Positions 1 to 64,000 of a DNA stretch of 64,000 nt are shown here, in pieces (the first letter of the stretch is position 1; every line of letters starts with the position of its first letter). Location of the stretch: the IMG/VR virus record IMGVR_UViG_3300029566_000004; one strand, written 5' to 3'. The notes beneath the pieces are model-generated. The model ran no database searches, was not told where the DNA came from, and saw only the letters and a list, made by a program, of their open reading frames with translations. This stretch comes from a virus. The translations under genes were made by a program, and so were the position numbers.

Positions 1-305
1 ATAGTTTTACCTTTCGTACGTTTTACGGCCGCCGCCCGATTCGGTTCGGTTTCCCTTACCGTGACTATAGTATAACACATTTGAACCGGCATTGCAAGTG
101 TTTTTGCACGGAAAACAAAATATATTTTTTTTATTAATCTACGTCATAATATACGATTCAACTTGACTGCTAACAATATATAATATATTATTTTTTTGCT
201 CCAAGTTAAGCTGAAAACAATATACAATATTATATATTACTGTGTTGCTTTAATAATATATTATATCTTTGGTATTTTACTCGTTTTGGGAAAAATATAA
301 TATAT
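1..305. repeat. Direct repeat copy A: minus-strand promoter, GC-rich leader and upstream AT-rich palindrome array. Near-identical to 648-948.
   Basis: By-eye alignment of 1-305 with 648-948 shows only scattered substitutions. The copy begins at the window edge, just after where a start codon would lie. Confidence 0.85.
69..97 (-). promoter_or_regulatory. Sigma-70/SigA-type promoter firing leftward out of the window
   Basis: On the minus strand, TTGCAA (97..92), a 17-nt spacer, then TGtTATACT with the -10 at 74..69. It is an identical copy of the promoter at 715-743. Confidence 0.6.
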
Positions 306-404
306 TATATATTTTCCCATGGCTCTTGGATTTTTTTAGATAATATATTATATATAAAATTTCGGATATATTACATATTATATCGTATATCACGGAAATG
401 CAAT

Positions 405-428
405 AAAAAAGGGCTTTCGCCCTTTTAT
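405..428 (-). terminator. Rho-independent terminator after the small minus-strand gene
   Basis: AAAAGGGC-gaaa-GCCC followed by TTTTTT on the minus strand, about 40 nt downstream of the TAA at 465-467. Confidence 0.65.
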
Positions 429-464
429 TAGTCTTTGTAAGTCTTACCTTATTTCTTTCTTTTT

Positions 465-647
465 TTATTCAAGAACAGGAAACTCTTCATGAGATTCTAC
501 AATGATTCGGAGAACTTTGTCATTATCTTTAGTATCTTTCCAACGTTCACAAAGATCCGCAAACCAAATAACGGAAGGATGTTCAAATCCATAAATTTTA
601 ATCATGCGATCAATCAGATTCTTTCTCATAGTGTTCATAGTATTCAT
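465..647 (-). CDS. Small hypothetical protein (60 aa), putative early gene
   Basis: Intact ORF with no TAG. It is preceded by the promoter at 715-743, a ~60-nt leader and an AAAGG RBS, and followed by a terminator. Confidence 0.6.
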   Translation of the reverse strand: MNTMNTMRKNLIDRMIKIYGFEHPSVIWFADLCERWKDTKDNDKVLRIIVESHEEFPVLE

Positions 648-948
648 AGCTTTTACCTTTCGTACGTTTTACGGCCGCCGCCCGATTCGGTTCGGTTTCC
701 CTTACCGTGACTATAGTATAACACATTTAAACCGGCATTGCAAGCGTTTTTGTGTGAAAGAAAAAATATATTTTTTTTATTAATCTACGTCATAATGTAT
801 AACTCAATTTGATTGCTAACAATATATAATATATTATTTTTTTGCTCCAAACTAAGTTAGAAATAATATATTATATTATATATTGCGGCTGCTTCAATAA
901 TATATTATATCTTTAGTGTTTTACTTGTTTTGGGAAAAATATATTATT
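648..948. repeat. Direct repeat copy B (promoter, leader and AT-palindrome array)
   Basis: See copy A. This copy directly abuts the ATG at 647..645 of the 60-aa gene. Confidence 0.85.
715..743 (-). promoter_or_regulatory. Sigma-70/SigA-type promoter for the gene at 465-647
   Basis: On the minus strand, TTGCAA (743..738), a 17-nt spacer, then extended -10 TGtTATACT (720..715). Confidence 0.65.
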
Positions 949-1006
949 TTTTGCTTTTACGTCATACAAAACGTTTTTTTTACAATCGCCTGTATTAACC
1001 TAAACA

Positions 1007-1033
1007 AGGCGCGCTGCAGCCGATAGCGCGCCT
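1007..1033. other. GC-rich perfect hairpin (9-bp stem)
   Basis: AGGCGCGCT (1007-1015) and AGCGCGCCT (1025-1033) are reverse complements separated by a 9-nt loop, set in very AT-rich DNA. Confidence 0.6.
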
Positions 1034-1346
1034 GCGACCTATTACTTTTGTAATCATATTAATAAATATCTTTGGTATGATTATATTCTTAACACTAATG
1101 CCTTGTCTATTGGCTGTGTGTGTTTGTCTAATTGTTGTATTGACTTATTTCCTCACGCCCATATATTGATTGTTTGCTTTATATTTTTTGGGAGGGTGCA
1201 ATAGACCTATCTATATATCTCAGAAAAAAACTATAAACTACATAAAGCATTTTTTTCATATAAAAAAATGAAAGTAAAAATAGGGGGGTGGTATTTTGGG
1301 AAAAATTTTTATTTATTTTAATCAAAAGTTTTCGTCTGGCAACAAT

Positions 1347-1511
1347 CATCCCTAAATCAATTTTTGAATTAGAAAAACGAGCTATCCCCAAATGAATTTT
1401 AAATTCTAAAAACGAATCAGCCATCCCTAAGTGAATTTTTGAATTAAAAAAATGAGTTTATTCGGCAACAATCAAGTCGTCTCTAAATCAATTTTTGAAT
1501 TCTTTAAACCC
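1347..1511. repeat. Four degenerate ~37-bp tandem repeats, each with a TCAAtttTTGA-type inverted core
   Basis: Units start near 1347, 1384, 1422 and 1474. Consensus is ATCCCTAAATCAATTTTTGAATTAGAAAAACGA. GGCAACAATCA also occurs twice (1339 and 1464). The last unit ends 3 nt before a -35 box. Confidence 0.75.
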
Positions 1512-1514
1512 AAC

Positions 1515-1543
1515 TTGCCTTCCGCAAAAATTTTTCGTATAAT
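1515..1543 (+). promoter_or_regulatory. Sigma-70/SigA-type promoter for the rightward operon
   Basis: TTGCCT (1515-1520), a 17-nt spacer, then TATAAT (1538-1543). A GGAGGTGAT RBS and the ATG at 1569 follow. Confidence 0.7.
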
Positions 1544-1568
1544 AGTAGTACGGAGGTGATTTAAAGAA

Positions 1569-2669
1569 ATGGCTACATTAAAATTAGATTATTCTTTAGA
1601 AACTCCAGAAGAACGTAAAGCATTAGTTGAACAAATTTTGTAGGGCAGCGACAGCGAAGACGTAGACAGAAACGGAGAATCAAACCTGTCGCCCGCTTAT
1701 CTTGAAATATTGGCCGACTACTTGGTTCTTTGTATGGAGAAACAAGAAAAAAAAGAACGTCGATTACTTACCGAAAATCGAATGGCCACAATCAATAAAC
1801 GTGAAACTTCTTTTGAAGGCCTATGCGCTTCTTTTGAAGATGGAGAAGATAGCGTTTATAATCTTATAACAAATGATAAAAATGTAATATTCCGTCCTAA
1901 AACTAAAATAACTAAAAAAGATTTAGAAGAAATTCCCGAATTGCGCGCAATACTCGATGCTATAAAATATTGGGAAGAAAAATTAAAAACAGCAACCGGA
2001 CGTGATGCTTATATAATTAAATCTACAATAATTGAATTGCGTAAAGACCAATATTTAATAAAAGCAGCTTTCCGCAAACCAGTAACATCAAATAATTTTG
2101 TGCCATCAGTATCTACCATTCCATTAAATGAAAAAATTGAAATTGATAAAGACTCAGGCTATGTAATTCCAGCCGGTGTCACTTTGATGGATCCAAAAGT
2201 CATTTCGGCAGTTCTCTGTAATTATTCTGCTTTAAAAGAATAGTGCTGGGGTTGTTTTAATAATGATTTATGGTATTTTTTAAAAGACTTTGACGAATGC
2301 GCCAATCGCGCACTTAAAGAGTATCCAATTTATGACCGTTTAGTTACACTTAAAGTCGATGGCAAATAGAATTAGGAAATTCAAAAAATACTTGAAGCTG
2401 AATTTAACATACATCATACAACTGAATATATTTCCACTCTTTGGCGTAATAAAATTCCTGGATTAATTGCATCTTAGGCTGAAGATGATTATCTTGATTG
2501 GTATTATCGAGAAGTTGAAAAAGGTCAATATAAGCGTTGCAGTCGATGTGGTCAAATTAAATTAGCTCATAATAAATATTTTTCTAAAAATAAAACTTCT
2601 CGAGATGGCTTCTACTCAATTTGCAAAAAATGTCGTAATAAAAAAACGCGCAAATCTGGACAAATTTAA
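1569..2669 (+). CDS. Hypothetical DNA-binding-type protein (366 aa): HTH-like segment plus C-terminal CxxC...CxxC zinc ribbon
   Basis: One frame runs from the ATG at 1569 to the TAA at 2667 if TAGs at 1641, 2241, 2367, 2373 and 2475 are sense. Strong RBS. The function call is motif-level only. Confidence 0.6.
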
Positions 2670-2718
2670 TTAAAGAAATACGCTTAAATTTAAAAACCTC
2701 ACAAGGGGGTGATATTCC

Positions 2719-3963
2719 ATGCAGCAACCTGAAAAAAGAAAAGTATATTACTGTGAAAAATGCGGTAAGGCCATGACAGGCGAGAATTTTTATACTTCTA
2801 ATAATCTTGAAAAATATCCTGATGATGGGAAGCTGTCACAATGTAAAAAATGTATTACAATGCATGTTGATAATTGGGATCCTAAAACATATCTTTGGAT
2901 ACTACAAGAATGCGATGTGCCATATGTGCCCGAAGAGTGGAATAAACTATTGTTAACATATGCGAAAGATCCAACTAAAGCAAAAGGATCTACTATATTG
3001 GGTCGTTATCTTTCAAAAATGAAATTAACTCAATATAGAAAATATCGTTGGCATGATACTGAATCCTTACGCGATGTTCAAAATCATCGTATTTAGGAAA
3101 CAATGGAGCGGCAAGGATACACACAATCACAAATTGATGAAACTATAAATAAAAGTACACTTGCACTTGACCCTGGTCTATTGGCGCCGCCACCTGAGAC
3201 GCAAATTCCACTTGATCTGCGCGCATAGCAACCAGAGAACGACTACTTCGCGCAACAAGCTGGTATTGATGAAGATGAATTTGCGGCGGATCTTACGGAA
3301 GAAGATAAGAAATATCTTTGCATGAAATGGGGTCGTGCCTATAAACCCAGTGAATGGGTTGCGCTTGAGCAATTGTATAACGATATGATGGAATCATATG
3401 ATATTCAATCCGCTGGTCATATTGATATTCTGAAGAAATGTTGTAAAACTTCTTTAAAAGCCGATTAGTTGCTTGATATTGGTGATGTTGAAGGCGCGCA
3501 AAAGATGGTGCGTATGTATGATATGCTGATGAAAGCAGGTAAATTTACTGCGGCGCAAAATAAAGGTGCGTCCGGTGATGCAGTTGATTCACTTGCGGAA
3601 TTGTTTGCAATGTGTGAAATGGATGGCTTTGTGCCTCGCTTCTATACCGATGGACCGCAAGATAAGGTCGACCGCACGTTACAAGATATGTAGCAATACG
3701 TTAAAACCCTTGTTACAGAAGAGCTTAATCTTGGTAATCTTATTGAAAATGCGGTTAAGCAAATTGAAATTGATAAAGCTAAAGAAGCTGAAACTGATGC
3801 TGATGCAGCCAATGATGAAGATTTGCTTGAGAATGAGATATTTGCGGAATCAGACAAAAATGGTATGACTGAAGAAGATATGAATGAATTTAATGATTGG
3901 CAAGATAAGCAAGATGAAGAAGCTCATGAGCTTCAAAAAAAACTTGAGGCAGGTGAATTATAA
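2719..3963 (+). CDS. Hypothetical protein (414 aa) with N-terminal zinc ribbon and acidic C-terminus. Sits where a small terminase subunit would be (inference).
   Basis: An AAGGGGGTGAT RBS precedes the ATG at 2719. The frame is open to the TAA at 3961 with TAGs at 3094, 3226, 3466 and 3691. The stop overlaps the terL ATG as TAATG. Confidence 0.55.
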
Positions 3964-4321
3964 TGGCACTCGCTGATTTAATGATATTATCCCAATCAAG
4001 AAAAAAAATAGGTATTTCTGAAGAACGCATAGCAGCAATTAAACCAGTAGCCCGCTAGTATTTGGCTTATTGGAGGGAATATCCCGATATGTTTGTGGAT
4101 TTTCTGCAAACAGGTAGAGATGGACAAATTCCTGAAAATGGATTGCGTTTTTACTTCTATTAGAGGGTATTCTTGCGTGCGGCTATGCGTTATAAGTATG
4201 TCTATATGACATTCCCGCGAGCATATTCTAAGTCTTTCCTTTCTGTTCTTGTTTTAATGTGTCGATGCGTTTTATATCCAAGATGTAAACTATTCGTTAC
4301 TTCTGGAGGCAAAGAGCAACT
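3963..4321 (+). CDS. terL: Terminase large subunit, exon 1
   Basis: N-terminal TerL-like sequence with the Walker-A-like PRAYSKSF and two in-frame TAGs. The frame collapses after ...SGGKEQ(L). The exact 3' end is 4319-4322. Confidence 0.75.
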
Positions 4322-5312
4322 TTACTTACTCTGCATTATTGTAAAATAGTGAAAAATAAATTTTTTGAATTGCTGGAACACCCTAAAGCCCTACACTACA
4401 ATAGTTTAGATAATTCTATAAACTATGAATGTGCTGAAAGGCGGAAAAAACGTAGGGATATGATATGCCGAAAGGCTAAGTTTTGATAATGGGCAATCAG
4501 CAGCTAAGCAAGGAGAATTAAAAATATGAGACGATTAACTTTAGAGGAATTTTAGTTAAACTTAAATAATATTCACCCAGAAGAAAAATTAAGAGCTTTA
4601 AACTATAATGGCGATAACAAAGAATGTGAAGTTTAGTGTATTACTTGTGGAACTATTTATAAGAAAAAGGCTGGATATTTTAAAGATAAACGAAAAATTA
4701 GTATTTGTAAAAAATGCTATCCTACATAGCCTAATGTTTTAAAAAAGGATTATATTCCTAGAGAAGGATATAGCTTAATCGGTAAATACACAGGTATGTA
4801 GAATAAAGTATTAATGAAGCATAATTTTTGTGGTTTTGTTTGGGAAGTAAAACCTAGTAATTTAGAAAATGGAAAAGGTTGCCCTAAGTGTAACCATAAA
4901 ATTTCTAAAGGTGAATAGAAAATAATTAAATGGTTAGAAAATAACCATATTAATTATACCCCCCAAAAGAAAATAGATATAGAGGGACATCATTTAAGTT
5001 GTGATTTTTATTTAGAAGATTATGATTTATATATAGAATATAATGGAGAATAGCATTATAATCCAATCGCTTTTTTTGGTGGAGAAGAAAAATTTAAAAA
5101 ATAGATTGAATATGATTGTTTAAAAAAAGATTTTTTAAAAGATAAATTATTAGTAATCTCATATTTAGATTTCGATAAAATCGAATCTATCCTTGAAAGT
5201 TCAACGACTATCTCGGAAGAGAGTACGCTATAAGTGTTTGATAGCGGAAGTGGAAAATTTCCTAACATAGGAAAATGATATAGTCTCAACTCTATGGAAA
5301 CATAGAGCAACG
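4322..5312 (+). mobile_element. Group I intron in terL carrying a homing-endonuclease ORF
   Basis: Stops in all frames on both sides of an internal ORF that has its own RBS. AATCAGCAGC (Q-like), ATGATATAGTCT (S-like, 5275-5286) and GAAA-tetraloop hairpins (CTCTATG-gaaa-CATAGAG) are present. Joining either 4321|5313 or 4322|5308 restores the TerL frame, so boundaries are good to about 5 nt. Confidence 0.75.
4526..5233 (+). CDS. Intron-encoded homing endonuclease candidate (235 aa): Zn-ribbon motifs plus a Vsr/DUF559-like PD-(D/E)XK core
   Basis: A GGAGAA RBS precedes the ATG at 4526. The frame is open to the TAA at 5231 with seven in-frame TAGs. The motif CDFYL...DLYIEYNGE-[TAG]-HY matches the D...IExDGxQH nuclease core. 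Confidence 0.65.
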
Positions 5313-6753
5313 AAAGTTGTATAATAAAGTAGCGTTTATTATAAAAGATAATGAGGCAGCTGGTATTATAAAAGAAAAGGTTAATGAAATATGTGCTTTA
5401 GTGCCAGCTTTTGAAAATGAACTTGATTTGCGACCAGGTAAAACTAGATAGAGTAAAGATTATTGTATATTTGTATTTAAAAATGGTTCATATTTTGATA
5501 ATATTGCGGCCAGGGAAACCAGTCGTGGTAAGCGCCGTCATGGCGGACTCATTGAAGAGTGCGTTGGTGTCGATGGTCAGATATTAAGTGAAGTAATAAT
5601 CCCTACAATGAATGTATCCCGACTGTGTATGGATGGTACAATGCATCCAGAAGAAACATTAAATAAGAGCTAGATATTCGTTACTACTGCTGGATGGAAG
5701 GGAACATTCGCATATGACAAGTTAATTCAGTTCTTGGTATGGATGTTAACTGAGCCAGATAAAGCTCTCATTATGGGCGGAACATGGCGCATTCCTGTAT
5801 TAGTTAAATTATTAGATAAAAACTTCTTATAGGACTTATAGCGAGATGGTACTTATAATGAAGCTTCATTCTCGCGTGAATATGAGTCCAAGTGGTCTGG
5901 AACAACAGAAAACGCATATTTTAATGGTGAATAGTTTGATAGAAATAGAATTTTAAAGCAGGCTGAGTACGAACATTCTGGACGCTCTTCTGTAAAAAGT
6001 TATTACATAGTTTCTGCAGATATTGGTCGTAAAGGATGTGCGTCTGTAGCTTGTGTGTTTAAAGTTATTCCATAGTCTGTTGGAAGCGCGTTTAAGTCTT
6101 TGGTTAATATTGAAACTAAAGAAGATGAGCATTTTGAAAATTAGGCAATTTGGTTAAAATCTTTATATTATAAATATAAAGCTCGTCGATTAGTTATTGA
6201 TGGCAACGGTGTTGGTTTTGGTTTAATTGATTATATGGTAAAATCTTAGATTAATCCGGATACTGGTGAAGTTTATCCAGACTTTGGTGTTTATGGTGGT
6301 ACTCAAGCTGATGCCGCCCAAGAGTTTAAGAAATATAGAACTGATCAATGCGAATAGGATGCTATCTATGTTCTTAAAGCGAATGCGCCTATTAATACTG
6401 AAATGCACGCGAATGCTTTAGTGCAGTTATCTTCTGGACGAGCTAAGTTTTTACAGGATGAACGTATTGCTAAAGCCAAATTAATGGGAACTAAAATTGG
6501 TTAGAAAATGACTCCAGAACAAAGGGCAGATTACTTAAGACCATTTACCTTAACTTCCATATTAAAGGAAGAGTTATTAAATCTTCGTGAAGAAAATGAG
6601 GGAATTAATATTATTCTTAAACAAGCTTCAAAAACGATTGGTAAAGATAAATTTTCAGCTTGGGAATATGGTTTATATTATATCCAACAAGAAGAGGAAA
6701 GAAAAAAGAAAAAAAAGAAATTCAATGCCAAAGAATGGCGTTTTTATGACTAA
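5313..6753 (+). CDS. terL: Terminase large subunit, exon 2
   Basis: Continuous frame to the TAA at 6751 with 10 in-frame TAGs. Contains TerL ATPase and nuclease-type motifs (GGLIEEC, VSADIGRKG, LVIDGNGVGFG). Exons 1 and 2 together give about 600 codons. Confidence 0.8.
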
Positions 6754-6803
6754 GTTTTTTTGGATAACTCCCAGTAATTGAATTAAATCTTTTTCATAAT
6801 TAT

Positions 6804-7128
6804 ATGAAAGAAGTAAGAAAAATAATGATTATTTATTTACATCGTAATGCAGTTAATGGGAAAGTATATATTGGTTAGACAAAAACTATATTAGCATAGC
6901 GCAATCAACATGATAGCAATGACTATAAAGGTTGTGGTTCATTCTGGAATGCAATTGAAAGATATAGTTGGGATAAGTTTTCTTATACAATTTTAGAAAA
7001 TGCACAGAAATACTACACTTTGTCAAACAACTATTTCTAAAAATTGTAAAAATAAAGGCACTATTTCTGTGCATAAAGCTAATAAAAATTATACTTGGAT
7101 GTATTTAACAGATTATTTAAACTGTTAA
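6804..7128 (+). pseudogene. Degenerate, frameshifted GIY-YIG homing endonuclease
   Basis: Frame A (6804-7040) encodes the GIY-YIG N-terminal motif ...IYLHRNAVNGKVYIG-[TAG]-T... and stops early. The +1 frame (7000-7128) encodes a typical C-terminal DNA-binding tail (TTISKNC...YTWMYLTDY). The middle region is missing. Confidence 0.55.
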
Positions 7129-7142
7129 GAAAGGAGGACCAA

Positions 7143-7499
7143 ATGAGAGCTTCAAGAGGAGAAATTAAAATTGAAGAAATCTTACTTGCGGCCGGCCTTC
7201 ATTTTGAAGAGGAATATATCTTCCCAGACTTGAAGAGTCCTCGAGGAGTACCTTTACGTTTTGATTTTGTGATATTTGATGATGATGGCGTAATTGATTT
7301 TATTATTGAATATCAAGGAAAACAACATTATGAACCTTCTGCCAAATTTGGCGGTAAAAAAGGATTTTATCAATAGTAGTATAATGATACTCAAAAACGT
7401 CGTTTTTGTGCATTACATGGATTTAAGTTAATAGAAATTCCATATACAGACGAAGACCTAATTGACTATGATTATATTATGAAAAGAGCTGGATATTAA
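7143..7499 (+). CDS. Small free-standing Vsr/DUF559-like nuclease (118 aa)
   Basis: An AAGGAGGA RBS precedes the ATG at 7143. The motif RFDFVIF...DFIIEYQGKQHY is present. A tandem TAG-TAG lies at 7374-7379, and the frame is then open to the TAA at 7497. Confidence 0.6.
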
Positions 7500-7514
7500 A
7501 AGGGGTGAAATAAG

Positions 7515-9134
7515 TTGGAATTCAGTAAACGACAATAGGAAATCCACGATAAAGGTTTTAATATGTTTGCAAATGGCGGAACTGATTACTCAAAAATTAA
7601 AGTTGGTGTAAAAGCTTTAGAAGATGCAAAAATTAATTTAGGCGCATATACTAAATCTACTGTTCCTCGCAACTATACGAATAAAGGATTAGTTATACAA
7701 GCCATGGCTAATCGTGACTATGAGACTTTGCGTGAAATCTCTAATCATTTTTATCGTATAAGTGGCATATATCGTCGTATATGTGATTACGTCGCCACAA
7801 TGTACCGTTATGATTGGTATGTTTTTCTAGAAGCAATAGGAATGGATGAAAAAGATTTAGATGAATCAAAAGCAATTAAAGAATTTGTTAAACTTTTAAA
7901 TTTTTTAGACAATTCACATATTAAGAAAGTTTGTAGTGATATTGCACTTTAGGTTATTAAAAATGGTTCTTTTTATGGGTATTGCGTTTGTACACCTAAA
8001 CGGTTTTATATTTAGGAATTGCCTTGTAAATATTGCCGCACTCGCTATTTTATTGGAGAAAGCCCTACTGTAGAATTTAACATGCGCTTTTTCGATGATA
8101 TGTTTCCTGATACGACATATCGTATGAAAATATTAAAACTTTTCCCTCAAGATTTCCAACTGGGCTATCGTTTATATAAACAAAATAAATTAAAGCCAGA
8201 TTATCCCGGCGATAATTCTGGTGCTTGGTATCTATTAGATCCAGATTGTGCTTTTAAATTTTGTTTTCACAATGACGATTTCCCACTATTTATTAATACA
8301 ATACCTGCGATTTTAGATTTAGATGCTGCTTAGGATTTAGATCGTCGCAAACAATTACAACAACTTTTAAAAATAATTGTATAGAAACTTCCACTGGATA
8401 AGAATAGTGATTTGGTATTTGATGTTGAAGAAGCCAGAGATATTCACAATAATGCAGTAGAGATGCTTTCTCGCGCAATTGGCGTTGATGTATTAACAAC
8501 TTTTGCTGATATTGAATCAATTGCGCTTAATGATAAAAATACCACTGCAACGCAAGATGACCTAGAAAAAGTGGAACGTACAGTTTATAATTCTTTTGGT
8601 ATTTCTAAAAATATGTTTAATACTGATGGTAATCTTTCATTAGAAAAGTCAATTCTTTCTGATGAGGCAATGATTCGTGATTTGCTTATTCAATTTGAAT
8701 ATTTTTTCGATGCTATTACTCAAAAAACAAAAACTACTGCGAAGAAATACAAATTTAAATTTTGTATGCTTGAAACAACTCAATATAATCATAAAGAAAT
8801 GTCGAAGTTGTATAAAGAGCATGTTCAATTAGGCTTTAATAAGATTTTACCTTAGATTGCGCTTGGGCATTCATAGAGCTCTATTCTTAATAATATTTTC
8901 TTTGAAAATAAAGTTTTACATTTGCAAGAGCTTATGATTCCACCTCTTATGTCTTCGACCATGAGTAGTCAAGATATTTTGGGCACACGTGGACAAAATA
9001 CTTAGAAGAAAACTCAATCTTCTACAGAAGCGCAAGAATAGTAGATTACTACTTAGCAATCGGCTGGTCGTCCTGAAAAGCCAGACGATTAGAAAAGCGC
9101 AAAAACTATTGCTAATAAAGAATCAATGAGTTAA
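7515..9134 (+). CDS. Portal protein (539 aa)
   Basis: An AAGGGGTGA RBS precedes a TTG start at 7515 (an alternative ATG lies at 7563). One frame runs to the TAA at 9132 with about 12 TAGs. Size and position after terL fit a portal. Confidence 0.7.
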
Positions 9135-9145
9135 GGAGGCTTATT

Positions 9146-10699
9146 ATGAATATTAGCTTAAAATTAAATACTCCATGTGAGTTAATTAATGTAACTCCTT
9201 ATAATCCTTTGATTTCTAAATGTTAGATAAAAGTTTGTTATGTGGGAGAAAAGCCTAACCGCAATAAAAGTATAATCACAAAAGAAACTGCGAGGGAGAT
9301 TGCTAACAGTCTTCCCGGCAGTCCCATTGTTGGTTATTTTAATGAATCAACATAGGATTTTGAGGAACATAATCGTTCTATTGAAATTAAGGGCGGTAAG
9401 ATGCATTTTGAAGACACTACAAGGCCTTATGGCTTTGTTGATTTAAATGCAAAATGTTGGTTTCAATAGTATCAAGATGGAGATGAAGTACATGAATATT
9501 TATGTACTGAAGGCTGGATTTGGACTGGTCAATATCCAGAAGCAAAACGCATTATTGATTAGGGAAATAATCAGTCTATGGAGCTTGATAAGGATACAAT
9601 TGATGCCTACTGGTCAAAAAATGATAATGGAGAACCTCAATTTTTCATTATAAATGAGGCAATAATTTCAAAGTTATGCATTTTAGGTGCAGACTTTGAA
9701 CCTTGCTTTGAAGGCGCGCAAATAACCAATGTAGAATTTTCATTAGATGATGAATTTAAAAACACATTATTCTCAATGATGAATGACTTACAAAAATTAT
9801 TAAATGAAGGAGGAACGCCTGTGACTAAATATTCAGTAACAGTTGGAGATTCCGTCTGGACGGCTTTATATTCTTATATTGATACCACTTATCCCAATAT
9901 TGAGACAAACGTATCTGACTATAGTATTAAAGGCGTTTATGAAGAGGATTCACAGAAGTTTACCATTCTTCAGAACAACAAAGATGGAAAGTATTATCGT
10001 TTAAATTTTTCGCTTGATGAGAATAATGAATTCTCTGCAAGCCCTGACCTTATTGAAGTAACTGATTATGCTGCTAATGAAGAATCTCAGTTTTCTGAAG
10101 ATAGCATTAATGAGTTTGTAAATGAGTTTAAGAAAAAGAGGGACGATAAAGAGTCCAAGAACGAAGAAAAGTCTGTTGAAGGCGAAGGCGACACTGCTTC
10201 TGCCGAGAAGAAAGACGATGAAAAATCTGAATCTAATAATTCAGAAGAAAAGTCTGAAGAAGAAAAAGAAGACCCTAATAAAAAGGGCAAAAAAGTTAAA
10301 TATGATTTAAATGAAATCCAAGAATATGTGGATTTAAAAAACGAGTATGATGCATTAAAGACTAAGTATGCTGAGATGGAAGTTAAATTTGCAATTCTTC
10401 AAAAATTTAAGGAAGATGCAGATCGCGAGGCAAAACGTGAAATGATTAATAGTTTCTATATGCTTTCTGATAACGATAAGGCAGATTGCCTTGCTAATAT
10501 TGATACTTATTCTCTTGATGATATCGAAGCGAAATTATCTATAATTTGTGTTCGCAACAAGGTTAGCTTCGCCCGTGAGGATGAAGAGCCCGCAGCTGAT
10601 GATGTAATCACATATAATTTAAATGATACTTCAGATGAGGACTCAGTCCCTGCCTGGATTAAAGCTCTCCGCTCTGTTGCAAAAGAAATCAATAATTAA
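9146..10699 (+). CDS. Prohead protease/scaffold-like protein (517 aa)
   Basis: A TAAGGAGG RBS precedes the ATG at 9146. There are four TAGs before 9578. The C-terminal half is acidic, lysine-rich and coiled-coil like a scaffold. Lies between portal and capsid genes. Confidence 0.55.
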
Positions 10700-10715
10700 T
10701 AGGAGGAAATATTAC

Positions 10716-11372
10716 ATGGCAAAGACAAATTTAAGCGGCGCTAAGTATGTTCAGCATGGCTATGGTCAGGTTGAGCCTAATCATCTTTCTGCGCAGAGAA
10801 CTGCTCAGATTTATGCTCAGCTTCCTGCCGCTGCAAATATTGATGTTTTACAGAATGGCCAGTTTGTAAAGTACGACTATAAAGAAGGTGTCGTAGACTT
10901 TACCGGTAAGGGTGAATGGATGCTGGTCTTTAATGAAATTAAGCTGTATCGTGACCACGAGCAGTATGATGATTGGGCAATGAAGAAGGAAGATTACGTT
11001 GCTCGCGTATACTCTCCTGTTGATGGCGAAGGTCAGACATATGCTAATTCTCGTAACTACGAGGGAGATGTAAATGCTTATGAGCATGACATTACTAGCA
11101 CAACTAATCCTTTCGTTATTGAGCAGTTCAAGAAGCCCAAGATGATGCCCGAAGGAACAAAGATGGTTCCTCGTGTATTCAAGACTAACGTTGGCGATAT
11201 TTTCACTACTAACCTCGTTGATGAGGAAGAGCTCGCTCTTGGTGATGAGTTATCTCCCAATGCTACTGGTATTTTATGTAAGTCTGGTGACGAGTCAATG
11301 ATTTGGCAGGTTGTAAAGGTTTACACTCTTGCTGACCGTCAGAGGGCTGTTAAGATTATGCGTATTGCGTAA
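10716..11372 (+). CDS. Abundant head protein candidate (218 aa; decoration or auxiliary capsid protein)
   Basis: An AGGAGGAAAT RBS precedes the ATG at 10716. No TAG. Codon usage is shifted toward GCT/CTT/GGT/CGT, as in the capsid gene. Confidence 0.55.
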   Translation: MAKTNLSGAKYVQHGYGQVEPNHLSAQRTAQIYAQLPAAANIDVLQNGQFVKYDYKEGVVDFTGKGEWMLVFNEIKLYRDHEQYDDWAMKKEDYVARVYSPVDGEGQTYANSRNYEGDVNAYEHDITSTTNPFVIEQFKKPKMMPEGTKMVPRVFKTNVGDIFTTNLVDEEELALGDELSPNATGILCKSGDESMIWQVVKVYTLADRQRAVKIMRIA

Positions 11373-11389
11373 GAAAGGAGAGAAAGATT

Positions 11390-12511
11390 ATGTTAGATAA
11401 GAAAGATCTTGTTTCTTTAATGAAGACTGTTGCTAAAGCTGATCCTTCTGCTCCCATTTCTTATAGCTATAATGGCGAGAATTTCAGCTATGATGCACTG
11501 AATGAAACGCTCCGTCAGGAGCTCAATGAGTATGCAGGTACGTATGCTCTTTATCGTTAGAATAAGAATTTAATTTTCTCTGTAATCGAAGAAGTTCTTG
11601 ATGACGTTCTTCCTAAGAAAGTTGAAGAAGCTTATCAGATGTTTGCAGAGACTAAGACCTTCAAGCAGGGAGATAAGCCTATGTTCCGTCGTAAGATTAA
11701 CTCTGCACGCACTCGTGCAAAGCAGTTCATCACCCGTGCAGGTCATGCTGGTATTTATGAAGTCTTTAAGCTCGGTGGAGAGGAAAGCTTCGAAGTACAG
11801 ACCAGCGCTATTGGTGGAGCTGCACAAATTGGCTTCGAAGAGTTCCTTGATGGCCGTGCTGACTTCGCTGAAGTAACAGCTATTGTTATGGAAGGTATGG
11901 ATGAGCTTGTTTATCGTGAGATTGGCGAGGCTCTTAAGGCTTCTTTACATCAGCTTCCTGCTGCTAACCGCGTTGAGTCTAATGGTTTTGATGAATCTTC
12001 CTTTGACCGTCTTCTTGTTATTGCTTCTGCCTATGGTGAGCCTACTATTTATTGCACATATGAATTTGCAGTAAAGATGATCCCACAAGAGGCTTGGAGA
12101 TATACTGAAGCTATGAAGGACGAACTCTGGAAGACTGGCCGTCTTGCTAACTACAAGGGCAAGAAGGTTATCATTTTCCCACAGGGCTTTGTTGATGAAA
12201 CCAATACTACCAAGGTCGTAGATCCTGGTTACTGCTGGATTATCCCAAGTGGTGCTGATAAGCCTGTCAAGATTGCTTTTGAGGGTAATACTATTGTTGA
12301 TGAATATACAAATGCAGACCGCAGCCGTGAAATTCAGGTTTATAAGAAGGTTGGTGTTGTCGCAATGATGACAAATGATATTTGTTCTTACGTTGATACT
12401 TCGCTCAAAGGTGAAATGAACAATTGGTACCTTGATGGTGTAACTGGTTCAGTTATTACTTATGATGGACGCCTTGATGGTCACGCAGGTGGATCGAACT
12501 CGGGAAACTGA
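11390..12511 (+). CDS. Major capsid protein (373 aa)
   Basis: An AAAGGAGAG RBS precedes the ATG at 11390, with a single TAG at 11558. The call rests on size, position, highly-expressed-type codon usage and a capsid-like sequence. Confidence 0.7.
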
Positions 12512-12522
12512 TTCAGCTGAAC

Positions 12523-12912
12523 ATGTCCAAGCTAGTTACCGCGCCTAATGATGTAAATAAAGAATTATCATAGGCGAACCAGGATATGATTAGCGTTATC
12601 AAGGGCAGCGATACCGAATGGGTCGTTGTTGGTAGCTTAGAAGAATTAAAGAGTTTTGATTCTACAAATCCTGCGCAAGGTAATGGTAAGTGGGTTGGTA
12701 TTGATATCGACACTGGCTTAGATACTATTGTTGGCGCAACTTGGAATGGTTATTCATTAACTTAGGATGATGTTAATGAAGCCGCTTCCGTTGGTTTAGG
12801 TGCTGGCCATATTATCTTCTGGGCTAAGGCTGAAGCTTTACCAAGAACTATTACTATTGGCGCTCCTGAGAAGGAAAATATTAGTGTAACAGTTTCATTT
12901 AGAGACCGCTAA
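12523..12912 (+). CDS. Hypothetical head-associated protein (129 aa)
   Basis: The ATG at 12523 is 12 nt after the capsid stop. Two in-frame TAGs, TAA at 12910, followed by a strong terminator. Confidence 0.5.
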
Positions 12913-12933
12913 TGATTGATTAATTAATTTACT

Positions 12934-12971
12934 GGGGAGTTAGGATTAACTCCTAACTCCCCCTTATTTTT
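12934..12971 (+). terminator. Rho-independent terminator after the head genes
   Basis: GGGGAGTTAGGA-ttaac-TCCTAACTCCCC (12-bp stem) followed by a T-rich tail. Confidence 0.8.
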
Positions 12972-12991
12972 GAGGAAAAGGAGATTTTATT

Positions 12992-13546
12992 ATGAGTTTA
13001 ATTACAGTTAAGAATCGCAGCACAGGCACTCTTGTATATCGTATTCCAGAAGATGGAATTCGTAGAGAATTTGCACCTGGCGAGGTAAAGAAGATTGATT
13101 CTAAGGAATTTGAAAAATTAGCTTATCAAACCGGTGGTCGTGATTTAATTGCAGATTATATGATTTTAGTAAGTGAAGAAGTTCTTGATGAATTAAATAT
13201 TCATCGTGAACCTGAGTATTACATGAATGAGCATAATATCATTGATTTAATGAAGAATGGCAGTCTTGACGAATTTCTTGATTGTTTAGAACATGCTCCT
13301 CGTGGTGTTATTGATTTAATTATTAAGTTTGCAGTTGAATTACCATTGGCTGATATGAATAAAGTAAGCGCACTTAAGGAAAAAACTGGATTTGATGCTC
13401 TTAAGGCTATTCAACATGTTGAAGAAGAAAAAGCTACAACTAAAGGAACTTCTTCTACGCCTACTACAGCTTCAAATCGCCGTGTGCCTGTTGCGCAGAA
13501 TAAGTATAAAGTTGTAACCCCTAAAACTAAGACAACTAATAATTAA
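12992..13546 (+). CDS. Hypothetical protein (184 aa)
   Basis: An AAAGGAG RBS precedes an intact ORF with no TAG. Confidence 0.6.
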   Translation: MSLITVKNRSTGTLVYRIPEDGIRREFAPGEVKKIDSKEFEKLAYQTGGRDLIADYMILVSEEVLDELNIHREPEYYMNEHNIIDLMKNGSLDEFLDCLEHAPRGVIDLIIKFAVELPLADMNKVSALKEKTGFDALKAIQHVEEEKATTKGTSSTPTTASNRRVPVAQNKYKVVTPKTKTTNN

Positions 13547-13570
13547 TTGAAAAAAGGAGCGATGAATTGT

Positions 13571-14173
13571 ATGGCAACTTCGTTTACAACAGTTTATAAT
13601 CGCTTTTTGAATAAAATCACAGATGATATGTATATGGAGTTAACTCCGCTTGATACAGTTAAGGATTTGCAACGACTTCTTATTGATGCGATTCCTGGAT
13701 TTGAATTTCCTCGCAAAAATCTCAATAATTATACAATTGATATTGAGACCATCCGCGAGGATGAAATTACAGAAGATGATTTTGTAATTGGTATTCTTTG
13801 GGATGACCTTATTGATGGCGAAGAATAGGTTCCTTTAGCAGTTGTTGAGCATTCAACTTTTGATGACGATTTAACTTCTGAAGAAATTAATATTCTTGCT
13901 ATCTTAATGATGATTGGTTGGGTGCAAAGATAGGTTACTTCTATTGAAAACACTCGAATGAAATATACAGGCGCAGATTTTAAAATGACGTCACAAGCAA
14001 ATCATTTAGCAAAATTGTCAGCTCTACTGACTGAATGTCAACGTCAATCACATCACATGCAAAGACTATATAGACGCAGACGCCCTTCTACAGAAAAAGA
14101 CTTAAAAGAAAAGACAACAGGGCCATTTGCATCAAATTGGGATGTTTTGAGAAAGAGCGTATTCGATGATTGA
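13571..14173 (+). CDS. Head-tail connector/adaptor-like protein (about 200 aa)
   Basis: The frame is open to the TGA at 14171 with TAGs at 13826 and 13931. The N-terminus resembles head-tail connector families. The start could be the ATG at 13562 or 13571. Confidence 0.5.
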
Positions 14174-14474
14174 CAATTTTGGTATTGATATAGCAAGTGA
14201 ATCAGTAGAGCGTAACATTACACGATTAACTAATCAGATTTGGAAATTAATTCCAATGAAAGAAAATAATGAAGATTGGGAAAAACAATTAGATACAGTT
14301 AATCTTGAAATTGCGGGTTTGGGTGTAATATTTGCGGCTAAGCCTCAATTTTTAACCTTGCGCGCCAAATTAGAAGGGATTAAAACGCAACCAAATATTG
14401 AATTTGAGTTGTACAGAAAAACTATATTTGAATGTTTAACTCTTCTCACAGACGTGAGAAAAACTTTATAGTAA
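14166..14474 (+). CDS. Hypothetical head-tail joining protein (102 aa)
   Basis: The ATG overlaps the upstream stop (ATGATTGA). The ORF ends TAG-TAA, with the real stop at TAA 14472-14474. Confidence 0.55.
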
Positions 14475-14485
14475 GAGGTACCAAT

Positions 14486-15580
14486 ATGCCTGAGAAAAAA
14501 AGATTAAGAGTCTATAATACAATGTAGTAGCTTATGGCTGGACGATTATATGGCTCTCTTGATGAAGGAGGGCTAAATCCTCCACCAGGCTCATATGATA
14601 CTGAGCGCTTATCTGAGATGAATACTTAGTTTATTACTGCGGGCGGTCCCGCACAATAGAGTCGTATGATTAGGGATAAGCGCAAAAGTTTAAATCGGGC
14701 GCTTTTGTATTCTTATTAGAGTGCTTTTATTAAGAAGGTTCCACAAGAAGGGGAAGAGCCCGATGACAGTGTGCCAGAAGTGGCACGCGCTCTGATTAAT
14801 CCTAATAAATTAAAAATGGATTATGATGATAAAATATTATCTGTGGGGTTTGAATATAATTTCAAACAAGGCGATATTTTTGAATGGTTAAATACAGCAT
14901 CTTATTGGATTGTAAGATTGCAAGATTTAGATGAATTGGCTTATTTTCGTGGTGAAATTAGACGATGTGATTATCAAATTGCATGGGAAGATGAATCCGG
15001 TAAGCAGCATAAAACGTATGCAGCAATACGCGGTCCAGCAGAAACAAAAATTAACCATACCCAAAAGCATCAAATCAGCATTGATAATCCAAATTACACT
15101 CTAAACATTTACCTTCCAAAGAATAAAGCCACATTAGAATATTTTAGACGATATGCCAAATTTTATTTGTAGGGAATAGAAGATGGTGAGGAAAATATTT
15201 GTTGGCGTGTTTAGGCAGTAGATACTATTTCAACTCCTGGTATAATAGAAATAGCAGCGATGGAGTATTATTCGAATACCGTCGAAGATGATTTAGAGAA
15301 TAAAGTAGCCGGTGCATTGGTTATAAAACCAATCGAAGTTGAAGAACAACATAAAGATGATGAAATTTAGGGTAATATATTTATTAAACCTAAAACTGTC
15401 ATGGAATATGTATATACTGGTAATGCAACTGCTGATTGGACATATGATATTAAATTACCTTTAGCCACTAAGATTGAAGGTAAAAAAATTAAGTTAAAAT
15501 GGCTATCTAATTATAGCGGCCAATTTGATTTATATTATGGCGATTGTAAAAAAACAATCGTTATTGAGTCATTGTTTTGA
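14486..15580 (+). CDS. Hypothetical virion structural protein (364 aa)
   Basis: One frame runs from the ATG at 14486 to the TGA at 15578 with eight in-frame TAGs, including a tandem TAG-TAG at 14525-14530. Confidence 0.55.
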
Positions 15581-15601
15581 GAGTTAAAGGAGATAAAGGA
15601 T

Positions 15602-16204
15602 ATGAAAATTGTAAATTATGAATAGCCGAAATCTAGTTTTTTATCTATTGATAAAGATATGAATTAGATTACGAATAGAATACTGGATAATGATAGACTT
15701 TGTAAAATGCTTTATTATTCTTCACCTGATGCATTAAGACGTGAGCCCCTAACTTTGGAATAGAAGCAATCTATGTTTGGAAAGAACATTAAAATTGTAC
15801 CTAAATTAACTGTAGATAATGAAGTTCTTCAGTACTTAGTAATTGGATTTAGTAATTTTATTACTAATCCTACCAATCCTTAGTTTAGAGACCACACAAT
15901 TGAGTTTGATATTGTGTGCCATTTTGATCAATGGACACTTGGTGATTTTGCGCTTAGGCCTTATAAAATTGCCGCTGAACTCGATACAATGTTTAATAAT
16001 CGTAAGTTTGTCGGAATCGGTTTATTGGAATTCGTGGGGGCGACTCCAATAATGTTAACTGATGAATTTGGTGGACTTTGTCTAATGTATAGGACAGTTA
16101 ATGGTGAAGATGATAAAAAACATGCTCCAGTAGACCAAGCTGATATTGTCGAAAATTTCAATAAAATCTTTAACGAGCCGAAAGATGAGTCGATCATTGA
16201 ATAA
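15602..16204 (+). CDS. Hypothetical neck/tail-completion-type protein (200 aa)
   Basis: An AAGGAGATAAAGGA RBS precedes the ATG at 15602. Four TAGs, TAA at 16202. Confidence 0.5.
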
Positions 16205-16938
16205 TGCATGATTTGCGTTTAGCCCTTATGTGCGGTACTGATATCCCTATACCAGAATGCGCCTTGACCGCACATCAACCTAAGTTATCAGAAATAGCCT
16301 TCATTGGGGAAACCGATTATTTTATCGGTATGCAATGTTTGTGCATAGATAAAAGCATGCTCGGTGATTTTAGCGAAGATTAGGGACAAATTAATAATTT
16401 TACTGTTTTTATGACTATGTTAGCGCAACCTGAAATGAAAGACAAAAAGAAAGCGGTAATTGATACTTTAGACTTAATATTTGGTAATTAGAAAGTGGCT
16501 TTCACCCCACATTCTTTAATATTTACTGCCAATGGGTAGAATCCTTGTACGGTTGACGAGACCAATTTTGAGCCTTTTCAGAATACGTTACGTGAAATTT
16601 TTTGTGCAAAGAATGGACCAATGGATTAGCAAGCTTTTAATCCAAAAGATGCAAAAGCTAAAGAAATAGCTGATAAGTTAATGCGTGGTCGTTAGAGAGT
16701 TGCGGCATAGCAAAGCGCAAATGAAGGTGGTAGTGCTTTTGCGCGCTATATTTCCATTTTAACTATTGGAACAAATACTATGAATATTCAAGATGTCAGT
16801 AACTTAACTATGTTTTAGTTATATGATTTAATTGAGCGTTATTTCTTACATCTTAATTGGGATATGGATATTCGCACTCGTCTTGCAGGCGGTGATCCGA
16901 AATCTCAACCCGAAGATTGGATGAAGAATTTACATTAA
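16204..16938 (+). CDS. Hypothetical structural protein (244 aa)
   Basis: TAATG overlap with the upstream gene. One frame runs to the TAA at 16936 with seven TAGs. Confidence 0.5.
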
Positions 16939-16973
16939 ATAAAATGATATTTTATAAGGAGGAAGAGTAGTAT

Positions 16974-17753
16974 ATGCCAATACTACCGGAACACAAGGAG
17001 ATTCTATTGTCCGAGAGCAATAGTAAAACCTTGCCTGAATGGTATGAATTTTTTGATTCTCAATATACAAAGAGTCAAATATATTCATTTTGTCATAGAA
17101 ATGGTTTATCTGTAAAAAGAATGCCCAAGGAAAAGAAGTCTTTAATTCAATCATAGAATGCTAGAAAATATAATATTAATCAAGATTATTTTAAAAAATG
17201 GTCTAATAATATGGCTTATATTTTGGGATTATGGTTTGCAGATGGCTGCATTTATGGCGGAAAAATGTTTGATATTACTTTACATAAAAAAGATAAATAT
17301 ATTCTTAAAAAAGTTGCTGAAGAATTAGAATACGAAGGATCTATATATGATTATGTAGATAAATAGGCAGTAAGAATTAATTTTAGTTGTAAAGTAATTT
17401 ATAATGATATAGTTGCTCTAGGCGGAAAAGAATAGAAAAGTTTAGATATAAAATTTCCTTTAATTCCAAAAGAGTATCTACCTGATTTTATTAGAGGATA
17501 TTTTGATGGGGACGGTTGTATAATGAATTTAAAAAATAATCGCCTTAATGCCGCTTTTACTTGCGGAAGCAAGCAGTTTCTTGTTGATCTTTTGAAAATA
17601 CTAAAAACTGAGGCTGGAATTGAAGGTGGTAGTTTTGACGACTCTTGCTGTTCATTAAAATTTGGAAAGAAAGATACTATTCGCTTAGGAAATTATATGT
17701 ATAAAAATAATCCAAAAATATTTTTATTAAGAAAACGACAAAAATTCTTTTAA
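16974..17753 (+). CDS. Free-standing LAGLIDADG homing endonuclease (259 aa)
   Basis: An AAGGAGGAAGAG RBS is present. Two LAGLIDADG motifs are seen (LGLWFADGC and IRGYFDGDGC). Three in-frame TAGs. The TAA at 17751 overlaps the RBS of the tail tube gene. Confidence 0.8.
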
Positions 17754-17768
17754 GGAGGAAATTATATT

Positions 17769-17782
17769 ATGAAATTTGGCGT
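17769..17782 (+). CDS. Major tail (tube) protein, 14-nt exon 1
   Basis: A TAAGGAGGAAAT RBS precedes ATGAAATTTGGCGT. The last 7 nt pair with GCGCTAA (17792-17798) as a P1 helix, with a U.G pair at the splice site. Confidence 0.6.
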
Positions 17783-18010
17783 GAATTGCTTGCGCTAATA
17801 TACCCTATCCAATTTATCATTGGGGTCCGATAAAAAACGGGCTAACGGGGAACTAAAAAAGAATCCCGTGGCATTTCCGCAAGGAAGCGCTGTAGAGACT
17901 AAAATTCTTAATCGAATTTGTAAGTTAATTATTGATACATTAACTGAAAAGGGTATATCAATGTCTAGAACATTGATAAGATATAGTCCATAATTTAAAA
18001 AATTATGACG
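17783..18010 (+). mobile_element. ORF-less group I intron (228 nt) in the tail tube gene
   Basis: GTAGAGACTAAA (R-like, 17892-17903) and AAGATATAGTCC (S, 17978-17989) are followed by a hairpin and a terminal G at 18010. Splicing 17782|18011 gives 14+1093 = 1107 nt, in frame. Confidence 0.7.
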
Positions 18011-19103
18011 CGAAATTTGCGATGTTGTCTTAAAGGCTAAGGCAACTCAGAAAGTCGGTAATAAGGTTTTCTACAAGAATGAACCTGTTATTTATTTTGA
18101 CACTTTAAAGACCTCCAGCCTGGAAGGTGCGGCAACCACTGTTTATGCACAGGGTGGTCGTGGTAATAGCCGTCTTGTAGCTTGGGAAGGTGAGCGTACT
18201 GTTACCTTCACAATGGAAGATGCTCTTATTTCTCCTGCTGGTTTCATGATTCTTTCTGGCGCTGGTCTGATTGAAGGAACAGAAGCTGATCCTATTCCTG
18301 TTCATACGATTGAGACAACCGATCAGTTCAAGTACACAGATGACAATACTGCGGTTGAAATTTATGTTAAGGAAAAGCCATATGTTGCTACAGTGACTAC
18401 TGGTGAAAACGATGGCGCTGTAACTACTGCTGTTGGTAAGGAAGATTTCGTCTATGTTATGACCATGGTTAATGGTGAAATTGTTAGTGAGCCATTTGTG
18501 CCAGCTCGTAGTTGGATACCTGCGGCAACCGCAGAAACAACTGGTGCATATAAAGGCTTATGGAAGATTACTATTCCTGTTAATGGCGTTACTGAAGCTA
18601 CCGATAATGGTGTAACTACACCTCCTCAGGGCCTTGATACACTGAACAGCGATAAGCCAAAGAATCAGCTTGGTTACTTTGATGGCATCGACGCTGTTAT
18701 TGTTGACTATTATACTGCTAAAGGTAAGGGTGCAATGCAGATTGATATTACTCCCGATAAGTTCGGTGGTAACTATTATCTTGAAGCTTCCACATTGTTC
18801 CGTAATACTGATGGTGTTGATCTTCCCGCGGAATTTATTATTCCTAACTGCAAGATTCAATCTAACTTTACTTTCACTATGGCTTCTTCTGGCGATCCAA
18901 GTACCTTTACATTTACAATTGATGCTTTCCCTGACTATACTCGTTTCAACAAGACTAAGAAAGTTCTTGCGGCAATTCAGATTATTGATGTTGCTTCTGG
19001 TGCAGGTCTTGAGAATCGTGTACGTCCTACTCCCGATGAGCTTGCAGCTAATTCTGAGCCTTATCGTGAGAAGACTAATACTGGTTGGCAGCCAATTGAA
19101 TAA
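18011..19103 (+). CDS. Major tail (tube) protein, exon 2 (368 aa in total)
   Basis: The frame is open from 18009 to the TAA at 19101 with no TAG and highly-expressed-type codon usage. It sits upstream of the chaperone and tape-measure genes. Confidence 0.65.
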
Positions 19104-19108
19104 TTAAT

Positions 19109-19348
19109 ATGATTATTCATACTCATAGAAATAATACTGTGAAGGTTGCGCCTAAGGCAGACAAAAAGTTCATTGAGCCTGCGCCTGTCGCATCTGCTCT
19201 TTCACAGGAATTACCTCAAAAGGAAAAAGCATCAAAGAAGATTAGAAAACGTCATAATGATATTATCATTACTGACCCAGTACCTCCTATTGAGTTACCT
19301 CAGGAGGCTCCCATTGATGTCCCCGTAGAGGACAATATAAATGAATAA
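19109..19348 (+). CDS. Hypothetical protein (79 aa, Pro/Lys-rich)
   Basis: Intact ORF directly after the tube gene, with no TAG, followed by a terminator. Confidence 0.45.
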   Translation: MIIHTHRNNTVKVAPKADKKFIEPAPVASALSQELPQKEKASKKIRKRHNDIIITDPVPPIELPQEAPIDVPVEDNINE

Positions 19349-19369
19349 TCCGCTTTAAGCGCAAAATTG

Positions 19370-19401
19370 GGGACAGAGTTTTATGCTCTGTCCCTTTTTT
19401 T
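19370..19401 (+). terminator. Rho-independent terminator
   Basis: GGGACAGAG-ttttatg-CTCTGTCCC followed by TTTTTTT. Confidence 0.8.
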
Positions 19402-19430
19402 AGTTTGGAGAGAAAGGAGAAAAATAAATA

Positions 19431-20570
19431 ATGGCAAAACGTTTAATTATCGATTGGGAAGAAACTATTATGGGTCAATTGTCTTCTATATCATATTAGT
19501 CTGGCATTACTTATTATTATGATTTAGCACAACGTTTTTTAAATGCCATTACACTTGATAGAATGGAAATTGAACGTGAAGCTATTCGTTCTAATTTTTT
19601 AAATAATATTACAAATTCAGTACCTAATAATGTGTTTGAAGATATGACAGCAATAGAAGAAACAGCATATTCAATTGTAAATAAAATTTGGAGTGAAACA
19701 ATAGATAACCCTTCATTAAATACTCTAAATAATTTGCGCAATCAAAATGAAAAGCGTTTGTCTACATTAACAGAACAAGTACGAATGACTTTAGATCAAG
19801 AAATATCAGATTTTATTACATCCAAAGATGATTTATTAAATGACTTTAATGCTATTTTAGAAAAATATAGTCAATTTGGGAATGGAGCAGAAGTCACGGT
19901 TAAAATATTGCGCTCATGGTTTTAGTCCACTTTAACTCGATTATTATTAGATAAACAGAATAAAATATATAAAACATAGGCAGGCGGTTATTTATAGGAA
20001 TTAAATAAACATGGAGCAATATTAAATTTTATAGAAAACTTTAAGTTATCTAATGTTTCAGCTAAAGCAATTGGTGGAAAAAATACTGTTATTGATGAAT
20101 TATATACAATTTTATTACCTTTTGAACATTTAGATTAGTTTCTTGGTACAAGTGAATTAAATATTGCTTCAAATGGTGACATTACTTTAAATTATGGTTA
20201 GTAGATTAAATTATATTAGCTACCAAATCAAAAACGTTAGGCTTATCAAGTTACTTCAAGTTAGAATTTATTATCACAATTTATTAAACAAAGATCAGAA
20301 GAATCATTAAATAGTTCTATGTAGCCAATTATTGGTTGGATTAAAAATGTACAATTTTTAGAATCATAGATTATTAACGCGTTAGGTTCGCAAAATGTAT
20401 TATATTCTTTAGGGAATAAGACAATTTGGACTTTTGAGTTAATCAAATTATATCGATAGAAATCTTATTTTTTAGGTTTTATGTATGATAATGATGGGAA
20501 TATTTTACCAACTATTGCTTGGCAATTAGTTAATATTCATAAGCCTAAGGATAAGCGTCTATAGAAATAA
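19431..20570 (+). CDS. Hypothetical protein (379 aa)
   Basis: A GAGAGAAAGGAG motif precedes the ATG at 19431. One frame runs to the TAA at 20568 with about 14 TAGs. Confidence 0.5.
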
Positions 20571-20572
20571 AC

Positions 20573-20601
20573 TTGACAATTTCAAAATTTTTAGCTATAA
20601 T
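20573..20601 (+). promoter_or_regulatory. Consensus sigma-70/SigA promoter inside the tail module
   Basis: TTGACA (20573-20578), exactly 17 nt, then TATAAT (20596-20601). Confidence 0.65.
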
Positions 20602-20682
20602 AAATTTGAAGGTAGTCGAGTTTAAAAATAAACAAAACAAAATAAGAAAAATGCTTTAAGCGCAGAAAAGGAGAAAAAGGTT

Positions 20683-21213
20683 ATGGTAAAAGTTAGTTTA
20701 ACAAAACTTAATAAAATAAAGTCTTTAGATCCAATAGACATTAAAATTGGTGAAGAGACTATTTCAGTTGTTCAATATCTTCCTTTAGAAAAGAAGTTAA
20801 CAATTATGCAAAATATTATTCAACAAGCTGGTAATAATGAAGAAGGTTTTTATAATATTGTAAAGTTAACAGTTTTTTATACAATTGAAATGCTTCGTGC
20901 ATATACTAATATTTCATTTACTGAAAAACAGTTAGAAGATCCGTAGAAGCTTTATGATATTATAATTTTAAATAAAATTTGGGATACTATAAAGCAAAGT
21001 ATTCCAGAAGATGAAGTAAATTATATTTGGGAAAACACTTGTGCTTTAGCACGTGAGATTACTGATTATAATCATTCTGCTCTTGGTATATTAAAATTAG
21101 CGAAAGAAGATTATAATGATTTAGAATTAGATGTAAATGATTTAACTAATACTTTAACTCAAAGCGAAAATAATTTAAATTTAGTTAAAGGCCTATTGAC
21201 TAAATTGGACTAA
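20683..21213 (+). CDS. Tail assembly chaperone-like protein (176 aa)
   Basis: An AAAGGAGAAAAAGG RBS is present. One TAG at 20944, TAA at 21211. Position immediately upstream of the tape measure supports the call. Confidence 0.5.
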
Positions 21214-21249
21214 TGTTGATAATTTAGTTATTAAAAAATTAAAAATAAA

Positions 21250-21284
21250 TAGACGAGTAAAAATCGTACTCGTCTATTTTTTTT
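21250..21284 (+). terminator. Strong rho-independent terminator directly upstream of the tape measure gene
   Basis: TAGACGAGTA-aaaatcg-TACTCGTCTA (10-bp stem) followed by TTTTTTTT. Confidence 0.8.
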
Positions 21285-21309
21285 ATATTGAGAGAAAGGA
21301 GCTAAATAT

Positions 21310-24300
21310 ATGAATTCTAATCGAATAAATGTAACATTAGGATTTAATGCAGATGTTGGTGCTGCTAAAGCAAATTTAAAAGATTTACAAGCTACATTAA
21401 ATGAAATTAGTAATTTAAAATTAGAGCCTGGCACTAATTTAAATAAATCATTACAAGAAGCTATTTCTAGTGCTGATATTTTATAGTAGCATTTAAATGC
21501 TGCGATGGATGTAAAAACCGGAAATATTAATGTAGATAAATTTACTGCAAGTGTTAGCAAAAGCAGTTAGAGCATATTATAGTTAGGTAATAATTTATTA
21601 AAAGCTGGTATGACTGGTGAAAAAGCATTTACACAATTATAGAATGGTTTAACTATGGCTAATATTAAACTTACTAAATCTAAGAATTTATTAAGTGAGT
21701 TTTCAAAAACTTTAGCAAATACTGTACGTTGGCAAATTTCTTCCACTATCTTACATGGTTTTATGGGAACTATTTAGAGGGCTTATGGATATGCTTAGGA
21801 TTTAAATAAATCTTTAACTAATATTCAAATTGTTACATAGTAGACAACAGAACAAATGGAAGCTTTTGCCGAGCGAGCTAATAAAGCAGCTAAAGCATTA
21901 AGCGCTTCTACTTTAGCCTATACAGATGCAGCATTAATTTATTACCAATAGGGCTTAGATGACTCAACTGTTGAAGCACGAACTGATGTTACTATAAAAA
22001 TGATGAATGTAACAGGTAAAAGTGCTGAAGAAATTTCTTCCTAGATGACAGCTATTTGGAACAATTTTGATGATGGGACGAAATCTTTAGAGTATTATGC
22101 AGATGCAATTACTGCTTTAGGTGCGTCTACTGCTTCAAGTTCGAAAGAAATTGCCGAAGGTTTATAGAAATTTGCTGCTGTTGCTGATACTGTTGGTTTA
22201 TCTTATGAATATGCTACTGCAGCGTTAGCGACAGTTGTTGCAGAAACACGTTAGAGTGCGGATATTGTTGGTACAGCTTTTAAAACTTTATTTTCTCGTT
22301 TAGAAGGTCTAAAATTAGGTGAAACTTTAGAAGATGGAGTTGATTTAAATAAATATTCTAAAGCATTATAGGTAGTTGGTGTTAATATTTTAGATGCTAA
22401 TAACAATTTGAAAGCAATGGATACTATCTTAGATGATTTAGGAGCTCGTTGGGATACGTTAACAACTGCTCAACAAGTATCATTAGCATAGACTGTTGGT
22501 GGTGTACGTTAGTATCAACAATTTGTTGCTTTAATGGATAATTGGGATAAAGTATAGAAAAATATATTAGTTGCGGCTAATTCTGAAGGTACGTTACAAG
22601 AATAGGCAGATATTTATGCTAAGTCTTGGGAAGCAGCTAAAAAACGTGTTAAAGCTTCACTCGAAGAATTATATACAACTTTAATTGATGATAAATTTTT
22701 TATTGGTTTAACTGATACATTAAGTAAAGTTATTTCACTTGTTACCACTTTAGCTAAGGGAATGGGCGGAGTATCAGGTATTTTAATGTTTGTAACAAAT
22801 ATTTTAATGACTAAATTTGCTCCACAAATTACTATGGCTTTAAATAGTGGAATTAAAAAAATTTCGCATTTTTCTTTAAATTTAAAATCATTAGTTAATC
22901 CTATTACAACTATTAAAGATACTTTTATTTTAATGGGGCGTGATAGCGAGCAAGCAGGTGCTATAATGGCACGTCGTACATAGGAATTAGGAAAAGCTTT
23001 AGAGGCAAGTGCAATTTCTGGACAATAGTTAGCAAAAGAATTAAATCATATTGGTACTACTTCTACTTAGCCATTAACTGAGGGATTTAAGGCTTAGTAG
23101 GCTGGATTAGAAAAAATTAATGGACTTATTGATGTATATTAGGGTAATTATTCAAAATTAACTGAACAAGAGCGTCAATTAATTTAGGGCCAATTAACTG
23201 AATTGGTTAATTTAAATAATAATGTAGCTGCTGCACATGATATGGTTGAAGAATTAGAATCTTAGCGAGACATACTTCGTGATATGGCTTCATTTGATGT
23301 AGTGGATTAGGAAAATTATGATATAAATTCTGAAGGAACTGCGGCCACTTTAAATGTATCTGGTGTTTCAGATGAGTTAAGAATTATTAGTTCTTTAATT
23401 GAAGATACCGGAGCTAATGTAACTTATGTTAATGGGTAGGCATAGCAAATTTAGGGAACTACAACAGAGTTAGGTTTTGTAATGGCTAATGTTTCAGATG
23501 AATTAGAGGATAGCGTTGCTGTTTCTCATGATTTGGGTAAAGTCTTAGAACATGTAACTTTAGAAGTTGATAAAACAGGTAAATTAACTACTAAAGGTGA
23601 TAGAGCTCTTCGTCAAATTTATGGTAGTTTAGGTAAAACTAGTAAATCGGCTGATATATTAGTAAAACGATTATAGAGAGGTAGTATATCAGTTGAACAA
23701 TTTTAGAAACATTTAAAAAATTTGCCTAGTACTACAGCACGTTTTGCAAAACAAATGGGTTTGTCAGATCAAAAAATACTATCTGCATTAAAAAATGGTC
23801 GCGAGTTAAATAATGCTTAGAAAAAATTAACGCAAGAAACAAATAATTATAATTCAGCCTTAACTAAAGCAATGTCTACTTTATCAACTGGTATTACTAA
23901 AGCCATAAGTATTGGAGGCCAAATTCAAGGCGTTGCACAAGGTTTAAATGGTTTAGCAATGGGCGTAAATGCAGTGCGTAATGCTTTTTCTACACTTAAT
24001 GATGAAAATGCAAGTTTTTGGGATAAATTTTCAGCTTTTACAATGGGTGGCGTAATGGCATTAAGTGGTTTTATGTCAGCAATGCAAGCTATGAATAATA
24101 TCTTAAATGCTTCTATTGGATTATCTGCTAAACGCGCTGCGGCTGGAGCTATTGAAAATACTGTTGATGCTACTAAATTAGGTATTTAGAAAGCATTGTC
24201 AACAGAAGAAGGGAAAAATGCTGTATTAGCAGCAAAACAGTTAATTTTAAGTAAAGCAAAAGCTGGTGCTTCTGAAGCTGAAACTACAGCAGAAGTTGCA

Positions 24301-27300
24301 GCATTATTAACGAAACAAACTAAATTAAGCACTGAGGAAGCAGAATTAGCTGCCACATCTTTATTAACAGGTGCAAAAGAAGCTAATATTGTTGCTACGA
24401 CTGGTCAGGCTGGAGCAGAAGTCTTGCAAACTAGTGCCACAGTAGGCGCAACTGCGGCTTAGTGGTCATTAAATGCAGCAATTTATGCAAATCCAGTTGG
24501 CTCAATAGTTTTAGCAATTATGGCATTTATTGCCGCCTTAGCAGCATTAATTGCTATTATTGCTGTTTTTTGTAAACAAGAAGATGAGGCAGCTAAAAAA
24601 GAAAAAGCTGCTGCAGCTGCATTAGAAGAATCTAAAGAAGCTGCAAAAAAAGCACATGAGGCATATGATGGATTATATACTACGGTAAGTAATTATAAAT
24701 CAGCAGTTGATGCTTTAAAGAAATGTACTAAAGGCACAAAAGAATGGCAAGAAGCATTTGAAGAAGTTAATAAACAAGCACGTGACTTATTAAAGAAGTA
24801 TCCAGATTTATTAAAATATAAAGATATTTTTAATAGTGATGGTTCTATTAATATAGAGCGTTTAAATAAATATGTCGAAGAAATGGGAAAAACAGCTCAG
24901 TCCGCTGACGTATTAACTCTTCGTAGATAGAGTGATTTAGCTGTAGCTACTAATGACCGAAAAGTTAGTGATTTGCGCACAAAGTATCAAACTAGTGTAA
25001 ATAGATAGAATCGGAATGTCTATAAATCATCGATAGCTGAGGCTATAATCGATAAAGTGCGTTTTGAAGATATTGATGTTAACAATATATATGCTTTAGA
25101 AAAGGCTGTTGGGGAAGTAGTAAGTTCATTTGGACTAACGGGAGATGAATTTAATAATACTGTCGAGGAGATGGTATTTAGTATTGGCCTATTAAAAACT
25201 GATTTTGTGGACTTAGCATCAGAAACAAAAGACACTATTTAGAGTTTAATTAATGCATAGAAATTAATTGCACAAGAATTATTTCCGGAAGATGCTGCTG
25301 AAAATCCAGCTTTAGCATCTGCAGAAGTCGAAGCTTATAATGAAATGCGTCAAAAAATTCGGAAGAGTTATCAGGAAGCTATTGATTATGCAAATGATCA
25401 CAATGCCGGCAAAGGTGATAATGTCGAAAATATGCGCAACAACGATAAGGGCGGTAAAAAATTAATAGAAATCGCAGAAGACTATATTGCAACAGATGCT
25501 GATATGAAAACTGGTGATTGGGAAGTTGTGTCAGATGATGCCATTAAAAAGAAAGATGGAGTAACATATATTCAATACCGTAATAATCAAGGCGACACTA
25601 CTTTACGAAAAGTAGAAAGTGTGGTGGATGCTGTCGCGGAATAGAAAGCGGTTGGTAAATTAGACGAAATCAAAGACTATGGTCGTGAAAAATATGACAA
25701 ACGACAAGAGCAAATGGGAGCGGCTGGTCAAGAGTTTTTAGTTAATGAAAATTTTTCAGAAGCTACCATAGGTAATGTAAAAAGTTTATGGGGCCGTTCA
25801 TTCGAAAAAATCTATGGCGATGATAATGAATTGCGCAATATATTAGCGGCAAAATATGGTCTTGATGCTGATGAAATAACTAGTGGAATGATTTCTAGTT
25901 TTAAATAGAAATATTATAATAGCATACAAGGCGTTCAAGATGCTATCGGTAAATTGCCAACAGCTATGACAACAGTATTGGGTGATGGTGTTGATTAGTT
26001 GTCTGTTACTACTCTTAATGGTATTAATACATTACATAGTAATTTAGTGAGCAAAGCGGATGAAGTAACCGCAGCTAGTGTTGAATCTTCTTTAACTCAA
26101 TTGGCTGTTGATAATCCTGAGCATATGCAAGAAATTATTTCTACTGCAAGTCAAATCGATTGGGCAGATCCAAAGGCATTAGAGCGTTTTAATGATTTAT
26201 TAGTTTCGCAAGGAGTTATTTTAGATCAAACTAGTGCAAGTTATACTGATTTTATAGCTTCATTAAAAGATATTCCTTTATCTATCAATCCTGCTAATTA
26301 TCAAGAAGTGCGTAAATCATTTTAGTCTTTAAAAGAAATGGCAGAAGATATTAAAATTGGTTCAATTATTTCAGATGAAGATTATTAGAAAATTATTGAG
26401 ACTGATAGCGCTCTATAGGCATTATTCGTACAAACTGCAAATGGATACGTGTATACTGGTTCACAAGATTTAGGTAAGATTGTAAAAGAAAAATTTCAAG
26501 ATAATATACGTCAAAATCTTGATTAGGCTACAACCGCCTTAGCAGGCATTGATGCATCTGATAATTATGGCTATGGTAATTTTAAATCAATAGATTATGG
26601 TGCCGTAGCATCATAGATAAGTGATGGTGATGGTCCTGACTGGGCAACTAGTTTCTTAGGAACATTGGCTAATAGTGAAGATGCTGAAGAACTGGCTGCA
26701 ATAGCTGGGGTAAGTGTTGAAAAATTTAAAGAATTAGCTTCGAAAAATATGGCAGACTTAACCGAAGCAGAGAGCGCTGCTGTTGAGGGTATTTATCAAT
26801 CTATTGCTGAGCATTAGGGCGATCTAGTAGCTTACTAGCAGAATATTACCGACGGTTTAATACAATTAGGCTCTTCATATGACTCTTACGCTGAAGGTTT
26901 AGCTGCTATTCGTTCATATGCTAGTGAAGAATATATTTCTGATGAACAAATCCAAACCGCAATTGTAGGTATGACCAATGCTGCAGTTATGGGTGTACAA
27001 AGTGTTAATGAATTAGAGACCGTCTTAAGTAATATAGCAAACGCTGGAGTTGAAGTTGATTATGCCGTGATTAGTGCATCATTACTTAATTTGGCTTCCC
27101 AGTATGATAATGCAGCCGATGAAGCTGCACGATATGCAGAAGTAATTAAATATGGTACTTAGGAAGAAATTGCAGCTGCTGAAGCTACATTAAAATTAGC
27201 AATTCATATTGGTGAATTATCAGAAAAATATGGCTTAGAGGCAAATAATGTAGAAACACAAGCAAAATTAATAGCAAAAGAATATAATATTAGTGCAGAA

Positions 27301-30300
27301 GCTGCGGCAAATTTAGCTATTAAAAATTAGCGCATGAATAAAGGCGTATTGGCTTTAAATGAGAATTTTAAAACTTGGAATAAAACTTTAATTGAAGCTG
27401 ATCATAAATCAACCGATTATGCAGATGCTTTAAATCAAGCTAACACAGCATTAGCTGATTTAACTGGTGCACTTGATGCGACTACAATTCCTTTAGATTT
27501 TCTAGATGATACTACTAAGTCAGGAGCAAAACATTTAAAATTATTAGAAAAAGCAGCAGAAGGTGATGCTGATGCAATTAATGAATTGGGTGTTGAATTA
27601 GCTTATACACAATTAGCTGCGTTAGATTTTCGTGATACAATTACTGGATTTAAAGATGCTGATGGAAATTAGTTAGATCCTATTAATTTAGATAAATTTA
27701 AGTCAGATAAAGAAATTGTTCTATTCGGTATTGAAGATTTGCATCAAAAATTAAAATCTTTAAACGATGGTGATGATGTTGGTAATATTTTAGGACAAAA
27801 TTGGGTAGATGCTTTAAATGAAATGGCAATGGCAACAGGCATGTCTGTTGAACAAATGCAAGCTTATTTAAATGAATTAAATATTGATACTGAAGTTACT
27901 ACTATTCCTGTTACACAGATGACAAGAGTTCCATAGTATACCACTGAAACGACTGATGTCGTAACAGCGAAGACTGATTCAGGGTATGAATATATTTCTT
28001 CTATGAGTACTACTACACGCTAGACTGGCACAAAAGATTTAGAAGAAACTATTGATGTAGCACAAATAGGAGTAGGAGATAAAGCGGGTGAACCTCCAAA
28101 AATTACATATCGTGGTGCAAAAAGTAGTGGCGGTGTTTCTAAAAGTTCTATACCAAGTAAAAATAAAACAAGTGGTAATAAAAAAGAAAAGAAAGAGAAA
28201 AAATCAGCTGAAAAGGAAACAGAACGTTACCATGAAATAACCGCGTTAATTGAAGACTACACTCGTGAATTAGATAAAGCTGGTAAGGCTAAAGATCGTG
28301 CATTTGGTCCTAAGAAATTAAAAGCAATGCAAGCAGAAATCGCGGCTTAGGCTCAACTTAATGCCGCAACAGAGGAGCATATACGAGAAATTCGTGAATG
28401 GCTTGAAATTGATAAGGCTCGTATTGCGGCCCAAGGTGCAACATTTGATGAGTATGGTAATATATCTAACTATACTGATTTAATGCAACAACATATTGAT
28501 GCTTATAATGCAGCTGTAGCTGCGTATAATGCAAGTGGACAAAGTGATTCTGACAAAGAAGCTATGGAAGCTGCTGATAAAGCATATCAAGATTTCATGG
28601 ATTAGCTTTCTCAATATGAAGAAACAAATAATTTACTCCAAGAGAAATTAGATGAATTAATTGAAGCGCAATAGGCTAAATATGATAAAGAATTCGAAAT
28701 GTTACAATATACAATTGAATTTAAGATTGAAGCAGACGATTCAATTTTATCATATTTAGATTATATGAAGAATAAAATTGAAAACTTTAATGATGGAGTG
28801 CATGATGCAGTAGAAATGCTTGCTACATTAAATGACGAAGCCTCTACATTAATGAATAAAAGTTCGATATATAATCGTGCGATTGATGATACTTTAAGTC
28901 ATTATTTAAGCAATAAAGGCATGGAAGAAAGCGATATTTAGGCACTTATTGATCGTTTTAAATCTAATAATATGTCAGAATCAGATATGTCCATGCTTGA
29001 AGATATGACCGAAGCTGAATATCAATATTTACTTGAATTAAAAGATAATTTACTTGAAATCAATAATAGTTTAATTGAAAATATGAGTGCGGTTGTTGAA
29101 ACTATACGGAATAGTTTTAGTAAAATTGCAGAAGATTTAGATAAAGCAACTCGACCTATTGAACGCGCAGCTAGTGCTTTAGAAAATTATGTAGCTATTA
29201 TTGATATTATAGGACGTGATGCGCTCGGTGTTACTGATGCAATTGCGACTGAGCTCGACAATGCGGCAATAGCAGTTGCGCATAGTGCGACCATAGCAGC
29301 TAAAGCGAAAGTTGATACATTACAAAGTGAACGCGATGAAGTCCAACGTCTTTATGACGAGGCTATGGCGCAAGGTCTTACCGAAATGGCATATAAGTGG
29401 AAAACTGTCTTAGAAGAAATGGATGATGAAATTGCTGCAGCAACTGATGATTTTAACTCAAAATGGTAGGAAGAACTTACAAAAGCTCGAGAAGCATTTG
29501 AAAATACTGTTGAACGTATTAAACAGAGCATGCTTGATGCATTTGCTGGCTTTATTGGCTCTTGGTCGGTACTTAAAGATAGTTTAGAATATGCGAAAAC
29601 TGCTGCTGATAGATTTGTGCCTCAATATAAAGAAATTTATGAATTAAGTAAATTAAATCGTGATATTATGAAGTCAATTGACAATACTTCTAATATTAAA
29701 AATAAATAGGCACTTCGTGACCTACAGAAAGAAATTAATGAACTTGAGTAGCATAGCGGTGAAATTAGTCAATATGATTTAGATAATGCTCGTCGTCGTT
29801 ATGAATTAGAACTGGCAAGGTTACAACTTGAAGAAGCACGAGATGCAAAATCAACTGTTCGTTTAAGCAAAGATTCTGAAGGTAATTGGTCTTATGTATA
29901 TACCGCAAATCAAGATGAAGTAGAAAAAGCGGAGCAGAATTATGAAGATAAGCTTTATGCAATGCAATAGGCTAATAGTGAATATATTAATAGTTTGTCT
30001 GATTAGATTTTTGCGCTTGAAGAGCAATATGCTGAAAAACTTGCAGAAATTCGTCTTGATAATACTATGAGTGAAGAAGAGCGTAATGCTGCCATTGAAC
30101 GCTTAAACGCTTACTTTGCTGAATAGATGGAGTATCTTACTAATGAAGGTTAGAAGGCTGTAGATAATAATGCTCGTTTATTTGAAGAAGAATGGACAAC
30201 TTATCATAATTGGACTGATGCTTTTGGTAATGATGTATAGGCTCGCATTAATAATCAACATGATTTCATGACTCAATTTGGTGATACTATACTTGGTACT

Positions 30301-31428
30301 TATACTGGTTATGGTAACTTTGATGAATTAAATGCGGCTATGGTACAAATTGCCGAAGAAGCTTCTGTGAAAATGGAAGAAGCATATGGCACACTTCAAG
30401 CACAAGTTGCTACTGCTATGGAAGCTGCTGGTATTGATGTTGCTCATTTTGGTGAAGTGGTACATGATACTGTTAATGAACAAATTGTACCATCTGCACA
30501 AGCTGCTGAAGATGCAGTTGTAAAAATGGGAAAAGCCGCAGTTGATGAATTTAACAACTTAGCTGATGGTGTTTCAGCATGGCAAATTAAATATACCACA
30601 GAAATGCAAAAAATTATTCAGAAAAATGAACAGTTAGCAGCTTCTGTTAATAATTTAGCCGCTGTTTATGCGAATTTGATTGCATAGATGTACGCCGTAG
30701 CTAATGCACCAGTACCAAAATTTAGTAACAGTGCTGCTGACTATTATGCAAATACTGGTGCGGGTGGTCAAAGTGCAAGCGGCGGCGATCCCAATTCTAA
30801 TGATCCAGAAGGCAATGAAAAATACTTAGATAGTGAGCATTGGAAATCAGATCATCATTATCATTGGAGAGTTCGCACATATAAATCTGGACGAACTGAA
30901 AAAATAGATAAAGGTCGCCATAAATGGTATCTTTGCGATCCTATTGTAATTGATAGTCATCATCATTCTCCAACAACTTTTGAATCTGCTTATTGTGCTG
31001 TTTGTGGCAAAAAAATTTCTATTAATCCATGGCATCAGTATGCATCGGTAGATGGCCAAGAAGTTATAATTCCTGGATATGATACTGGTGGTTATACTGG
31101 CAATTGGAATAGTTCGCAAGGCAAATTGGCGATGCTTCATGAAAAAGAACTTGTACTTAATAAGGAAGATACGAAAAATATTTTGGGTACTGTGGAATTA
31201 GTTCGTAAATTATCGCAAAAAATTGATTTAAATGCTCAAACCGCACGTTACGCATTTAATTATCATCCAATAATTAATAATCCGAAGTTAACAGATCGAG
31301 AATTACAAGTTAATTAGACAGTATCAATTACTGCGGAATTTCCGAATGCGCAAAATCGCACAGAAATTGAAGAAGCATTTACCACTCTTATTAACCAGGC
31401 TTCTTAGTTCGCTAATCAAAAGAATTAA
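21310..31428 (+). CDS. Tail tape measure protein (3372 codons)
   Basis: All 17 track ORFs from 22762 to 31317 share the frame of the ATG at 21310. Every interruption I traced is TAG (about 70), and the first TAA is at 31426. The N-terminal core resembles TP901-type tape measure proteins (...AEGL-Q-KFAAVADTVGLSYEYATAALATVVAETR-Q-SADIVGTAFKTLFSRL...), there are hydrophobic segments, and a conserved C-terminal GYDTGGYTGNW...LHEKELVLN motif is present. Confidence 0.85.
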
Positions 31429-31437
31429 TATAAATAG

Positions 31438-31470
31438 GGGAAGGATTTATTCCTTCCCTTTTATTTTTTT
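31438..31470 (+). terminator. Rho-independent terminator after the tape measure gene
   Basis: GGGAAGGA-tttat-TCCTTCCC followed by TTTTATTTTTTT. Confidence 0.75.
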
Positions 31471-31544
31471 AATTGGACAAAATGCAACAATATCATTATT
31501 TTAGTTTTTAAATATAATGAATATAGAGAGAAAGGAGCGTAGTT

Positions 31545-34500
31545 ATGGCAAATAATATGTTGATTAATGACAAAATAGATTATAATAAAATATTTTGTAA
31601 TGCAGTTGATACTATTGTCTCAAAACGATTAGAAAATATATCCTTTGATAATACCGTAACGGCAGAAATTATTGATGCTACAGACGCAGAATTTGGTCAT
31701 TATATAGTGCGTGAGAAAGATTTAACATATGATGTTATGTCAGAAAATTATAATTATAAAGTTGGTGATAAAGTATATGTAACTATTCCCGGCGGAGATT
31801 ATAATAAAACAAAAGTGATTTTAAGCGCTTATAAAGATAAAGAACAATTGGCAGTATTGCATTTAGTGCGCCCAAAGGATATTACTATTTCATAGACTAT
31901 TGGATTAAATACAAATATTCCTTATGATAATTTAGCATTATTTTAGAATTCTGTGCAAGAGCATCGAGTTAATATTTATGGGTCGTCTGATAATACTAAT
32001 TTAGAATTATCTACACACCAAACAGATAGAACACGTTTATCAGAATTGTTTACATTTTGTGATAGTTTAATTTTTAATATAGATATTAAATGTAATTTAA
32101 GGTCATCTTACCCATATGTTTACAAAGGAGCTTATAAAATTGAATTAGTACGTATTTTAAATGACACTGAATTAGTATTAGGAACGCTCGATATGAATGC
32201 ACTGGTGGGTGATCCATATGGATATTATTCTTATTTACCACAATCTATTGTTATTAATTTAGATGCATTGCGTGAAGAGAAAAATGATTTATTCCCAGAA
32301 TCTGCTATCTTGCAATTAAAAACATCATTAGTAACACCTTTTGAATATCGCACAGAAACAGGAGAGACATTGTTAATTCCAAGTGCTGTTTCTGCATATA
32401 CACCTACATTAACTTATTAGATACCAGAATTAGTGGGTTTAAAACAATTTTTAACTACTGAAAAAATAACTATTTTACCTCCTTTGGTAGAATTTAAAAA
32501 TTGTTCACTAGAAATTGGATTTAATACTACACATAAAAATCATACGTTTAATTTATATTAGCCTTTATAGAGTTCTGAAATGGTTGTCCCAATTTGGGTT
32601 AATTATGATGAAGATACGAATACAAATATTGATTTTACTGATAGAAACAAACGCACATCATTATCATTAGAAGAATTTCGTTCTTCAGAAGAAAATCAAT
32701 GGTTAATAGATGATGAATTAGCTACATGGCTAAATGCTATGATGAATAATACAAATAAGACCAATCCAGAAGCTATGTATGATGAAATAAAATATTCTAA
32801 AATTGTTAATTATTTAAAACGTTGTAATATTAATCGTGCAACTGCTTTGTAGGAGTTTGGATTAGAAATTGCTCATTTGGCTCCTGAACAGAAAACAGAA
32901 TTAATGCAAATGGTTAATACAAAAGAATTTTTAAGTGCTTATTCAGATATGCTTGATTTAAGCGCATTAATTGAAACAGATTGGCAAGAATTAATTGCCG
33001 CAACTAAAAAGGCAAATTAGTTGTTGTTGCGTCAGTATTTACCTAATGCGCAGGATAACTTACTTGTAGTTGATAATTCAGTTTCACTACTAGATAGTGA
33101 TTGTGAATTATTAGTTACTCCTACTGATTTTACAGATACTTATGCAACATTAAAAATTGCTTTAAAACGACGTGGGCCATTATATAATGGTAGTAATTAT
33201 TTACATTTAGTATTAGCGTTTAAAGAAAATATTGGTATTCAAATACCTGATGTAAATAATGAAAGAAAATGGAAGTATGCCATTGCTGATGGAACAACAT
33301 TTATGGAATTACCTACATCTCCTGACGATTCAGTTCCAAGAAATTCTACTTTAGTCAGTTGGATTAGTTCTTCAATATCTGATGATGACTATTATAAAGT
33401 AGCTATTGATATTTGGAATGGAGAACAAAGTTTTAATTTAGCTTCTAATATTATAACTTTATAGATTCCAATTGATGCAGCTTTTGTACAAGGACTAATT
33501 CCTCTTAAAATTGAAAGTGACGTAAATTCATCTATAAATACGCAAATATTTACCAATGATAATTTTGCTTCATTATTTACAACAGTTAAACAAAACATGC
33601 CAATGCATACTTGTTTGTTTTATCTTTATAAAGAATAGATTTCTACATCAAATACTCGAGATTATTATTCATTACCAGTTGGCAATGAACTTAAAGGATT
33701 TTTTGCCTCAGACTTATGGTGGTCAACAGAATCAGCTCAATTAAATGATTTATTAGTTTATGTATCTCGAGAATCATCGACATCTGCAAATGATTGGGAA
33801 TTTAGGCAGGGAGATTCTTTCAATGGTTTATATTTAAATAAATCAGCAGAAAATGCAGCTTATGGTATATTATTTCCTATTTAGTTTACAAATATTGAAG
33901 ATGATGAACCACTTCCTAACGTTTCTGAGGAAATCATTAATCAGAATCATAAAATTCAAGTCAGTTTTAATATTGAAGGCATAAAATCGGGTGATTAGTT
34001 AGAAGTTATTGTAAAACGTTGTACTAATGGTATAGAAACAATTCCAATTTATCAAATTTTTTAGCAAAATCGTTCGGTTAATTTTACTTTAGACGCAAAT
34101 CAACCAAGTAATGATTTTTATGTATTTAAATTTTTATACAAATAGGCAAATCTAAACTCACAGCCTGTATCTTGTTGTCTTTCTAATTTTCAATGTTCAC
34201 AAAAACATTGGGTAATTACGTCAGGATCAACGGATTTAGTAACTGGTGCATGGCAAGACGTTTTAGCATTTAATGTAATAAATCAATATAATATTAGTAA
34301 TGAACCAAAAGTTAATGGCTATACGTTTGCTCATAGTTATGTGGCTAAAACATTAGAGTTAAGTTATAAATCTAATATTGTTTTAACTACTGTATTAACT
34401 GATTTCTAGTGGCCTGATAATTTACAAGATTGGAGTGATATTTTAGAAGATAAATTAATTAATTTTCATAAGTATGATGTTCGAAAAGCTTTTAATCAAT

Positions 34501-35435
34501 TAAACGAAAAATTCGCTGAGTTATTTACTGATTTAAATATGTCTGTTTTACTTAATAATCATACTTGGCGCACCTAGTTTAAAATTTACTTATTAAATTG
34601 GTTGGGAATTTTAGATACAAGCTCTATTCCTATATCAAACGATCCAACCATTTTTGATATTTGGCAAGAAACTGCGATGCCCTTAAATGATATACTAAAT
34701 TTATAGTTAAAATACTTTACAGCAATTTACAATTATTTTCTTAATCTTTTAAATATTTGGTATTCAAATCAAAATATACAAGAATTAATTCCTTATTATG
34801 TAAGTGCTGATAATTTATTACTATTTAAAAATGAAATAGATTTATTGCAAATTCAATATGATCATTTAATTCTTATGATGAATGAATTAAATGAAAAAGT
34901 ACAAGCTTTATTTCCAAAATATATAGATTCTGCAGTTGAGACTATTGTTTCATTGTGGAAATTACCAACTGGAACTAATATTGGTCCGAACGATTTTGAG
35001 CGTGAATATAGCAATTTTTTAGATTATTTTAGTTAGCGTTATAGCGTTTTGCTATATCAATATAAATTATAGCCTGAAGAAACTAAACAATTTTATTTGA
35101 CTGGTCCATGGGAATTAATTCCGCCTATAGAGCATGAATATATTCAAGACTTATTAGATTCTACAGATTAGAAATAGATTAATTTATTGCCTTGGCTGTA
35201 GAGAATATCGACTACTGAGAATAGAACTCGTATTGATTCTAGTTCTATACGGGGTATTTTATTTTTCAACCATACCCCATATAAAAGCAATATTCTTAAT
35301 TTAGATGTCATAGAAGCAAATTCTAATGAATTAGTGATTGAACCTAATATTGAACTCATTCCTATATATACAAATACCGGTCAGATTTCTGGATATTTGA
35401 AAATACAGGATATTCGAGACGCTTTAGCTTTGTGA
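31545..35435 (+). CDS. Large tail/baseplate structural protein (1296 codons; sits where a distal tail protein would be)
   Basis: A GAGAGAAAGGAG motif precedes the ATG at 31545. One frame runs to the TGA at 35433, and every interruption is TAG. Confidence 0.6.
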
Positions 35436-35486
35436 GATAAAGGAGGTCATATATGTATATAAAAACAAATATAAAGGAGGGATAGT

Positions 35487-38400
35487 ATGAGTAAATTATA
35501 CCCTCCAATCATTGAAAGTCGTTTACCCGCATTTAGTTTAACAGGTGGTAAAGGGTTAACTATTCCTTATCGCCAGAACCCTGCCGTTGGCGCTAATGAA
35601 GTAGATGGCTTTATTTGTTTAATTAAAACCTTGGGTGGTACAGAAAAAGGACGTTTATATTCTTAGACTAAGCCCAATTTAACCAATAATCTTGGCACTG
35701 TTACTTTTACATGGCATAAGCCAAGTACCGCAGAAAACAATGATAAGATAAAAAAGAGATTCGATGACAGCGCAGTTTTGTTAGCTTCATCTCCGCTCGA
35801 AGCTAGCGGAAGTGTGCCTGATACTGCTCATGATACTTCAGAATATATTTTAGGGCACCCTAATTATCAGTTAGAAGTAAATCGTATCTATAATGATGTA
35901 AATGATACAAATGCACTTGGTAATGAGCAATCATTAGACCATATACCAACAAGCGGTTATGATCCTGCCATTATTGAATTGATTAAACCAGAATATATAC
36001 CGCAAGATTCGGCATTTTTAGATGCAAGTCCAGGTGTATTGGCAGTTGAGGATTCATCCCCTACTGGAGGTACTGCTTTAATTGGTGATACTTCACAAGA
36101 AGATTATGATAATTATAAAAATATACCAATTGGCATTCGCGGCAATGCGATATTAATTAATAATAAATAGAATTATACTAATATTATTGATGAATTAAAT
36201 GGACAAACTATTTATAATACAGAGGGCAATTTTAATTTACAATACGATCAATTTTATAAAATTTAGTTGGCTTATTATCAAGGCGATGCAACTAATCTTG
36301 ATAATTTGTCTATTGGTTATTTTTCTGATGTAGCAATTATTAAATGTGTAAATTTGCCTAAAGCTATTATTGAGAATTTATCAATTAATTAGATTAATAT
36401 TATGAACAATAAATTTATTGGTGTCGTAAATAATTTGTATGGCACTGATAGACTTTATTCGTATCGTTTTGTTGTTGAAACTGTTAAATTAAATACTGAA
36501 CATGAGCATTAGATTGTATATGATACTGGTGAAATTTTATATACTGATTTTGATGATAAAATTTATACTAATTCTGATAATATTCAATTACGTTCTAGTC
36601 GTGTTGAATTGATTTATAATCAAGATCTAGAGTATATGCACAAGTACTATGTTACATTTTACGCAACGACCACTACAGGAATTAAAGTAGAATCTCCAAG
36701 CTATTTATTTAAAACTGGATATGCGATTCCTTTAAAATTTCATACACGTTATACACGACTTTTGGCGGAACCATTAATTAATAGTGGTGGTGTCAAGTTA
36801 AGCTTAACAACTGAACATGAAGCAATTGATACCAATACGGGGGAAAAAGTAATAACAAAAGATACAACTTTGTACAATGGTAAATTCCGCATTCTACGTT
36901 CAGATTCTCATTCTAAATATAAAACTTGGGATGAAATATTTTCTTTTGAATTACATGGTGAACATTTAGACCGAGCTTTATTTAATGATTTTACAATTGA
37001 ATAGAATACTGGATATCGCTATGCGCTACAACAATATAATCAAAAATTAGTTTCCAATAAATTATTGTCTAAAATAATTCATATTGATTATGAAGATATT
37101 TATCTGTCAGATGAAGACCATTTATTGCGAGTATGCTTTAATCCAAATATTTCTACCTTTAAACCAACAATTTTAGAATCTAAGTTGGAAACAATTGGTA
37201 GTAAATACCCTTATATGTTTAGAAATGGAATTGTAAACTATAAAGAATTTGCAATTACAGGCTTAATTTCTTATTTAATGGATAGTGACAATGTATTTTT
37301 ACCATATGAAGAAAGTATTTTTCAATTTGTAGAAAAAGAACCTCGTACAAACACTCGTAGTAAAATTGGTGTTAAACTTCCTGAAGAGTTTGACACAAAT
37401 AAAGATTCTATTAATTTAGTCTTAACTGATTTAACTGGTTAGAATATTTAGTATGAGCGTGATTTTAAGTTAAAAGTATTAAATTGGTTAACAAATGGCC
37501 AACCAAAATTATTACGTACGCCAACCGAAGGAAACTATATCGTTCGCTTAACCGGCGTATCATTATCTCCGTAGGCAGCTTTAGGGCGTATGTTACATAG
37601 CTTTAGTTGTACCGCATATGAAATCGATGAAGTAAATTTTGCGAATTTACAAAAATATCATTTATTGCGAATTAAATCTATTGCACCTCCAGAAGAGATT
37701 GAGTTAATATCAGACCAATTTGTATTTGATGAGCATGATTGTAAGGGTTTAATTAATCAAACTGATTTTTAGGCTTATTCAGATGAACAAGTTGGTGAAA
37801 CGAATTATCCTATTACCGCAATTCATATCCCAACTCAATCTGAATTGCTTGCAGCTATGCGTGATGACGGCGGATGGATTAATGGTTGGGCCAATCAAGT
37901 ACCACAGAATCTAACTAATGTGCGTTTTGAGGGATTTATACCAGGGTCTTATATTGGTTTAACCATGATTTCTTCTACTACTGGTGAAACTTATAAAGTG
38001 CCAATTTTAATTGGATTATCTGGTTGTTATAATGTATTAACTACAGATAAAATTAGTTTAGTTTATCCATTATGGGTACCGCCAAAACGCGTATGGAAAA
38101 TAAATGAAAAAATTAACTCTAAGGTAAGTAAGTTTGGTGCGCTTGGTTATTATACATATGAAGCGCAATCATTTAAAGGAACTATGTATTATTCTTATAA
38201 ACCATATTTAGTAGATAATACATTTAATTTAATTGATAGCGTTACTTTATCAGAAGATTTTATTCAAGTAACTGGATTACCTCGCAATTTAACGGCAGCA
38301 GAAACACCAAATTTAAAATATCCAAGATATTATTTTAATGTTAAAAATTAGTTAGATTTATTTGAATTTTATCAATTACATAATTTATTGACTAATGTGG

Positions 38401-40022
38401 CATATATTCATTCGATGCATTTTAGAGCACGTGATATTCTTGACTGTTATTTAATACCAGCACAAGATCTGTTGCCTTATGATTGGGATGAAACAAAAAA
38501 TGATTTTATTCAAGTAAATCGTTAGGGACAAGTCTTTTTATGTCGCACAGCGACTGCAGTGCCTTATAATAGTCCAAGGACTTATGACGGCAAGATTCCA
38601 TTATTAGTGAGTGAATTATTAGACCGCACTATTTATAGATGCCATTATTATAAAGATGGTCATGAACAAGTGAAAGATTTTGATGGCTGGCTTTTAAAAT
38701 TGGCTTTAGACAATTAGCATCGTAATATCCCAGAATGGGATTTTATTCATTATAAGTCAAATAGCTTAATTCAAAAATCATTATATGATTATGATTATGT
38801 TTATTTTAATAATTTACAATGGATGACTACTTGCGAAATTCCAGATGATAATTTTAATGCACAAATTACAATTGTTGTAGACGGTGAAGCCAGCGATCCC
38901 ATCACTTTTAATTATAATAATAATTTAACAATTACTGTAAAAACTGTTTCAGCAGAAGACGAGCAAGTATTAGCAAAAACGAAATTAACTACTGCCCAAG
39001 TGCAAATTAACCGTGATTCAAATGGTTATTCTTTCTTTGATTATCCTATTGGAACAACTTGCGAGATTGCGCTTGGGGCTAATGTTTAGGCGGATGCGAG
39101 CTTAACTGTAGCGCATTTAACTTATCAATTTCCCGCTTCCGCAGCGGCTGATACGTGGGCAAGAATTTTAAGTTGGTTTAGTGCTGCATTAAAAAAATAT
39201 TAGCAAAATTTTGCTAATAGTAACTCATCTTTAGATAGAACTTATTGGGATTATTAGATGCGTCATATTTGCTAGATCTACTTAGACTACTTAAATTGGT
39301 TTTTAATTGAAGCAAGTACTGTTGATCAGCCATTAATGATACCACCTATGCCTAGTTATAATTATTTTGATAATGCAGGAGTCAGTTTACCTTAGCTAAA
39401 CTATTGGAGAAATTTAGAATATTTATATGCAGATAGTGAAAGCTTTCCGCTAGAAAATGAAGAGCCAAAGTACGATCAAAATAATTTGATTTTTGCAGAT
39501 AAACTATACAATTATATTATTAAAGATATTAAGGCAGCTGAAATATCTGCCGCAGCGCCGGGCATTTATCGTGCGGCAGAGCCCATTTCTAATTTAGTGG
39601 GTTATATAGATAAGAATGGACAACTTATTACTTCAGTTGAACAAAATGGTTTAATTATTATTCCAAATAAAAGTGCTTTATTATTAGAAATGTCTCCTGA
39701 ATTGTTAGCTATTGAATCTAGTACTTCTAATATAGAAAATCAGTTAATGACGAATGATTTATATTCTGCGAAATCATTAAAAGATCTGGCAGCAAAAGAA
39801 GAACTTTCAATTCCCTTAGAATATGGCTACTATAAAGTTACAAATGATCTAACAGAAAATGAACTACTTAAACTAACGGTTGGTGGCAAATCATTGGCGC
39901 AAGTTATGCAAGACAATAATTTAGTAACATTGCATAAAAATACAATTTTATAGGTTATTCCTCCATTATATAGTAATGGTATAATAATTAATCCTACTAC
40001 TGGAGTTAATAATCAAGGATAA
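35487..40022 (+). CDS. Large tail/baseplate structural protein (1511 codons)
   Basis: An AAAGGAGGGA RBS precedes the ATG at 35487. Eight track ORFs share the frame. Gaps contain only TAG. TAA at 40020. Confidence 0.6.
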
Positions 40023-40039
40023 AAAGGAGGACTTTTATT

Positions 40040-43000
40040 ATGTTATATGATGCAAATTTTTTACAAAAACTAGATACACATCACGAACATACATATTACG
40101 TCCGAATACAAGCATTAACCTTTGATGAACGTCCACTAGAGCAGTTAGAAGGACGTATTACTTCTGGATCAATTAATCTTGATGGCAAGAGCGCAATTCG
40201 GCGCTCTTGCTCATTAAGCTTTATTGCTGAAGCAACTGAGATTAATGATTATTATTGGACATTTAAATAGAAATTTAAAGTTGAAATTGGTTTAGAAAAT
40301 AAAGTTGATGATTCATACCCATCTCGAATTTATTTTAATATGGGAACTTTTTTTATTACTAGTTTCAGTTCAACTTTTACTACTAATTCTGCCTCAATTA
40401 GTATCCAAGGAAAAGATAAAATGTGTTTATTGAATGGAGAATTGGGCGGCATTATTAATGCTGAAACAGATTTTGGTACTTATGACTATACTGATGCAAA
40501 TGGTGTTACAACGAATTATAAATTAACTATTCAAGAAATTGTTACAGATTTAATTTATAGTTATGCTCAAGAGCCATTATCTAATATCATTATATAGGAT
40601 TTAGATGATGTTGGTTTAGAATAGTTAGATTATAAGAACGACGATCCAATGTTTTTAATTCGCTCTTTTACAAGTGAGCGTTATGTGCTACCTTTGTTTA
40701 GTAGCGCTGATGTGACAGTTTATTGCTGTAAGGAAATCGGAAAAGACCAATATAAGTTTTCAGTATAGAAATTGAATAATGATAAAGTAATTATTTATGA
40801 TAGCCTAACTCGACCACTATTAGATAATAATTACATTGCTACACGATTTACATTTGAAGAAATGGATGAAACATAGACATATACGGCTGAATAGTTAAAT
40901 CAAATGCAATTATATTGCGCAGCTAAAATTACTTATGGTGAAGCAGTTGGCTACCGGGTTTGTCCATTGGTCTATGCGGGAGATTTAATTGCTAAAGCTG
41001 GCGATACAATTACTTCTGTGTTAGATAAAATTATAAAAATGTTAGGTGAATTTGAATATTTTTATGATGTTGATGGACGTTTTGTATTACGTCATAAAAA
41101 ATCATTTATCAATACTGTTTGGTTGCCAGAAATGGTAACAATTAGTTCGGATGAGGGAAGAGATCGTTATTGGCTAGATTATCAATATGCAACACCATAC
41201 ATATATGAATTTAAAGATACTAAATTAATTACTAATGTACAAAATTCTCCATAGTTAGCTTCAATTAAAAATGATTATACGGTTTGGGGGGAGCGCGTTT
41301 CTGCGGCCGGTGGTAAAGTACCTATTCATAGTAGATATGCTATTGACACTAAGCCAATTATATATGTCAGTGTTGCTCCTGATGCCGAACCAAATGTCTG
41401 GACTACTTTATCAGAAGCTGAATTTAAACACTATCAACTTAATATGCCATGGCTTAAGTAGCGTTTATTGTCGCGCATCTAGCTACATGCGTCATTAGAT
41501 TGGCGTGAATTAATTTATCAAATGGCTAAGGAATATCGTCAATACAATCATAACCATAACAATTTAGAATTTGAAGACTATCAAATTACGCTGGCAAAAC
41601 GCAATGAACCTTATTATCCAAATGGTCATACTGGCTATGAGCAATATTATATTGATTTAGAAGGTTTTTGGCGTCAATTATATTGGCCTTATGATAATAC
41701 TGATGAAGATGTTTTAAATGAAATGAGCGTTTATAATAAAGTAGTAGATTATAGTGAAATAAATAGTTCTAATTTATCTTAGTATTATATTAATGGTGTA
41801 TACCGTCCTAATAGTGCTGGATTAAAAATCTATTCTGAATAGGGAACAACTGAATTAGAATTAAAAACTACAGAGCATCCATGTAAGTTATATGGCACAA
41901 CTGATAAATGGGTTATTTTAGATAGTACTCATTGGTATTATGTTGATGAAAATGGTAAAGGATTTAATATTCCTACTGAATTAGGAATCAGTGAAATTCC
42001 GCAAATTGGACAATTTACTACTAAATTAATGCATGGTTGGTATACGTATGATACTATTCGTAATTTTTTAGAAAAAAGTCCAAGTGCAGATACATTTGTA
42101 AAATTTATTTATACTACGGCATATGACATTTCAAGTTAGTTGTGGTATAAATATTCTGATATTTCGCAATCTTTTATACCTTATTTGGACCAATATGACT
42201 ATTGTCCTATTTTAGCCACAGAAAATTATCCTATTGAAGGAATGACTATTAAAGAATATTATGAAAGAACATTTGTGGATGGAGAAGCGATATATAATGC
42301 AATTTCTGAAAGCTATAAAGGTTCAAAATATATGTTATATATTTTAAATGATGTAGATACAAATATAAAAAATATTCTACAGTAGAAAGATATGTGGTTG
42401 TCATTAATATCATTAATTCTTGAACGCAATCAATTACTATATTCCTCTTGGAGTAATTGGCAGAAATGGCTCAATGACAATGATTTTATTGAATTATTAA
42501 CATCAATTACCAATAATGTTTTATAGCAAGACTCAATAGAGCGTCGTTGGTGGCAAAATGAAATAATGACTACAGCTGATGCTATAATAGCTTTGCGTAT
42601 TGCTTTAGAGATGGAAGCATCTTCTCCTGAGTTATTATTGAAATATGATTGGAATCATGATGGATAGATTACTCTTACAGATGCTTTATTGATTATGCGT
42701 TCAGTATATAATCTTGATATGATTAACATTTCTTTGCCCAGTAGTATTTCATTAATAGATTTAAAAAACTTTATACAAAATGTAACAAATAATTATGGTG
42801 AAATAGTAGATAATTTAAGTGATGAGTTAATTGCGCAATATGATTTAGATGATGATGGATAGATTAATGAAGTTGAAATTTTTCTATGGACTTATATTTA
42901 TAATTCTTTGGTGTTAGCTGATAACTCAGAATTATCAAAATTAAACCCATTGGCACATTTTATTGTATCAAACATAATAGCTTGTCCTAGTGCAATTTAT

Positions 43001-44083
43001 GATTATTTTGTAAATTCTACTAGCACTAAGGATTAGCCCTTAATTTATGATGATTTAATTGGTTTAACTGTACAAATTAACAACACAGAGCTAATATCGG
43101 AATTATTTCAATTATTAAATTTTAATTCACTTTATCAATTGTAGTGGCTTTTAAATATGTACTATGATTTTATATATGATAATTTCTCTGTTTTGAAAGA
43201 TGCGCATATGTTATCATATCAATTATTTATAAATCAATTAGCTGCAAAAACTGATTTATACTATAATGCCAATAGTAATGAAAGTAAAAAAATGTAGTTT
43301 AATAAATTTATTACTTTATTTAATTCACATTACATTTATGATAATTTAAATTATTATAATTTACAGCATATAAAAATACATCCAATTTTATCAACATTTT
43401 ATCATTTAAATGAGCAGCCTATTGAACAATTAGCGATTATTCCATATGATATTCATGGTAATCCCACTTATTTAACACGTCACTATGAGAAAATAAATTA
43501 TTATACTCGTGATTTATTATATTATGGGGCGAGTGATGGTATACGAGCATATTGGAATAAAGCAGTTTATGAAGCTCCTTATACATTAAATTTCTGGTTT
43601 GATTTTTTAGATACAGATGGTAGTATTTCGGCATATGCTACATCCGAAATAGGAGACAGGCCAATAGTGGTTAATGATACTAATTTAAAATCCATTTTTT
43701 ATAGAGAAATTCCAAAAATTTTAATTTATACTTTTGATCAATTCCAAGATGAAAAAATAGAATTAAAATCTGGTTATGGCTATATTTTATTGCCAGCTGG
43801 TTATGAACAATATTTTTCTATTTCTTCACGAGGATTAAGTATTAAAAATAAAATTGATGATTTACTTTATCAACATACCTATTGCAATTAGACAATAAAT
43901 TTAACTTGTATACCTATTTATTATTTAGATGTAAATAGTCGTATTTATATTGGTGATAAAAGATTAGGGATTGATGATGATTTCGCCATTTAGAGCATTA
44001 GTTATTCATTAAATTATAATGGCACGATGTCTTTAAGTGCAGCAAAAATTTAGCCTAATTCAATATTTGAGAGAGAGGAGTAA
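40040..44083 (+). CDS. Large tail-tip/baseplate protein (1347 codons) with dockerin/EF-hand-like calcium loops
   Basis: An AAAAGGAGGA RBS precedes the ATG at 40040. One frame runs to the TAA at 44081 with only TAG interruptions. The N-terminus resembles tail-protein families with a ...GSINLDGKSAIRRSCSL... motif. Confidence 0.6.
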
Positions 44084-44088
44084 TTAGC

Positions 44089-44511
44089 ATGGCAAAATTA
44101 ATTGAACAATGGTTGCCTCCTATGGATAAATTAGGGAATTTAAATTTAATAGATGAATAGGGTAACCCAAGCAATACTTGGGTTATCCCTTTACAAAAAC
44201 GGCAAGTTGCATCGATTGGTATTCAAGGTCCAGAAGGATTAATGTTTAGTATTAATGGCGCGCCAACTAATAAAACTAATTATTTGACTATTGGTGCTTA
44301 TGGTGTTTATAATTTAACACGTCATGATATTCAAGATTTAACCATTCGATCTATTACTATTTATTTTACAGAAACAAATAGTAAATGGTTAACAAAAAAT
44401 CCTTGGCCAATTATTGTTGATGTTGTTTATAGCGAAGAAGAATATAAATTCATCGAAGCTACTACGCCTGATACAAATAATTCAGATCTAATTAATGATT
44501 CCAGTAAATAA
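44089..44511 (+). CDS. Hypothetical tail-associated protein (140 aa)
   Basis: The ATG at 44089 follows GAGAGAGGAG. One TAG, TAA at 44509. Confidence 0.5.
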
Positions 44512-44531
44512 GAGAGAAAGGAGATTATTAA

Positions 44532-47500
44532 ATGAGTAATATTATTACAACGGATAGTTTATATAATAATCAATTTACATAGAATTCTACATATAAAGAA
44601 TTACTAATCTTTAGAAGCAGATGGGATGCAGATAACCAACCCCGTAGTGGCACGGGCGCACTTGTTAATAATGAAGAAAAATTATTTTGGATAAAAACAA
44701 TTAAAGATTACCCATATGTAGAAATCAGTCATGGCAAACCAAATATGGAATGGGCTGATGGTACTGCTACGCCACTTGTTAATTCTAATAACATTTGTGT
44801 ATCATCCTCTGTGGCTAATAATCCGGTTGCTACAAACGCAACTGCATTGGAATGGGGATCGCAAATCCTTATTGCTAAGCCAATTGTTGCAGATACAGGT
44901 CATGTGATTGGTACAAAAAGTACAGGCATTAATATTCCAAAAGTTAATGCAATTGAAAAATTAGAAATGCGCAGTCATACTGCTAATAATTAGATAGAGT
45001 ATACTTTTGCGCATAAAACTATTAACAATCCGCCTAATTCCTCACCAATTGCAAATGCAACGGTTATTCAAGAAAGTCAAAATAATACTAGACCTAAATC
45101 TAAAATAAAATTTGGGAAAACTTATGATATATCACAAGATCAATTTGATCAATGGGGTCATTATCTATCTCAATCTACTTAGACAATAGATATGCCAAAC
45201 ATTAATGCAACGTCTCCAATAAGTGTTACTTTAAACAATGGTGACGCTTAGATATCTCATAGTCTGGCAACAATTGTTGAAACTACGCCACAATTTTCAA
45301 CTTATACTAATTCTACGAACACGAGGGTCAAACTGCCAGAATTGACATTAGAAAATAATTATAATTTAGAAGGCCCTCATACAGATGCATATGGACATGC
45401 TAATGCATAGGCGCAATTTGGTTTTGCTTTACGACATCACTTACCTTTAACCAGGAAGGCTACAGCGCATACTTATTTAAGTGATACTACTGGTAAAACT
45501 ACAGCAATAGCTAGACCAAAGCGTGACGGAGACGCAAGCAGAACTGCTCCAGAAAACCCAATTTCATCGCCTATTGATAAAATTAAAATGGCAGCAGTTA
45601 TTTATGCAGGAGATAATGATGGCAATCGTCAGTCTTGCGTATATTTAAATGATTCTACAGATACAATAATCAATATTTATTTTTTAAATAAATCATTAGC
45701 TACTAATGCTGGATTGCGCAATGCGTATTTAACTTTTACATTTCCAACAAATATTACAGTTACAGAAACTATTATGAATCAATCTTACATAGCTTCTACT
45801 GATACGCAATATCATTATTAGTTACTTAATAATCCAGATATAAATAATCCAATTAATATTTTAAAATTATCAGTGCGTTCAACAGGGATGATAAATAAGT
45901 CAGCGATTAATATATAGGTTACACCAGCTATTATTGAAGCGATTGATATCCCATGCACAACGGCTACTAATCTAGATGATAATGACCCTGATTCGAATAC
46001 CATTATAACTTGGCAAGAAGATGCAATTTTACAAACGCCAGTAATGCAATTTAATGAACAAGGTCATATTAATGATATTTTAACCAAAGGCATTGCTTTC
46101 CCACATTATACTACTCCTTATGGACGAGAAACTACATTTAGTAAGGCAATTGACTATTTAAATCGTTATTTATCACCTAATCCTCGTAATAGTGTAATTG
46201 ATTAGTATTTAACTGGCGCGTCGCCAATAATTGAAATTCCTACAAGCGATTCTCCTGGGTCTGGTGATTAGTAGATTTATAGTTCATATATTGAAGTAGT
46301 TTTATAGGCTTGTTTATTAAATAACGGAAATGGTTTAGTAACTGGCAAGTCTCTATCTTTCGCTGGCTTACAATTTTCTTTATATCAATATGATGAAACT
46401 GCAAATAAATGGCAGCCTTATGTTTGGCGCAAATCTATTTCGACAAATCAAGCTGAATTAGAGATTGGTAATAATAACAATACTTCTAATACTGGATACA
46501 TTTATTTAACTGATACTAAACAACGAATTGCTTTTGTTTTATCATAGCCTTATATAACAATAAATAATGAAATTTAGAAATATATATTAACAGGTAATAA
46601 TGTTGAATTACTATGGGATACATCAACTTATGGTTATGTTATTAATTTACCTGCGGTTAAAGATATTTCTCAAATTAATCCATATTAGTTAATTCAAATT
46701 TCATTAACTAAAGACGAAAGCTATTCTCCAAGCCCATCGCCAGATGTGCATAATGTTGAATTTAGAATTTGTGCAGCAATGAGAACTGGACTTAATACCC
46801 CACAAGGATGTAAGTTTTCTTTATATAAATCTATACAAGGAACAACTTTATACGATCGAATTGGTGCTCCTTATCAAATTAATGATATTTATATTGATGA
46901 AGCAAATTTATTAACAGATGTTAATCATTATGAATTTTATACTTCATAGATATAGACTATTGATTCCAATAGTCTTAATACTATATATGTAGGTTTGGAT
47001 ACTACAACAAATCAAACAATAAGTTTTAATTATGTAACTTGTCAATTGGCAGAAGAAATAGCTATAGGGAATAATGTTATTGCGTTTAAAAAGTTTACTC
47101 GTGGTATTAAGCCATCTATGGATCAATATGTGCTATTTGTCGTGGTAGACGAACAAGGTTATCCGCCAGTCAGACCAATTAATCCTACAGCCAGTGAATC
47201 TGAACAATCTTCTAAAAATGCAGGAATGGAAAATCGTATATCAGCTTTAGAGCAAGCCACATTACAATTAACTAATATTAGTGATTTAAAAAGTGTAAAC
47301 AATTTAATTTCACGTGTTGCTAATTTAGAAGATGAAATTAATCCTATTGAATATGACGCTGCAGTTGGGCAAATGATAGCAAAAAATCGTTTTGAGAAAA
47401 TTGATGCATAGACCAAATATTTAAATAAAAATAATTATCCAATAGATTTAGCTGATGCGTTTTCAAAATTATTAATGTGTTATACTGGATTAGTGAAAGA

Positions 47501-47645
47501 ATTAGCTGGTAAATTCTATAGCGATAATTAGAATCAATTTATAGCGACATTTGCATTGCCTCTTCTTAAAGAGAATGATAATTAGTCATATTTACCTAGC
47601 GATGATATACCTTCGTTAGATTCTAATACAGGAGGCGGTAAATAA
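44532..47645 (+). CDS. Tail fibre / receptor-binding protein candidate (1037 codons)
   Basis: A GAGAGAAAGGAG motif precedes the ATG at 44532. One frame runs to the TAA at 47643, and every interruption is TAG. Confidence 0.55.
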
Positions 47646-48133
47646 TGAATCTGAATTCAATTTTAGGCAATTTTGTTAAATTTGTACGTGGCACTCCAAC
47701 TGCATATAATAATCTTCAACAAAAAAATCCTGATACATTGTATTTTATTACTGAAGACAATGCTTCTTCGGGTAAATTATATTTGGGAAATAAATTAATA
47801 GGTGGCTCTATCACAGGAGCCACCTCTCTTTCTGAATTAGTTGATGTCTTCTTAGATAATAATTTATCGGTTAATCATATTTTAGTCTATGAAGGTAATC
47901 ATTGGGTTAATAAAGATATTCGAGATATTTTTGAGATATCTATTGGTACAATGCAAGGCGCAACTAAAGATACTGATGGTAAAATAGGTTTAGTACCTGC
48001 GCCGCAGGCCAATCAATAGGACACTTATCTTCGAGGAAATGGAACATGGGATAATCCTATAGCTACATACTCTGAACAAATTAATACTATGATTCAAGAA
48101 AAATTACAATGGTCTACCATTGAAGAAAATTAA
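47645..48133 (+). CDS. Tail fibre-like protein (162 aa)
   Basis: TAATG overlap with the upstream gene. The motif GLVPAP...-[TAG]-DTYLRGNGTWDN resembles the fibre motif G-x-VP-x-P...FLRGDGTW. Confidence 0.55.
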
Positions 48134-48159
48134 AATAAATAAGAAAGGAATTTTTATTT

Positions 48160-49692
48160 ATGGCGACAAAATTAAATACTGCTGTAACGTTTGTACATGG
48201 TACACAAACTACATTAAATACTAAAGGTATTACCAGTGGTCAAATTTATTTTACTACTGATACTAATCGTTTGTATTGGGCAGATCCCAGCGATAGTGGA
48301 ACATTAAAATGGATTGATGGCGTGAGACGCACCAATGCATTGCCTAGCGCTCCGGGTTCATATAATCCAAGTGGTTCAATTTTAGTTGTTACACAATCTG
48401 ATGATAATGGTGCATATGATGGAGTCTATATTGCCGATGATACTAGTTGGATAAAATTAGATGCAACTACATTAAATAGTAGTATTACTACCGATAATAA
48501 TACCGCGCATATTTCTCTAACTCCTCAAGGAAAATATACTAAGGGGACAATGTTTGATATTAAAGGAGACGGCAATGTAACAATTAGCTCTGATTCAAGC
48601 ACAATTACTATTTCTGTTCCGACTCCAACTAATACGCATTTAGTTGCTAATGACCATGCTTTATCCGCGACTATAACTAATGGCGATTTATCCATTAATA
48701 TGTCTGCCTCTGATAGCGAAAATAATACAGTCAATGGTAAGATAATTATTAATGGCGGTTCAAATATTCATATTGACCAGAATGAGCTTGGCAATATCGA
48801 ACTTTCTGCAACTAATACTTAGCTTGCAGCTACCACCACCGCAGTTAATTTAACACCAGCATCTTCAACGAATGGTGTTAAAATTGTTACAACTATTTCT
48901 GATACTGCTTCTAATGCGGCTACTGGTAATTTTGAGCTTGTTGGCGCTGATGGTATTGCGATTTCCCATAATAATAATGTTATTACTTTAACAGGTGGTG
49001 CGGCAGGAGTTATTGGAAATATTAAAGATTATGTAAATTAGGCATTAGCTGATGCTCTTGGTGACTTAGACGCTATGAAGTTTAAAGGCGCAATTAGCGT
49101 AGCTGATTTTAATAATTTAAATCCTAGTACATTTGAAAGTGGTTGGGCTTATAAATTTATTACTTCTGGCACAGTAACAGGCGCTTCTGCGGATGTTGAT
49201 ATTGGTGATATGGTTATCATGTCACAAGATGCAAGGAATAATTGGATTTATAATATTATTCCTTCTGGTGATGACACTGATGTTTATTATACACCTTCTA
49301 ATGATGCTACAAATCATCAGGTTAAATTCACTGATAATACTGGCACTTTAACAGTAGCACATAAAATTATTGGTGCTAATGGTATTACTACAACTGCTTC
49401 AGTAAATGGCAAAACTTTAACTGAGACAATTAAACATGTAACAATTACACCAACCAGTACAAAAGCTACAGTTGCTAATAATTTCGTATCTACAATGACT
49501 TTTGATGACTACGGTCATCCGAGTACAGTTACATATGCACCTGCTCATGTTGCTGTAACACCTACTGCGAGCTCTTCAACTGTTAATACATTTATTAATG
49601 GTTTAACATTTGATACTTATGGTCATGTTACCGCATACACAAACGCTACTGTTGATATCGATACAAATATGTATTGGCATACACTTAGCTAA
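48160..49692 (+). CDS. Tail fibre protein (510 aa, Thr/Asn/Gly-rich)
   Basis: The ATG at 48160 is followed by TAGs at 48820 and 49039 and a TAA at 49690. The N-terminus parallels the gene at 47645 (FVHGT...LYF.TD...LY). Confidence 0.55.
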
Positions 49693-49716
49693 TTTTAAAG
49701 AAGGGAGTTGATAATA

Positions 49717-49962
49717 GTGCCAACTTCTATTATTCCAACAACGATACCTATTAAATTTATTACAACTTCAGCAGCTAATTTAAATGATATTAATATAGTG
49801 GCTGGCCAAATTATTTATACTACTGAAGGCAATATTTATTATGATCAATCAAATTTATCGCGTGTACGCATGACTATTGAACCTACTTTTACAGTTGAAA
49901 ATAATTCAACAACATTAATAATTGGAATGCCTACACATACTCCTCCAGTAGTTACCAAATAA
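49717..49962 (+). CDS. Small fibre-associated protein (about 81 aa)
   Basis: An AAGGGAG RBS lies 9 nt before the GTG at 49717 (the track start TTG at 49708 abuts the RBS). TAA at 49960. Confidence 0.45.
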   Translation: MPTSIIPTTIPIKFITTSAANLNDINIVAGQIIYTTEGNIYYDQSNLSRVRMTIEPTFTVENNSTTLIIGMPTHTPPVVTK

Positions 49963-49970
49963 ATAAAAAA

Positions 49971-49998
49971 AGGGACGTAGATAAAAATCTACGTCCCT
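49971..49998. terminator. Bidirectional rho-independent terminator where the plus and minus gene arrays converge
   Basis: AGGGACGTAGAT-aaaa-ATCTACGTCCCT (12-bp stem) is flanked by an A-run on the left and a T-run on the right, so each strand sees hairpin plus U-run. Confidence 0.8.
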
Positions 49999-50010
49999 TA
50001 TTTTATTTAC

Positions 50011-50406
50011 TTATTTATTCTCACGTACTTTAGCTTCAATTAAAACTTTAATATAGCTTTCTAAGTCGCCATATACTTCGTTTAAATATGTTTTAGCTTC
50101 GTCAGTCAAATTATTAAGTACTGCTGTATACGCCATGGTAAAAGCTTCTTTCTATGCTTCTGCTGTAAAGGCATTTTTACCCTTGAGCGCATCAACATAT
50201 GTCTAGTTTACAGCAATAACTGCATTGGTTACCGTGTCGGTAAGCATTGCAATATATTTCTTTGATAGCTCATTATCAGCATTTGCTGCAAGTGTTGCTG
50301 ATTTAGTTCTAATCCATTGAATTATAAATGGGACTAAAACACCTAACAAAGGAATAATACACATTTCAAAAATCTTACCCAAAAGTTCAACTATTTCTGT
50401 TGGCAT
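50011..50406 (-). CDS. Holin, LL-H-like family (131 aa)
   Basis: A GAGGTGA RBS precedes the ATG at 50406. One N-terminal transmembrane segment (IFEMCIIPLLGVLVPFIIQWI). In-frame TAGs at 50203-50205 and 50152-50154. AVN-[TAG]-TYVDALKGK matches the A-x-E-Q-T region typical of this family. TAA at 50011-50013. Confidence 0.65.
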
Positions 50407-50421
50407 ATATATCACCTCAAC

Positions 50422-50913
50422 TTATTTTAAATTTGCTCGATACTTAACTTCTACTAAATTATAAAGATCGTCGCCATCATGATTTCCGTGTAATGCATTA
50501 TAAATTCGATGCTCGTTTGTAATGTGTTCAAATTCTTTTAGTGTAATTTCATGATCATTCTCTAATAAAGCACGACATTCTTCTTTAAATTGACGTCCTT
50601 GAATAGATAATATACCTTCTGTTAAAGTTGTTAAATTATTTTGATTATTTATAATCTAAGCATGAATTGCTTTATTTTCAGCGGCAACTTTATTTTCATC
50701 CTCTTGGATTATTTTTAGTATAGAACGCTAATAATCATCTAAAATTGTCTTTATATTTTCAGCAATTTCTTTATTCATTTGCTCTTGACGGTCTTCAGTC
50801 CTTTTTTTACGTTGTTTATACATAAGTGTTACACCAGTGACAATACCACTTGCAATTAAACCAAATACGAACTCAAGCCAATATTTGATGATAAATTCCC
50901 AGATAGCATTCAC
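50422..50913 (-). CDS. Membrane-anchored protein next to the holin (163 aa); possible lysis accessory
   Basis: A GGAGGA RBS precedes the GTG at 50913. N-terminal transmembrane segment. TAGs at 50728-50730 and 50656-50658. TAA at 50422-50424. Confidence 0.5.
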
Positions 50914-51007
50914 TTAGATAATCCTCCTTTCTATATAATGATATTTTTTATCTGTCAATTATTATGAAAATTATTTTAATAAAATAAAAGAATGTTGGCC
51001 TTGAAGG

Positions 51008-51481
51008 TTAAGACCAATCAAAGCCAACATTGTTCTTTACATATGCAGCACCTATACAGATAGCGTCACTTTCATCTTCAGATACTTTTTTATTATAGTG
51101 ATTTAAGACATATTGCTATGCGTTTTTTTTCTATATTCCACGCTCTTTTCCTTTAATGCCAAGTACTGAACGCCAATGCGCGCAAGTATAAATTATATAA
51201 TTTTTACCGAATAGTTCAACAGCTAATTCTTCTAATACTCCAAGAACTTTGCCTAAAATTTTATAAGTTTGTGGATCTTGCTATAACTATATATCTTCTA
51301 ATATCATAAATTCTATTTGATACTATTGGCATAACTATTGTACTGACTATCGTAAAATCTAAAGACGCGTACCCAAATGCTCATTAGTCAATTTAATAGT
51401 ACCACTTGCAATTAATTTATCTCCATCAAAAATACTATATCCTGTTACATGACTTGCCTAATCGAGTGCAAGGATTCTCAA
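51008..51481 (-). CDS. ruvC: RuvC-like Holliday junction resolvase (157 aa)
   Basis: The translation gives RILALD-Q-ASHVTGYSIFDG...ILEDI-Q-L-Q-QD...SEDESDAICIGAAY, which fits the RuvC fold with acidic catalytic residues. Nine in-frame TAGs. The start is probably the TTG at 51481, overlapping the dUTPase stop. Confidence 0.7.
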
Positions 51482-52020
51482 TGACTAGACCCAAAGCCCC
51501 CGATACGCTCCTTCTCGGCAACGTCATCTTCGGTCTTTATATATTTTTTAATTATTCCTTGCCCAATATAATCACCCTTTTGGATGATAATAGGAATTGG
51601 CGAGAAATTAATTAATTGGAAAAAAATTTCCCCCTCATTATCAGGATTGTTATAATAGTCAGCATCCACAATGCCGACTGCATTAGCCATTACAAGCCAA
51701 TGTTTATGAGGGAGAGAGCTACGAGCCATGATTTCAAGATATTCATCATCAGCTAACTTCACTTTCATTCCAGTAGACACTAATACAGGACGAGCATCTG
51801 CGGATTTTGTTAAGGTAGCCATTTGTGCCATGGTTAATTCAGGAGCGGCGATAGGGTTGCGATCCCATTCATGTTTCATGTCATATACCAAGCGTTCATA
51901 TGGAGGGATAATTTTCTCTTCTGCTGCTTGAAAATCATAACCGGCCGAACATTTAGTTGCCCGCGCGGGTAAAATCAAATTAGCATTATCAAAACGACTT
52001 ACAACTTCAAATTTTGCCAT
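51478..52020 (-). CDS. dut: dUTPase (180 aa)
   Basis: An AGGAGAG RBS precedes the ATG at 52020. dUTPase motifs are present (SAGYDF, GIVDADY, RIGGFGSS). No TAG. TGA stop. Confidence 0.8.
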   Translation of the reverse strand: MAKFEVVSRFDNANLILPARATKCSAGYDFQAAEEKIIPPYERLVYDMKHEWDRNPIAAPELTMAQMATLTKSADARPVLVSTGMKVKLADDEYLEIMARSSLPHKHWLVMANAVGIVDADYYNNPDNEGEIFFQLINFSPIPIIIQKGDYIGQGIIKKYIKTEDDVAEKERIGGFGSSH

Positions 52021-52039
52021 AATATACTCTCCTAAATTA

Positions 52040-52297
52040 TCAAAAGTTGGGTTCATTACCATAAGAATAAGAAATAGTTGTAATACCATCAGGTTCTTTT
52101 TCATCATTGAATAAACGATTAAGTGTAACACGATACCAAGTATCAATTATTTCTCCTTTAGCTTTGCGTTCACGATATTCACAATTGTACTTAATAAGGT
52201 CACCTTTTCCATCTGCTTTTGCGGCCTCTATTAATTGTTTGGCAGCGTCTTCGTTAGGAACTCGATATATTTCTTGCGTTTTTAATAAATAATTCAT
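52040..52297 (-). CDS. Hypothetical protein (85 aa)
   Basis: Intact ORF with an AAGGAG RBS and no TAG. Confidence 0.55.
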   Translation of the reverse strand: MNYLLKTQEIYRVPNEDAAKQLIEAAKADGKGDLIKYNCEYRERKAKGEIIDTWYRVTLNRLFNDEKEPDGITTISYSYGNEPNF

Positions 52298-52306
52298 ATT
52301 AACTCC

Positions 52307-52570
52307 TTAAATAATTTCAATGTGCAGAGGAGGATGCCCTGCATAATATTCTTTACTGATGGCGAGTGCGTCACCAGCAATTTTGCTTGCTAACTCTCGA
52401 GGAGCAGCAACTACGATTGTATCACAATGATAAGTATAATAGAAAGCACAAAGTATTGTGCCGAGATCATATATCTTACTATATGCGATTAATGTTGGAT
52501 GCTCATTATTATCAACTAAATAAATAGCCTACATATTAGAACCAATTTGTACTTCAGTTGTTATTTTCAT
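52307..52570 (-). CDS. Hypothetical protein (87 aa)
   Basis: The ATG at 52570 overlaps the upstream stop (TAATG). One TAG at 52529-52531. TAA at 52307-52309. Confidence 0.45.
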
Positions 52571-53094
52571 TATGCCACCCCATTTATAATACCTTGTTTG
52601 TAATCAAAGAAAACATAGCAATAAGTACCTTCATCATTTGTAATCCAGATTTCAGCCGTCCAAGTATCTTCATTTACAGTAATATCTTTAATTTCACCTA
52701 GATTTTCAATAACTTCCATAAAGATATCACTTAATTCTTCATTACTATAATCATCATGATGGAAAATAGTAATGTAACGACGTTCCCAGCATATAAGAGC
52801 CCAATAATTTTGTTCAGGCATACCCGGATCCATAGTTGCGCCAAACATACGATAAATATCTGTCTGTGCCTTGCGCAACTGTTCATCTGTCATTGGTTTT
52901 AATTGTGCAAAAATACTAGAATTTAAATCTGCTAAAGTAATTGTGAACTCACCGCCATCCAATTTTACTGGTTCCCAACTACCATTTTTACATTGATACA
53001 TTTTCTTATCTTCTTCCACAAGCGCATATTCATTTTCCATGTTCTCACGATATGGAAGAGCATCTAATATTTTTTTTGTTTTAATATTTAACAT
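52570..53094 (-). CDS. Hypothetical protein (174 aa)
   Basis: Intact ORF with an AAGGGAG RBS and no TAG. Confidence 0.6.
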   Translation of the reverse strand: MLNIKTKKILDALPYRENMENEYALVEEDKKMYQCKNGSWEPVKLDGGEFTITLADLNSSIFAQLKPMTDEQLRKAQTDIYRMFGATMDPGMPEQNYWALICWERRYITIFHHDDYSNEELSDIFMEVIENLGEIKDITVNEDTWTAEIWITNDEGTYCYVFFDYKQGIINGVA

Positions 53095-53142
53095 ATATTT
53101 ACTCCCTTACTATTCTATATATATTATACCATAAAATATTTT

Positions 53143-53604
53143 TCATTTCTACTCGTCATATACTTTAGCAGTGTTAATTAATATACGTTTTAATTGTGGA
53201 TCCATACTAAATCTATTAGCATTTTTTTCAATACTTTTTAATAGGTTACCATCTAACTGACGCTCGGAAGCAGCCTTCCAGTCGCAAAACATTTCAACAA
53301 TATCAATTAAATTCATATCATCAATACTATTATCAAAATGCTCTGGATGATGCCTATATTGAGCATAATGGTGTTGAAGCGCACCATTCATTTTTTCTAA
53401 GCATTCGCGATACTCCGGACTATCATAAGTTAATTCGGAAAGCTTAGGCGTATATTCTGTAAAGACTTCAAGCTCAGGGTTTTCGAGTTTAGCTCTATCA
53501 TGTTCAAGTCCACGAGCATATAGCTTATTAATAAATAGCTATATATACTCGCGCACTTTTTCAATATGTTTATAGGTTTCAACTTTACATTCAGCTTGTG
53601 TCAT
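53143..53604 (-). CDS. Conserved phage protein (153 aa), resembles the DUF5662 family
   Basis: The ATG at 53604 lies 1 nt after the nrdJ stop. One internal TAG at 53539-53541. The C-terminus reads ...VYDE-TAG-AAA-TGA, with the real stop at TGA 53143-53145. Confidence 0.5.
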
Positions 53605-53605
53605 A

Positions 53606-54816
53606 TTAACCACACTTACTATATCCACAGTCAATACATGTTACACAACCCATTTCATGTTTTAGATCTGCACCGCATTGAGGACATTTTTCTTCTAATA
53701 GAGTTTGAGTCTTTACTTTATGTTCATTATTAAATTTTTCCCACATTTCCATTAACGCATTTCCGATGGCGACAGGGCAGCATGAACCCGGAGATACGTC
53801 ATTCTTTGTAGCGCGGCGCACCGCATAACTAGGACAGGTTCCACTGCTCTTAAGCTGATCAACAATTTCTTCAATAGGAGTACCATTGCGCGCAGCCAGA
53901 CTAATCATACGCGAAAGTCCAATCATAAAGTTGTTGCATCCACCGGTACTTCCTTTGCTTAAATAAGTATTACGCAAATTGCCATCTTTATCAAAGAAAG
54001 CAGTTATATGTAGTGAACCACATCCAGTAGTTAAATGATGTTCCATACCTAAGCAATCAGAAGTGCCTTTCTTCGAAACTATCTTTTTAATCTTAGGTTC
54101 TTCGACCGCAGTTTCAGATTTCTTTTCTCCTGAAGTAGCGTTAAGAATAGCCGTGCGCGCACATCCAGCACGAAAGACTGTAATACCCTTTAAGCCATGC
54201 GACCATGCATTCATATAAATGTCGCGTACGTCATCAACCGTTGCTTCATTGGGAAGATTAACCGTTGATGAAATACTTGCATCTATGTGTGCCTGCCAGG
54301 TGCTTTGCATCTTGATACGATTAATGGGTTCAAGTTCAGCAGAAGTAATAAACCATTCAGGTAAGTCCGCATCATCTTTAATGCCATGGGCATCCATGTA
54401 TTCTTTAACTATTGGAGTATATACTTTGTAGGTTACGTCCTTACCATGTAAAGACTTCGTAGTACGAGTATAATAATTAGCAAAAATGGGTTCAATGCCT
54501 CCTGAAATGCCCAGCATGGTGGACAACGTGCCTGTAGGCGCAATGGTTAATAATTGACTATTATATAGACCAGCGCTTTTAAATCCGTTAATTGCTAATC
54601 CATTTGGATTGTAGTGTCGCTGAATAAAAGATGAATTTATTACTTCGGGAATATATTTAGGATATGGCGTGCCATGTTCAGCTGCCAATTTGCTGCTTGT
54701 TGCAATAGCGGTACGCGCCAATAAAGTACCAATTTCATCACTAATTGTAAGGGCTGCTTTGGAACCATAAGTAATTTGCATTTTAATCAATGCATCAGCA
54801 AGACCCATGATACCTA
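53606..54816 (-). CDS. nrdJ: Class II (B12-dependent) ribonucleotide reductase, exon 3
   Basis: Begins ..G(L)GIMGLADAL and contains TIAPTGT. Ends in a Cys-rich zinc-finger tail (CPQCG...CVTCIDCGYSKCG). No TAG. TAA at 53606. Confidence 0.8.
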
Positions 54817-55752
54817 CATTAAATCTAATTATTTCTAATTAGAATGGACTATCTCTTCAATATTTATTATTGTTTTGCACTTCGAATAGTAACTCATCTT
54901 CTATTCTACTGGGCTACACTCATCACCCATAGTCTCTACACCTTTTTTAAATATATTTCCATTTATAACCAAAAGCTTTTTTGCTATCTTTGCATCTTTT
55001 ACAAATATCTGAACTAGGAGTTTGACTAACTGTTAAATGCTATTTTATACACCAATCACCAGCTTCTTTTAAACTGTTGAAAATTTTAATTATTTTATAA
55101 TCGTCTGTACACATAGCTACTTTTTTACTATTTTTTTCCCTTATTTTATTTTTAGTTTCTTCTGTGTGGTGATGATTATAAAAAGGATTTTTTTCTCCTG
55201 TTCTTAATGATGCAATTTTTGATATTTTTTCTTTTGTTTTTTCATTATGCCTATGACCATAAAAAGGATTATTTTCTCCATAAAGTTTTTCTCCCCCATC
55301 GGTCATATTATATCCATTTGGCATTTTTGAATTAAAATATTTTATATAATACTATTCTAATTCTAATAATTTTTCTTTATCATCTTCATATACAACAACT
55401 TCATATTTAAAATTTTCCCAACCATATTTTTTAATTGCTCGCCCTAATAAAGTATTATGATTTATATCATCATTTTTATGTCGGCGCATTCTTTCTTTTA
55501 AAGTAGCTGTAGTATATCCGATGTACAGTTTATTATTTATTATATTGGTTATTTTATAGATACATCCCATATTATCACTTCCTTTGAAATATAGGAAATA
55601 TATTTAAAACTTGGCACGGTATTATCATATCCTTTTTATAGGACTTAGACTCCCTTACCCATAATATAATTACTTATTTCTGGACCGTTAGCCGAATAAT
55701 CGACACCCCTGAGTAATAGGGTTCACAAAATTTTAATTGACCTAGATTTTTA
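54817..55752 (-). mobile_element. Group I intron 2 in nrdJ (936 nt) carrying a GIY-YIG endonuclease
   Basis: Minus-strand elements GTAGAGACTATG (54939..54928) and AAGAGATAGTCC (54857..54846), then a TAATTA-gaaa-TAATTA hairpin. The 5' exon ends in U (55753) and the intron ends in G (54817). Splicing restores ...RQIGLGIMGLADAL. Confidence 0.75.
54947..55570 (-). CDS. GIY-YIG homing endonuclease (207 aa), intron-encoded
   Basis: The motif GCIYKITN...KLYIGYT is present. TAGs at 55352-55354 and 55040-55042 are in frame. Reading through them gives LELE-Q-YYIKYF..GYN..GG and a C-terminal ...KAFGYKWKYI tail. TAA at 54947. Confidence 0.75.
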
Positions 55753-56305
55753 AGCCAATTTGACGCCAATCGCGCACACTATCTCTTTGCTCTTGCAGAG
55801 GATGACGATACAGTCCCTCATCTAAAACATCGTTAAGTGCACGCACTGCAACATCAACTGCCCGTTCAAATTCTTTCCATTGAAATTCTCCATTTACAAC
55901 AAACGCAGCCAAATTTAATGAACCAAGTAAACAACTGCCGCCAGCGGGCAGTGGCTCTTCGGCGCAGGGATTAGTTCCAGCATATTCAAAATCCGGATGA
56001 GTATTTAGCATATTTTCTTGTTCAATTCTATCCCAAAACAAAATACCTGGCTCTGCATAATTCCAATTTTGTTCACAAAGCAAATTAAATAAATCTTTTG
56101 CTTTTACGGTTTTACTAATTACTTCACCTGTTTCAGGTCGAGTAAAACTTAATTCCCAATCGTTATCATGTTGTACAGCGGTCATAAAGTCATCAGTTAC
56201 GCGTACAGAAATGTTAGCATAATTAACTTTATTTAAGTCACTTTTGATTGTGATAAACTTTTCAATATCGGGATGGTCGCATCGCATGGAAATCATTAAA
56301 GCCCC
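55753..56305 (-). CDS. nrdJ: Class II ribonucleotide reductase, exon 2
   Basis: Contains GALMISMRCDHPDIEKF and the active-site TNPCAEEPL. No TAG. Confidence 0.8.
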
Positions 56306-57286
56306 CATAGTGGACTATATCTTATTTATTATATAATAATAAACTCGGGCGCTAATACGGTCTTATTGTTTCCTCAACCGTTAGTCTCTACACCTTCTAC
56401 TGCTTTTTCTTCAGTAGCTTGGCTCGGGGTTGTTGGGCCTTCCCCGAATTCACCCAATTCAAGACGCAGGGCTTGTGCTTTATCGTATTTTCTTTTTAGA
56501 ATAATAAAACTATCGTTTGGATAAATAAAATTTAAAAACTTTAATACATCTTCTCTATTGGCGAATTCTAATACGAAACAATTTTCATTAGACTTTGGTC
56601 TAATAATTGTTGAAATTGCGCATTGTTTTAATAAAATTTGTTGGATTCCTTCAAGTATTTTTAACGAAGAAGTAAAAGAGATTTTTTGCCATAATCTATT
56701 TCGGTCTTTTCTTCTACCCCATGTTAAACATCCGTCTCCATCAAAAAATCCTTGTACCAAATATTTTTCTAAATTTTTAGGAATAATGGGACAATGTTTA
56801 TTTTCTTTTGAAGAACAATGCTTATTAAAATCAGTAATTAAATCTAAATTACCAATAGTAATTCTAGCGCGAGGAAAACGTTTGGTTTTTGGAATATAGG
56901 TTAAATCTTCTGTATAATTTGCTCCAATGTATTCTGCAATAAATTGTAATATCTTTTTATCTTCTAAACAACACCCAAATTCAACTACATTATCATTGAT
57001 GTATCCATCTGCTAAAGCATAGCCAATAATATAAGCTTTTTCTGGAGTATCAATTTTATTAAACATTTTTGGGTTTTTATATTTAGGTTTTTTATATTTA
57101 GACTTGTCATTTAACCCATATTTAGTAATCCAATATTCAATAGTTGATTTTGCTTTTCCAACAATCTTTGCAATTTCTTGTTGTGTTAATCCTTTTTCTA
57201 AATATTTTTCTAATAGTTTTCTATTCACAGAAAGAGCCTCCTACTCTATATATTTTCGGAAACTTACAATTTAATTAAGCAAGTTT
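56306..57286 (-). mobile_element. Group I intron 1 in nrdJ (981 nt) carrying a LAGLIDADG endonuclease
   Basis: Minus-strand elements GTAGAGACTAAC (56391..56380) and AAGATATAGTCC (56323..56312). The 5' exon ends ...CGT (57287) and the intron ends in G (56306). Splicing restores ...GQNGRR|GALM. Confidence 0.75.
56374..57228 (-). CDS. LAGLIDADG homing endonuclease (284 aa), intron-encoded
   Basis: Two LAGLIDADG-type motifs (YALADGYIND and GFFDGDGC) plus an N-terminal HTH. No TAG. The TGA stop lies just 3' of the intron R element, so the ORF end overlaps it. Confidence 0.8.
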   Translation of the reverse strand: MNRKLLEKYLEKGLTQQEIAKIVGKAKSTIEYWITKYGLNDKSKYKKPKYKNPKMFNKIDTPEKAYIIGYALADGYINDNVVEFGCCLEDKKILQFIAEYIGANYTEDLTYIPKTKRFPRARITIGNLDLITDFNKHCSSKENKHCPIIPKNLEKYLVQGFFDGDGCLTWGRRKDRNRLWQKISFTSSLKILEGIQQILLKQCAISTIIRPKSNENCFVLEFANREDVLKFLNFIYPNDSFIILKRKYDKAQALRLELGEFGEGPTTPSQATEEKAVEGVETNG

Positions 57287-57736
57287 ACGTCTGCCATTTT
57301 GTCCAATTTGTTCGGTCACTTGTGAGAAAGTGTCCATGAAAGAAACAGCGCCACTTGTTGTTTTGGCTTGATTATGAACTCTTGCACCTGCTGGAGCCAA
57401 TTTACTAATATCAATGCCGCATCCTCCACCATATGAATAAGTACGTGCCAACTTTTTACAAGTTTCATAAATACTTTCAATGGAGTCCTCTGGAGGACTA
57501 ATAACATAACAATTACTATATGTTACTCGCTCTATCTGCTCACTTACATTTCGGTTAGAAAGAATACGACCACCAAATAAAAATTTCTTATCAATAATTA
57601 ATTGTTTTACTTCTTCATGACCATTACTAATACGGTCTAACCATTGGTCAAAACTTTCATCACCACGACGATATTTTTTCTCCCATATATCAATACCGAG
57701 AGTATTATTTTCGCCTAACCAATCTTGTATTGTCAT
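57287..57736 (-). CDS. nrdJ: Class II ribonucleotide reductase, exon 1
   Basis: An AAAGGAG RBS precedes the ATG at 57736. The motif YSYGGGCGIDISKLAPAGARV is present. The three exons total 2214 nt, 738 codons including the stop. Confidence 0.8.
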
Positions 57737-57805
57737 AAGTTACTCCTTTATCTAAATGTAGTATGGTGTGGGGATACACCTACTATATATGGATTTTATA
57801 ATAAT

Positions 57806-58387
57806 TTATTTAATGTAATTTACCCAATCATCTATGTATCCTTTAAGTACTTCAGCTTCTTCTTCAGTAGTTAAAGAACCATCAGTTCGCATAATGATTG
57901 TATTCTCTCTATTTGAAATATCGAATTCAGAGAAATCAAATCGGTCAGTATTATACCGCCTTAATACTTCTTCCACATCTGGAGTATTCTCTCGTGAAAG
58001 CTGGCGTATGAGCCGTATATGGTCTGGGCAATCGCACATAATTAATAAGACATTTAAAAAGTCATGACTATCAAGAGCTTCCACCCCAGCAGGATTGAAG
58101 ACTCCAAAGTTTAATTTATCTTCGGCTAAATCAAGAACACTTGTGCCATATACCCAGCCATTAAATTCAGCTGCTTCAAGCATCTTACCTTCTTCAATTA
58201 GTTGAATAAATTCATCTCTGGTTATAAAATGATAATCTTTACCATCTACTTCATAATCTCTTGGTGGACGCGTAGTATAACTTACTTTTATGTGCGCTTC
58301 TGGATATATTTTTGCAAGGGCTTGGAGCAGCGCATCTTTGCCTGCTCCAGCCTTACCACATATCGCAACTATATTATACTTCTTCAT
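57806..58387 (-). CDS. gmk: Guanylate kinase-like nucleotide kinase (193 aa)
   Basis: P-loop GKAGAGKD plus the TTRPPRDYEVDGKDYHFI motif. Overlaps the polymerase 3' end by 14 nt. No TAG. Confidence 0.7.
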   Translation of the reverse strand: MKKYNIVAICGKAGAGKDALLQALAKIYPEAHIKVSYTTRPPRDYEVDGKDYHFITRDEFIQLIEEGKMLEAAEFNGWVYGTSVLDLAEDKLNFGVFNPAGVEALDSHDFLNVLLIMCDCPDHIRLIRQLSRENTPDVEEVLRRYNTDRFDFSEFDISNRENTIIMRTDGSLTTEEEAEVLKGYIDDWVNYIK

Positions 58388-61300
58388 CTTCCTCAGTTGT
58401 GCCTCCTTGATAACGAGTATCTTGTAAGATTAAATCTCCATTGCTTTTTACTTCGTTAATTTTATATAATTGATGTCCTACTGTGCTTGCATATTTCTTA
58501 CAAATGAAATTATCCCCTGAACGCATTCCATTTACAATTATCATATTACCACGCTTAAACCAAGAACGCTCAACTATATGTTTCTTGCCATCCGCTCCAC
58601 GTTCAGAAATCTGTCTATCAAATAATGCGAAATATTCTTTTCTAAACTTTACTTCAACAACGCCATCGGGAGTCAGCAAGGTTACTGTACTTTTTGTTTT
58701 ATTTCTATCAATACAAGTTCCTGCAATTTTCGTTAACTTAAAAAGTGGAATAGTTTTATTGCCACGATACCAATACTTATCAGCTTCTGGCTCTTCTGGT
58801 AAATCAAAGAAATCACTTAAACCATATTTTTCATTATTGATATTTAATAACTCGTGGTCATGATAATAAATACATGCAGCTTCCATTTCCCAATGTGAAA
58901 TTGTTCCGGACGCATATTTATCCCATTCTTCTTTGAACAAAATTGTATTTAACTTGAATAATAAATCTGATTTATTTTGCATCATCCAATGTCTAAATAT
59001 ATCCATTTCGCTTTGATATATCTTATCCCACTGTTTTGCATTCATTAAATCTCCATCAATTAATCTTTCCCAACCTTGACTAATTAAAAAATCAATTGCG
59101 CGCACGTCTAACCGATAATTTATATCTGATGCTTTCTCACGACATACTGCTTTGAGATAACGATTAAATTCATAAATGCGCAGACCGCGTTCCATCTTTT
59201 CATCATCTAATGGAACCAAATTGTATTTTAGTAATGTAGGGAAACTTGTTAAGTTCAAATTTGTCTTTGGCTCACAAGTTGTCCATAAATACCATGCCAT
59301 TGTAAACTTGCGGTCTTCTATACTATCAAAAGCTCCTGCTTTGATAAGTGAAATCATTGCTTGTTTTTTTGGATGTGCTCTATTTACAAAATCTTTTGGT
59401 GATGTATATGGACGATTCTCAATTATAACTTTGATAAAATCATCACCAACATTTACCAAATTCTTAAATCCCATTAAGATACAATTATTTTTTACATCAG
59501 GCGTAAAGCCATATTTTGAGGTATTAATATCAACTAACTTAACATCAATATCAGATGTTGTCAATTCACCAATAGCTTTTGCAATTTTACCATAATTAGT
59601 ACTTGCGCCACCGTCTTCATCAGTTGCACCGCTATTTACAATTAAACAAGCTGTATCCCAATATATTGAATTCCAATGAGTGGAAAGATAAATCATCTGT
59701 ACTCCAACAAATGAATACGGTAATGAATGATTTTTACTAAATGCATATCCAAGACTTGGTGCAATCGCTGTAAACCAAATATAATCTGCATAATGTGCGT
59801 CGCCCACATGCTCATATAATTGTTTACGCAAATCGGGAATTTTTTTCATTTGTTTCTTTGCAACAATTTTACGAGCTGCGTTTGCTTCTCCCAAAGTAAA
59901 CTTTGCAATATCTTCATCCATTAAAATTTCCATCATTTGCTCTTGAAGAGGAACTGTGCCATAATACGCATCACAATACTTATGAAACGCCGCACGCTGC
60001 TTATCATTTAATCCTCGAGTTAACATTTCCTCTTCAAACTCATTAGGATGTTCTTTTATACGAACATATCTATCCTGCTGTGGCTCTTTGCCTTTCTCAG
60101 ACATAAGACGCATCAACGCCGATGCCGCAGTCATCTCTAACATATTTTGCGGTTTGAGCTTTTTTGCTATCATCAAACCAACACCTGTTGCGAACTGGAA
60201 TACGTCGAGAATATCTCCCGCCGCAAGGTGATCCCAAAGTTCTTGATTAGTTACATCTATAACTTCTGGATGGAGATATTGATTATAAAATGTTCTCAAA
60301 TCAATATCTTCTATTTGTTTATCTTCCTTTAACATCTCATAACATTTGATAATTTTATCAGATGCTTCTGTTACAAGGAAGTCATACTTTGTATCACCAG
60401 CGGCTTCTGCCTCATGCAAATCCCAACAAGTTACTAAATCCCAACCAGGAGAACGCATAAATGATGCGGTTTCAAATGGGTTATCACCATACAAAATTAC
60501 ACCACTTGCATGTACTCCACGCTTATTGACAAGACCGCAAATATAAACTATGATATCTAATAAGCCAGGATATTTATTTACTTCCTCTAAGAAAGATGTA
60601 ACAGGTTTCCTATCTCTTTCTTCATTTCCATATATAACATCATTAATCTCCCATAAGAAACCACGCTCTTGTGGAATGAGAGAAGACATATATTGCGCTA
60701 TATCTACATCAATTCCATCGGGATATTCTTCACTTCTATATCCACGACAAGCAGTTTGGATTGCAGATTTAGTTGCTTCTGTACCAAATGTGACAACCTG
60801 CACAACACCAAATTCTCCGCGTTCTTCTCTTATCTTTTCAAAAATCAAAGGACGCTTACTTGGCGCAAGGTCAATATCAATATCAGGTAATTCCGCACGT
60901 TCTTTATTTAAAAACCTCCAGTATGGCAAGTCCCAACGAATCGGGTCAAGCTGGGTGATACCCAATAGATAATTAGATAAAAAACCTGTTGCTGAACCAC
61001 GACCGGGACCTACGATGCTACCGCACTCCCAAAATAAATTAATATAATGTTGGAATGTATTAAAATATGCAAATAGACAATCGTCTAACTTTTTTCCGAT
61101 ATCTTGAATAATATCAGCTTCAACGCAAATGCGGTCAATATAATTCCATTCCCACAAACCTTTTTCTATTAATCCTTCAAGACATTGATTAATCCAATAT
61201 CTCTCTTGAGGATTATCTGATGTTCCTAAATCTTGAATGATTTTCCATCGGCCCTTTAATTCATCGGCATAATCATTATTAACACCAAAATAATGATGAT

Positions 61301-62261
61301 ACTCACTTTTATCGTATTCTTTAACTTGAATCTTTGGAATAATCTGTTTGCGCTCAAGGCTAAACCATTGAATTTTTTTTTGCAGCTCTTGACTATTTTC
61401 AAACATCCAATCAATTACTGCCTCATCTTCAATGCTCTTTAACATTAATTCTTTGACTTCATCGGGAGACATTACATATGTATACTGATAGAACTTATCA
61501 GTTTCACGGTCGCCATCTTTAGAAGTCAAATACGCACGATGAATTGGTCTATCTTCTGGACGCAGATAATGAGCATCAGTACCAATAACCATAGGGATGC
61601 CCAATGCTTTACTTATCTTATATAAAGTTTGATTAACTAATATCTGTTCTTCATCTGTGCTTGGAGCGCACTCAATATAAAAATCAGAACCAAAAATATC
61701 TAAACAATAATTTAAGAAATTATTGATATTGTCATAATAAATCTTGGCGTTTTGATTATCTCCAACTGCTCTTGCCTTTGCCATCAATAAAGCATTAGAT
61801 GATAACTCACCACCAATACAAGCACTTGTTGCAATTACATGTCCAGGATTTTCTTTAATAATTCTCTTTAAATCTTCCTTTAAAGTTGGAACACGTTCCA
61901 GACGACCATATTCATATATGTTTGTCCATGCAAGTGAACTTAATTTTTTAAGTTGTGTATAACCGTCATTATCCTTTGCAATTAATATAAAGTGATAATA
62001 CTTTTGCTTCGGTTCTCTGGTCTCTGTAAGATAAATTTCATTACCTAACGCAATCGTAAAATCTGGGTCGGTTTCGCGCATCGCTTTCGCTAATTTATTA
62101 ACTGTCATATGCGCACAAAGAGCTTCGTGGTCCGTTATTGCCAAACCACTTAGCCCTAATTCTTTCGATGTTTTAATTAATGCTTCAGGTCGATTAATAC
62201 TATCAAGTAAGCGAAGATTTGAATACATTGTATGCGCATGGCAATTAAAGTATGTGTTCAT
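58374..62261 (-). CDS. dnaE: DNA polymerase III alpha-type replicase (DnaE-like, N-terminal PHP domain; 1295 aa)
   Basis: A single intact ORF with a GGGAGGAAG RBS. PHP motif (HAHTMYS...ITDHE). No TAG in 1295 codons. Confidence 0.8.
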   Translation of the reverse strand: MNTYFNCHAHTMYSNLRLLDSINRPEALIKTSKELGLSGLAITDHEALCAHMTVNKLAKAMRETDPDFTIALGNEIYLTETREPKQKYYHFILIAKDNDGYTQLKKLSSLAWTNIYEYGRLERVPTLKEDLKRIIKENPGHVIATSACIGGELSSNALLMAKARAVGDNQNAKIYYDNINNFLNYCLDIFGSDFYIECAPSTDEEQILVNQTLYKISKALGIPMVIGTDAHYLRPEDRPIHRAYLTSKDGDRETDKFYQYTYVMSPDEVKELMLKSIEDEAVIDWMFENSQELQKKIQWFSLERKQIIPKIQVKEYDKSEYHHYFGVNNDYADELKGRWKIIQDLGTSDNPQERYWINQCLEGLIEKGLWEWNYIDRICVEADIIQDIGKKLDDCLFAYFNTFQHYINLFWECGSIVGPGRGSATGFLSNYLLGITQLDPIRWDLPYWRFLNKERAELPDIDIDLAPSKRPLIFEKIREERGEFGVVQVVTFGTEATKSAIQTACRGYRSEEYPDGIDVDIAQYMSSLIPQERGFLWEINDVIYGNEERDRKPVTSFLEEVNKYPGLLDIIVYICGLVNKRGVHASGVILYGDNPFETASFMRSPGWDLVTCWDLHEAEAAGDTKYDFLVTEASDKIIKCYEMLKEDKQIEDIDLRTFYNQYLHPEVIDVTNQELWDHLAAGDILDVFQFATGVGLMIAKKLKPQNMLEMTAASALMRLMSEKGKEPQQDRYVRIKEHPNEFEEEMLTRGLNDKQRAAFHKYCDAYYGTVPLQEQMMEILMDEDIAKFTLGEANAARKIVAKKQMKKIPDLRKQLYEHVGDAHYADYIWFTAIAPSLGYAFSKNHSLPYSFVGVQMIYLSTHWNSIYWDTACLIVNSGATDEDGGASTNYGKIAKAIGELTTSDIDVKLVDINTSKYGFTPDVKNNCILMGFKNLVNVGDDFIKVIIENRPYTSPKDFVNRAHPKKQAMISLIKAGAFDSIEDRKFTMAWYLWTTCEPKTNLNLTSFPTLLKYNLVPLDDEKMERGLRIYEFNRYLKAVCREKASDINYRLDVRAIDFLISQGWERLIDGDLMNAKQWDKIYQSEMDIFRHWMMQNKSDLLFKLNTILFKEEWDKYASGTISHWEMEAACIYYHDHELLNINNEKYGLSDFFDLPEEPEADKYWYRGNKTIPLFKLTKIAGTCIDRNKTKSTVTLLTPDGVVEVKFRKEYFALFDRQISERGADGKKHIVERSWFKRGNMIIVNGMRSGDNFICKKYASTVGHQLYKINEVKSNGDLILQDTRYQGGTTEEDEEV

Positions 62262-62296
62262 TTCTTCCTCCCTTCATAATTTTATAATATTCTTAC

Positions 62297-62325
62297 TTTA
62301 TAAGTATACCATATATTTTTATCAA
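62297..62325 (-). promoter_or_regulatory. Possible promoter upstream of the polymerase gene
   Basis: On the minus strand, TTGATA (62325..62320), a 17-nt spacer, then TATAAA (62302..62297). Confidence 0.3.
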
Positions 62326-62327
62326 AA

Positions 62328-63520
62328 TCAATCATGCTTTACAATAACCAATTTATCAACGGCACGGGTAGCCGCAGTATAAAGCCAGCGCGCATGTTCA
62401 GTTTTATTAAATGGAAACTTTTCTTCCAGAACTAATACTTTATCCCACTCGCTACCTTGCGCTTTATGGCAAGTGATTGCATATCCATATGAAAACTCTT
62501 TTGGTAATAAATCTCCATAACGATTTTTTGCACGATTAAGCTTATATGCTAAACGCCAATCGCAACATTTTTCACCAGTTAAAAGCATAATGCGATCACC
62601 CATAACCGCAGGATAAATACTTCCATTAGCAACAAAATCAAAATTCAGAACATCAAATTTTTGTATAGGTTCGTTATAAATTAATTGACGGGGTAACTTT
62701 AACCATTCTTGGCTACTATTAGTTAATGTGCCGATTGTTCCATTTACTAATGCGTCACCATCATAGTTAATACTTTCCCAATAATTACGCAAACAAATAA
62801 CTTTATCTCCATCTTCTGGGTTAATACCTTTGCCCAGAAGTGCGCGAATATTATTATTCTGCGCAAGGCGTTGCATATTTGTACCAACGATAACTTGGTC
62901 ACCCCATAACAGCATCCCAGTATTTAAACTATGATTAGGCAATATCATTACATCATTACCTTTCCAATCATCCAATGTTGCGTTTTCACGAATTTTCATT
63001 GTAAGCTGAATGATTTCTGAGTCCATGGCCTGACGCACGATTTCATCAAGGAAAACATGCGGATGGTCAAGTAAATGATTATCTTCATCTGTATCTATTG
63101 GTGGCAGCTGAAATGGGTCGCCTAAACATATTACATAAACTTTATGCTTAAATAGCTGGTCCATAAGACTCTTTGGCACCATACTGACCTCATCAACTAC
63201 AACAATAGTAAAGCCAAGGGCGGGCTTAGGCTTATGCATAAAACCACCGGCAGGGCGAGGCACACTATCAAATAAAAGTCGATGCATTGTCATAGCATTA
63301 GGATTACCCTTTTTGCGCAAAACCTCGGCGGCTTTGCCAGTGAAACTGGCATACGCAATTTGTTCCGGAGCGACATCAAGAGCTTCAACTATAAATCGCA
63401 CAAGAGTTGATTTACCTGTTCCAGTTAAGCGTAGCCAGCAATTACGGTGTATTTTTCACCAGCGCGATGCCGAGCTACTGCTATTTTCAGTCCTTCTTCT
63501 TGACCTTTAGTCAAAATCAT
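62328..63520 (-). CDS. Dda/RecD-like SF1B DNA helicase; reading frame broken at the Walker A motif
   Basis: A GGAGGAAG RBS precedes the ATG at 63520. The first 31 codons read MILTKGQEEGLKIAVARHRAGEKYTVIAGYA, then TAA at 63427..63425. The rest (GTGKSTLVRFIVEAL..., 357-aa track ORF) is in the -1 frame. No TAG. Confidence 0.65.
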
Positions 63521-63571
63521 GACTTACTTCCTCCATTTCTTGAAGTTTTAAATTTTTTATTTTCTATAATC

Positions 63572-63600
63572 ATTATATCATAATTTATAAAATTTTTCAA
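63572..63600 (-). promoter_or_regulatory. Sigma-70/SigA-type promoter for the helicase-polymerase array
   Basis: On the minus strand, TTGAAA (63600..63595), a 17-nt spacer, then TATAAT (63577..63572), about 50 nt upstream of the helicase ATG. Confidence 0.6.
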
Positions 63601-63643
63601 CAATTGCTCGCAAAATTTCCAAAAGCATTTTTTAATTAGGTTT

Positions 63644-63676
63644 TCGGGTCTCGCATCCACTACCGGGCGGAGACCC
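63644..63676. other. GC-rich hairpin between the partial upstream gene and the helicase promoter
   Basis: CGGGTCTC and GAGACCCG form an 8-bp stem with a 17-nt loop. There is no downstream U-run on the minus strand. Confidence 0.4.
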
Positions 63677-63689
63677 GAACGGATACATT

Positions 63690-64000
63690 TTAGAAGTAAT
63701 AAGGCCAATTTCGTGTCACATAATAATCCTTAATTTCTACTTGTGGTTTTTCATATCCACCATAGTTATTAATTTTACATTCACCAATAATAGTAAGTTC
63801 ATGACCACCCATTGTGTCATGTAAATTTTCATATTCCTCGTCAGACACTTTAAATTTAATAAAACTTAAATCACCAAAACTAATATGAAGTGTATTTGCT
63901 TTATATAAATTTACATTATCCGCAGTTACATTAACATTTGTAATAGCGACTAGTGGTTCAGCTACGCCTTGGCCCCAATAATCATACAACGCACCAATGT
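63690..64000 (-). CDS. 3' end of a gene that continues beyond the window; possibly an OB-fold-like C-terminus
   Basis: The frame is open from the window edge to the TAA at 63690-63692. No start is visible inside the window, and the track's start is an internal TTG. Confidence 0.45.
   Translation of the reverse strand, partial: IGALYDYWGQGVAEPLVAITNVNVTADNVNLYKANTLHISFGDLSFIKFKVSDEEYENLHDTMGGHELTIIGECKINNYGGYEKPQVEIKDYYVTRNWPYYF

Follow-up and report, generated by a model that had tools for sequence, protein, structure and literature searches.

Late genes interrupted by TAG

The window analysed here is a 64,000-nt stretch of DNA from a human gut phage. Under the standard code its late genes fall into dozens of pieces, which raises the question of whether TAG is read as an amino acid and, if so, as which one and by what means. 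The answer that we favour, with a probability of about 0.87, is that UAG is decoded as Gln (genetic code 15) by a phage-encoded tRNA(CUA), with TAA and TGA as the sole stops; late-gene gating would be part of the same explanation. The window covers the late (virion and lysis) module and part of the replication module of a ~150 kb genome, with the following features.

1-1568, no strand: non-coding leader preceding the late module; none of the frames has a long ORF and Rfam gave no match; ~300-nt repeat twice (5-306, 651-950) and 35-nt repeat three times within 1347-1512
1569-2669, plus: first late gene, phage sigma-factor-like protein with C-terminal zinc-ribbon/HNH-like tail; 5 TAG (phrog_5767 'sigma factor', E = 3.5e-50)
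2719-3963, plus: YonG-like protein; 4 TAG (phrog_3314; Pfam YonG_N on a called fragment)
3963-4352, plus: large terminase (terL), first piece (phrog_15503 profile positions 23-127); homology stops near 4320 and the remainder of the ORF enters an insertion
4526-5233, plus: HNH/homing endonuclease within the terL insertion; 7 TAG in 235 codons (phrog_559, phrog_9084)
5275-6753, plus: large terminase, second piece; 11 TAG (phrog_15503 positions 126-213, then phrog_24618 and phrog_2 terminase large subunit)
~6820-7040, within 6820-7499, plus: GIY-YIG N-domain remnant with TAG at 6876-6878 (from the translation)
7143-7499, plus: separate nuclease-domain ORF with tandem TAG-TAG (phrog_559, phrog_9084)
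7563-9134, plus: portal protein; 11 TAG (phrog_2739, E = 3.7e-75; tblastn to phage portals)
9146-13546, plus: head module (Pfam YonD_N and YonB on ENA code-15 calls; phrog_3313, phrog_4088), with the next five genes
9146-10699, plus: YonD-like; 4 TAG
10716-11372, plus: head-module gene; 0 TAG
11390-12511, plus: YonB-like putative major capsid protein; 1 TAG
12523-12912, plus: head-module gene; 2 TAG
12992-13546, plus: head-module gene; 0 TAG
13562-17753, plus: region with the YomW- and YomV-like head-tail joining genes (Pfam YomW, YomV_2nd); 1-8 TAG per gene
16944-17753, plus: LAGLIDADG homing endonuclease (Pfam LAGLIDADG_3)
18213-19103, plus: tail tube protein; 0 TAG; Gln codons CAG 6, CAA 1 (Pfam YomU_Tube)
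19431-20570, plus: late protein, function not assigned; 14 TAG in 379 codons, the top density among structural genes; no PHROG match
21310-31428, plus: tape-measure protein, 3372 aa (Pfam PhageMin_Tail on the ENA call; tblastn to EF1, Sundance and PMBT69 genome regions)
31545-49692, plus: distal tail, baseplate and fibre genes (weak PHROG tail matches; homology to phAss-1 tail genes)
50011-51307, minus: lysis/late block (phrog_13712 holin, phrog_827, phrog_159), with the next three genes
50011-50406, minus: holin; 2 TAG (phrog_13712)
50422-50823, minus: lysis/late gene; 2 TAG
51008-51307, minus: RuvC-like resolvase fragment; 4 TAG
51478-63293, minus: early/replication genes; 6 TAG in 3613 codons (Pfam on called genes); among them dUTPase (phrog_135), DUF5662, a guanylate-kinase-like protein and a RecD-like helicase
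57275-57736, 55733-56308 and 53606-54808, minus: ribonucleotide reductase, three pieces
56374-57066, minus: LAGLIDADG endonuclease gene splitting ribonucleotide reductase
54947-55570, minus: GIY-YIG endonuclease gene splitting ribonucleotide reductase
58374-62261, minus: DNA polymerase III alpha; 0 TAG in 1295 codons

TAG is a sense codon

Conserved genes are broken by in-frame TAG and become full-length ORFs again once it is treated as sense, whilst TAA (35 uses) and TGA (9) remain stops. The genes of the plus-strand module, which ends at 49692 and not at 49962 as an earlier note on this DNA had it, were re-called with the three translation tables proposed there. Coding density rose with table 15 only, to 0.97 (31 ORFs, mean 503 aa), compared with 0.50 for table 11 (67 ORFs, mean 120 aa) and 0.53 for table 4 (71 ORFs, mean 120 aa). 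The ENA gene calls for a contig identical to the window already treat TAG as sense. That every break is a TAG and that the pieces stay in one frame was borne out at all coordinates and counts checked, the frame being maintained across 15,000 codons. The tape-measure ORF, credited with about 70 TAG, has 69 in 3372 codons, contains no in-frame TAA or TGA and terminates at TAA; at the frequency of TAA+TGA trinucleotides in the window, a frame of this kind would stay open by chance with a probability of ~3e-92. The pattern recurs as claimed, with 11-22 TAG each, in 31545-35435 (21), 35487-40022 (19), 40040-44083 (22), 44532-47645 (19), the second terL piece and the portal gene. Remaining counts in the distal tail region are 1 (44089-44511), 1 (47645-48133) and 2 (48160-49692). 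The tandem TAG-TAG pairs at 7374-7379 and 14525-14530 are likewise present.

An account in which a defective element has left these as decayed pseudogenes, or in which a host-encoded suppressor or a code-15 host reads TAG, gains from the lack of a tRNA in the window. Decay was among the outcomes that, according to the earlier note, would refute recoding. However, all breaks are TAG in otherwise intact frames, and the synonymous share of single-nucleotide codon differences past the first TAG of late genes is 60%, where 22% would be expected (p ~ 1e-268). Because the sequence after the first TAG is under purifying selection, the genes are not pseudogenes. Moreover, 146 of the 182 sites that were compared keep TAG, the same gene recurs on over 20 contigs, most of them 50-200 kb long, and the phage has its own tRNA(CUA). 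In a code-15 host, avoidance of TAG in early genes would be needless. The account is already contradicted by these data and we give it hardly any credence.

Glutamine as the meaning of TAG

We compared 182 of the 259 window TAG sites with 16 related loci. Opposite TAG, these strains have Gln in 49 of 144 cases (CAG 24, CAA 25), followed by Ala (13) and Thr (11); Ser (9), Tyr (8), Leu (5) and Trp (1) are rarer. Log-likelihoods for the meaning of TAG were -374 for Gln, -438 for Glu, -469 for Tyr, -494 for Ser and -551 for Leu. Exchange between TAG and CAA is as frequent as between TAG and CAG, despite requiring two substitutions. Four standard-code relatives were also aligned (MT836163, Enterococcus phage EF1, Lactococcus phage PMBT69 and Brevibacillus phage Sundance), giving Gln opposite TAG in 55 of 231 cases and BLOSUM62 sums of 118 (Gln), 66 (Glu), 54 (Lys) and -11 (Ser) bits. 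Applied to these relatives, table 15 gave no gain beyond the 1.13-1.17-fold rise produced by any relaxed stop set. In Sundance, the most distant of them, Glu equals Gln in substitution-matrix score, and Lys and Glu each exceed Gln opposite TAG.

Thus the earlier assignment to Gln agrees with a preference for Gln in both strains and standard-code relatives. The motifs cited for it were also found where described, namely '..KVYIG-X-TK' in the GIY-YIG remnant, 'YIEYNGE-X-HY' in the HNH endonuclease gene, 'AVN-X-T' in the holin gene (TAG at 50203-50205) and 'EDI-X-L-X-QD' in the RuvC-like gene. However, 'YIG-Q-T' is a weak argument for Gln, given that K, Y, I or Q stands there in GIY-YIG genes of this and a related phage. 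On these alignments Gln is by far the best-supported meaning of TAG. In crAss-like phages, code 15 has been confirmed by metaproteomics (PMC9523058).

A suppressor tRNA with an extra arm

The proposed search for a tRNA with a CUA anticodon found no tRNA gene in the window and its surroundings up to 10 kb away, but succeeded in near-identical strains. Leaving aside a mosaic tape-measure segment, these strains are ~98% identical to the window. About 45 kb to its right, on the strand of the early genes, they have 17-20 tRNA genes in an array that includes one tRNA(CUA) and a tRNA-Gln(UUG). The tRNA(CUA) is 89 nt long in three strains (L051 and L052, both at 10350-10438, and L060 at 3153-3241) and scores 58.5 bits against Rfam tRNA. 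The window's own contig presumably carries it too.

Work on E. coli and on GatCAB has defined the identity of tRNA-Gln by a weak first pair, G2-C71, G3-C70, G73 and U35. The suppressor has U1-A72, G2-C71, G3-C70, G73 and U35, with CCA encoded. Its acceptor stem (UGGGGUG/CACCCCA + G73) resembles that of the phage tRNA-Gln(UUG) (UGAGGUG/CACCUCA + G73), and the identity elements of the two agree except for G3/A3. The supE-type amber suppressors of E. coli, which are tRNA-Gln derivatives, likewise combine a CUA anticodon with a weak 1-72 pair, G2-C71, G3-C70 and G73. The suppressor departs from the class I architecture of tRNA-Gln, with its 4-5-nt variable loop, in a ~17-nt hairpin between the anticodon and T arms; this has a stem of 2-5 bp and a 7-nt loop, YU-CUG-AR, that copies the tRNA-Gln anticodon loop. 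To our knowledge this arm has no counterpart in supE or any known tRNA-Gln. The anticodon stem is a normal one of 5 bp, and the D-loop has 7 nt. More than 60 variants of the long-armed tRNA occur in other phage contigs, and no description of an anticodon-like extra arm was found in the literature searched. The arm looks undescribed so far, and the suppressor that bears it is the sole unusual part of this phage.

The tRNA also provides the grounds on which TAG might be given another residue: Ser, Leu or Tyr for the long extra arm, Trp for the tRNA-Trp-like body and pyrrolysine for the ARAGORN label. A Glu reading would need charging by a non-discriminating GluRS without later amidation. A long variable region is indeed a feature of class II tRNAs (Ser, Leu, Tyr), and a class II-type D-arm is present in 13 of 18 long tRNA(CUA) from genomes of bacteria and archaea. 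A class II origin was nevertheless rejected here: the D-arm is class I-like (GUGUAAUGGCAACAC), the extra arm lacks the long stem and small loop of class II tRNAs, and opposite TAG there is no enrichment of Ser, Leu or Tyr. As regards Trp, the suppressor matches the phage tRNA-Trp at 60 of 74 positions and is nearly identical to it over the first 18 nt except position 1, but its first pair is that of tRNA-Gln, not the A1-U72 of tRNA-Trp. The 'tRNA-Pyl' label reflects the anticodon only. tRNA-Pyl is compact, its variable loop being very short, its D-loop small and its anticodon stem 6 bp long. The suppressor does not share this structure, and no Pyl-related protein was seen among 10 out-of-window proteins scanned. 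In distant alignments, Glu and Lys come next after Gln in likelihood. Against all of these stand the residue counts, with log-likelihood gaps of 65-180 units, the BLOSUM62 sums and the two-step exchanges with CAA, and we consider a residue other than Gln very improbable. Of 29 tRNA(CUA) from a phage-derived library that were tested in a cell-free system from E. coli, 28 inserted Gln (PMC12636597).

Relationship to known phages

The earlier note recognised a siphovirus of a Gram-positive-type host, and this is upheld by portal matches (tblastn) to phages of the Bacillota (Enterococcus, Bacillus, Lactococcus and Brevibacillus) and by SPbeta Pfam families among precomputed gene matches (YonG_N, YonD_N, YonB, YomU_Tube, YomW, YomV_2nd, YorF, Phage_SPbeta_YorH and DNA_pol3_alpha). 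By its structural and replication protein families the phage is best described as an SPbeta-like siphovirus, distantly related to phAss-1. With SPbeta and the large Bacillota siphoviruses (Enterococcus EF1/VRE9, Brevibacillus Sundance, Lactococcus PMBT69, Bacillus PBC2/Nate) it shares the gene order (sigma-like, YonG, terL, portal, head, tube, giant tape-measure, tail), SPbeta-specific families including YorF and YorH, and a Pol III alpha replication module. EF1, Sundance and PMBT69, however, use the standard code, and portal identity is only 21-30% at the amino-acid level. In EF1 an HNH gene annotated 'Phage intron' lies shortly upstream of the portal gene.

The phAss-1 group (NCBI 'Caudoviricetes code 15 clade') is similar in its human-gut origin, genome of 130-150 kb, giant tape-measure protein (3149-3209 aa, against 3372 aa here), recoding of TAG to Gln in terL, portal, tape-measure, tail and holin genes, and a tRNA(CUA) within a large tRNA set, with no aminoacyl-tRNA synthetase (aaRS) found. 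The portal proteins are 39% identical and seven TAG positions are common to phAss-1 and the window phage. Gene order (terL, portal, capsid, tape-measure) is homologous across the wider phAss-1/EF1/PMBT10 large-siphovirus group, and 18 window genes match each of phAss-1 and EF1 by tblastn. Unlike the 89-nt tRNA of the window phage's kin, the phAss-1 suppressor read here is short (77 nt) and lacks the extra arm; the window phage also differs in its many homing-endonuclease insertions. We found no match by blastn between the window and a 41-kb phAss-1 locus (L004), nor by megablast between window positions 5000-20000 and GenBank phages. Membership of the proposed genus Phassvirus (phAss-1, BK046881, BK025033), which needs ~80% or more nucleotide identity and synteny, was therefore rejected.

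The recoding is not new, contrary to what had been suggested. TAG = Gln with a tRNA-Sup-CTA was described in 2023 for the phAss-1 group, large gut siphoviruses of the same lineage (Babkin et al., PMC10607447), and recoded phages with predicted Firmicutes hosts were reported in 2021-22 (10.1101/2021.08.26.457843).

Early and late genes

Early and late genes differ in their use of TAG: plus-strand genes have 16.0 per 1000 codons, compared with 1.7 for replication genes (odds ratio 9.8, p = 6e-16); late and lysis genes together have ~10 times the density of the minus-strand replication genes. In late genes TAG makes up ~1.6% of codons, one third of the Gln codons. The claim that the whole late/structural module is recoded holds broadly and for most genes, but the abundant capsid and tube genes are almost free of TAG and use CAG instead, and recoding is not limited to the plus strand, extending to the lysis/RuvC genes at 50011-51307. 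A few TAG also occur in homing-endonuclease genes and some early genes. The same pattern, and the gating model for it, were given by Borges et al. (10.1101/2021.08.26.457843). Their clades, with hosts predicted to use the standard code, Firmicutes included, also have standard-code-compatible early genes, recoded structural and lysis genes and a phage-encoded suppressor tRNA. The window phage differs in its SPbeta-like lineage, and neither a release-factor nor an aaRS gene turned up in the regions scanned, the genome having been read except for ~8 kb.

Even with TAG read as Gln, the asymmetry may have no regulatory role: TAG, arising mostly from CAG, would build up where weak or late expression tolerates it and be purged from genes that are highly expressed or needed before the tRNA. 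Since abundant late proteins avoid TAG too, avoidance follows not just timing but also expression level. TAG is also present in a few early and many homing-endonuclease genes, and dedicated switch genes are missing from the regions scanned. However, the tenfold density gap, exemplified by DNA polymerase (none) and the tape-measure gene (69), the recoding of opposite-strand lysis genes, as in other recoded clades (10.1101/2021.08.26.457843), and the position of the tRNA array on the early-gene strand all speak for regulation. We consider an absence of regulation unlikely, although it deserves weight.

In the favoured explanation, in which a phage tRNA(CUA) decodes UAG as Gln, the suppressor is presumably charged by the host's Gln pathway, given its tRNA-Gln-type acceptor features. 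As they contain almost no TAG, early and replication genes could be translated by unmodified host ribosomes. That the most abundant virion proteins avoid TAG suggests that normal decoding is faster or more complete than suppression. Late genes would then be completed only after the suppressor has accumulated, and recoding may act as a gate on their expression.

Reading frames and the meaning of TAG

Reading TAG as sense raised the + strand content of ORFs of at least 100 aa from 8,506 to 17,291 aa, whereas freeing TGA instead brought almost no change. Coding density over 1569-49692 (+) was 0.50 under table 11, 0.97 under table 15 (TAG read as Gln) and 0.53 under table 4, and mean ORF length there rose from 120 aa under table 11 to 503 aa under table 15. 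The longest frame, 21310-31428, holds 69 in-frame TAGs in 3372 codons, contains no internal TAA or TGA and ends in TAA; given the TAA and TGA trinucleotide frequency of the window, such an open frame has a chance of ~3e-92. Other large genes carry 19-22 TAGs each, and the portal gene and the second piece of the large terminase gene (terL) 11 each. Across the 44 ORFs analysed there are 259 in-frame TAGs, with TAA (35) or TGA (9) as the terminal stop. In three genes a TAG lies at most two codons before the true TAA or TGA stop (14472-14474, '..TL-X-stop'; 20565-20567, '..RL-X-K-stop'; 53146-53148, '..DE-X-K-stop'). Chance alone would give about one such case, and we therefore do not claim these as 'backup stops'.

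The window was compared with 16 related loci. Of the 1812 single-nucleotide codon differences located after the first in-frame TAG of each late gene, 1088 (60%) are synonymous, where 22% would be expected in the absence of constraint. A pseudogene reading is therefore rejected and the fragments are translated. Moreover, TAG itself is retained at 146 of the 182 sites compared in these loci.

Where strains differ at a TAG, the other codon was CAG 24 times and CAA 25 times, with the remaining single-step neighbours of TAG scarce (TAT 8, GAG 4, TCG 4, AAG 1, TGG 1, TTG 0). Although CAA lies two steps away from TAG, it was as frequent as CAG, which matches the prediction of synonymy with Gln. Log-likelihoods, resting on a substitution table derived from the same strain alignments, were best for Gln (-374), followed by Glu (-438), Tyr (-469), Ser (-494) and Leu (-551). 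Next, tblastn alignments were made to four standard-code relatives, MT836163 and phages EF1 (Enterococcus), PMBT69 (Lactococcus) and Sundance (Brevibacillus), in which table 15 gave no gain in ORF length above the 1.13-1.17-fold rise given by any relaxed stop set. The residues opposite TAG (n=231) were most often Gln (55), then Lys (34), Glu (24), Leu (14) and Asp (13), the same profile as that opposite the CAA and CAG codons of the window. Summed BLOSUM62 scores for these sites were 118 bits for Gln, 66 for Glu, 54 for Lys and -11 for Ser. In phAss-1, a distant recoded gut siphovirus, the TAG positions of the window are occupied by TAG at 7 and by Gln at 20. Neither strain substitutions nor relatives supported Ser, Tyr, Leu, Trp or Pyl.

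An earlier note, made from the sequence alone, had proposed that TAG is a sense codon, most likely Gln, across the late module. Each TAG that it cited is where it was said to be, and coding density and long ORFs agree with sense decoding. Its observation and its reading of TAG are correct: two of the checks it put forward, gene re-calling under tables 11, 15 and 4 and alignment of homologues to TAG sites, came out in its favour, with the density gain under table 15 and Gln the commonest and best-scoring residue.

Identity of the phage and its relatives

Across the two stretches compared, the window is 100% identical to the 150,284-bp ENA contig GUYA17-1_SAMEA3708778_METAG-scaffold_76, on which the ENA gene calls already read through TAG; among them are calls for a tape-measure protein of 3372 aa and for YorF (317 aa), whose gene has a TAG inside it. 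Identical protein sequences of the helicase and of a YonG fragment recur on at least 22 contigs each, mostly of 50-200 kb, from several sources and samples. Assembly GCA_034104285.1 also has a contig of this phage, of 134.5 kb. Megablast of 15 kb of the window against GenBank phages gave zero matches.

PHROG and Pfam searches placed on the + strand, in order, sigma-like and YonG-like genes, a split large terminase, portal, YonD- and YonB-like head proteins, YomW, YomV, the YomU tube, a PhageMin_Tail tape-measure and large tail proteins. The - strand carries holin, RuvC-like resolvase, dUTPase, a ribonucleotide reductase split by two homing-endonuclease genes, a guanylate-kinase-like gene, DNA polymerase III alpha and a RecD-like helicase. 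GenBank relatives of the portal are those of MT836163, a 12-kb human faecal scaffold (52% identical), phAss-1 (39%) and Enterococcus phages EF1, H1 and VRE9 (29%), with further relatives in phages of Lactococcus, Brevibacillus, Bacillus, Alicyclobacillus and Mammaliicoccus. Gene families, gene order and portal relatives together indicate that this is an SPbeta-like siphovirus of a Bacillota-type host, in line with the earlier guess of a siphovirus from a Gram-positive-type host. A crAss-like origin, initially suspected because of the giant proteins, is excluded, since the gene families are of SPbeta type and the relatives are phages of Bacillota.

The taxonomic label of phAss-1 is 'Caudoviricetes code 15 clade'. 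phAss-1 and its relatives are gut phages of 133-138 kb with TAG in 37-41 ORFs (terL, portal, a tape-measure of ~3150 aa, tail fibre and holin); they encode two or three tRNA-Sup-CTA but lack a synthetase, their host is predicted to belong to Eubacteriales, and they are nested in a wider group that includes EF1 (PMC10607447, Babkin et al. 2023). By gene content and order our phage belongs to this wider group, but it is far from the proposed phAss-1 genus, with no nucleotide matches and a portal only 39% identical. Furthermore, code 15 has been confirmed through metaproteomics in crAss-like phages (PMC9523058), and in cell-free tests with an E. coli system, Gln was inserted by 28 of the 29 tRNA(CUA) taken from a phage-derived library (PMC12636597). 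Given these precedents, the recoding is a further example of a known phenomenon, and the novelty first attached to it does not hold, since equivalent recoding was already published for the phAss-1 group (PMC10607447).

Insertions, mosaicism and repeats in the window
1-1568: non-coding, with a ~300-nt direct repeat present twice (5-306 and 651-950, the copies ~80-91% identical), a 35-nt repeat present three times (1347-1512) and numerous AT-rich inverted repeats; possible roles are origin, packaging site or late-promoter region
3963-6753, +: terL, interrupted at about 4320/5350 by a ~1-kb insertion, probably an intron, that bears an HNH homing-endonuclease gene (4526-5233, 7 TAGs)
6820-7499: terL-portal gap; GIY-YIG remnant and nuclease ORF, both containing TAG
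16944-17753: gap between the YomV-like and tube genes; LAGLIDADG gene containing TAG
19400-28200: mosaic, exchanged segment; strains that are elsewhere ~98% identical show only 70-83% identity, or cannot be aligned, over gene 19431-20570 and over two thirds of the tape-measure gene from its N-terminal end
53606-57736, -: ribonucleotide reductase in three pieces, split by LAGLIDADG (56374-57066) and GIY-YIG (54947-55570) endonuclease genes

Rfam matching of the window, at the gathering threshold and E <= 0.01, gave zero matches, and hence no group I match to the presumed terL and reductase introns. Two strains (L001 and L002) are without the GIY-YIG insertion and have DNA polymerase III alpha, intact in the window, split by an HNH/NUMOD gene; the insertions are thus polymorphic between strains.

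Distribution of TAG and proposed timing of expression

TAG is unevenly spread over the window, with an odds ratio of 9.8 between + strand and replication genes (p = 6e-16).

Table. TAG usage by group of genes
+ strand genes: 245 TAG in 15,324 codons, 16.0 per 1000
Holin-to-RuvC block: 8 TAG in 363 codons, 22 per 1000
Replication genes: 6 TAG in 3,613 codons, 1.7 per 1000

The 1295-codon DNA polymerase gene is free of TAG. Among the late genes, those at 10716-11372, 11390-12511 (YonB-like capsid) and 18213-19103 (tube), presumably encoding the most abundant virion proteins, contain 0-1 TAG each and together write Gln with 26 CAG and 3 CAA. The other late genes use CAA and TAG with little CAG (26 of the 82 CAG in total lie in the three low-TAG genes), and here TAG has largely replaced CAG. 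This points to a cost of suppression that is large enough for genes with the highest expression to avoid it.

In a published model, a naive host reads the early genes, the suppressor is made, and late and lysis genes then become translatable (10.1101/2021.08.26.457843). The distribution of TAG in the window fits this early-to-late model. Early genes would be readable by the naive host and the suppressor would be transcribed from the early strand; late and lysis genes would be translatable only afterwards.

The suppressor tRNA and its array

The earlier note had also looked to a tRNA with a CUA anticodon. Neither the window nor the 10 kb flanking it on each side yielded a tRNA, and the search succeeded only on strains ~98% identical to the window, three of which each carry one tRNA(CUA). 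The array was reached by walking ~45 kb rightwards through IMG/VR contigs of the same phage (~98% identical except in the mosaic 19.4-28.2 kb). Rightwards from the window lie the remaining replication genes (RecJ, primase, DnaB, YorH, YorF, ligase and gyrase), an RNA-ligase/kinase/phosphatase set, a TAG-free sigma-70 gene, another small block of TAG-containing genes, which are fibre-like and on the + strand of the window, and then the tRNA array. The array is on the early-gene strand. Two strains have 17-20 tRNA genes in it and a third, truncated strain has 11; every one of the three has one 89-nt tRNA(CUA) and one tRNA-Gln(UUG). Projected from the strain contigs, the suppressor sits at ~109 kb in window coordinates.

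The suppressor scores 58.5 bits against the Rfam tRNA model. Its acceptor (U1-A72, G2-C71, G3-C70, G73, CCA encoded) resembles that of the phage's tRNA-Gln(UUG), whereas the phage's tRNA-Trp differs at the first pair (A1-U72). Among 10 larger proteins scanned outside the window, in sequence covering all but ~8 kb of the genome, there were no matches to release-factor or synthetase families, and blastn of the 89 nt against GenBank phages returned T-arm fragments only.

Several other features were seen outside the window. On the replication side, an RNA-ligase-like gene, two metallophosphatases and an AAA_33 kinase are clustered (L018 1241-4793); taken with the 17-20 tRNA genes, the cluster points to a set for RNA/tRNA repair. 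A block of four genes ~5 kb from the array (L034 13770-18556) encodes a DUF2828/DUF7788 protein, an adenylosuccinate-synthetase-like protein (possibly PurZ-like), a 305-aa protein without a Pfam match and a DnaJ-domain protein. Within the array, L052 2612-2719 matches Y RNA-like (YrlA) at 44.9 bits, under the gathering score of 69. L052 8425-8498 is a weak, partial tmRNA-like match (26.5 bits); a tmRNA gene lies in the array of a distant relative (L033 6636-6924, tag AKNNYRPVLMAA). ARAGORN also called tRNAs with the 4-nt anticodons taaa and agaa in a strain of this phage (L060 4390-4463) and in a relative (L074 13267-13342), which could be frameshift or ochre-type suppressors, or artefacts.

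An anticodon-like extra arm in the suppressor

The suppressor (L052 10350-10438; likewise in L051, L060, L034 and L037) has ~17 additional nt between the anticodon and T arms, forming a short hairpin, GC-UUCUGAG-GC, whose loop of 7 nt is arranged like an anticodon loop carrying the Gln anticodon CUG. Long suppressors of two relatives (L061 and L081), found without pattern bias, show the same loop layout on other stems (ACC-CUCUGAA-GGU and UCA-UUCUGCG-UGA). We then scanned IMG/VR with the pattern CTCTAAA N{8,12} TCTG N{14,16} GTTCGA, obtaining at least 120 matches. Among the matches listed, ARAGORN called at least 118 tRNA(CUA), 74 of them unique and 61 of the unique ones 85-93 nt long. At least 62 distinct armed sequences came from IMG/VR contigs and from MAGs labelled Erysipelotrichaceae, Bacillota and 'Mollicutes'.

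Further armed suppressor sequences (62)
Loci L104-L221, L234, L272, L281, L292 and L326

Among the matches listed, all 62 hairpins analysed have both closing pairs intact, each occurring as four pair types; the stems covary. Position 37, free in the search pattern, is A in 58 of these 62. Position 32, likewise free in the pattern, is C or U in all 62, three further long sequences with G32 having been excluded by the analysis filter. The loop consensus is Y32-U33-CUG-A37-R38, with UUG in one case, and the commonest loop among the matches listed, CUCUGAA, is the anticodon loop of a phage tRNA-Gln(CUG) (L055).

A GTDB genome scan, using a pattern without a fixed loop, gave 18 long tRNA(CUA), of which 13 have class II type D-arms with ordinary extra arms and 5 a class I body. 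All five of the latter have a Gln-like loop (4 CUG, 1 UUG), and four are in MAGs labelled Erysipelotrichaceae (two), Bacillota and 'Mollicutes'. In loop-blind samples, long class I-bodied suppressors carried a Gln-like loop in 3/3 types from the phage's relatives and 5/5 from GTDB. The phAss-1 suppressor examined differs in being short and without the extra arm, and some phages encode a long and a short suppressor together. A UGA-suppressor pattern with a Trp-like loop was also run on metagenomes; no Trp-anticodon-like arm occurred among the 120 matches listed, 119 of which were non-tRNA and one a tRNA-Sec, and thus the form of the pattern does not by itself retrieve tRNAs. With the listing capped at that number, this is a weak test for a parallel class. 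Variable loops of Cys, Glu, Lys and Thr tRNAs are normally short; relatives (L055, L059, L061, L063, L067, L069 and L070) have long (84-93 nt) tRNAs for these amino acids, with extra arms bearing ordinary small loops that are not anticodon-like.

The suppressor may belong to a widespread, apparently undescribed structural class of phage tRNA(CUA), with a class I, tRNA-Gln-like body and a variable-region hairpin; we found no published description of the arm in the literature searched, though coverage was incomplete and a description elsewhere is possible. The arm may be an identity element for Gln charging, a decoy, or a relic of anticodon-arm duplication. We tentatively propose, at a probability of about 0.3, that it is a functional mimic of the tRNA-Gln anticodon arm, restoring the Gln identity lost by the G36-to-A36 change (for GlnRS, or for non-discriminating GluRS with GatCAB), or a decoy for factors that target the tRNA-Gln anticodon. 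Whatever the role of the arm, the alignments indicate Gln as the outcome at TAG.

In practical terms, table 15 is required for annotation of this phage and of many gut relatives; otherwise half of the late module is lost as fragmented genes. The phage adds a well-resolved SPbeta-like case to the recoded phages of Gram-positive hosts, with a tenfold gap in TAG density between replication and late or lysis genes and avoidance of TAG in the most abundant virion proteins. The suppressor tRNA may outweigh the recoding itself in importance. Should its arm prove to be a genuine identity or decoy element, this would represent a new route by which a reader of a stop codon is given its amino-acid identity, and would be relevant to both tRNA biology and genetic-code engineering.

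Follow-up and report, generated by a model that had tools for sequence, protein, structure and literature searches.

An ORF-less intron of group I and an adjacent free-standing LAGLIDADG endonuclease gene at a phage tail tube gene: a candidate collaborative homing pair

Structure of the tube locus

The window, namely, the whole 64,000-nt stretch of viral DNA analysed here (IMG/VR record IMGVR_UViG_3300029566_000004), reads TAG as a sense codon throughout; the source is a TAG-recoded gut siphophage in which TAG stands for Gln. Among GenBank phages, the nearest isolates overall are the Enterococcus phages EF1, EF5 and VRE9, for which tube gene identity is about 70% in nucleotides and 40% in protein. 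The parts of the locus, from the YomV-like gene to exon 2, all lie on the plus strand. The upstream neighbour of the tube gene is a YomV-like virion gene (16201..16938), which contains TAG sense codons and is 97–98% identical to the PF27211 YomV_2nd genes of related loci (L002–L009; precomputed hits). It is followed by a free-standing homing endonuclease gene of the LAGLIDADG family (HEG; 16974..17753, 259 aa), the first exon of the tube gene (17769..17782, 14 nt), a group I intron (17783..18007, 225 nt) and the second exon (18008..19103). A 3379-aa tape-measure-like ORF lies downstream of the tube gene.

A direct repeat is found at the two ends of the HEG. Copy 1 (TTTTATAAGGAGGAA, 16950..16964) matches the stretch that lies directly 5′ of the tube ATG in intron-less alleles, and the alignment to those alleles breaks right after it; this copy can thus be recognised as the original Shine-Dalgarno region of the tube gene, which now serves the HEG. 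Copy 2 (TTTTAAGGAGGAA, 17748..17760), identified by its sequence and by the same alignment, overlaps the HEG stop codon TAA (17751–17753) and supplies the Shine-Dalgarno sequence for exon 1, the strong ribosome-binding site noticed earlier (GGAGGA, 17754–17759). The spacer at 17761–17768 (ATTATATT) is one example of the flank SNPs that mark the element-plus genomes. The TAA of the HEG is located 15 nt before the tube ATG, and the HEG and intron insertions are 29 bp apart. In the alignment with intron-less alleles, the HEG comes upstream of both exon 1 and the native Shine-Dalgarno sequence; it is therefore free-standing, as the earlier note had stated, and not intron-encoded. A longer intron enclosing the HEG in the window was also considered and was rejected by this alignment.

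Exon 1 (ATGAAATTTGGCGT) encodes MKFG and the first two bases of a Val codon, as seen in the intron-less alleles, and is followed in frame by GTG AAT TGC TTG CGC TAA. The tube frame is shut by the TGA at 18006–18008 and is open from 18009, just as had been described. The next in-frame ATG, GTG or TTG is at 18213 (Met69); it is not preceded by a Shine-Dalgarno sequence and was rejected as an alternative start, in line with the original statement that no downstream in-frame start with its own ribosome-binding site is evident.

The exact boundaries can be obtained from the intron-less alleles, whose products in genomes of 97–99% identity start with MKFGVREICD. At eight element-free loci (flanking genes 97–99% identical), the YomV stop codon is followed by 35 nt and then by ATGAAATTTGGTGT|TCGTGAGATT, and the intron-less alleles read ATGAAATTTGGTGT|TCGTGAG across the junction. 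The insertion point is between the second and third bases of the Val5 codon. Since the intron-less homologues read MKFGV-R-EICD, the 3′ splice site is placed after G18007, with exon 2 starting from A18008. The 14-nt first exon of the earlier note is retained, but the intron's 3′ boundary, which the note put at G18010 (an intron of 228 nt and a protein of 368 aa), is replaced by one that gives 225 nt and 369 aa; splicing at 18010 was rejected, as the conserved Arg6 would be lost. Some natural intron-less alleles (e.g., L047) have the junction ATGAAATTTGGCGT + ACGCGAAATTTGCGATG, which is the same as the predicted spliced sequence, and the length of exon 1 is constant at 14 nt in 33 homologous loci.

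The predicted spliced product of 369 aa matches P0001 (369 aa; 98% identity over 100% of the length) and other proteins starting with MKFGVREICD. P0001 carries a precomputed hit to PF27173 YomU_Tube, and the tube product matches phrog_2729 (1.8e-47); on these similarities, the spliced product is a YomU-type tail tube protein. The family name comes from the precomputed hits: no tube family was matched in the local Pfam copy, and a PDB sequence search with the tube protein gave no match. Exon 2 contains no TAG codons.

Fold and class of the intron

The intron is assigned to group I on the basis of the covariation among 33 homologues, the P1 pairing and the terminal (omega) G. In P1, TTGGCGT (17776–17782, the last 7 nt of exon 1) pairs with GCGCTAA (17792–17798); the U·G pair at the splice site, which had been pointed out from the window itself, is found in 33 of the 33 homologues, and the pair at −3 covaries between exon and intron (UA in 17 and CG in 16). 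Both core sequences claimed previously are present, GTAGAGACTAAA at 17892–17903 and AAGATATAGTCC at 17978–17989. The helices are P3 (17800–17806/17950–17956; 4 of 7 pairs compensatory), P4 (17845–17850/17864–17869), P6 with a GCAA loop (17870–17891; 5 of 8 compensatory), P7 (17897–17901/17984–17988; invariant in the 33 homologues), P7.1 (17903–17918; 5 of 5), P7.2 (17923–17945; 7 of 7), P8 (17957–17977; 7 of 8) and P9 (17990–18006), after which comes the terminal G at 18007. Two further hairpins (17809–17823 and 17826–17841) lie between P3 and P4. P8 was called fully compensatory in one summary statement of the analysis; the lower count is kept here.

Covariation was counted over 33 distinct homologous introns, and slid pairing partners and 500 shuffles were used as controls. 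Paired cells accounted for 96.8%, as compared with 35–44% in the slid controls, and changes on both sides were found in 44 of the 72 pairs. The covariation score was 0.499 against at most 0.095 in the slid controls, and none of the 500 shuffles reached the observed values. Every core helix is paired in 93–100% across the 33 sequences, and the omega G precedes exon 2 in all 33; in the window, the two exons would be joined in frame. P10 gave a weak signal, with 75% of the cells paired and one pair clearly covarying. The MFE z-score of the intron is −4.25.

The earlier note had held that the lack of any group I model hit would refute the intron, and the outcome is twofold: Rfam RF00028 gave no match for the intron at the gathering score (50), but with permissive settings it gave a full-length match on the site (model 1–253; 17773–18008; 15.7 bits against 50, E 0.08–0.43), the other permissive matches being chance snoRNA or sRNA matches only. 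The window holds two other group I-like introns, which have R/S cores and endonuclease ORFs, and all three were missed by Rfam at the curated threshold. Introns of subgroup IA have two additional hairpins, P7.1 and P7.2, in the interval from P7 to the 3′ strand of P3, and both are present here. The pair of hairpins seen between P3 and P4 does not belong to the textbook IA core, so that the intron may be called IA-like by resemblance only.

The intron contains no endonuclease ORF; its sole ORF is a 57-codon TTG frame, so that the initial description as ORF-less is appropriate. A blastn search with the intron against GenBank phages gave no match, and ORF-less copies of the same intron core were found in many other phage genes. 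Fifteen loci from independent assemblies contain the identical 225-nt insert, dozens of others have diverged versions of it, and all of these end in G before the same codon. In relatives of the window, the tube gene is interrupted by as many as three insertions (codons 5, ~68 and ~303). That introns are uncommon in tail tube genes, as was first suggested, must be qualified by a classic precedent, the tail tube protein gene orf142 of Staphylococcus phage Twort, for which three group I introns are cited in PMC11878797. Twort resembles the present case in having group I introns in a tail-tube gene, but its tube family is unrelated to the YomU type, and the exon 1 found here has only 14 nt.

The endonuclease gene and its occurrence in related phages

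The HEG carries in-frame TAG codons at 17154, 17364 and 17433 and is intact and open only under a code in which TAG is read as Gln. These codons align with Gln in the homologues, the third one at a variable position, and TAG codons occur in 25 of 39 distinct HEGs. The product has an N-terminal helical extension of ~65 aa and two motifs, LGLWFADGC and IRGYFDGDGC, which correspond to the monomeric two-domain type of the LAGLIDADG enzymes; no change is seen at D90, G91, D178, G179 or G181 among 30 homologues of 70–96% identity. It matched PF14528 LAGLIDADG_3 with 47.3 bits (cut-off 22.5), whereas PF00961 remained below its cut-off, and phrog_4645 with 4e-47. The fold was predicted with AF2 on P0121, which is 96% identical to the HEG product of the window (pLDDT 82, pTM 0.73). 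In the Foldseek comparison of this model with the PDB, all matches listed were LAGLIDADG enzymes (TM 0.43–0.47; probability 1.00 for the best of them), namely, the TliVMA intein endonuclease, I-Tsp061I, I-SceI, I-AniI and I-DmoI; a sequence-only search of the PDB with the HEG gave no match. The Pfam match, the motif conservation and the fold model thus all agree with the LAGLIDADG identity originally given, and the gene is predicted to encode such an endonuclease. The best tblastn match of the product among GenBank phages (34% identity) was ORF036 of Bacillus phage 0305phi8-36.

Both intron-plus and intron-minus alleles, which had been expected among related phages, were found. Across ~150 related loci, the HEG and the intron occur as a pair or not at all, save for decay-type exceptions and one locus, L118. 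Wherever a full-length HEG is found, the intron accompanies it, and no full-length HEG was found in the 74 intron-less tube loci. Fifteen of the 16 HEG-seeded IMG/VR loci have the intron; the 16th, L118, combines a HEG of 58% identity with another type of intron, located close to the same site. The exceptions are of three kinds: a truncated HEG with the intron (L119, L123 and L128), the intron without the HEG in one lineage (L129, L136, L156 and L176), and a HEG remnant with precise loss of the intron (L085, L087, L093 and L096). They are consistent with decay.

Element-plus and element-minus genomes that are 97–99% identical coexist, and the HEG is absent in the latter. Such near-identical genomes differ by the HEG/intron pair and four synonymous changes at the junction (−3, +1, +4 and +7). 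When 10 element-plus and 8 element-minus near-identical genomes were compared, the only fixed 3′ differences within ~1.1 kb were those at +1, +4 and +7. On the left side, six SNPs relative to the element-free genomes were found in the last ~80 nt of the YomV-like gene (positions 16887–16940), but no fixed left-flank differences were left once more divergent element-plus genomes were added. The HEG is 63–78% identical across phages in which the neighbouring YomV is only 28–33% identical.

The same HEG family was also found inside the same intron at the same Val codon in seven distant loci; for the homologous HEGs of L012, L115, L116, L117, L158 and L161, the identity is 62–72%. Two layouts can accordingly be counted: the HEG is free-standing upstream in ~70 loci and lies in a peripheral intron hairpin in the seven. 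Between the layouts, the HEGs are 55–73% identical (median 69% among the free-standing ones) and the introns 67–79% (against a median of 69% as well). In a HEG tree rooted with ORF036 of 0305phi8-36 and a paralogue, judged by branching order, the inside-type clade of L115–L117 is sister to the rest, but L012 nests among the upstream types. There is an even chance, in our estimation, that the two layouts belong to a single HEG family and a single intron family, at this Val codon of homologous tube genes. Such a finding would be a natural record of a HEG moving between the free-standing and intron-encoded states, and would count against the view that an unrelated enzyme had replaced the HEG (HEG turnover). 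A further part of this reading is that the element crosses between standard-code and TAG-recoded phages; the TAG codons in most of the distinct HEGs should make such transfer one-directional.

Proposed collaborative homing and its alternatives

The layout matches the one known as collaborative homing, as the earlier note had recognised, the HEG and the intron coming and going together. We consider it probable, at roughly 0.65, that the tube gene carries a two-part selfish element, intron and HEG, which is mobile by homing in trans. By splicing itself out of the late transcript, the intron would link exon 1 (14 nt) with exon 2, and the tube protein of 369 aa would be made from the product. When element-plus and element-minus phages infect together, the enzyme would cleave the element-free allele close to the Val5 junction or right at it, and repair from the element-bearing genome would copy in both parts, together because only 29 bp separate them. 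The intron would split the target site and so protect its own genome. The HEG is inserted directly behind the original Shine-Dalgarno sequence of the tube gene and carries a second copy of it for exon 1. Self-splicing, the cleavage site and immunity are inferences. The cut made by an intron-encoded homing enzyme is typically at the site where its intron is inserted, or close to it (PMC3984707); as homologous HEGs are intron-encoded at the same codon, the target of the present enzyme may be the intron insertion site. With a spacing of 29 bp, linkage alone would yield co-occurrence, whatever the exact cut site.

An unlikely alternative is that the HEG and the intron are neighbours independent of each other: the HEG would home on the intergenic or Shine-Dalgarno region between yomV and the tube gene (intronless homing), and the intron would be an old passenger, dragged along from 29 bp away. 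The HEG does lie in an intergenic site flanked by the repeat of the Shine-Dalgarno region, the SNPs reach ~80 nt to its left, one lineage has kept the intron without it, many other phage genes contain the same core in an ORF-less intron, and L118 combines a related HEG with another intron type. However, no full-length HEG stands beside an intron-less tube gene in the ~150 loci, and the repeat leaves the intergenic sequence intact in the element-bearing genomes, so that a target there would be undisrupted. The intron-encoded occurrence of the same HEG family at the same codon likewise points to the intron insertion site as the ancestral target.

Still less probable is a fixed, immobile relic, in which the intron splices and the endonuclease is inactive or has been repurposed as a maturase or for competition between phages. 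Maturase activity is possible for LAGLIDADG proteins, and the structural matches include I-AniI; decay stages are common in the relatives, and the third TAG of the HEG is at a variable position; interference between phages mediated by an intron endonuclease has also been reported (PMC11620839). Against this, the HEG is intact under the code of the phage, both catalytic motifs are invariant among the 30 homologues, nearly identical genomes with and without the element coexist, and the HEG is far better conserved across phages than its neighbours. Finally, the absence of any intron, with an internal tube start or with an assembly artefact or pseudogene in the gap, is effectively refuted: Rfam gave no match at the gathering score and an in-frame ATG exists at 18213, but a start there would drop 68 residues, the most conserved part of the family, the insert recurs at the same codon in independent assemblies, and covariation supports the fold.

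Under the preferred reading of a jointly mobile pair, the arrangement is a rare one that has already been described, and the present locus is a new, well-populated example of it. Known cases are the psbA intron of cyanophage S-PM2 with the free-standing F-CphI and the DNA polymerase intron of T3/T7-like phages with a free-standing endonuclease, both as summarised in PMC3984707 and PMC6083498, and the terminase intron of Vibrio phage ICP1 with an adjacent T5orf172 HEG (PMC10448857). In these systems, as here, the intron and the HEG are inherited together, and in ICP1 the HEG also adjoins a short N-terminal exon. The first two cases were reportedly described by Zeng, Bonocora and Shub in 2009 and by Bonocora and Shub in 2009, and the T3/T7-like enzyme is said to be of the HNH type. 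The present enzyme is a predicted LAGLIDADG protein, unlike the Endo VII-like F-CphI or T5orf172, and its cleavage site is a putative one. The present locus also differs from all three in that the HEG lies upstream and took over and duplicated the Shine-Dalgarno sequence of the host gene, in that only 29 bp lie between the insertions, and in that TAG means Gln and the HEG contains TAG codons. Among its relatives, moreover, HEGs of this family are also found within the same intron, which these sources do not report for the systems of S-PM2, T3/T7-like phages and ICP1.

The td intron of T4 with I-TevI is a classical mobile group I intron with an internal homing endonuclease, and the DNA polymerase III alpha intron of 0305phi8-36 contains ORF036, the related endonuclease mentioned above. 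Both belong to the same ribozyme class as the present intron and follow the same homing logic, with a conserved site in a coding sequence as the target; their endonucleases lie inside the intron, whereas among the present relatives this is seen only in L012, L115–L117, L158 and L161.

Collaborative homing has been described in a few cases only, and the origin of this layout is stated to be an open question in PMC10448857. With the dozens of natural variants found here (element-free, full pair, decayed HEG, intron alone, and HEG inside the intron), the proposed life cycle can be put to the test, as can the route to mobile introns. The family is also a case of the adaptation of a selfish gene to an alternative genetic code. 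A scan for promoters and terminators detected nothing above chance in the stretch from yomV to the tube gene, and its single strong terminator is at 19369–19395. Gene callers miss the 14-nt exon and shorten the tube protein to 260–296 aa, and the same annotation error is probably present in many gut-phage genomes.

Exons of the tail tube gene and its element-free alleles

The Shine-Dalgarno motif GGAGGA (17754-17759), exon 1 of the tube gene (ATGAAATTTGGCGT, 17769-17782), whose frame hits a stop nine codons past the ATG, the TGA (18006-18008) behind which the tube frame is open from 18009, the complement GCGCTAA (17792-17798) of TTGGCGT, and two intron core motifs (17892-17903 and 17978-17989) all lie on the plus strand, and they are present in the sequence as the earlier note had read them, as is the end of the LAGLIDADG gene at 17753. 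However, the 3′ boundary of the intron was corrected. The join proposed in that note, 17782|18011, was rejected, since it would drop the Arg of the N-terminus M(K/R)FGVREICD, which is kept in the closest homologue (P0001, an intron-less protein of 369 aa with 98% identity over the full length) and in ten others; homologues of the tube protein number more than 8000. The join 17782|18008 gives GT|A CGC GAA, restoring V-R-E and a product of 369 aa, and the boundaries taken from the intron-less homologues thus define an ORF-less intron of 225 nt (17783-18007, plus strand), which still ends in G. That an intron lies at the 5′ end of this gene is near certain. Group I introns in tail tube genes were already known, and PMC11878797 mentions them in Twort orf142.

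The Pfam names precomputed on near-identical metagenomic contigs are YonB, YomW, YomV and YomU_Tube, with a PhageMin_Tail tape-measure gene downstream. These assignments identify the phage as a large SPbeta-like siphophage and the surrounding genes as its virion module, which makes "tail tube" the correct name for the interrupted gene. This gene also matches phrog_2729 (1.8e-47), and the nearest cultured phages, Enterococcus phages EF1, EF5 and VRE9, show about 70% nucleotide identity within it.

Both intron-plus and intron-minus alleles, which the note had proposed to look for, were found in related phages. The latter include eight near-identical contigs encoding P0001, in which YomV and the tube protein are 97-99% identical to those of the window, the LAGLIDADG gene and the intron are both missing, and the end of YomV is followed by 35 nt and then by ATGAAATTTGGTGT|TCGTGAGATTTGCGATG. 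Relative to these contigs, the window carries two insertions separated by 29 bp. One is the endonuclease cassette, which directly follows TTTTATAAGGAGGAA (16950-16964), the Shine-Dalgarno region of the tube gene itself, and ends in a second Shine-Dalgarno copy, TTTTAAGGAGGAA (17748-17760), that overlaps the endonuclease stop codon and serves exon 1. The other is the intron, directly 3′ of exon 1. The direct repeat hints that recombination at ribosome-binding-site microhomology put the cassette in place or relocated it. Within 7 bases of the junction there are four synonymous changes (−3 GGT to GGC, +1 GTT to GTA, +4 CGT to CGC and +7 GAG to GAA). When near-identical genomes are compared, 10 with the element and 8 without it, those at +1, +4 and +7 alone are fixed within the first 1.1 kb of exon 2. 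Comparison of the window with single element-free genomes also reveals 5 differences in the Shine-Dalgarno-to-ATG spacer and 6 SNPs in the final 80 nt of yomV. This pattern would follow alike from co-conversion over a short tract, from selection for P1/P10 pairing and from target immunity.

Fold of the intron

The group I model match that the note had looked to was obtained only in part: Rfam gave no match to the tube intron at its curated threshold, while RF00028 covered 17773-18008 over the whole model at 15.7 bits under permissive settings. Because this match was weak, homologous introns were collected from IMG/VR and metagenomes, with a core DNA pattern and the protein sequences of the endonuclease and tube genes as queries. 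The alignment comprised 33 distinct ORF-less introns that share this codon, each extended into the exons by 8 nt (exon 1) and 10 nt (exon 2). Paired cells accounted for 96.8%, against 35-44% in controls with the partners slid by 1-3 columns, a somewhat flattering comparison because the scored structure was taken from the window, itself among the aligned sequences. The compensatory counts are unaffected by this: 44 of 72 pairs changed on both sides (14-27 in the slid controls). The covariation score was 0.499 (at most 0.095 in the slid controls), and no shuffle of 500 matched the observed values, except that 1 of 500 did so for the number of further pair types.

P7 does not vary among the 33 introns, and nearly all pairs of P7.1, P7.2 and P8 are compensatory. 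The U·G at the splice site occurs in 33 of 33, and at −3 the P1 helix has UA in 17 introns and CG in 16, so that the exon covaries with the intron guide sequence. A covarying loop-loop pairing joins the hairpin after P3 to the P7.2 loop; support for P10 is weak in this alignment. The covariation thus supports the group I intron proposed in the note. P7.1 and P7.2 suggest an IA-like subgroup; two extra hairpins between P3 and P4 are unusual.

The tube intron was found in none of the GenBank phages. Its P4-P7 core recurs ORF-less in other phage genes, polymerase-, recombinase-, reductase- and terminase-like when the translations are judged by eye, which makes it a common phage intron type. Loci with the core pattern in other genes and without a tube-type endonuclease are L132, L141, L142, L146, L162, L163, L165, L167, L177, L178 and L183 (by eye, polymerase, anaerobic reductase, RecT/RecA and terminase lookalikes).

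The endonuclease gene and the genetic code

The upstream gene (16974-17753, plus strand) contains three in-frame TAG codons and encodes 259 aa if TAG is Gln. Its identification as a LAGLIDADG endonuclease gene is borne out by a match to Pfam LAGLIDADG_3 (47.3 bits; cut-off, 22.5), by Asp and Gly residues of both motifs that are invariant in 30 homologues, and by the AlphaFold structure predicted for a homologue of 96% identity (pLDDT 82), all of whose listed PDB matches are LAGLIDADG enzymes. A close relative of the enzyme was found in none of the GenBank phages.

Judged by alignment, TAG is a sense codon, read as Gln, across the window (1-64000; 33% G+C). Open frames that run from stop to stop over 100 codons or more add up to 40.7 kb in the standard code and to 72 kb with TAG as sense. 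A tape-measure-like ORF (21292-31428) has 69 TAG among 3379 codons, while TAG is absent from the tube gene and from some other structural ORFs. No tRNA gene was found in the window, and hence no suppressor tRNA within these 64 kb. TAG occurs in 25 of 39 distinct aligned endonuclease homologues and is absent in 14. The TAG codons mostly stand opposite Gln (20 of 26 sequences for the first TAG of the window gene and 23 of 23 for the second; the third lies at a variable position), so that the gene is intact in the code of this phage. Among loci L011-L180, the homologues carry 1-9 TAG codons in some phages and none in others; the element is common to standard-code and TAG-recoded phages, and a TAG-bearing copy moved into a standard-code phage should be untranslatable. 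A promoter and terminator scan of the yomV-endonuclease-tube stretch gave nothing convincing, which suggests the late structural transcript as the source of the enzyme, probably translated via the original ribosome-binding site of the tube gene.

Joint occurrence and probable homing of the pair

The note had seen in this arrangement the layout of collaborative homing, with both parts mobilized as a pair. A free-standing endonuclease gene indeed adjoins an ORF-less intron, the element-free alleles lack both, and presence and absence are joint: among the best 80 tube loci in IMG/VR, the full endonuclease gene occurs in 6 of 6 intron-bearing and 0 of 74 intron-less loci. Collaborative, or trans, homing, defined in 2009 from two phage systems according to section 12 of PMC3984707 and noted for ICP1 (PMC10448857), is the best-supported reading and a probable one. 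The enzyme would cut an allele free of the element, at the point of intron insertion or close to it, repair would copy in both parts, as only 29 bp separate them, and the carrier would be protected by the intron splitting the target. The main rival places the target in the intergenic region; against it, the duplicated Shine-Dalgarno region keeps the intergenic sequence intact in element-bearing genomes. We infer the intron site as the target of collaborative homing from the intron-encoded orthologues. A ribosome initiating on unspliced RNA would mask the P1 5′ strand and stop within the 3′ strand (TAA, 17796-17798), so that splicing must precede or compete with initiation.

The orthologues lie inside the intron in L012, L115, L116, L117, L158 and L161, and as a pseudogene in L140. 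There, exon 1 (ATGAATCGCTTTGGCGT) and the P1-P3 region precede the endonuclease gene, which takes the place of the second peripheral hairpin right before P4, its frame extending into the core. Inside- and upstream-type enzymes are 55-73% identical, the same range as among upstream types (median 69%); identity in the 3′ parts of the introns is 67-79%, and insertion is at one and the same Val codon. A single endonuclease family and a single intron family thus occur in both classical and collaborative layouts. In a rooted neighbour-joining tree (no support values), L115-117 are sister to the rest and L012 falls among the upstream types. Free-standing endonucleases adjoining ORF-less introns are known but few; what is added here is a large natural series, above all one enzyme family whose gene lies beside the intron in some phages and within it in others, and the spread of this series over phages with two genetic codes.

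In 15 of 16 endonuclease-seeded loci, the intron interrupts that Val codon. The sixteenth, L118, carries an intron of another group I type close to this tube-gene site (L118:3765-4100; cores AATTGCGGGG, CAATCCGCAGCC and GTTCAACGACTAG), with a 58%-identical endonuclease upstream. Among 97 intron-core-seeded loci, about 70 have the endonuclease gene directly upstream, several have an N-terminally truncated or stop-ridden copy, and 4, of a single lineage, have none. In L085, L087, L093 and L096, an endonuclease remnant of about 230 nt adjoins an intron-less tube gene whose junction reads as the exons of L113 do once joined, which is the hallmark of precise intron loss. These loci are the invasion, decay and loss stages of the classic homing cycle. 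Horizontal spread is argued for by the endonuclease being far better conserved than its neighbours (78% identity versus 31% for YomV in L108; 65% versus 28% in L115).

Other introns were also observed. In L154, L155 and L181, a related intron with the P4-P7 core shared and a different 5′ part lies about 100-370 nt past the YomV end, about 9 nt deeper into the tube gene (after ...GTGCGCGAGAT), with no endonuclease gene nearby. A 99%-identical phage, L028, without the endonuclease gene and 5′ intron, has, after tube codon 303, a group I intron of 900 nt that contains an HNH endonuclease ORF (L028:3910-4809, homologous to 18902|18903 of the window); strains of one phage thus carry alternative tube-gene introns. 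More distant relatives have tube-gene insertions of 1-2 kb at two other conserved sites, codon ~68 (L119, L120, L123, L125 and L128) and codon ~303 (L120 and L123), giving up to three interruptions in one tube gene. On the minus strand of the window, a reductase-like gene (ribonucleotide reductase-like; exon pieces 57739-57275, 56362-55733 and 54838-53606) is interrupted by two further group I introns. One (56300-57270; R core 56391-56381, S core 56323-56313), unmatched in Rfam at the gathering threshold, contains a LAGLIDADG ORF (57270-56374) 29% identical to the tube-adjacent enzyme; the other (54840-55603; R core 54939-54929, S core 54857-54847) contains a GIY-YIG ORF (55603-54947).

Follow-up and report, generated by a model that had tools for sequence, protein, structure and literature searches.

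We describe a stretch of phage DNA in which TAG, an ordinary codon for glutamine in virion, lysis, and resolvase genes (about one third of the Gln codons), is missing, far beyond chance, from the genes of core replication and nucleotide metabolism. The stretch, a window of 64,000 nucleotides, is part of a ~151-kb human gut phage with genetic code 15 (TAG = Gln) and an SPbeta-like replication module; contigs measure 148–151 kb. The TAG pattern is real and conserved, and the phenomenon is already published—this phage adds one more example to a known type of recoded phage, reported by Borges et al., by Yutin et al., in the Mgcod description, and for Phass-1.

Counting TAG as sense transforms the window: DNA in open reading frames (ORFs) of at least 100 codons rises from 40.7 to 72.0 kb, the longest ORF reaches 10.1 kb instead of 3.9 kb, and interrupted conserved phage genes become full-length proteins. 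TAG never serves as a stop; 36 genes end in TAA and 11 in TGA, and the sole apparent TAG end is intron sequence behind nrdJ exon 2, not the stop of a gene. In relatives, Q accounts for 24% of residues in alignment columns that hold a TAG, against a background of 3.7% (6.5-fold enrichment). Opposite the two holin TAGs, Q stands in 16 of 20 and 18 of 20 relatives; in the RuvC columns, TAG alternates with Q, L, and E. These alignments indicate that TAG is translated, as glutamine, which agrees with the original prediction that the late genes read it as sense. TAG makes up 33% of TAG, CAA, and CAG codons in the plus-strand late genes, and the GC content of the window is low (~33%).

The late block encodes a sigma-factor-like protein, an intron-split large terminase, a portal, capsid-module genes, a tape measure, and large tail proteins, with PHROGs matches for the portal (3.7e-75), the tape measure (8.7e-55), and the terminase. 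The tape measure protein, at 3372 aa, has 69 in-frame TAGs, and other tail proteins of 1000–1500 aa have 19–22 apiece. The leftward array that converges on this block is listed gene by gene in Table 1.

Table 1. Features of the window, with in-frame TAG counts and database matches.
Feature	Position	Strand	Length	TAG	Match or remark
Late (virion) gene block, TAG-rich	1569–49692	+	15,527 codons	247	
Bidirectional terminator-like hairpin	49970–49999				13-bp stem; separates convergent late and leftward arrays
Holin	50011–50406	-	131 aa	2	phrog_13712 holin, E 1.6e-29
Membrane protein	50422–50913	-	163 aa	2	N-terminal hydrophobic stretch
RuvC-like Holliday-junction resolvase	51008–51481	-	157 aa	9	TTG start; Pfam RuvC 1.2e-7
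dUTPase	51478–52020	-	180 aa	0	Pfam dUTPase 2.1e-12
85-aa ORF	52040–52297	-	85 aa	0	kept in relatives
87-aa ORF	52307–52570	-	87 aa	1	
174-aa ORF	52570–53094	-	174 aa	0	
DUF5662 protein	53143–53604	-	153 aa	2	Pfam DUF5662 1.9e-35
nrdJ (B12-dependent ribonucleotide reductase) exon 3	53606–54814	-	402 codons	0	
GIY-YIG/NUMOD3 homing endonuclease	54947–55570	-	207 aa	2	Pfam GIY-YIG 3.5e-12, NUMOD3 2e-13
nrdJ exon 2	55751–56305	-	185 codons	0	
LAGLIDADG homing endonuclease	56374–57228	-	284 aa	0	Pfam LAGLIDADG_3 1.8e-10
nrdJ exon 1	57287–57736	-	150 codons	0	
Guanylate kinase	57806–58387	-	193 aa	0	Pfam Guanylate_kin
DnaE-type (SPbeta YorL-like) DNA polymerase	58374–62261	-	1295 aa	0	PHP, DNA_pol3_alpha, finger, HHH_6 domains
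SF1 (AAA_30/UvrD_C_2) helicase	62328–63520	-		0	two reading frames
TAACT insert in helicase Walker A	63423–63427	-	5 nt		

A recount of TAGs across the leftward array returned the same figures as the original prediction, for TAG-free and TAG-bearing genes alike, and Pfam or PHROGs matches back the identities of RuvC (where the match spans the entire Pfam profile), dUTPase, DUF5662, both endonucleases, and the holin. A Pfam/PHROGs search gave no family match for the 163-aa membrane protein, which is probably a lysis-cassette partner. The exons of nrdJ total 737 codons, and an alignment of the spliced protein with 1xje, the B12 reductase of T. maritima, spans both junctions (E 1.8e-69). The first intervening sequence holds the LAGLIDADG endonuclease, and the second, between exons 2 and 3, holds the GIY-YIG/NUMOD3 endonuclease—a TAG-bearing gene that the earlier gene list had overlooked. 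The ORF around exon 2 has two TAGs, both within intron sequence, and one of the DUF5662 TAGs lies two codons ahead of the TGA stop.

The TAG-free set comprises ten genes or exons with 3,309 codons, including 104 CAA or CAG; it contains 110 off-frame TAGs (42 of them in DnaE) and none in frame. At the reference rate of the plus-strand late genes (1.6%), 46–53 in-frame TAGs would be expected (P = 1.4e-23, Poisson; 4e-19 by Gln-codon share). Because these genes are delimited by homology—the DnaE alignment with SPbeta YorL, for example, covers 99% of the length of DnaE—the set is free of ascertainment bias. The contrast also falls within a single overlap, as had been noticed: the TGA stop of dUTPase and the TTG start of RuvC share TTGA at 51478–51481, and the two genes differ in TAG content (Fisher p = 9e-4).

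The mosaic is graded, and does not consist of two clean code blocks. TAGs occur inside the replication stretch too (in DUF5662, the 87-aa ORF, and the GIY-YIG endonuclease), and RNase H-like, ThyX, and YorF-like genes of the leftward arm have one to three each. Conversely, four late genes of high GC have hardly any TAG and favor CAG instead, and expression level or efficiency, besides timing, therefore appears to shape TAG use. In a contig 99–100% identical to the window, the TAG rate is ~0.9% in homing endonucleases, ~0.13% in other leftward-arm genes, and 1.6% in late genes. The contrast holds among 47 diverged relatives (DnaE identity 55–72%), in which TAGs per 1000 codons number 0.18 in DnaE, 1.4 in dUTPase, 20.6 in RuvC, and 19.1 in the membrane protein; DnaE is the strictest TAG-free gene, and the resolvase the most heavily recoded gene of the leftward array. 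The TAG rate of RuvC exceeds that of dUTPase in 19 of 22 genomes, with the reverse in none. Some relatives have up to eight TAGs in the helicase and one or two in DnaE, so that replication proteins there need suppression.

No tRNA(CUA) lies within the 64-kb window. The original prediction placed the switch component elsewhere, and it is found in three near-identical genomes (97–100% identity), one per array, where ARAGORN and the Rfam tRNA model (58.5 bits) detect it at L307:10674-10762 and in the two further genomes. Its site is a 17-tRNA array ~47 kb past the right end of the window and ~47.5 kb upstream of DnaE, in the same orientation as the replication genes. With U1:A72, G2:C71, G3:C70, and G73, its acceptor features are, by sequence, of the glutamine type. 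Four TAG-free genes follow downstream, and the homing-endonuclease and methyltransferase ORFs that adjoin it in the array bear TAGs. A sigma-70-family gene in the leftward arm has no TAG; the sigma-factor-like gene at the head of the late block has five. The genome parts examined (all but ~28 kb) showed neither a release factor nor an aminoacyl-tRNA synthetase gene. The matches of a genome scan for the host were all contigs of phage size that had been binned into Clostridium and 'Mollicutes' metagenome-assembled genomes (MAGs); we infer that the host is probably a Firmicute rather than a Bacteroidete.

We favor, as the likely reading, a timed code switch in which TAG-free early genes are followed by a phage suppressor and then by TAG-bearing late genes. 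This idea is already in print as the model of Borges et al. for recoded phages (bioRxiv 10.1101/2021.08.26.457843), and the original prediction of it is partly supported here; the timing itself we infer. A phage newly arrived in a standard-code host could complete only genes that lack TAG: those for replication and nucleotide metabolism, the sigma-70-family factor, and the tRNA array. With the build-up of the suppressor, and with host RF1 probably outcompeted or disabled meanwhile, TAG-bearing mRNAs would become translatable, yielding virion proteins, RuvC, most homing endonucleases, and the holin cassette. RuvC would be translationally coupled to the TAG-free dUTPase through the TTGA overlap, and its block would therefore operate at the level of translation, even if both genes share one transcript. 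Since the tape measure gene holds 69 in-frame TAGs, decoding of TAG late in infection would have to be near complete.

The same pattern might arise with no timer at all: once a suppressor is present, C-to-T changes from CAG to TAG could become fixed by drift in any gene that tolerates them, which genes translated ahead of suppressor build-up would not. The mosaic would then be a side effect of mutation and purifying selection. Such drift would suit the low GC content, which favors these changes, the grading of TAG use by gene and not by block, the partial conservation of TAG positions among relatives (as in the RuvC columns), and the variation between relatives in which replication genes hold TAGs. 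It accounts poorly, however, for a stable gene-specific preference—TAG is 36–39% of Gln-type codons in RuvC (across 22 diverged genomes) and in the membrane protein (across 14), against 6% in the neighboring dUTPase—and for the report by Borges et al. (bioRxiv 10.1101/2021.08.26.457843) that two other clades converged on recoding their lysis genes preferentially; we regard it as rather unlikely. Less probable still is an effect of efficiency or expression, whereby genes that need an accurate or abundant product avoid a codon contested by release factor. High-GC capsid-module genes (10623–11372, 11390–12511, and 18213–19103) do have zero or one TAG and use CAG instead, and the Phass-1 paper reports suppressor TAGs in TerL and tape measure among four signature proteins, with no such statement for capsid protein or DNA polymerase III alpha (PMC10607447). 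Yet the long, essential tape measure and tail proteins keep their many TAGs, and DnaE, for which high expression is not expected, is the strictest TAG-free gene.

Two further explanations would remove the switch or make the mosaic historical. Recent acquisition of the TAG-free block from a standard-code phage is suggested by the resemblance of the replication module to that of standard-code SPbeta phages and by genomes full of mobile introns and homing endonucleases; the contrast is nonetheless old and maintained across the 47 relatives, GC content and GC skew are alike in TAG-free and TAG-rich minus-strand genes, and genes of the two kinds physically overlap, so that horizontal transfer is largely refuted and very improbable. 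That the host itself reads TAG as sense, leaving the TAG-free genes a compositional coincidence, is scarcely credible given the complete lack of TAG where dozens are expected and a phage that brings its own tRNA(CUA). Moreover, Borges et al. (bioRxiv 10.1101/2021.08.26.457843) found that similar recoded phages infect standard-code Firmicutes and Bacteroidetes, and that where the host itself is truly recoded, ~90% of the genes of its phages are recoded too.

Within the timed switch, a more speculative and rather doubtful possibility is that its main role, besides that of lysis timer, is a safety lock on DNA-cutting enzymes. TAG-bearing genes of the 73-kb leftward arm are overwhelmingly nucleases, including 8 of 11 homing endonucleases and the RNase H-like gene, and RuvC, coupled in translation to the TAG-free dUTPase, has the highest TAG density of the arm, a feature kept in 19 of 22 relatives; the genes that host or adjoin these nucleases are TAG-free. 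If the idea is true, nuclease genes would ride early transcripts while remaining untranslatable until replication is finished.

The closest parallels are the phages of Borges et al. (clades Agate, Jade, Sapphire, Garnet, Amethyst, Topaz, Lak, and crAss-like; bioRxiv 10.1101/2021.08.26.457843). Like them, this phage has low GC, reads TAG as Gln via its own suppressor tRNA, is depleted of TAG as a stop, recodes structural and lysis genes with replication genes often spared, preferentially recodes intron-encoded homing endonucleases in early genes, and has a terminase split by a mobile intron. Agate genomes measure 154 +/- 27 kb by their published description, a range into which the size of this phage fits. 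Unlike in those phages, recoding in the leftward array is strongest in RuvC and not only in lysis genes, and beside the lysis cassette we saw no 'code-change module', be it release factor or aminoacyl-tRNA synthetase. The crAss-like phages that have code blocks (Yutin et al., PMC7886860) and the multi-code genomes described with Mgcod (bioRxiv 10.1101/2022.06.29.495998) likewise combine standard-code parts with TAG-reassigned parts, recoded late genes, and many introns; for TAG = Q there is proof by metaproteomics (Peters et al., PMC9523058). The present phage is, however, of a lineage unrelated to crAss-like phages, with a DnaE-type (YorL-like) polymerase, and SPbeta-type Yor/Yon proteins rather than crAss-type genes.

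Phass-1, of the proposed genus Phassvirus (Babkin et al. 2023, PMC10607447; OQ749652, NCBI 'Caudoviricetes code 15 clade'), is also a human-gut phage, of ~136 kb; 41 of its ORFs, chiefly those for virion proteins but also some for DNA enzymes, use TAG as Gln, much as here. Both phages have a DNA polymerase III alpha-type polymerase, a tRNA-Sup(CTA), many other tRNAs, and no dedicated synthetase (in this phage, within the genome parts examined); they differ in suppressor genes (three in Phass-1, one found here) and in dUTPase, which has TAG in Phass-1 and none in this phage. Membership in Phassvirus was rejected: 14 kb of the window gave no megablast match, a capsid-module protein is 49% identical, and DnaE identity is below 39%. 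Within the GenBank phage set, DnaE matches SPbeta phages best (~39%), and the lineage therefore appears to differ from Phass-1 at genus level. Shared with SPbeta are the YorL-type DnaE (38.9% identity over 99% of length), the YorF, YorH, YonD, and YonG families, and an intron-interrupted ribonucleotide reductase; TAG recoding and the large tRNA array set this phage apart from the standard-code SPbeta. By sequence comparison the kinship is distant only, with no close DNA similarity by megablast.

The helicase, originally taken as a gene of about 397 codons, has no TAG, as stated, but is not one ORF; a 5-nt insert, TAACT, divides it between two frames. The insert sits between the Ala and Gly codons of Walker A (GYA|GTGKST), where it introduces a TAA stop and moves the reading into the -1 frame: 31 codons run from 63520 to the TAA, and the remainder lies in the -1 frame. 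This coding gap is linked to an HNH cassette. Its stop-containing form is kept in many relatives, and it is the most novel item that we met in the analysis.

The phage uses genetic code 15: TAG encodes glutamine, the suppressor tRNA is phage-borne, and TAG is strictly avoided in the core replication genes and never used as a stop at any gene end. With TAG read as sense, ORFs of 100 codons or more cover 72.0 kb instead of 40.7 kb, and the longest ORF grows from 3.9 to 10.1 kb; the plus strand then reads as a block of virion genes (see the table). Across the RuvC, membrane-protein, holin and helicase alignments, 24% of residues in TAG-bearing columns are Q, 6.5 times the 3.7% background, and no other residue stands out in these four; this phage's two holin TAGs align with Q in 16 of 20 and 18 of 20 relatives.

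The original prediction placed the switch component outside the window, and it does lie there. ARAGORN, with a working positive control, detected no tRNA in the window, in the flanking 8 kb on the right and 10 kb on the left, or in the neighbourhood of the polymerase gene in 60 relatives; the suppressor was reached by walking about 50 kb, in five protein-seeded scans, along IMGVR_UViG_3300045988_166184 (contig 166184), a 135-kb contig whose proteins are 99-100% identical to those of the window. A 9-kb array there holds 17 tRNA genes interspersed with GIY-YIG endonucleases, among them tRNA-Gln(UUG) and one tRNA(CUA), the amber suppressor, which scores 58.5 bits as an Rfam tRNA and recurs in two further near-identical genomes. 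It lies about 47.5 kb upstream of the start of the DnaE polymerase gene, roughly 46 kb past the window's right end, on the replication-gene strand. The four genes directly downstream of the array are TAG-free; homing-endonuclease and methyltransferase ORFs among the tRNAs have 1-5 TAG. In more distant relatives too, this region ahead of an RNA ligase gene contains tRNA arrays that include tRNA(CUA). The acceptor of the suppressor carries U1:A72, G2:C71, G3:C70 and G73, the features of a tRNA-Gln acceptor. In the parts of the genome read—all but about 28 kb, comprising roughly 12 kb beyond the tRNA array and part of the small-leftward-gene region—there is no release factor or synthetase gene.

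Every per-gene TAG count of the original prediction was reproduced, and family searches upheld the identities of RuvC, dUTPase, the DUF5662 protein, both homing endonucleases and the holin; the gene list had, however, omitted a GIY-YIG/NUMOD3 endonuclease between exons 2 and 3 of nrdJ, the B12-dependent ribonucleotide reductase gene. The nrdJ exons sum to the expected 737 codons (150+185+402), and the alignment of the spliced product with 1xje, the B12-dependent reductase of Thermotoga (E 1.8e-69), runs through both junctions; the two TAGs of the exon 2 ORF fall in flanking intron sequence. Ten TAG-free leftward genes together hold 3,309 codons, 104 CAA/CAG, 110 off-frame TAG and no in-frame TAG, against 46-53 expected (P 1e-19 to 1e-23), so the lack of TAG in replication genes exceeds chance. 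Homology, and not a lack of TAG, set the limits of these genes, so the result is free of circularity.

Features of the window and of related contigs, with TAG content (L-numbers are loci in relatives' contigs)
Feature	Position	Strand	In-frame TAG	TAG per 1000 codons in relatives	Remarks
About 100-nt repeat (tttacctttcgtacgttttacggccgccgcccgattcgg...)	7-105, 653-751				
Small leftward genes	465-647 onward; L002/L003				
Late block	1569-49692	+			Sigma-factor-like protein; large terminase split by HNH-endonuclease insert; portal; capsid-module genes; 3372-aa tape measure protein; tail proteins of 1000-1500 aa
Large terminase, two parts and insert	3963-4352, 4526-5233, 5275-6753	+	7 (endonuclease)		HNH-type homing endonuclease
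93-aa ORF	6847-7128				Not a called gene in ENA contigs
Homing-endonuclease-like ORF	7143-7499				Between terminase and portal
High-GC late genes	10623-11372, 11390-12511, 12523-12912, 18213-19103	+	3 in 1,047 codons (0-2 each)		GC 0.40-0.42 vs about 0.32
Strong bidirectional terminator	49970-49999				Late block and leftward array (from 50011, minus strand) converge
Candidate promoter	50914-51007				Upstream of membrane-protein/holin pair
Weak terminator-like hairpin	51017-50995				After RuvC
Holin		-	2	5.2	
Membrane protein		-	2	19.1	
RuvC		-	9 in 157 codons	20.6	
dUTPase/RuvC overlap	51478-51481	-			TTGA
dUTPase		-	0 (180 codons)	1.4	
DUF5662 protein		-	2		
87-aa ORF		-	1		
174-aa ORF, 85-aa ORF		-	0		
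nrdJ exons		-	0		
LAGLIDADG endonuclease		-	0 (284 codons)		In nrdJ
GIY-YIG/NUMOD3 endonuclease	54947-55570		2		
Guanylate kinase		-	0 (193 codons)		
DnaE	58374-62261	-	0 (1295 codons)	0.18	TAG-free in 37/47 relatives
Helicase	62328-63520	-		5.2	
Helicase insert	63423-63427	-			TAACT
tRNA(CUA)	L307:10674-10762 (contig 166184 22764-22852)				
YrlA-like match	L307:2936-3043				Sub-threshold
DUF2828/DUF7788, RNA ligase, phosphoesterase/kinase genes	contig 166184 27719-29245, 41026-42456				
tRNA-Leu(UAA), tRNA-Met with predicted introns	L304:17000-20528				
Broken-up DnaE	L047:10001-15019				
HNH-motif ORF and second helicase 5' end	L061/L065 about 7200-7960				

A sharp boundary lies where, as predicted, the RuvC TTG start overlaps the dUTPase stop; the RuvC N-terminus, MRILALDQ, matches profile position 1, and the two genes differ in TAG use (Fisher p = 9e-4). 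Orthologues at the polymerase loci of 47 distinct, diverged relatives show the same contrast: RuvC exceeds the neighbouring dUTPase in TAG in 19 of 22 genomes and the reverse occurs in none (Wilcoxon p = 1.3e-4), and the boundary is therefore an old, maintained feature. The TAG-free rule is not absolute, as certain relatives have up to 8 TAG in the helicase and 1-2 in DnaE.

Over 73 kb of the near-identical contig, stitched from overlapping loci without conflicts, the predicted code mosaic holds as a real contrast in TAG use, but a graded, gene-specific one rather than two clean code blocks. The leftward-arm homing endonucleases have 21 TAG in 2,365 codons (0.9%; 8 of 11 with TAG) and other leftward-arm genes about 19 in 14,263 (0.13%; 40 of 49 TAG-free by automatic count); the late genes form a third level with 247 in 15,527 (1.6%), TAG making up one third of TAG+CAA+CAG. 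A tail-fibre module, embedded on the opposite strand, has 14 in 2,718, and four late genes of the capsid module are TAG-poor. These four, high in GC, favour CAG over CAA, unlike the other genes of the genome, and may be the most highly expressed virion genes. They match nothing in Pfam, and naming one of them the major capsid protein is not justified.

Under a timed switch, TAG-free genes would be translatable in a naive standard-code cell—the first-readable set would include a TAG-free sigma-70-family factor and the tRNA array—and TAG-bearing genes would follow once suppressor had built up. Because RuvC starts inside the dUTPase stop codon, it is probably cotranscribed with TAG-free genes and would be held back, through its nine TAGs, at translation. 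With 99% read-through per codon, the 69 TAGs of the tape measure protein would allow only about half full-length product, so that late decoding must be almost complete, which suggests that host RF1 would be outcompeted or neutralised late. The same tape measure protein counts against efficiency as the sole reason for TAG avoidance, and that account fails.

A host that itself reads TAG as sense under code 15 is disfavoured both by TAG depletion beyond chance and by the phage's own tRNA(CUA), and is very unlikely. So is a mosaic assembled by horizontal transfer: the family-wide dUTPase/RuvC contrast is old and maintained, and we discard a recent origin of this kind. A non-adaptive origin, with TAGs simply drifting in wherever they are tolerated, is unlikely, as RuvC and the membrane protein keep a stable, gene-specific TAG preference that points to selection.

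The timed switch is the model of Borges et al. (bioRxiv 10.1101/2021.08.26.457843), in which host-code-compatible early genes come first, suppressor tRNA production next, and translation of recoded structural and lysis genes last; this phage adds to a known phenomenon. The same authors describe an intron endonuclease that is recoded inside an early gene, terminases split by introns, low-GC relatives in which TAG is depleted as a stop, and the Agate clade, whose genomes measure 154 +/- 27 kb. Further precedents are the code blocks of crAss-like phages (PMC7886860) and the Mgcod tool (bioRxiv 10.1101/2022.06.29.495998); metaproteomics have proved that TAG is read as Q (PMC9523058). The closest described phage is Phass-1 (PMC10607447), a 136-kb gut phage that encodes a DNA polymerase III alpha, has TAG in 41 ORFs and carries three tRNA-Sup genes; NCBI puts it in the 'Caudoviricetes code 15 clade'. 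One of our high-GC capsid-module genes matches phrog_4088, and its product is 49% identical to a Phass-1 protein; the two phages are not of the same genus.

Megablast of window 50000-64000 against GenBank phages gave no match, and hence no close DNA relative there. The polymerase occurs without any change on five ENA contigs of about 150 kb from the human gut, where neighbouring genes belong to the SPbeta-type families YorF, YorH, YonD and YonG. It shares 38.9% identity with YorL of SPbeta-like Bacillus phages along 99% of its length; IMG/VR has one polymerase gene that is 100% identical and over 60 relatives at 55-72% identity on contigs of 100-200 kb. The phage is a well-resolved example, a distant SPbeta relative on code 15 with a family-wide, gene-by-gene contrast and a located suppressor tRNA, in which recoding consistently extends beyond lysis genes to the resolvase and homing endonucleases. 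Such contigs need code 15 annotation, and the dUTPase/RuvC junction and holin TAGs offer reporter targets for the timing model. The TAG mosaic alone opens no new question; the helicase coding gap might open one.

The helicase is not one ORF of about 397 codons, as originally predicted, but lies in two frames, neither with an in-frame TAG. It is interrupted in the Walker A motif, between GYA and GTGKST: a 5' part of 31 codons (MILTKGQ...VIAGYA) ends in TAA and GTGKST... resumes in the -1 frame, both because of a 5-nt insert between the Ala and Gly codons. The insert occurs in 6 of 6 near-identical assemblies and in many distant relatives, with the variants TGACT, TAACC and the 6-nt, in-frame TAAGCT and TAAGTT; 20 of 51 distinct sequences have one of these inserts and 31 have none. 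The downstream ORF is open in every case, and synonymous sites upstream are frozen only in insert-bearing genes. An independent start of the helicase body was rejected, there being no -1-frame start codon upstream of the P-loop in this phage.

The gap is a candidate for short ribosomal hopping or frameshifting in nature. Peptidyl-tRNA-Ala might leave GCT and land on the codon that precedes GGA (ACT, ACC, GCT or GTT), which would restore native GYAGTGKST in both 5-nt and 6-nt forms; a -1 shift (product GYALTGTGK) might instead yield a conserved Leu-Thr insertion, though in the 5-nt forms alone, and a +2 shift would give GYATGTGK. Two relatives have an HNH-motif ORF directly upstream and carry the helicase 5' end twice, the original copy being a truncated remnant. 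This looks like a mobile cassette and recalls T4 mobA/gene 60, in which a ribosomal bypass element and a homing endonuclease move together. The review by Atkins et al. knows of no natural 'stop-hop'.

Several minor observations concern introns and RNA genes. Recoded homing endonucleases sit in TAG-free genes, an exception being the TAG-free LAGLIDADG enzyme. Rfam found no group I intron and no other family in the window at gathering threshold, so it is the split-protein alignments that mark the interruptions of nrdJ and the terminase as introns. DnaE, intact in the window, is broken up by GIY-YIG endonuclease inserts in a 99%-identical genome; intron and endonuclease content thus varies among near-identical genomes. 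In the tRNA array of a near-identical genome, the ARAGORN intron search predicts a 734-nt intron encoding an HNH endonuclease (1 TAG) in tRNA-Leu(UAA) and a 135-nt intron in tRNA-Met. The suppressor, 89 nt with a long extra arm, is unusual for a tRNA-Gln; it is also 89 nt in the closest non-identical relative (L228) and 71-77 nt in others. Its positions 2-18 (5' acceptor strand and D-arm start) are identical to the phage's tRNA-Trp(CCA), as is the 3' acceptor strand except position 72, yet U1:A72 and G73 are tRNA-Gln-like. Adjoining the array is a Y RNA-like (YrlA) match of 44.9 bits (gathering score 69); an RNA-repair module may comprise it and the nearby DUF2828/DUF7788, phosphoesterase/kinase and RNA ligase genes.

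The candidate promoter, which the consensus scan did not list, was seen by eye as a TTGACA box about 15-17 nt upstream of a TATA-rich hexamer, with a GGAGG ribosome-binding site. At the start of the window, a 73-aa ORF is absent from the called genes. The repeat there recurs upstream of small leftward ORFs and opens a region of at least 10 kb with about 20 short genes, every one preceded by a spacer of its own; these repeats and spacers are probably early promoters or leaders.
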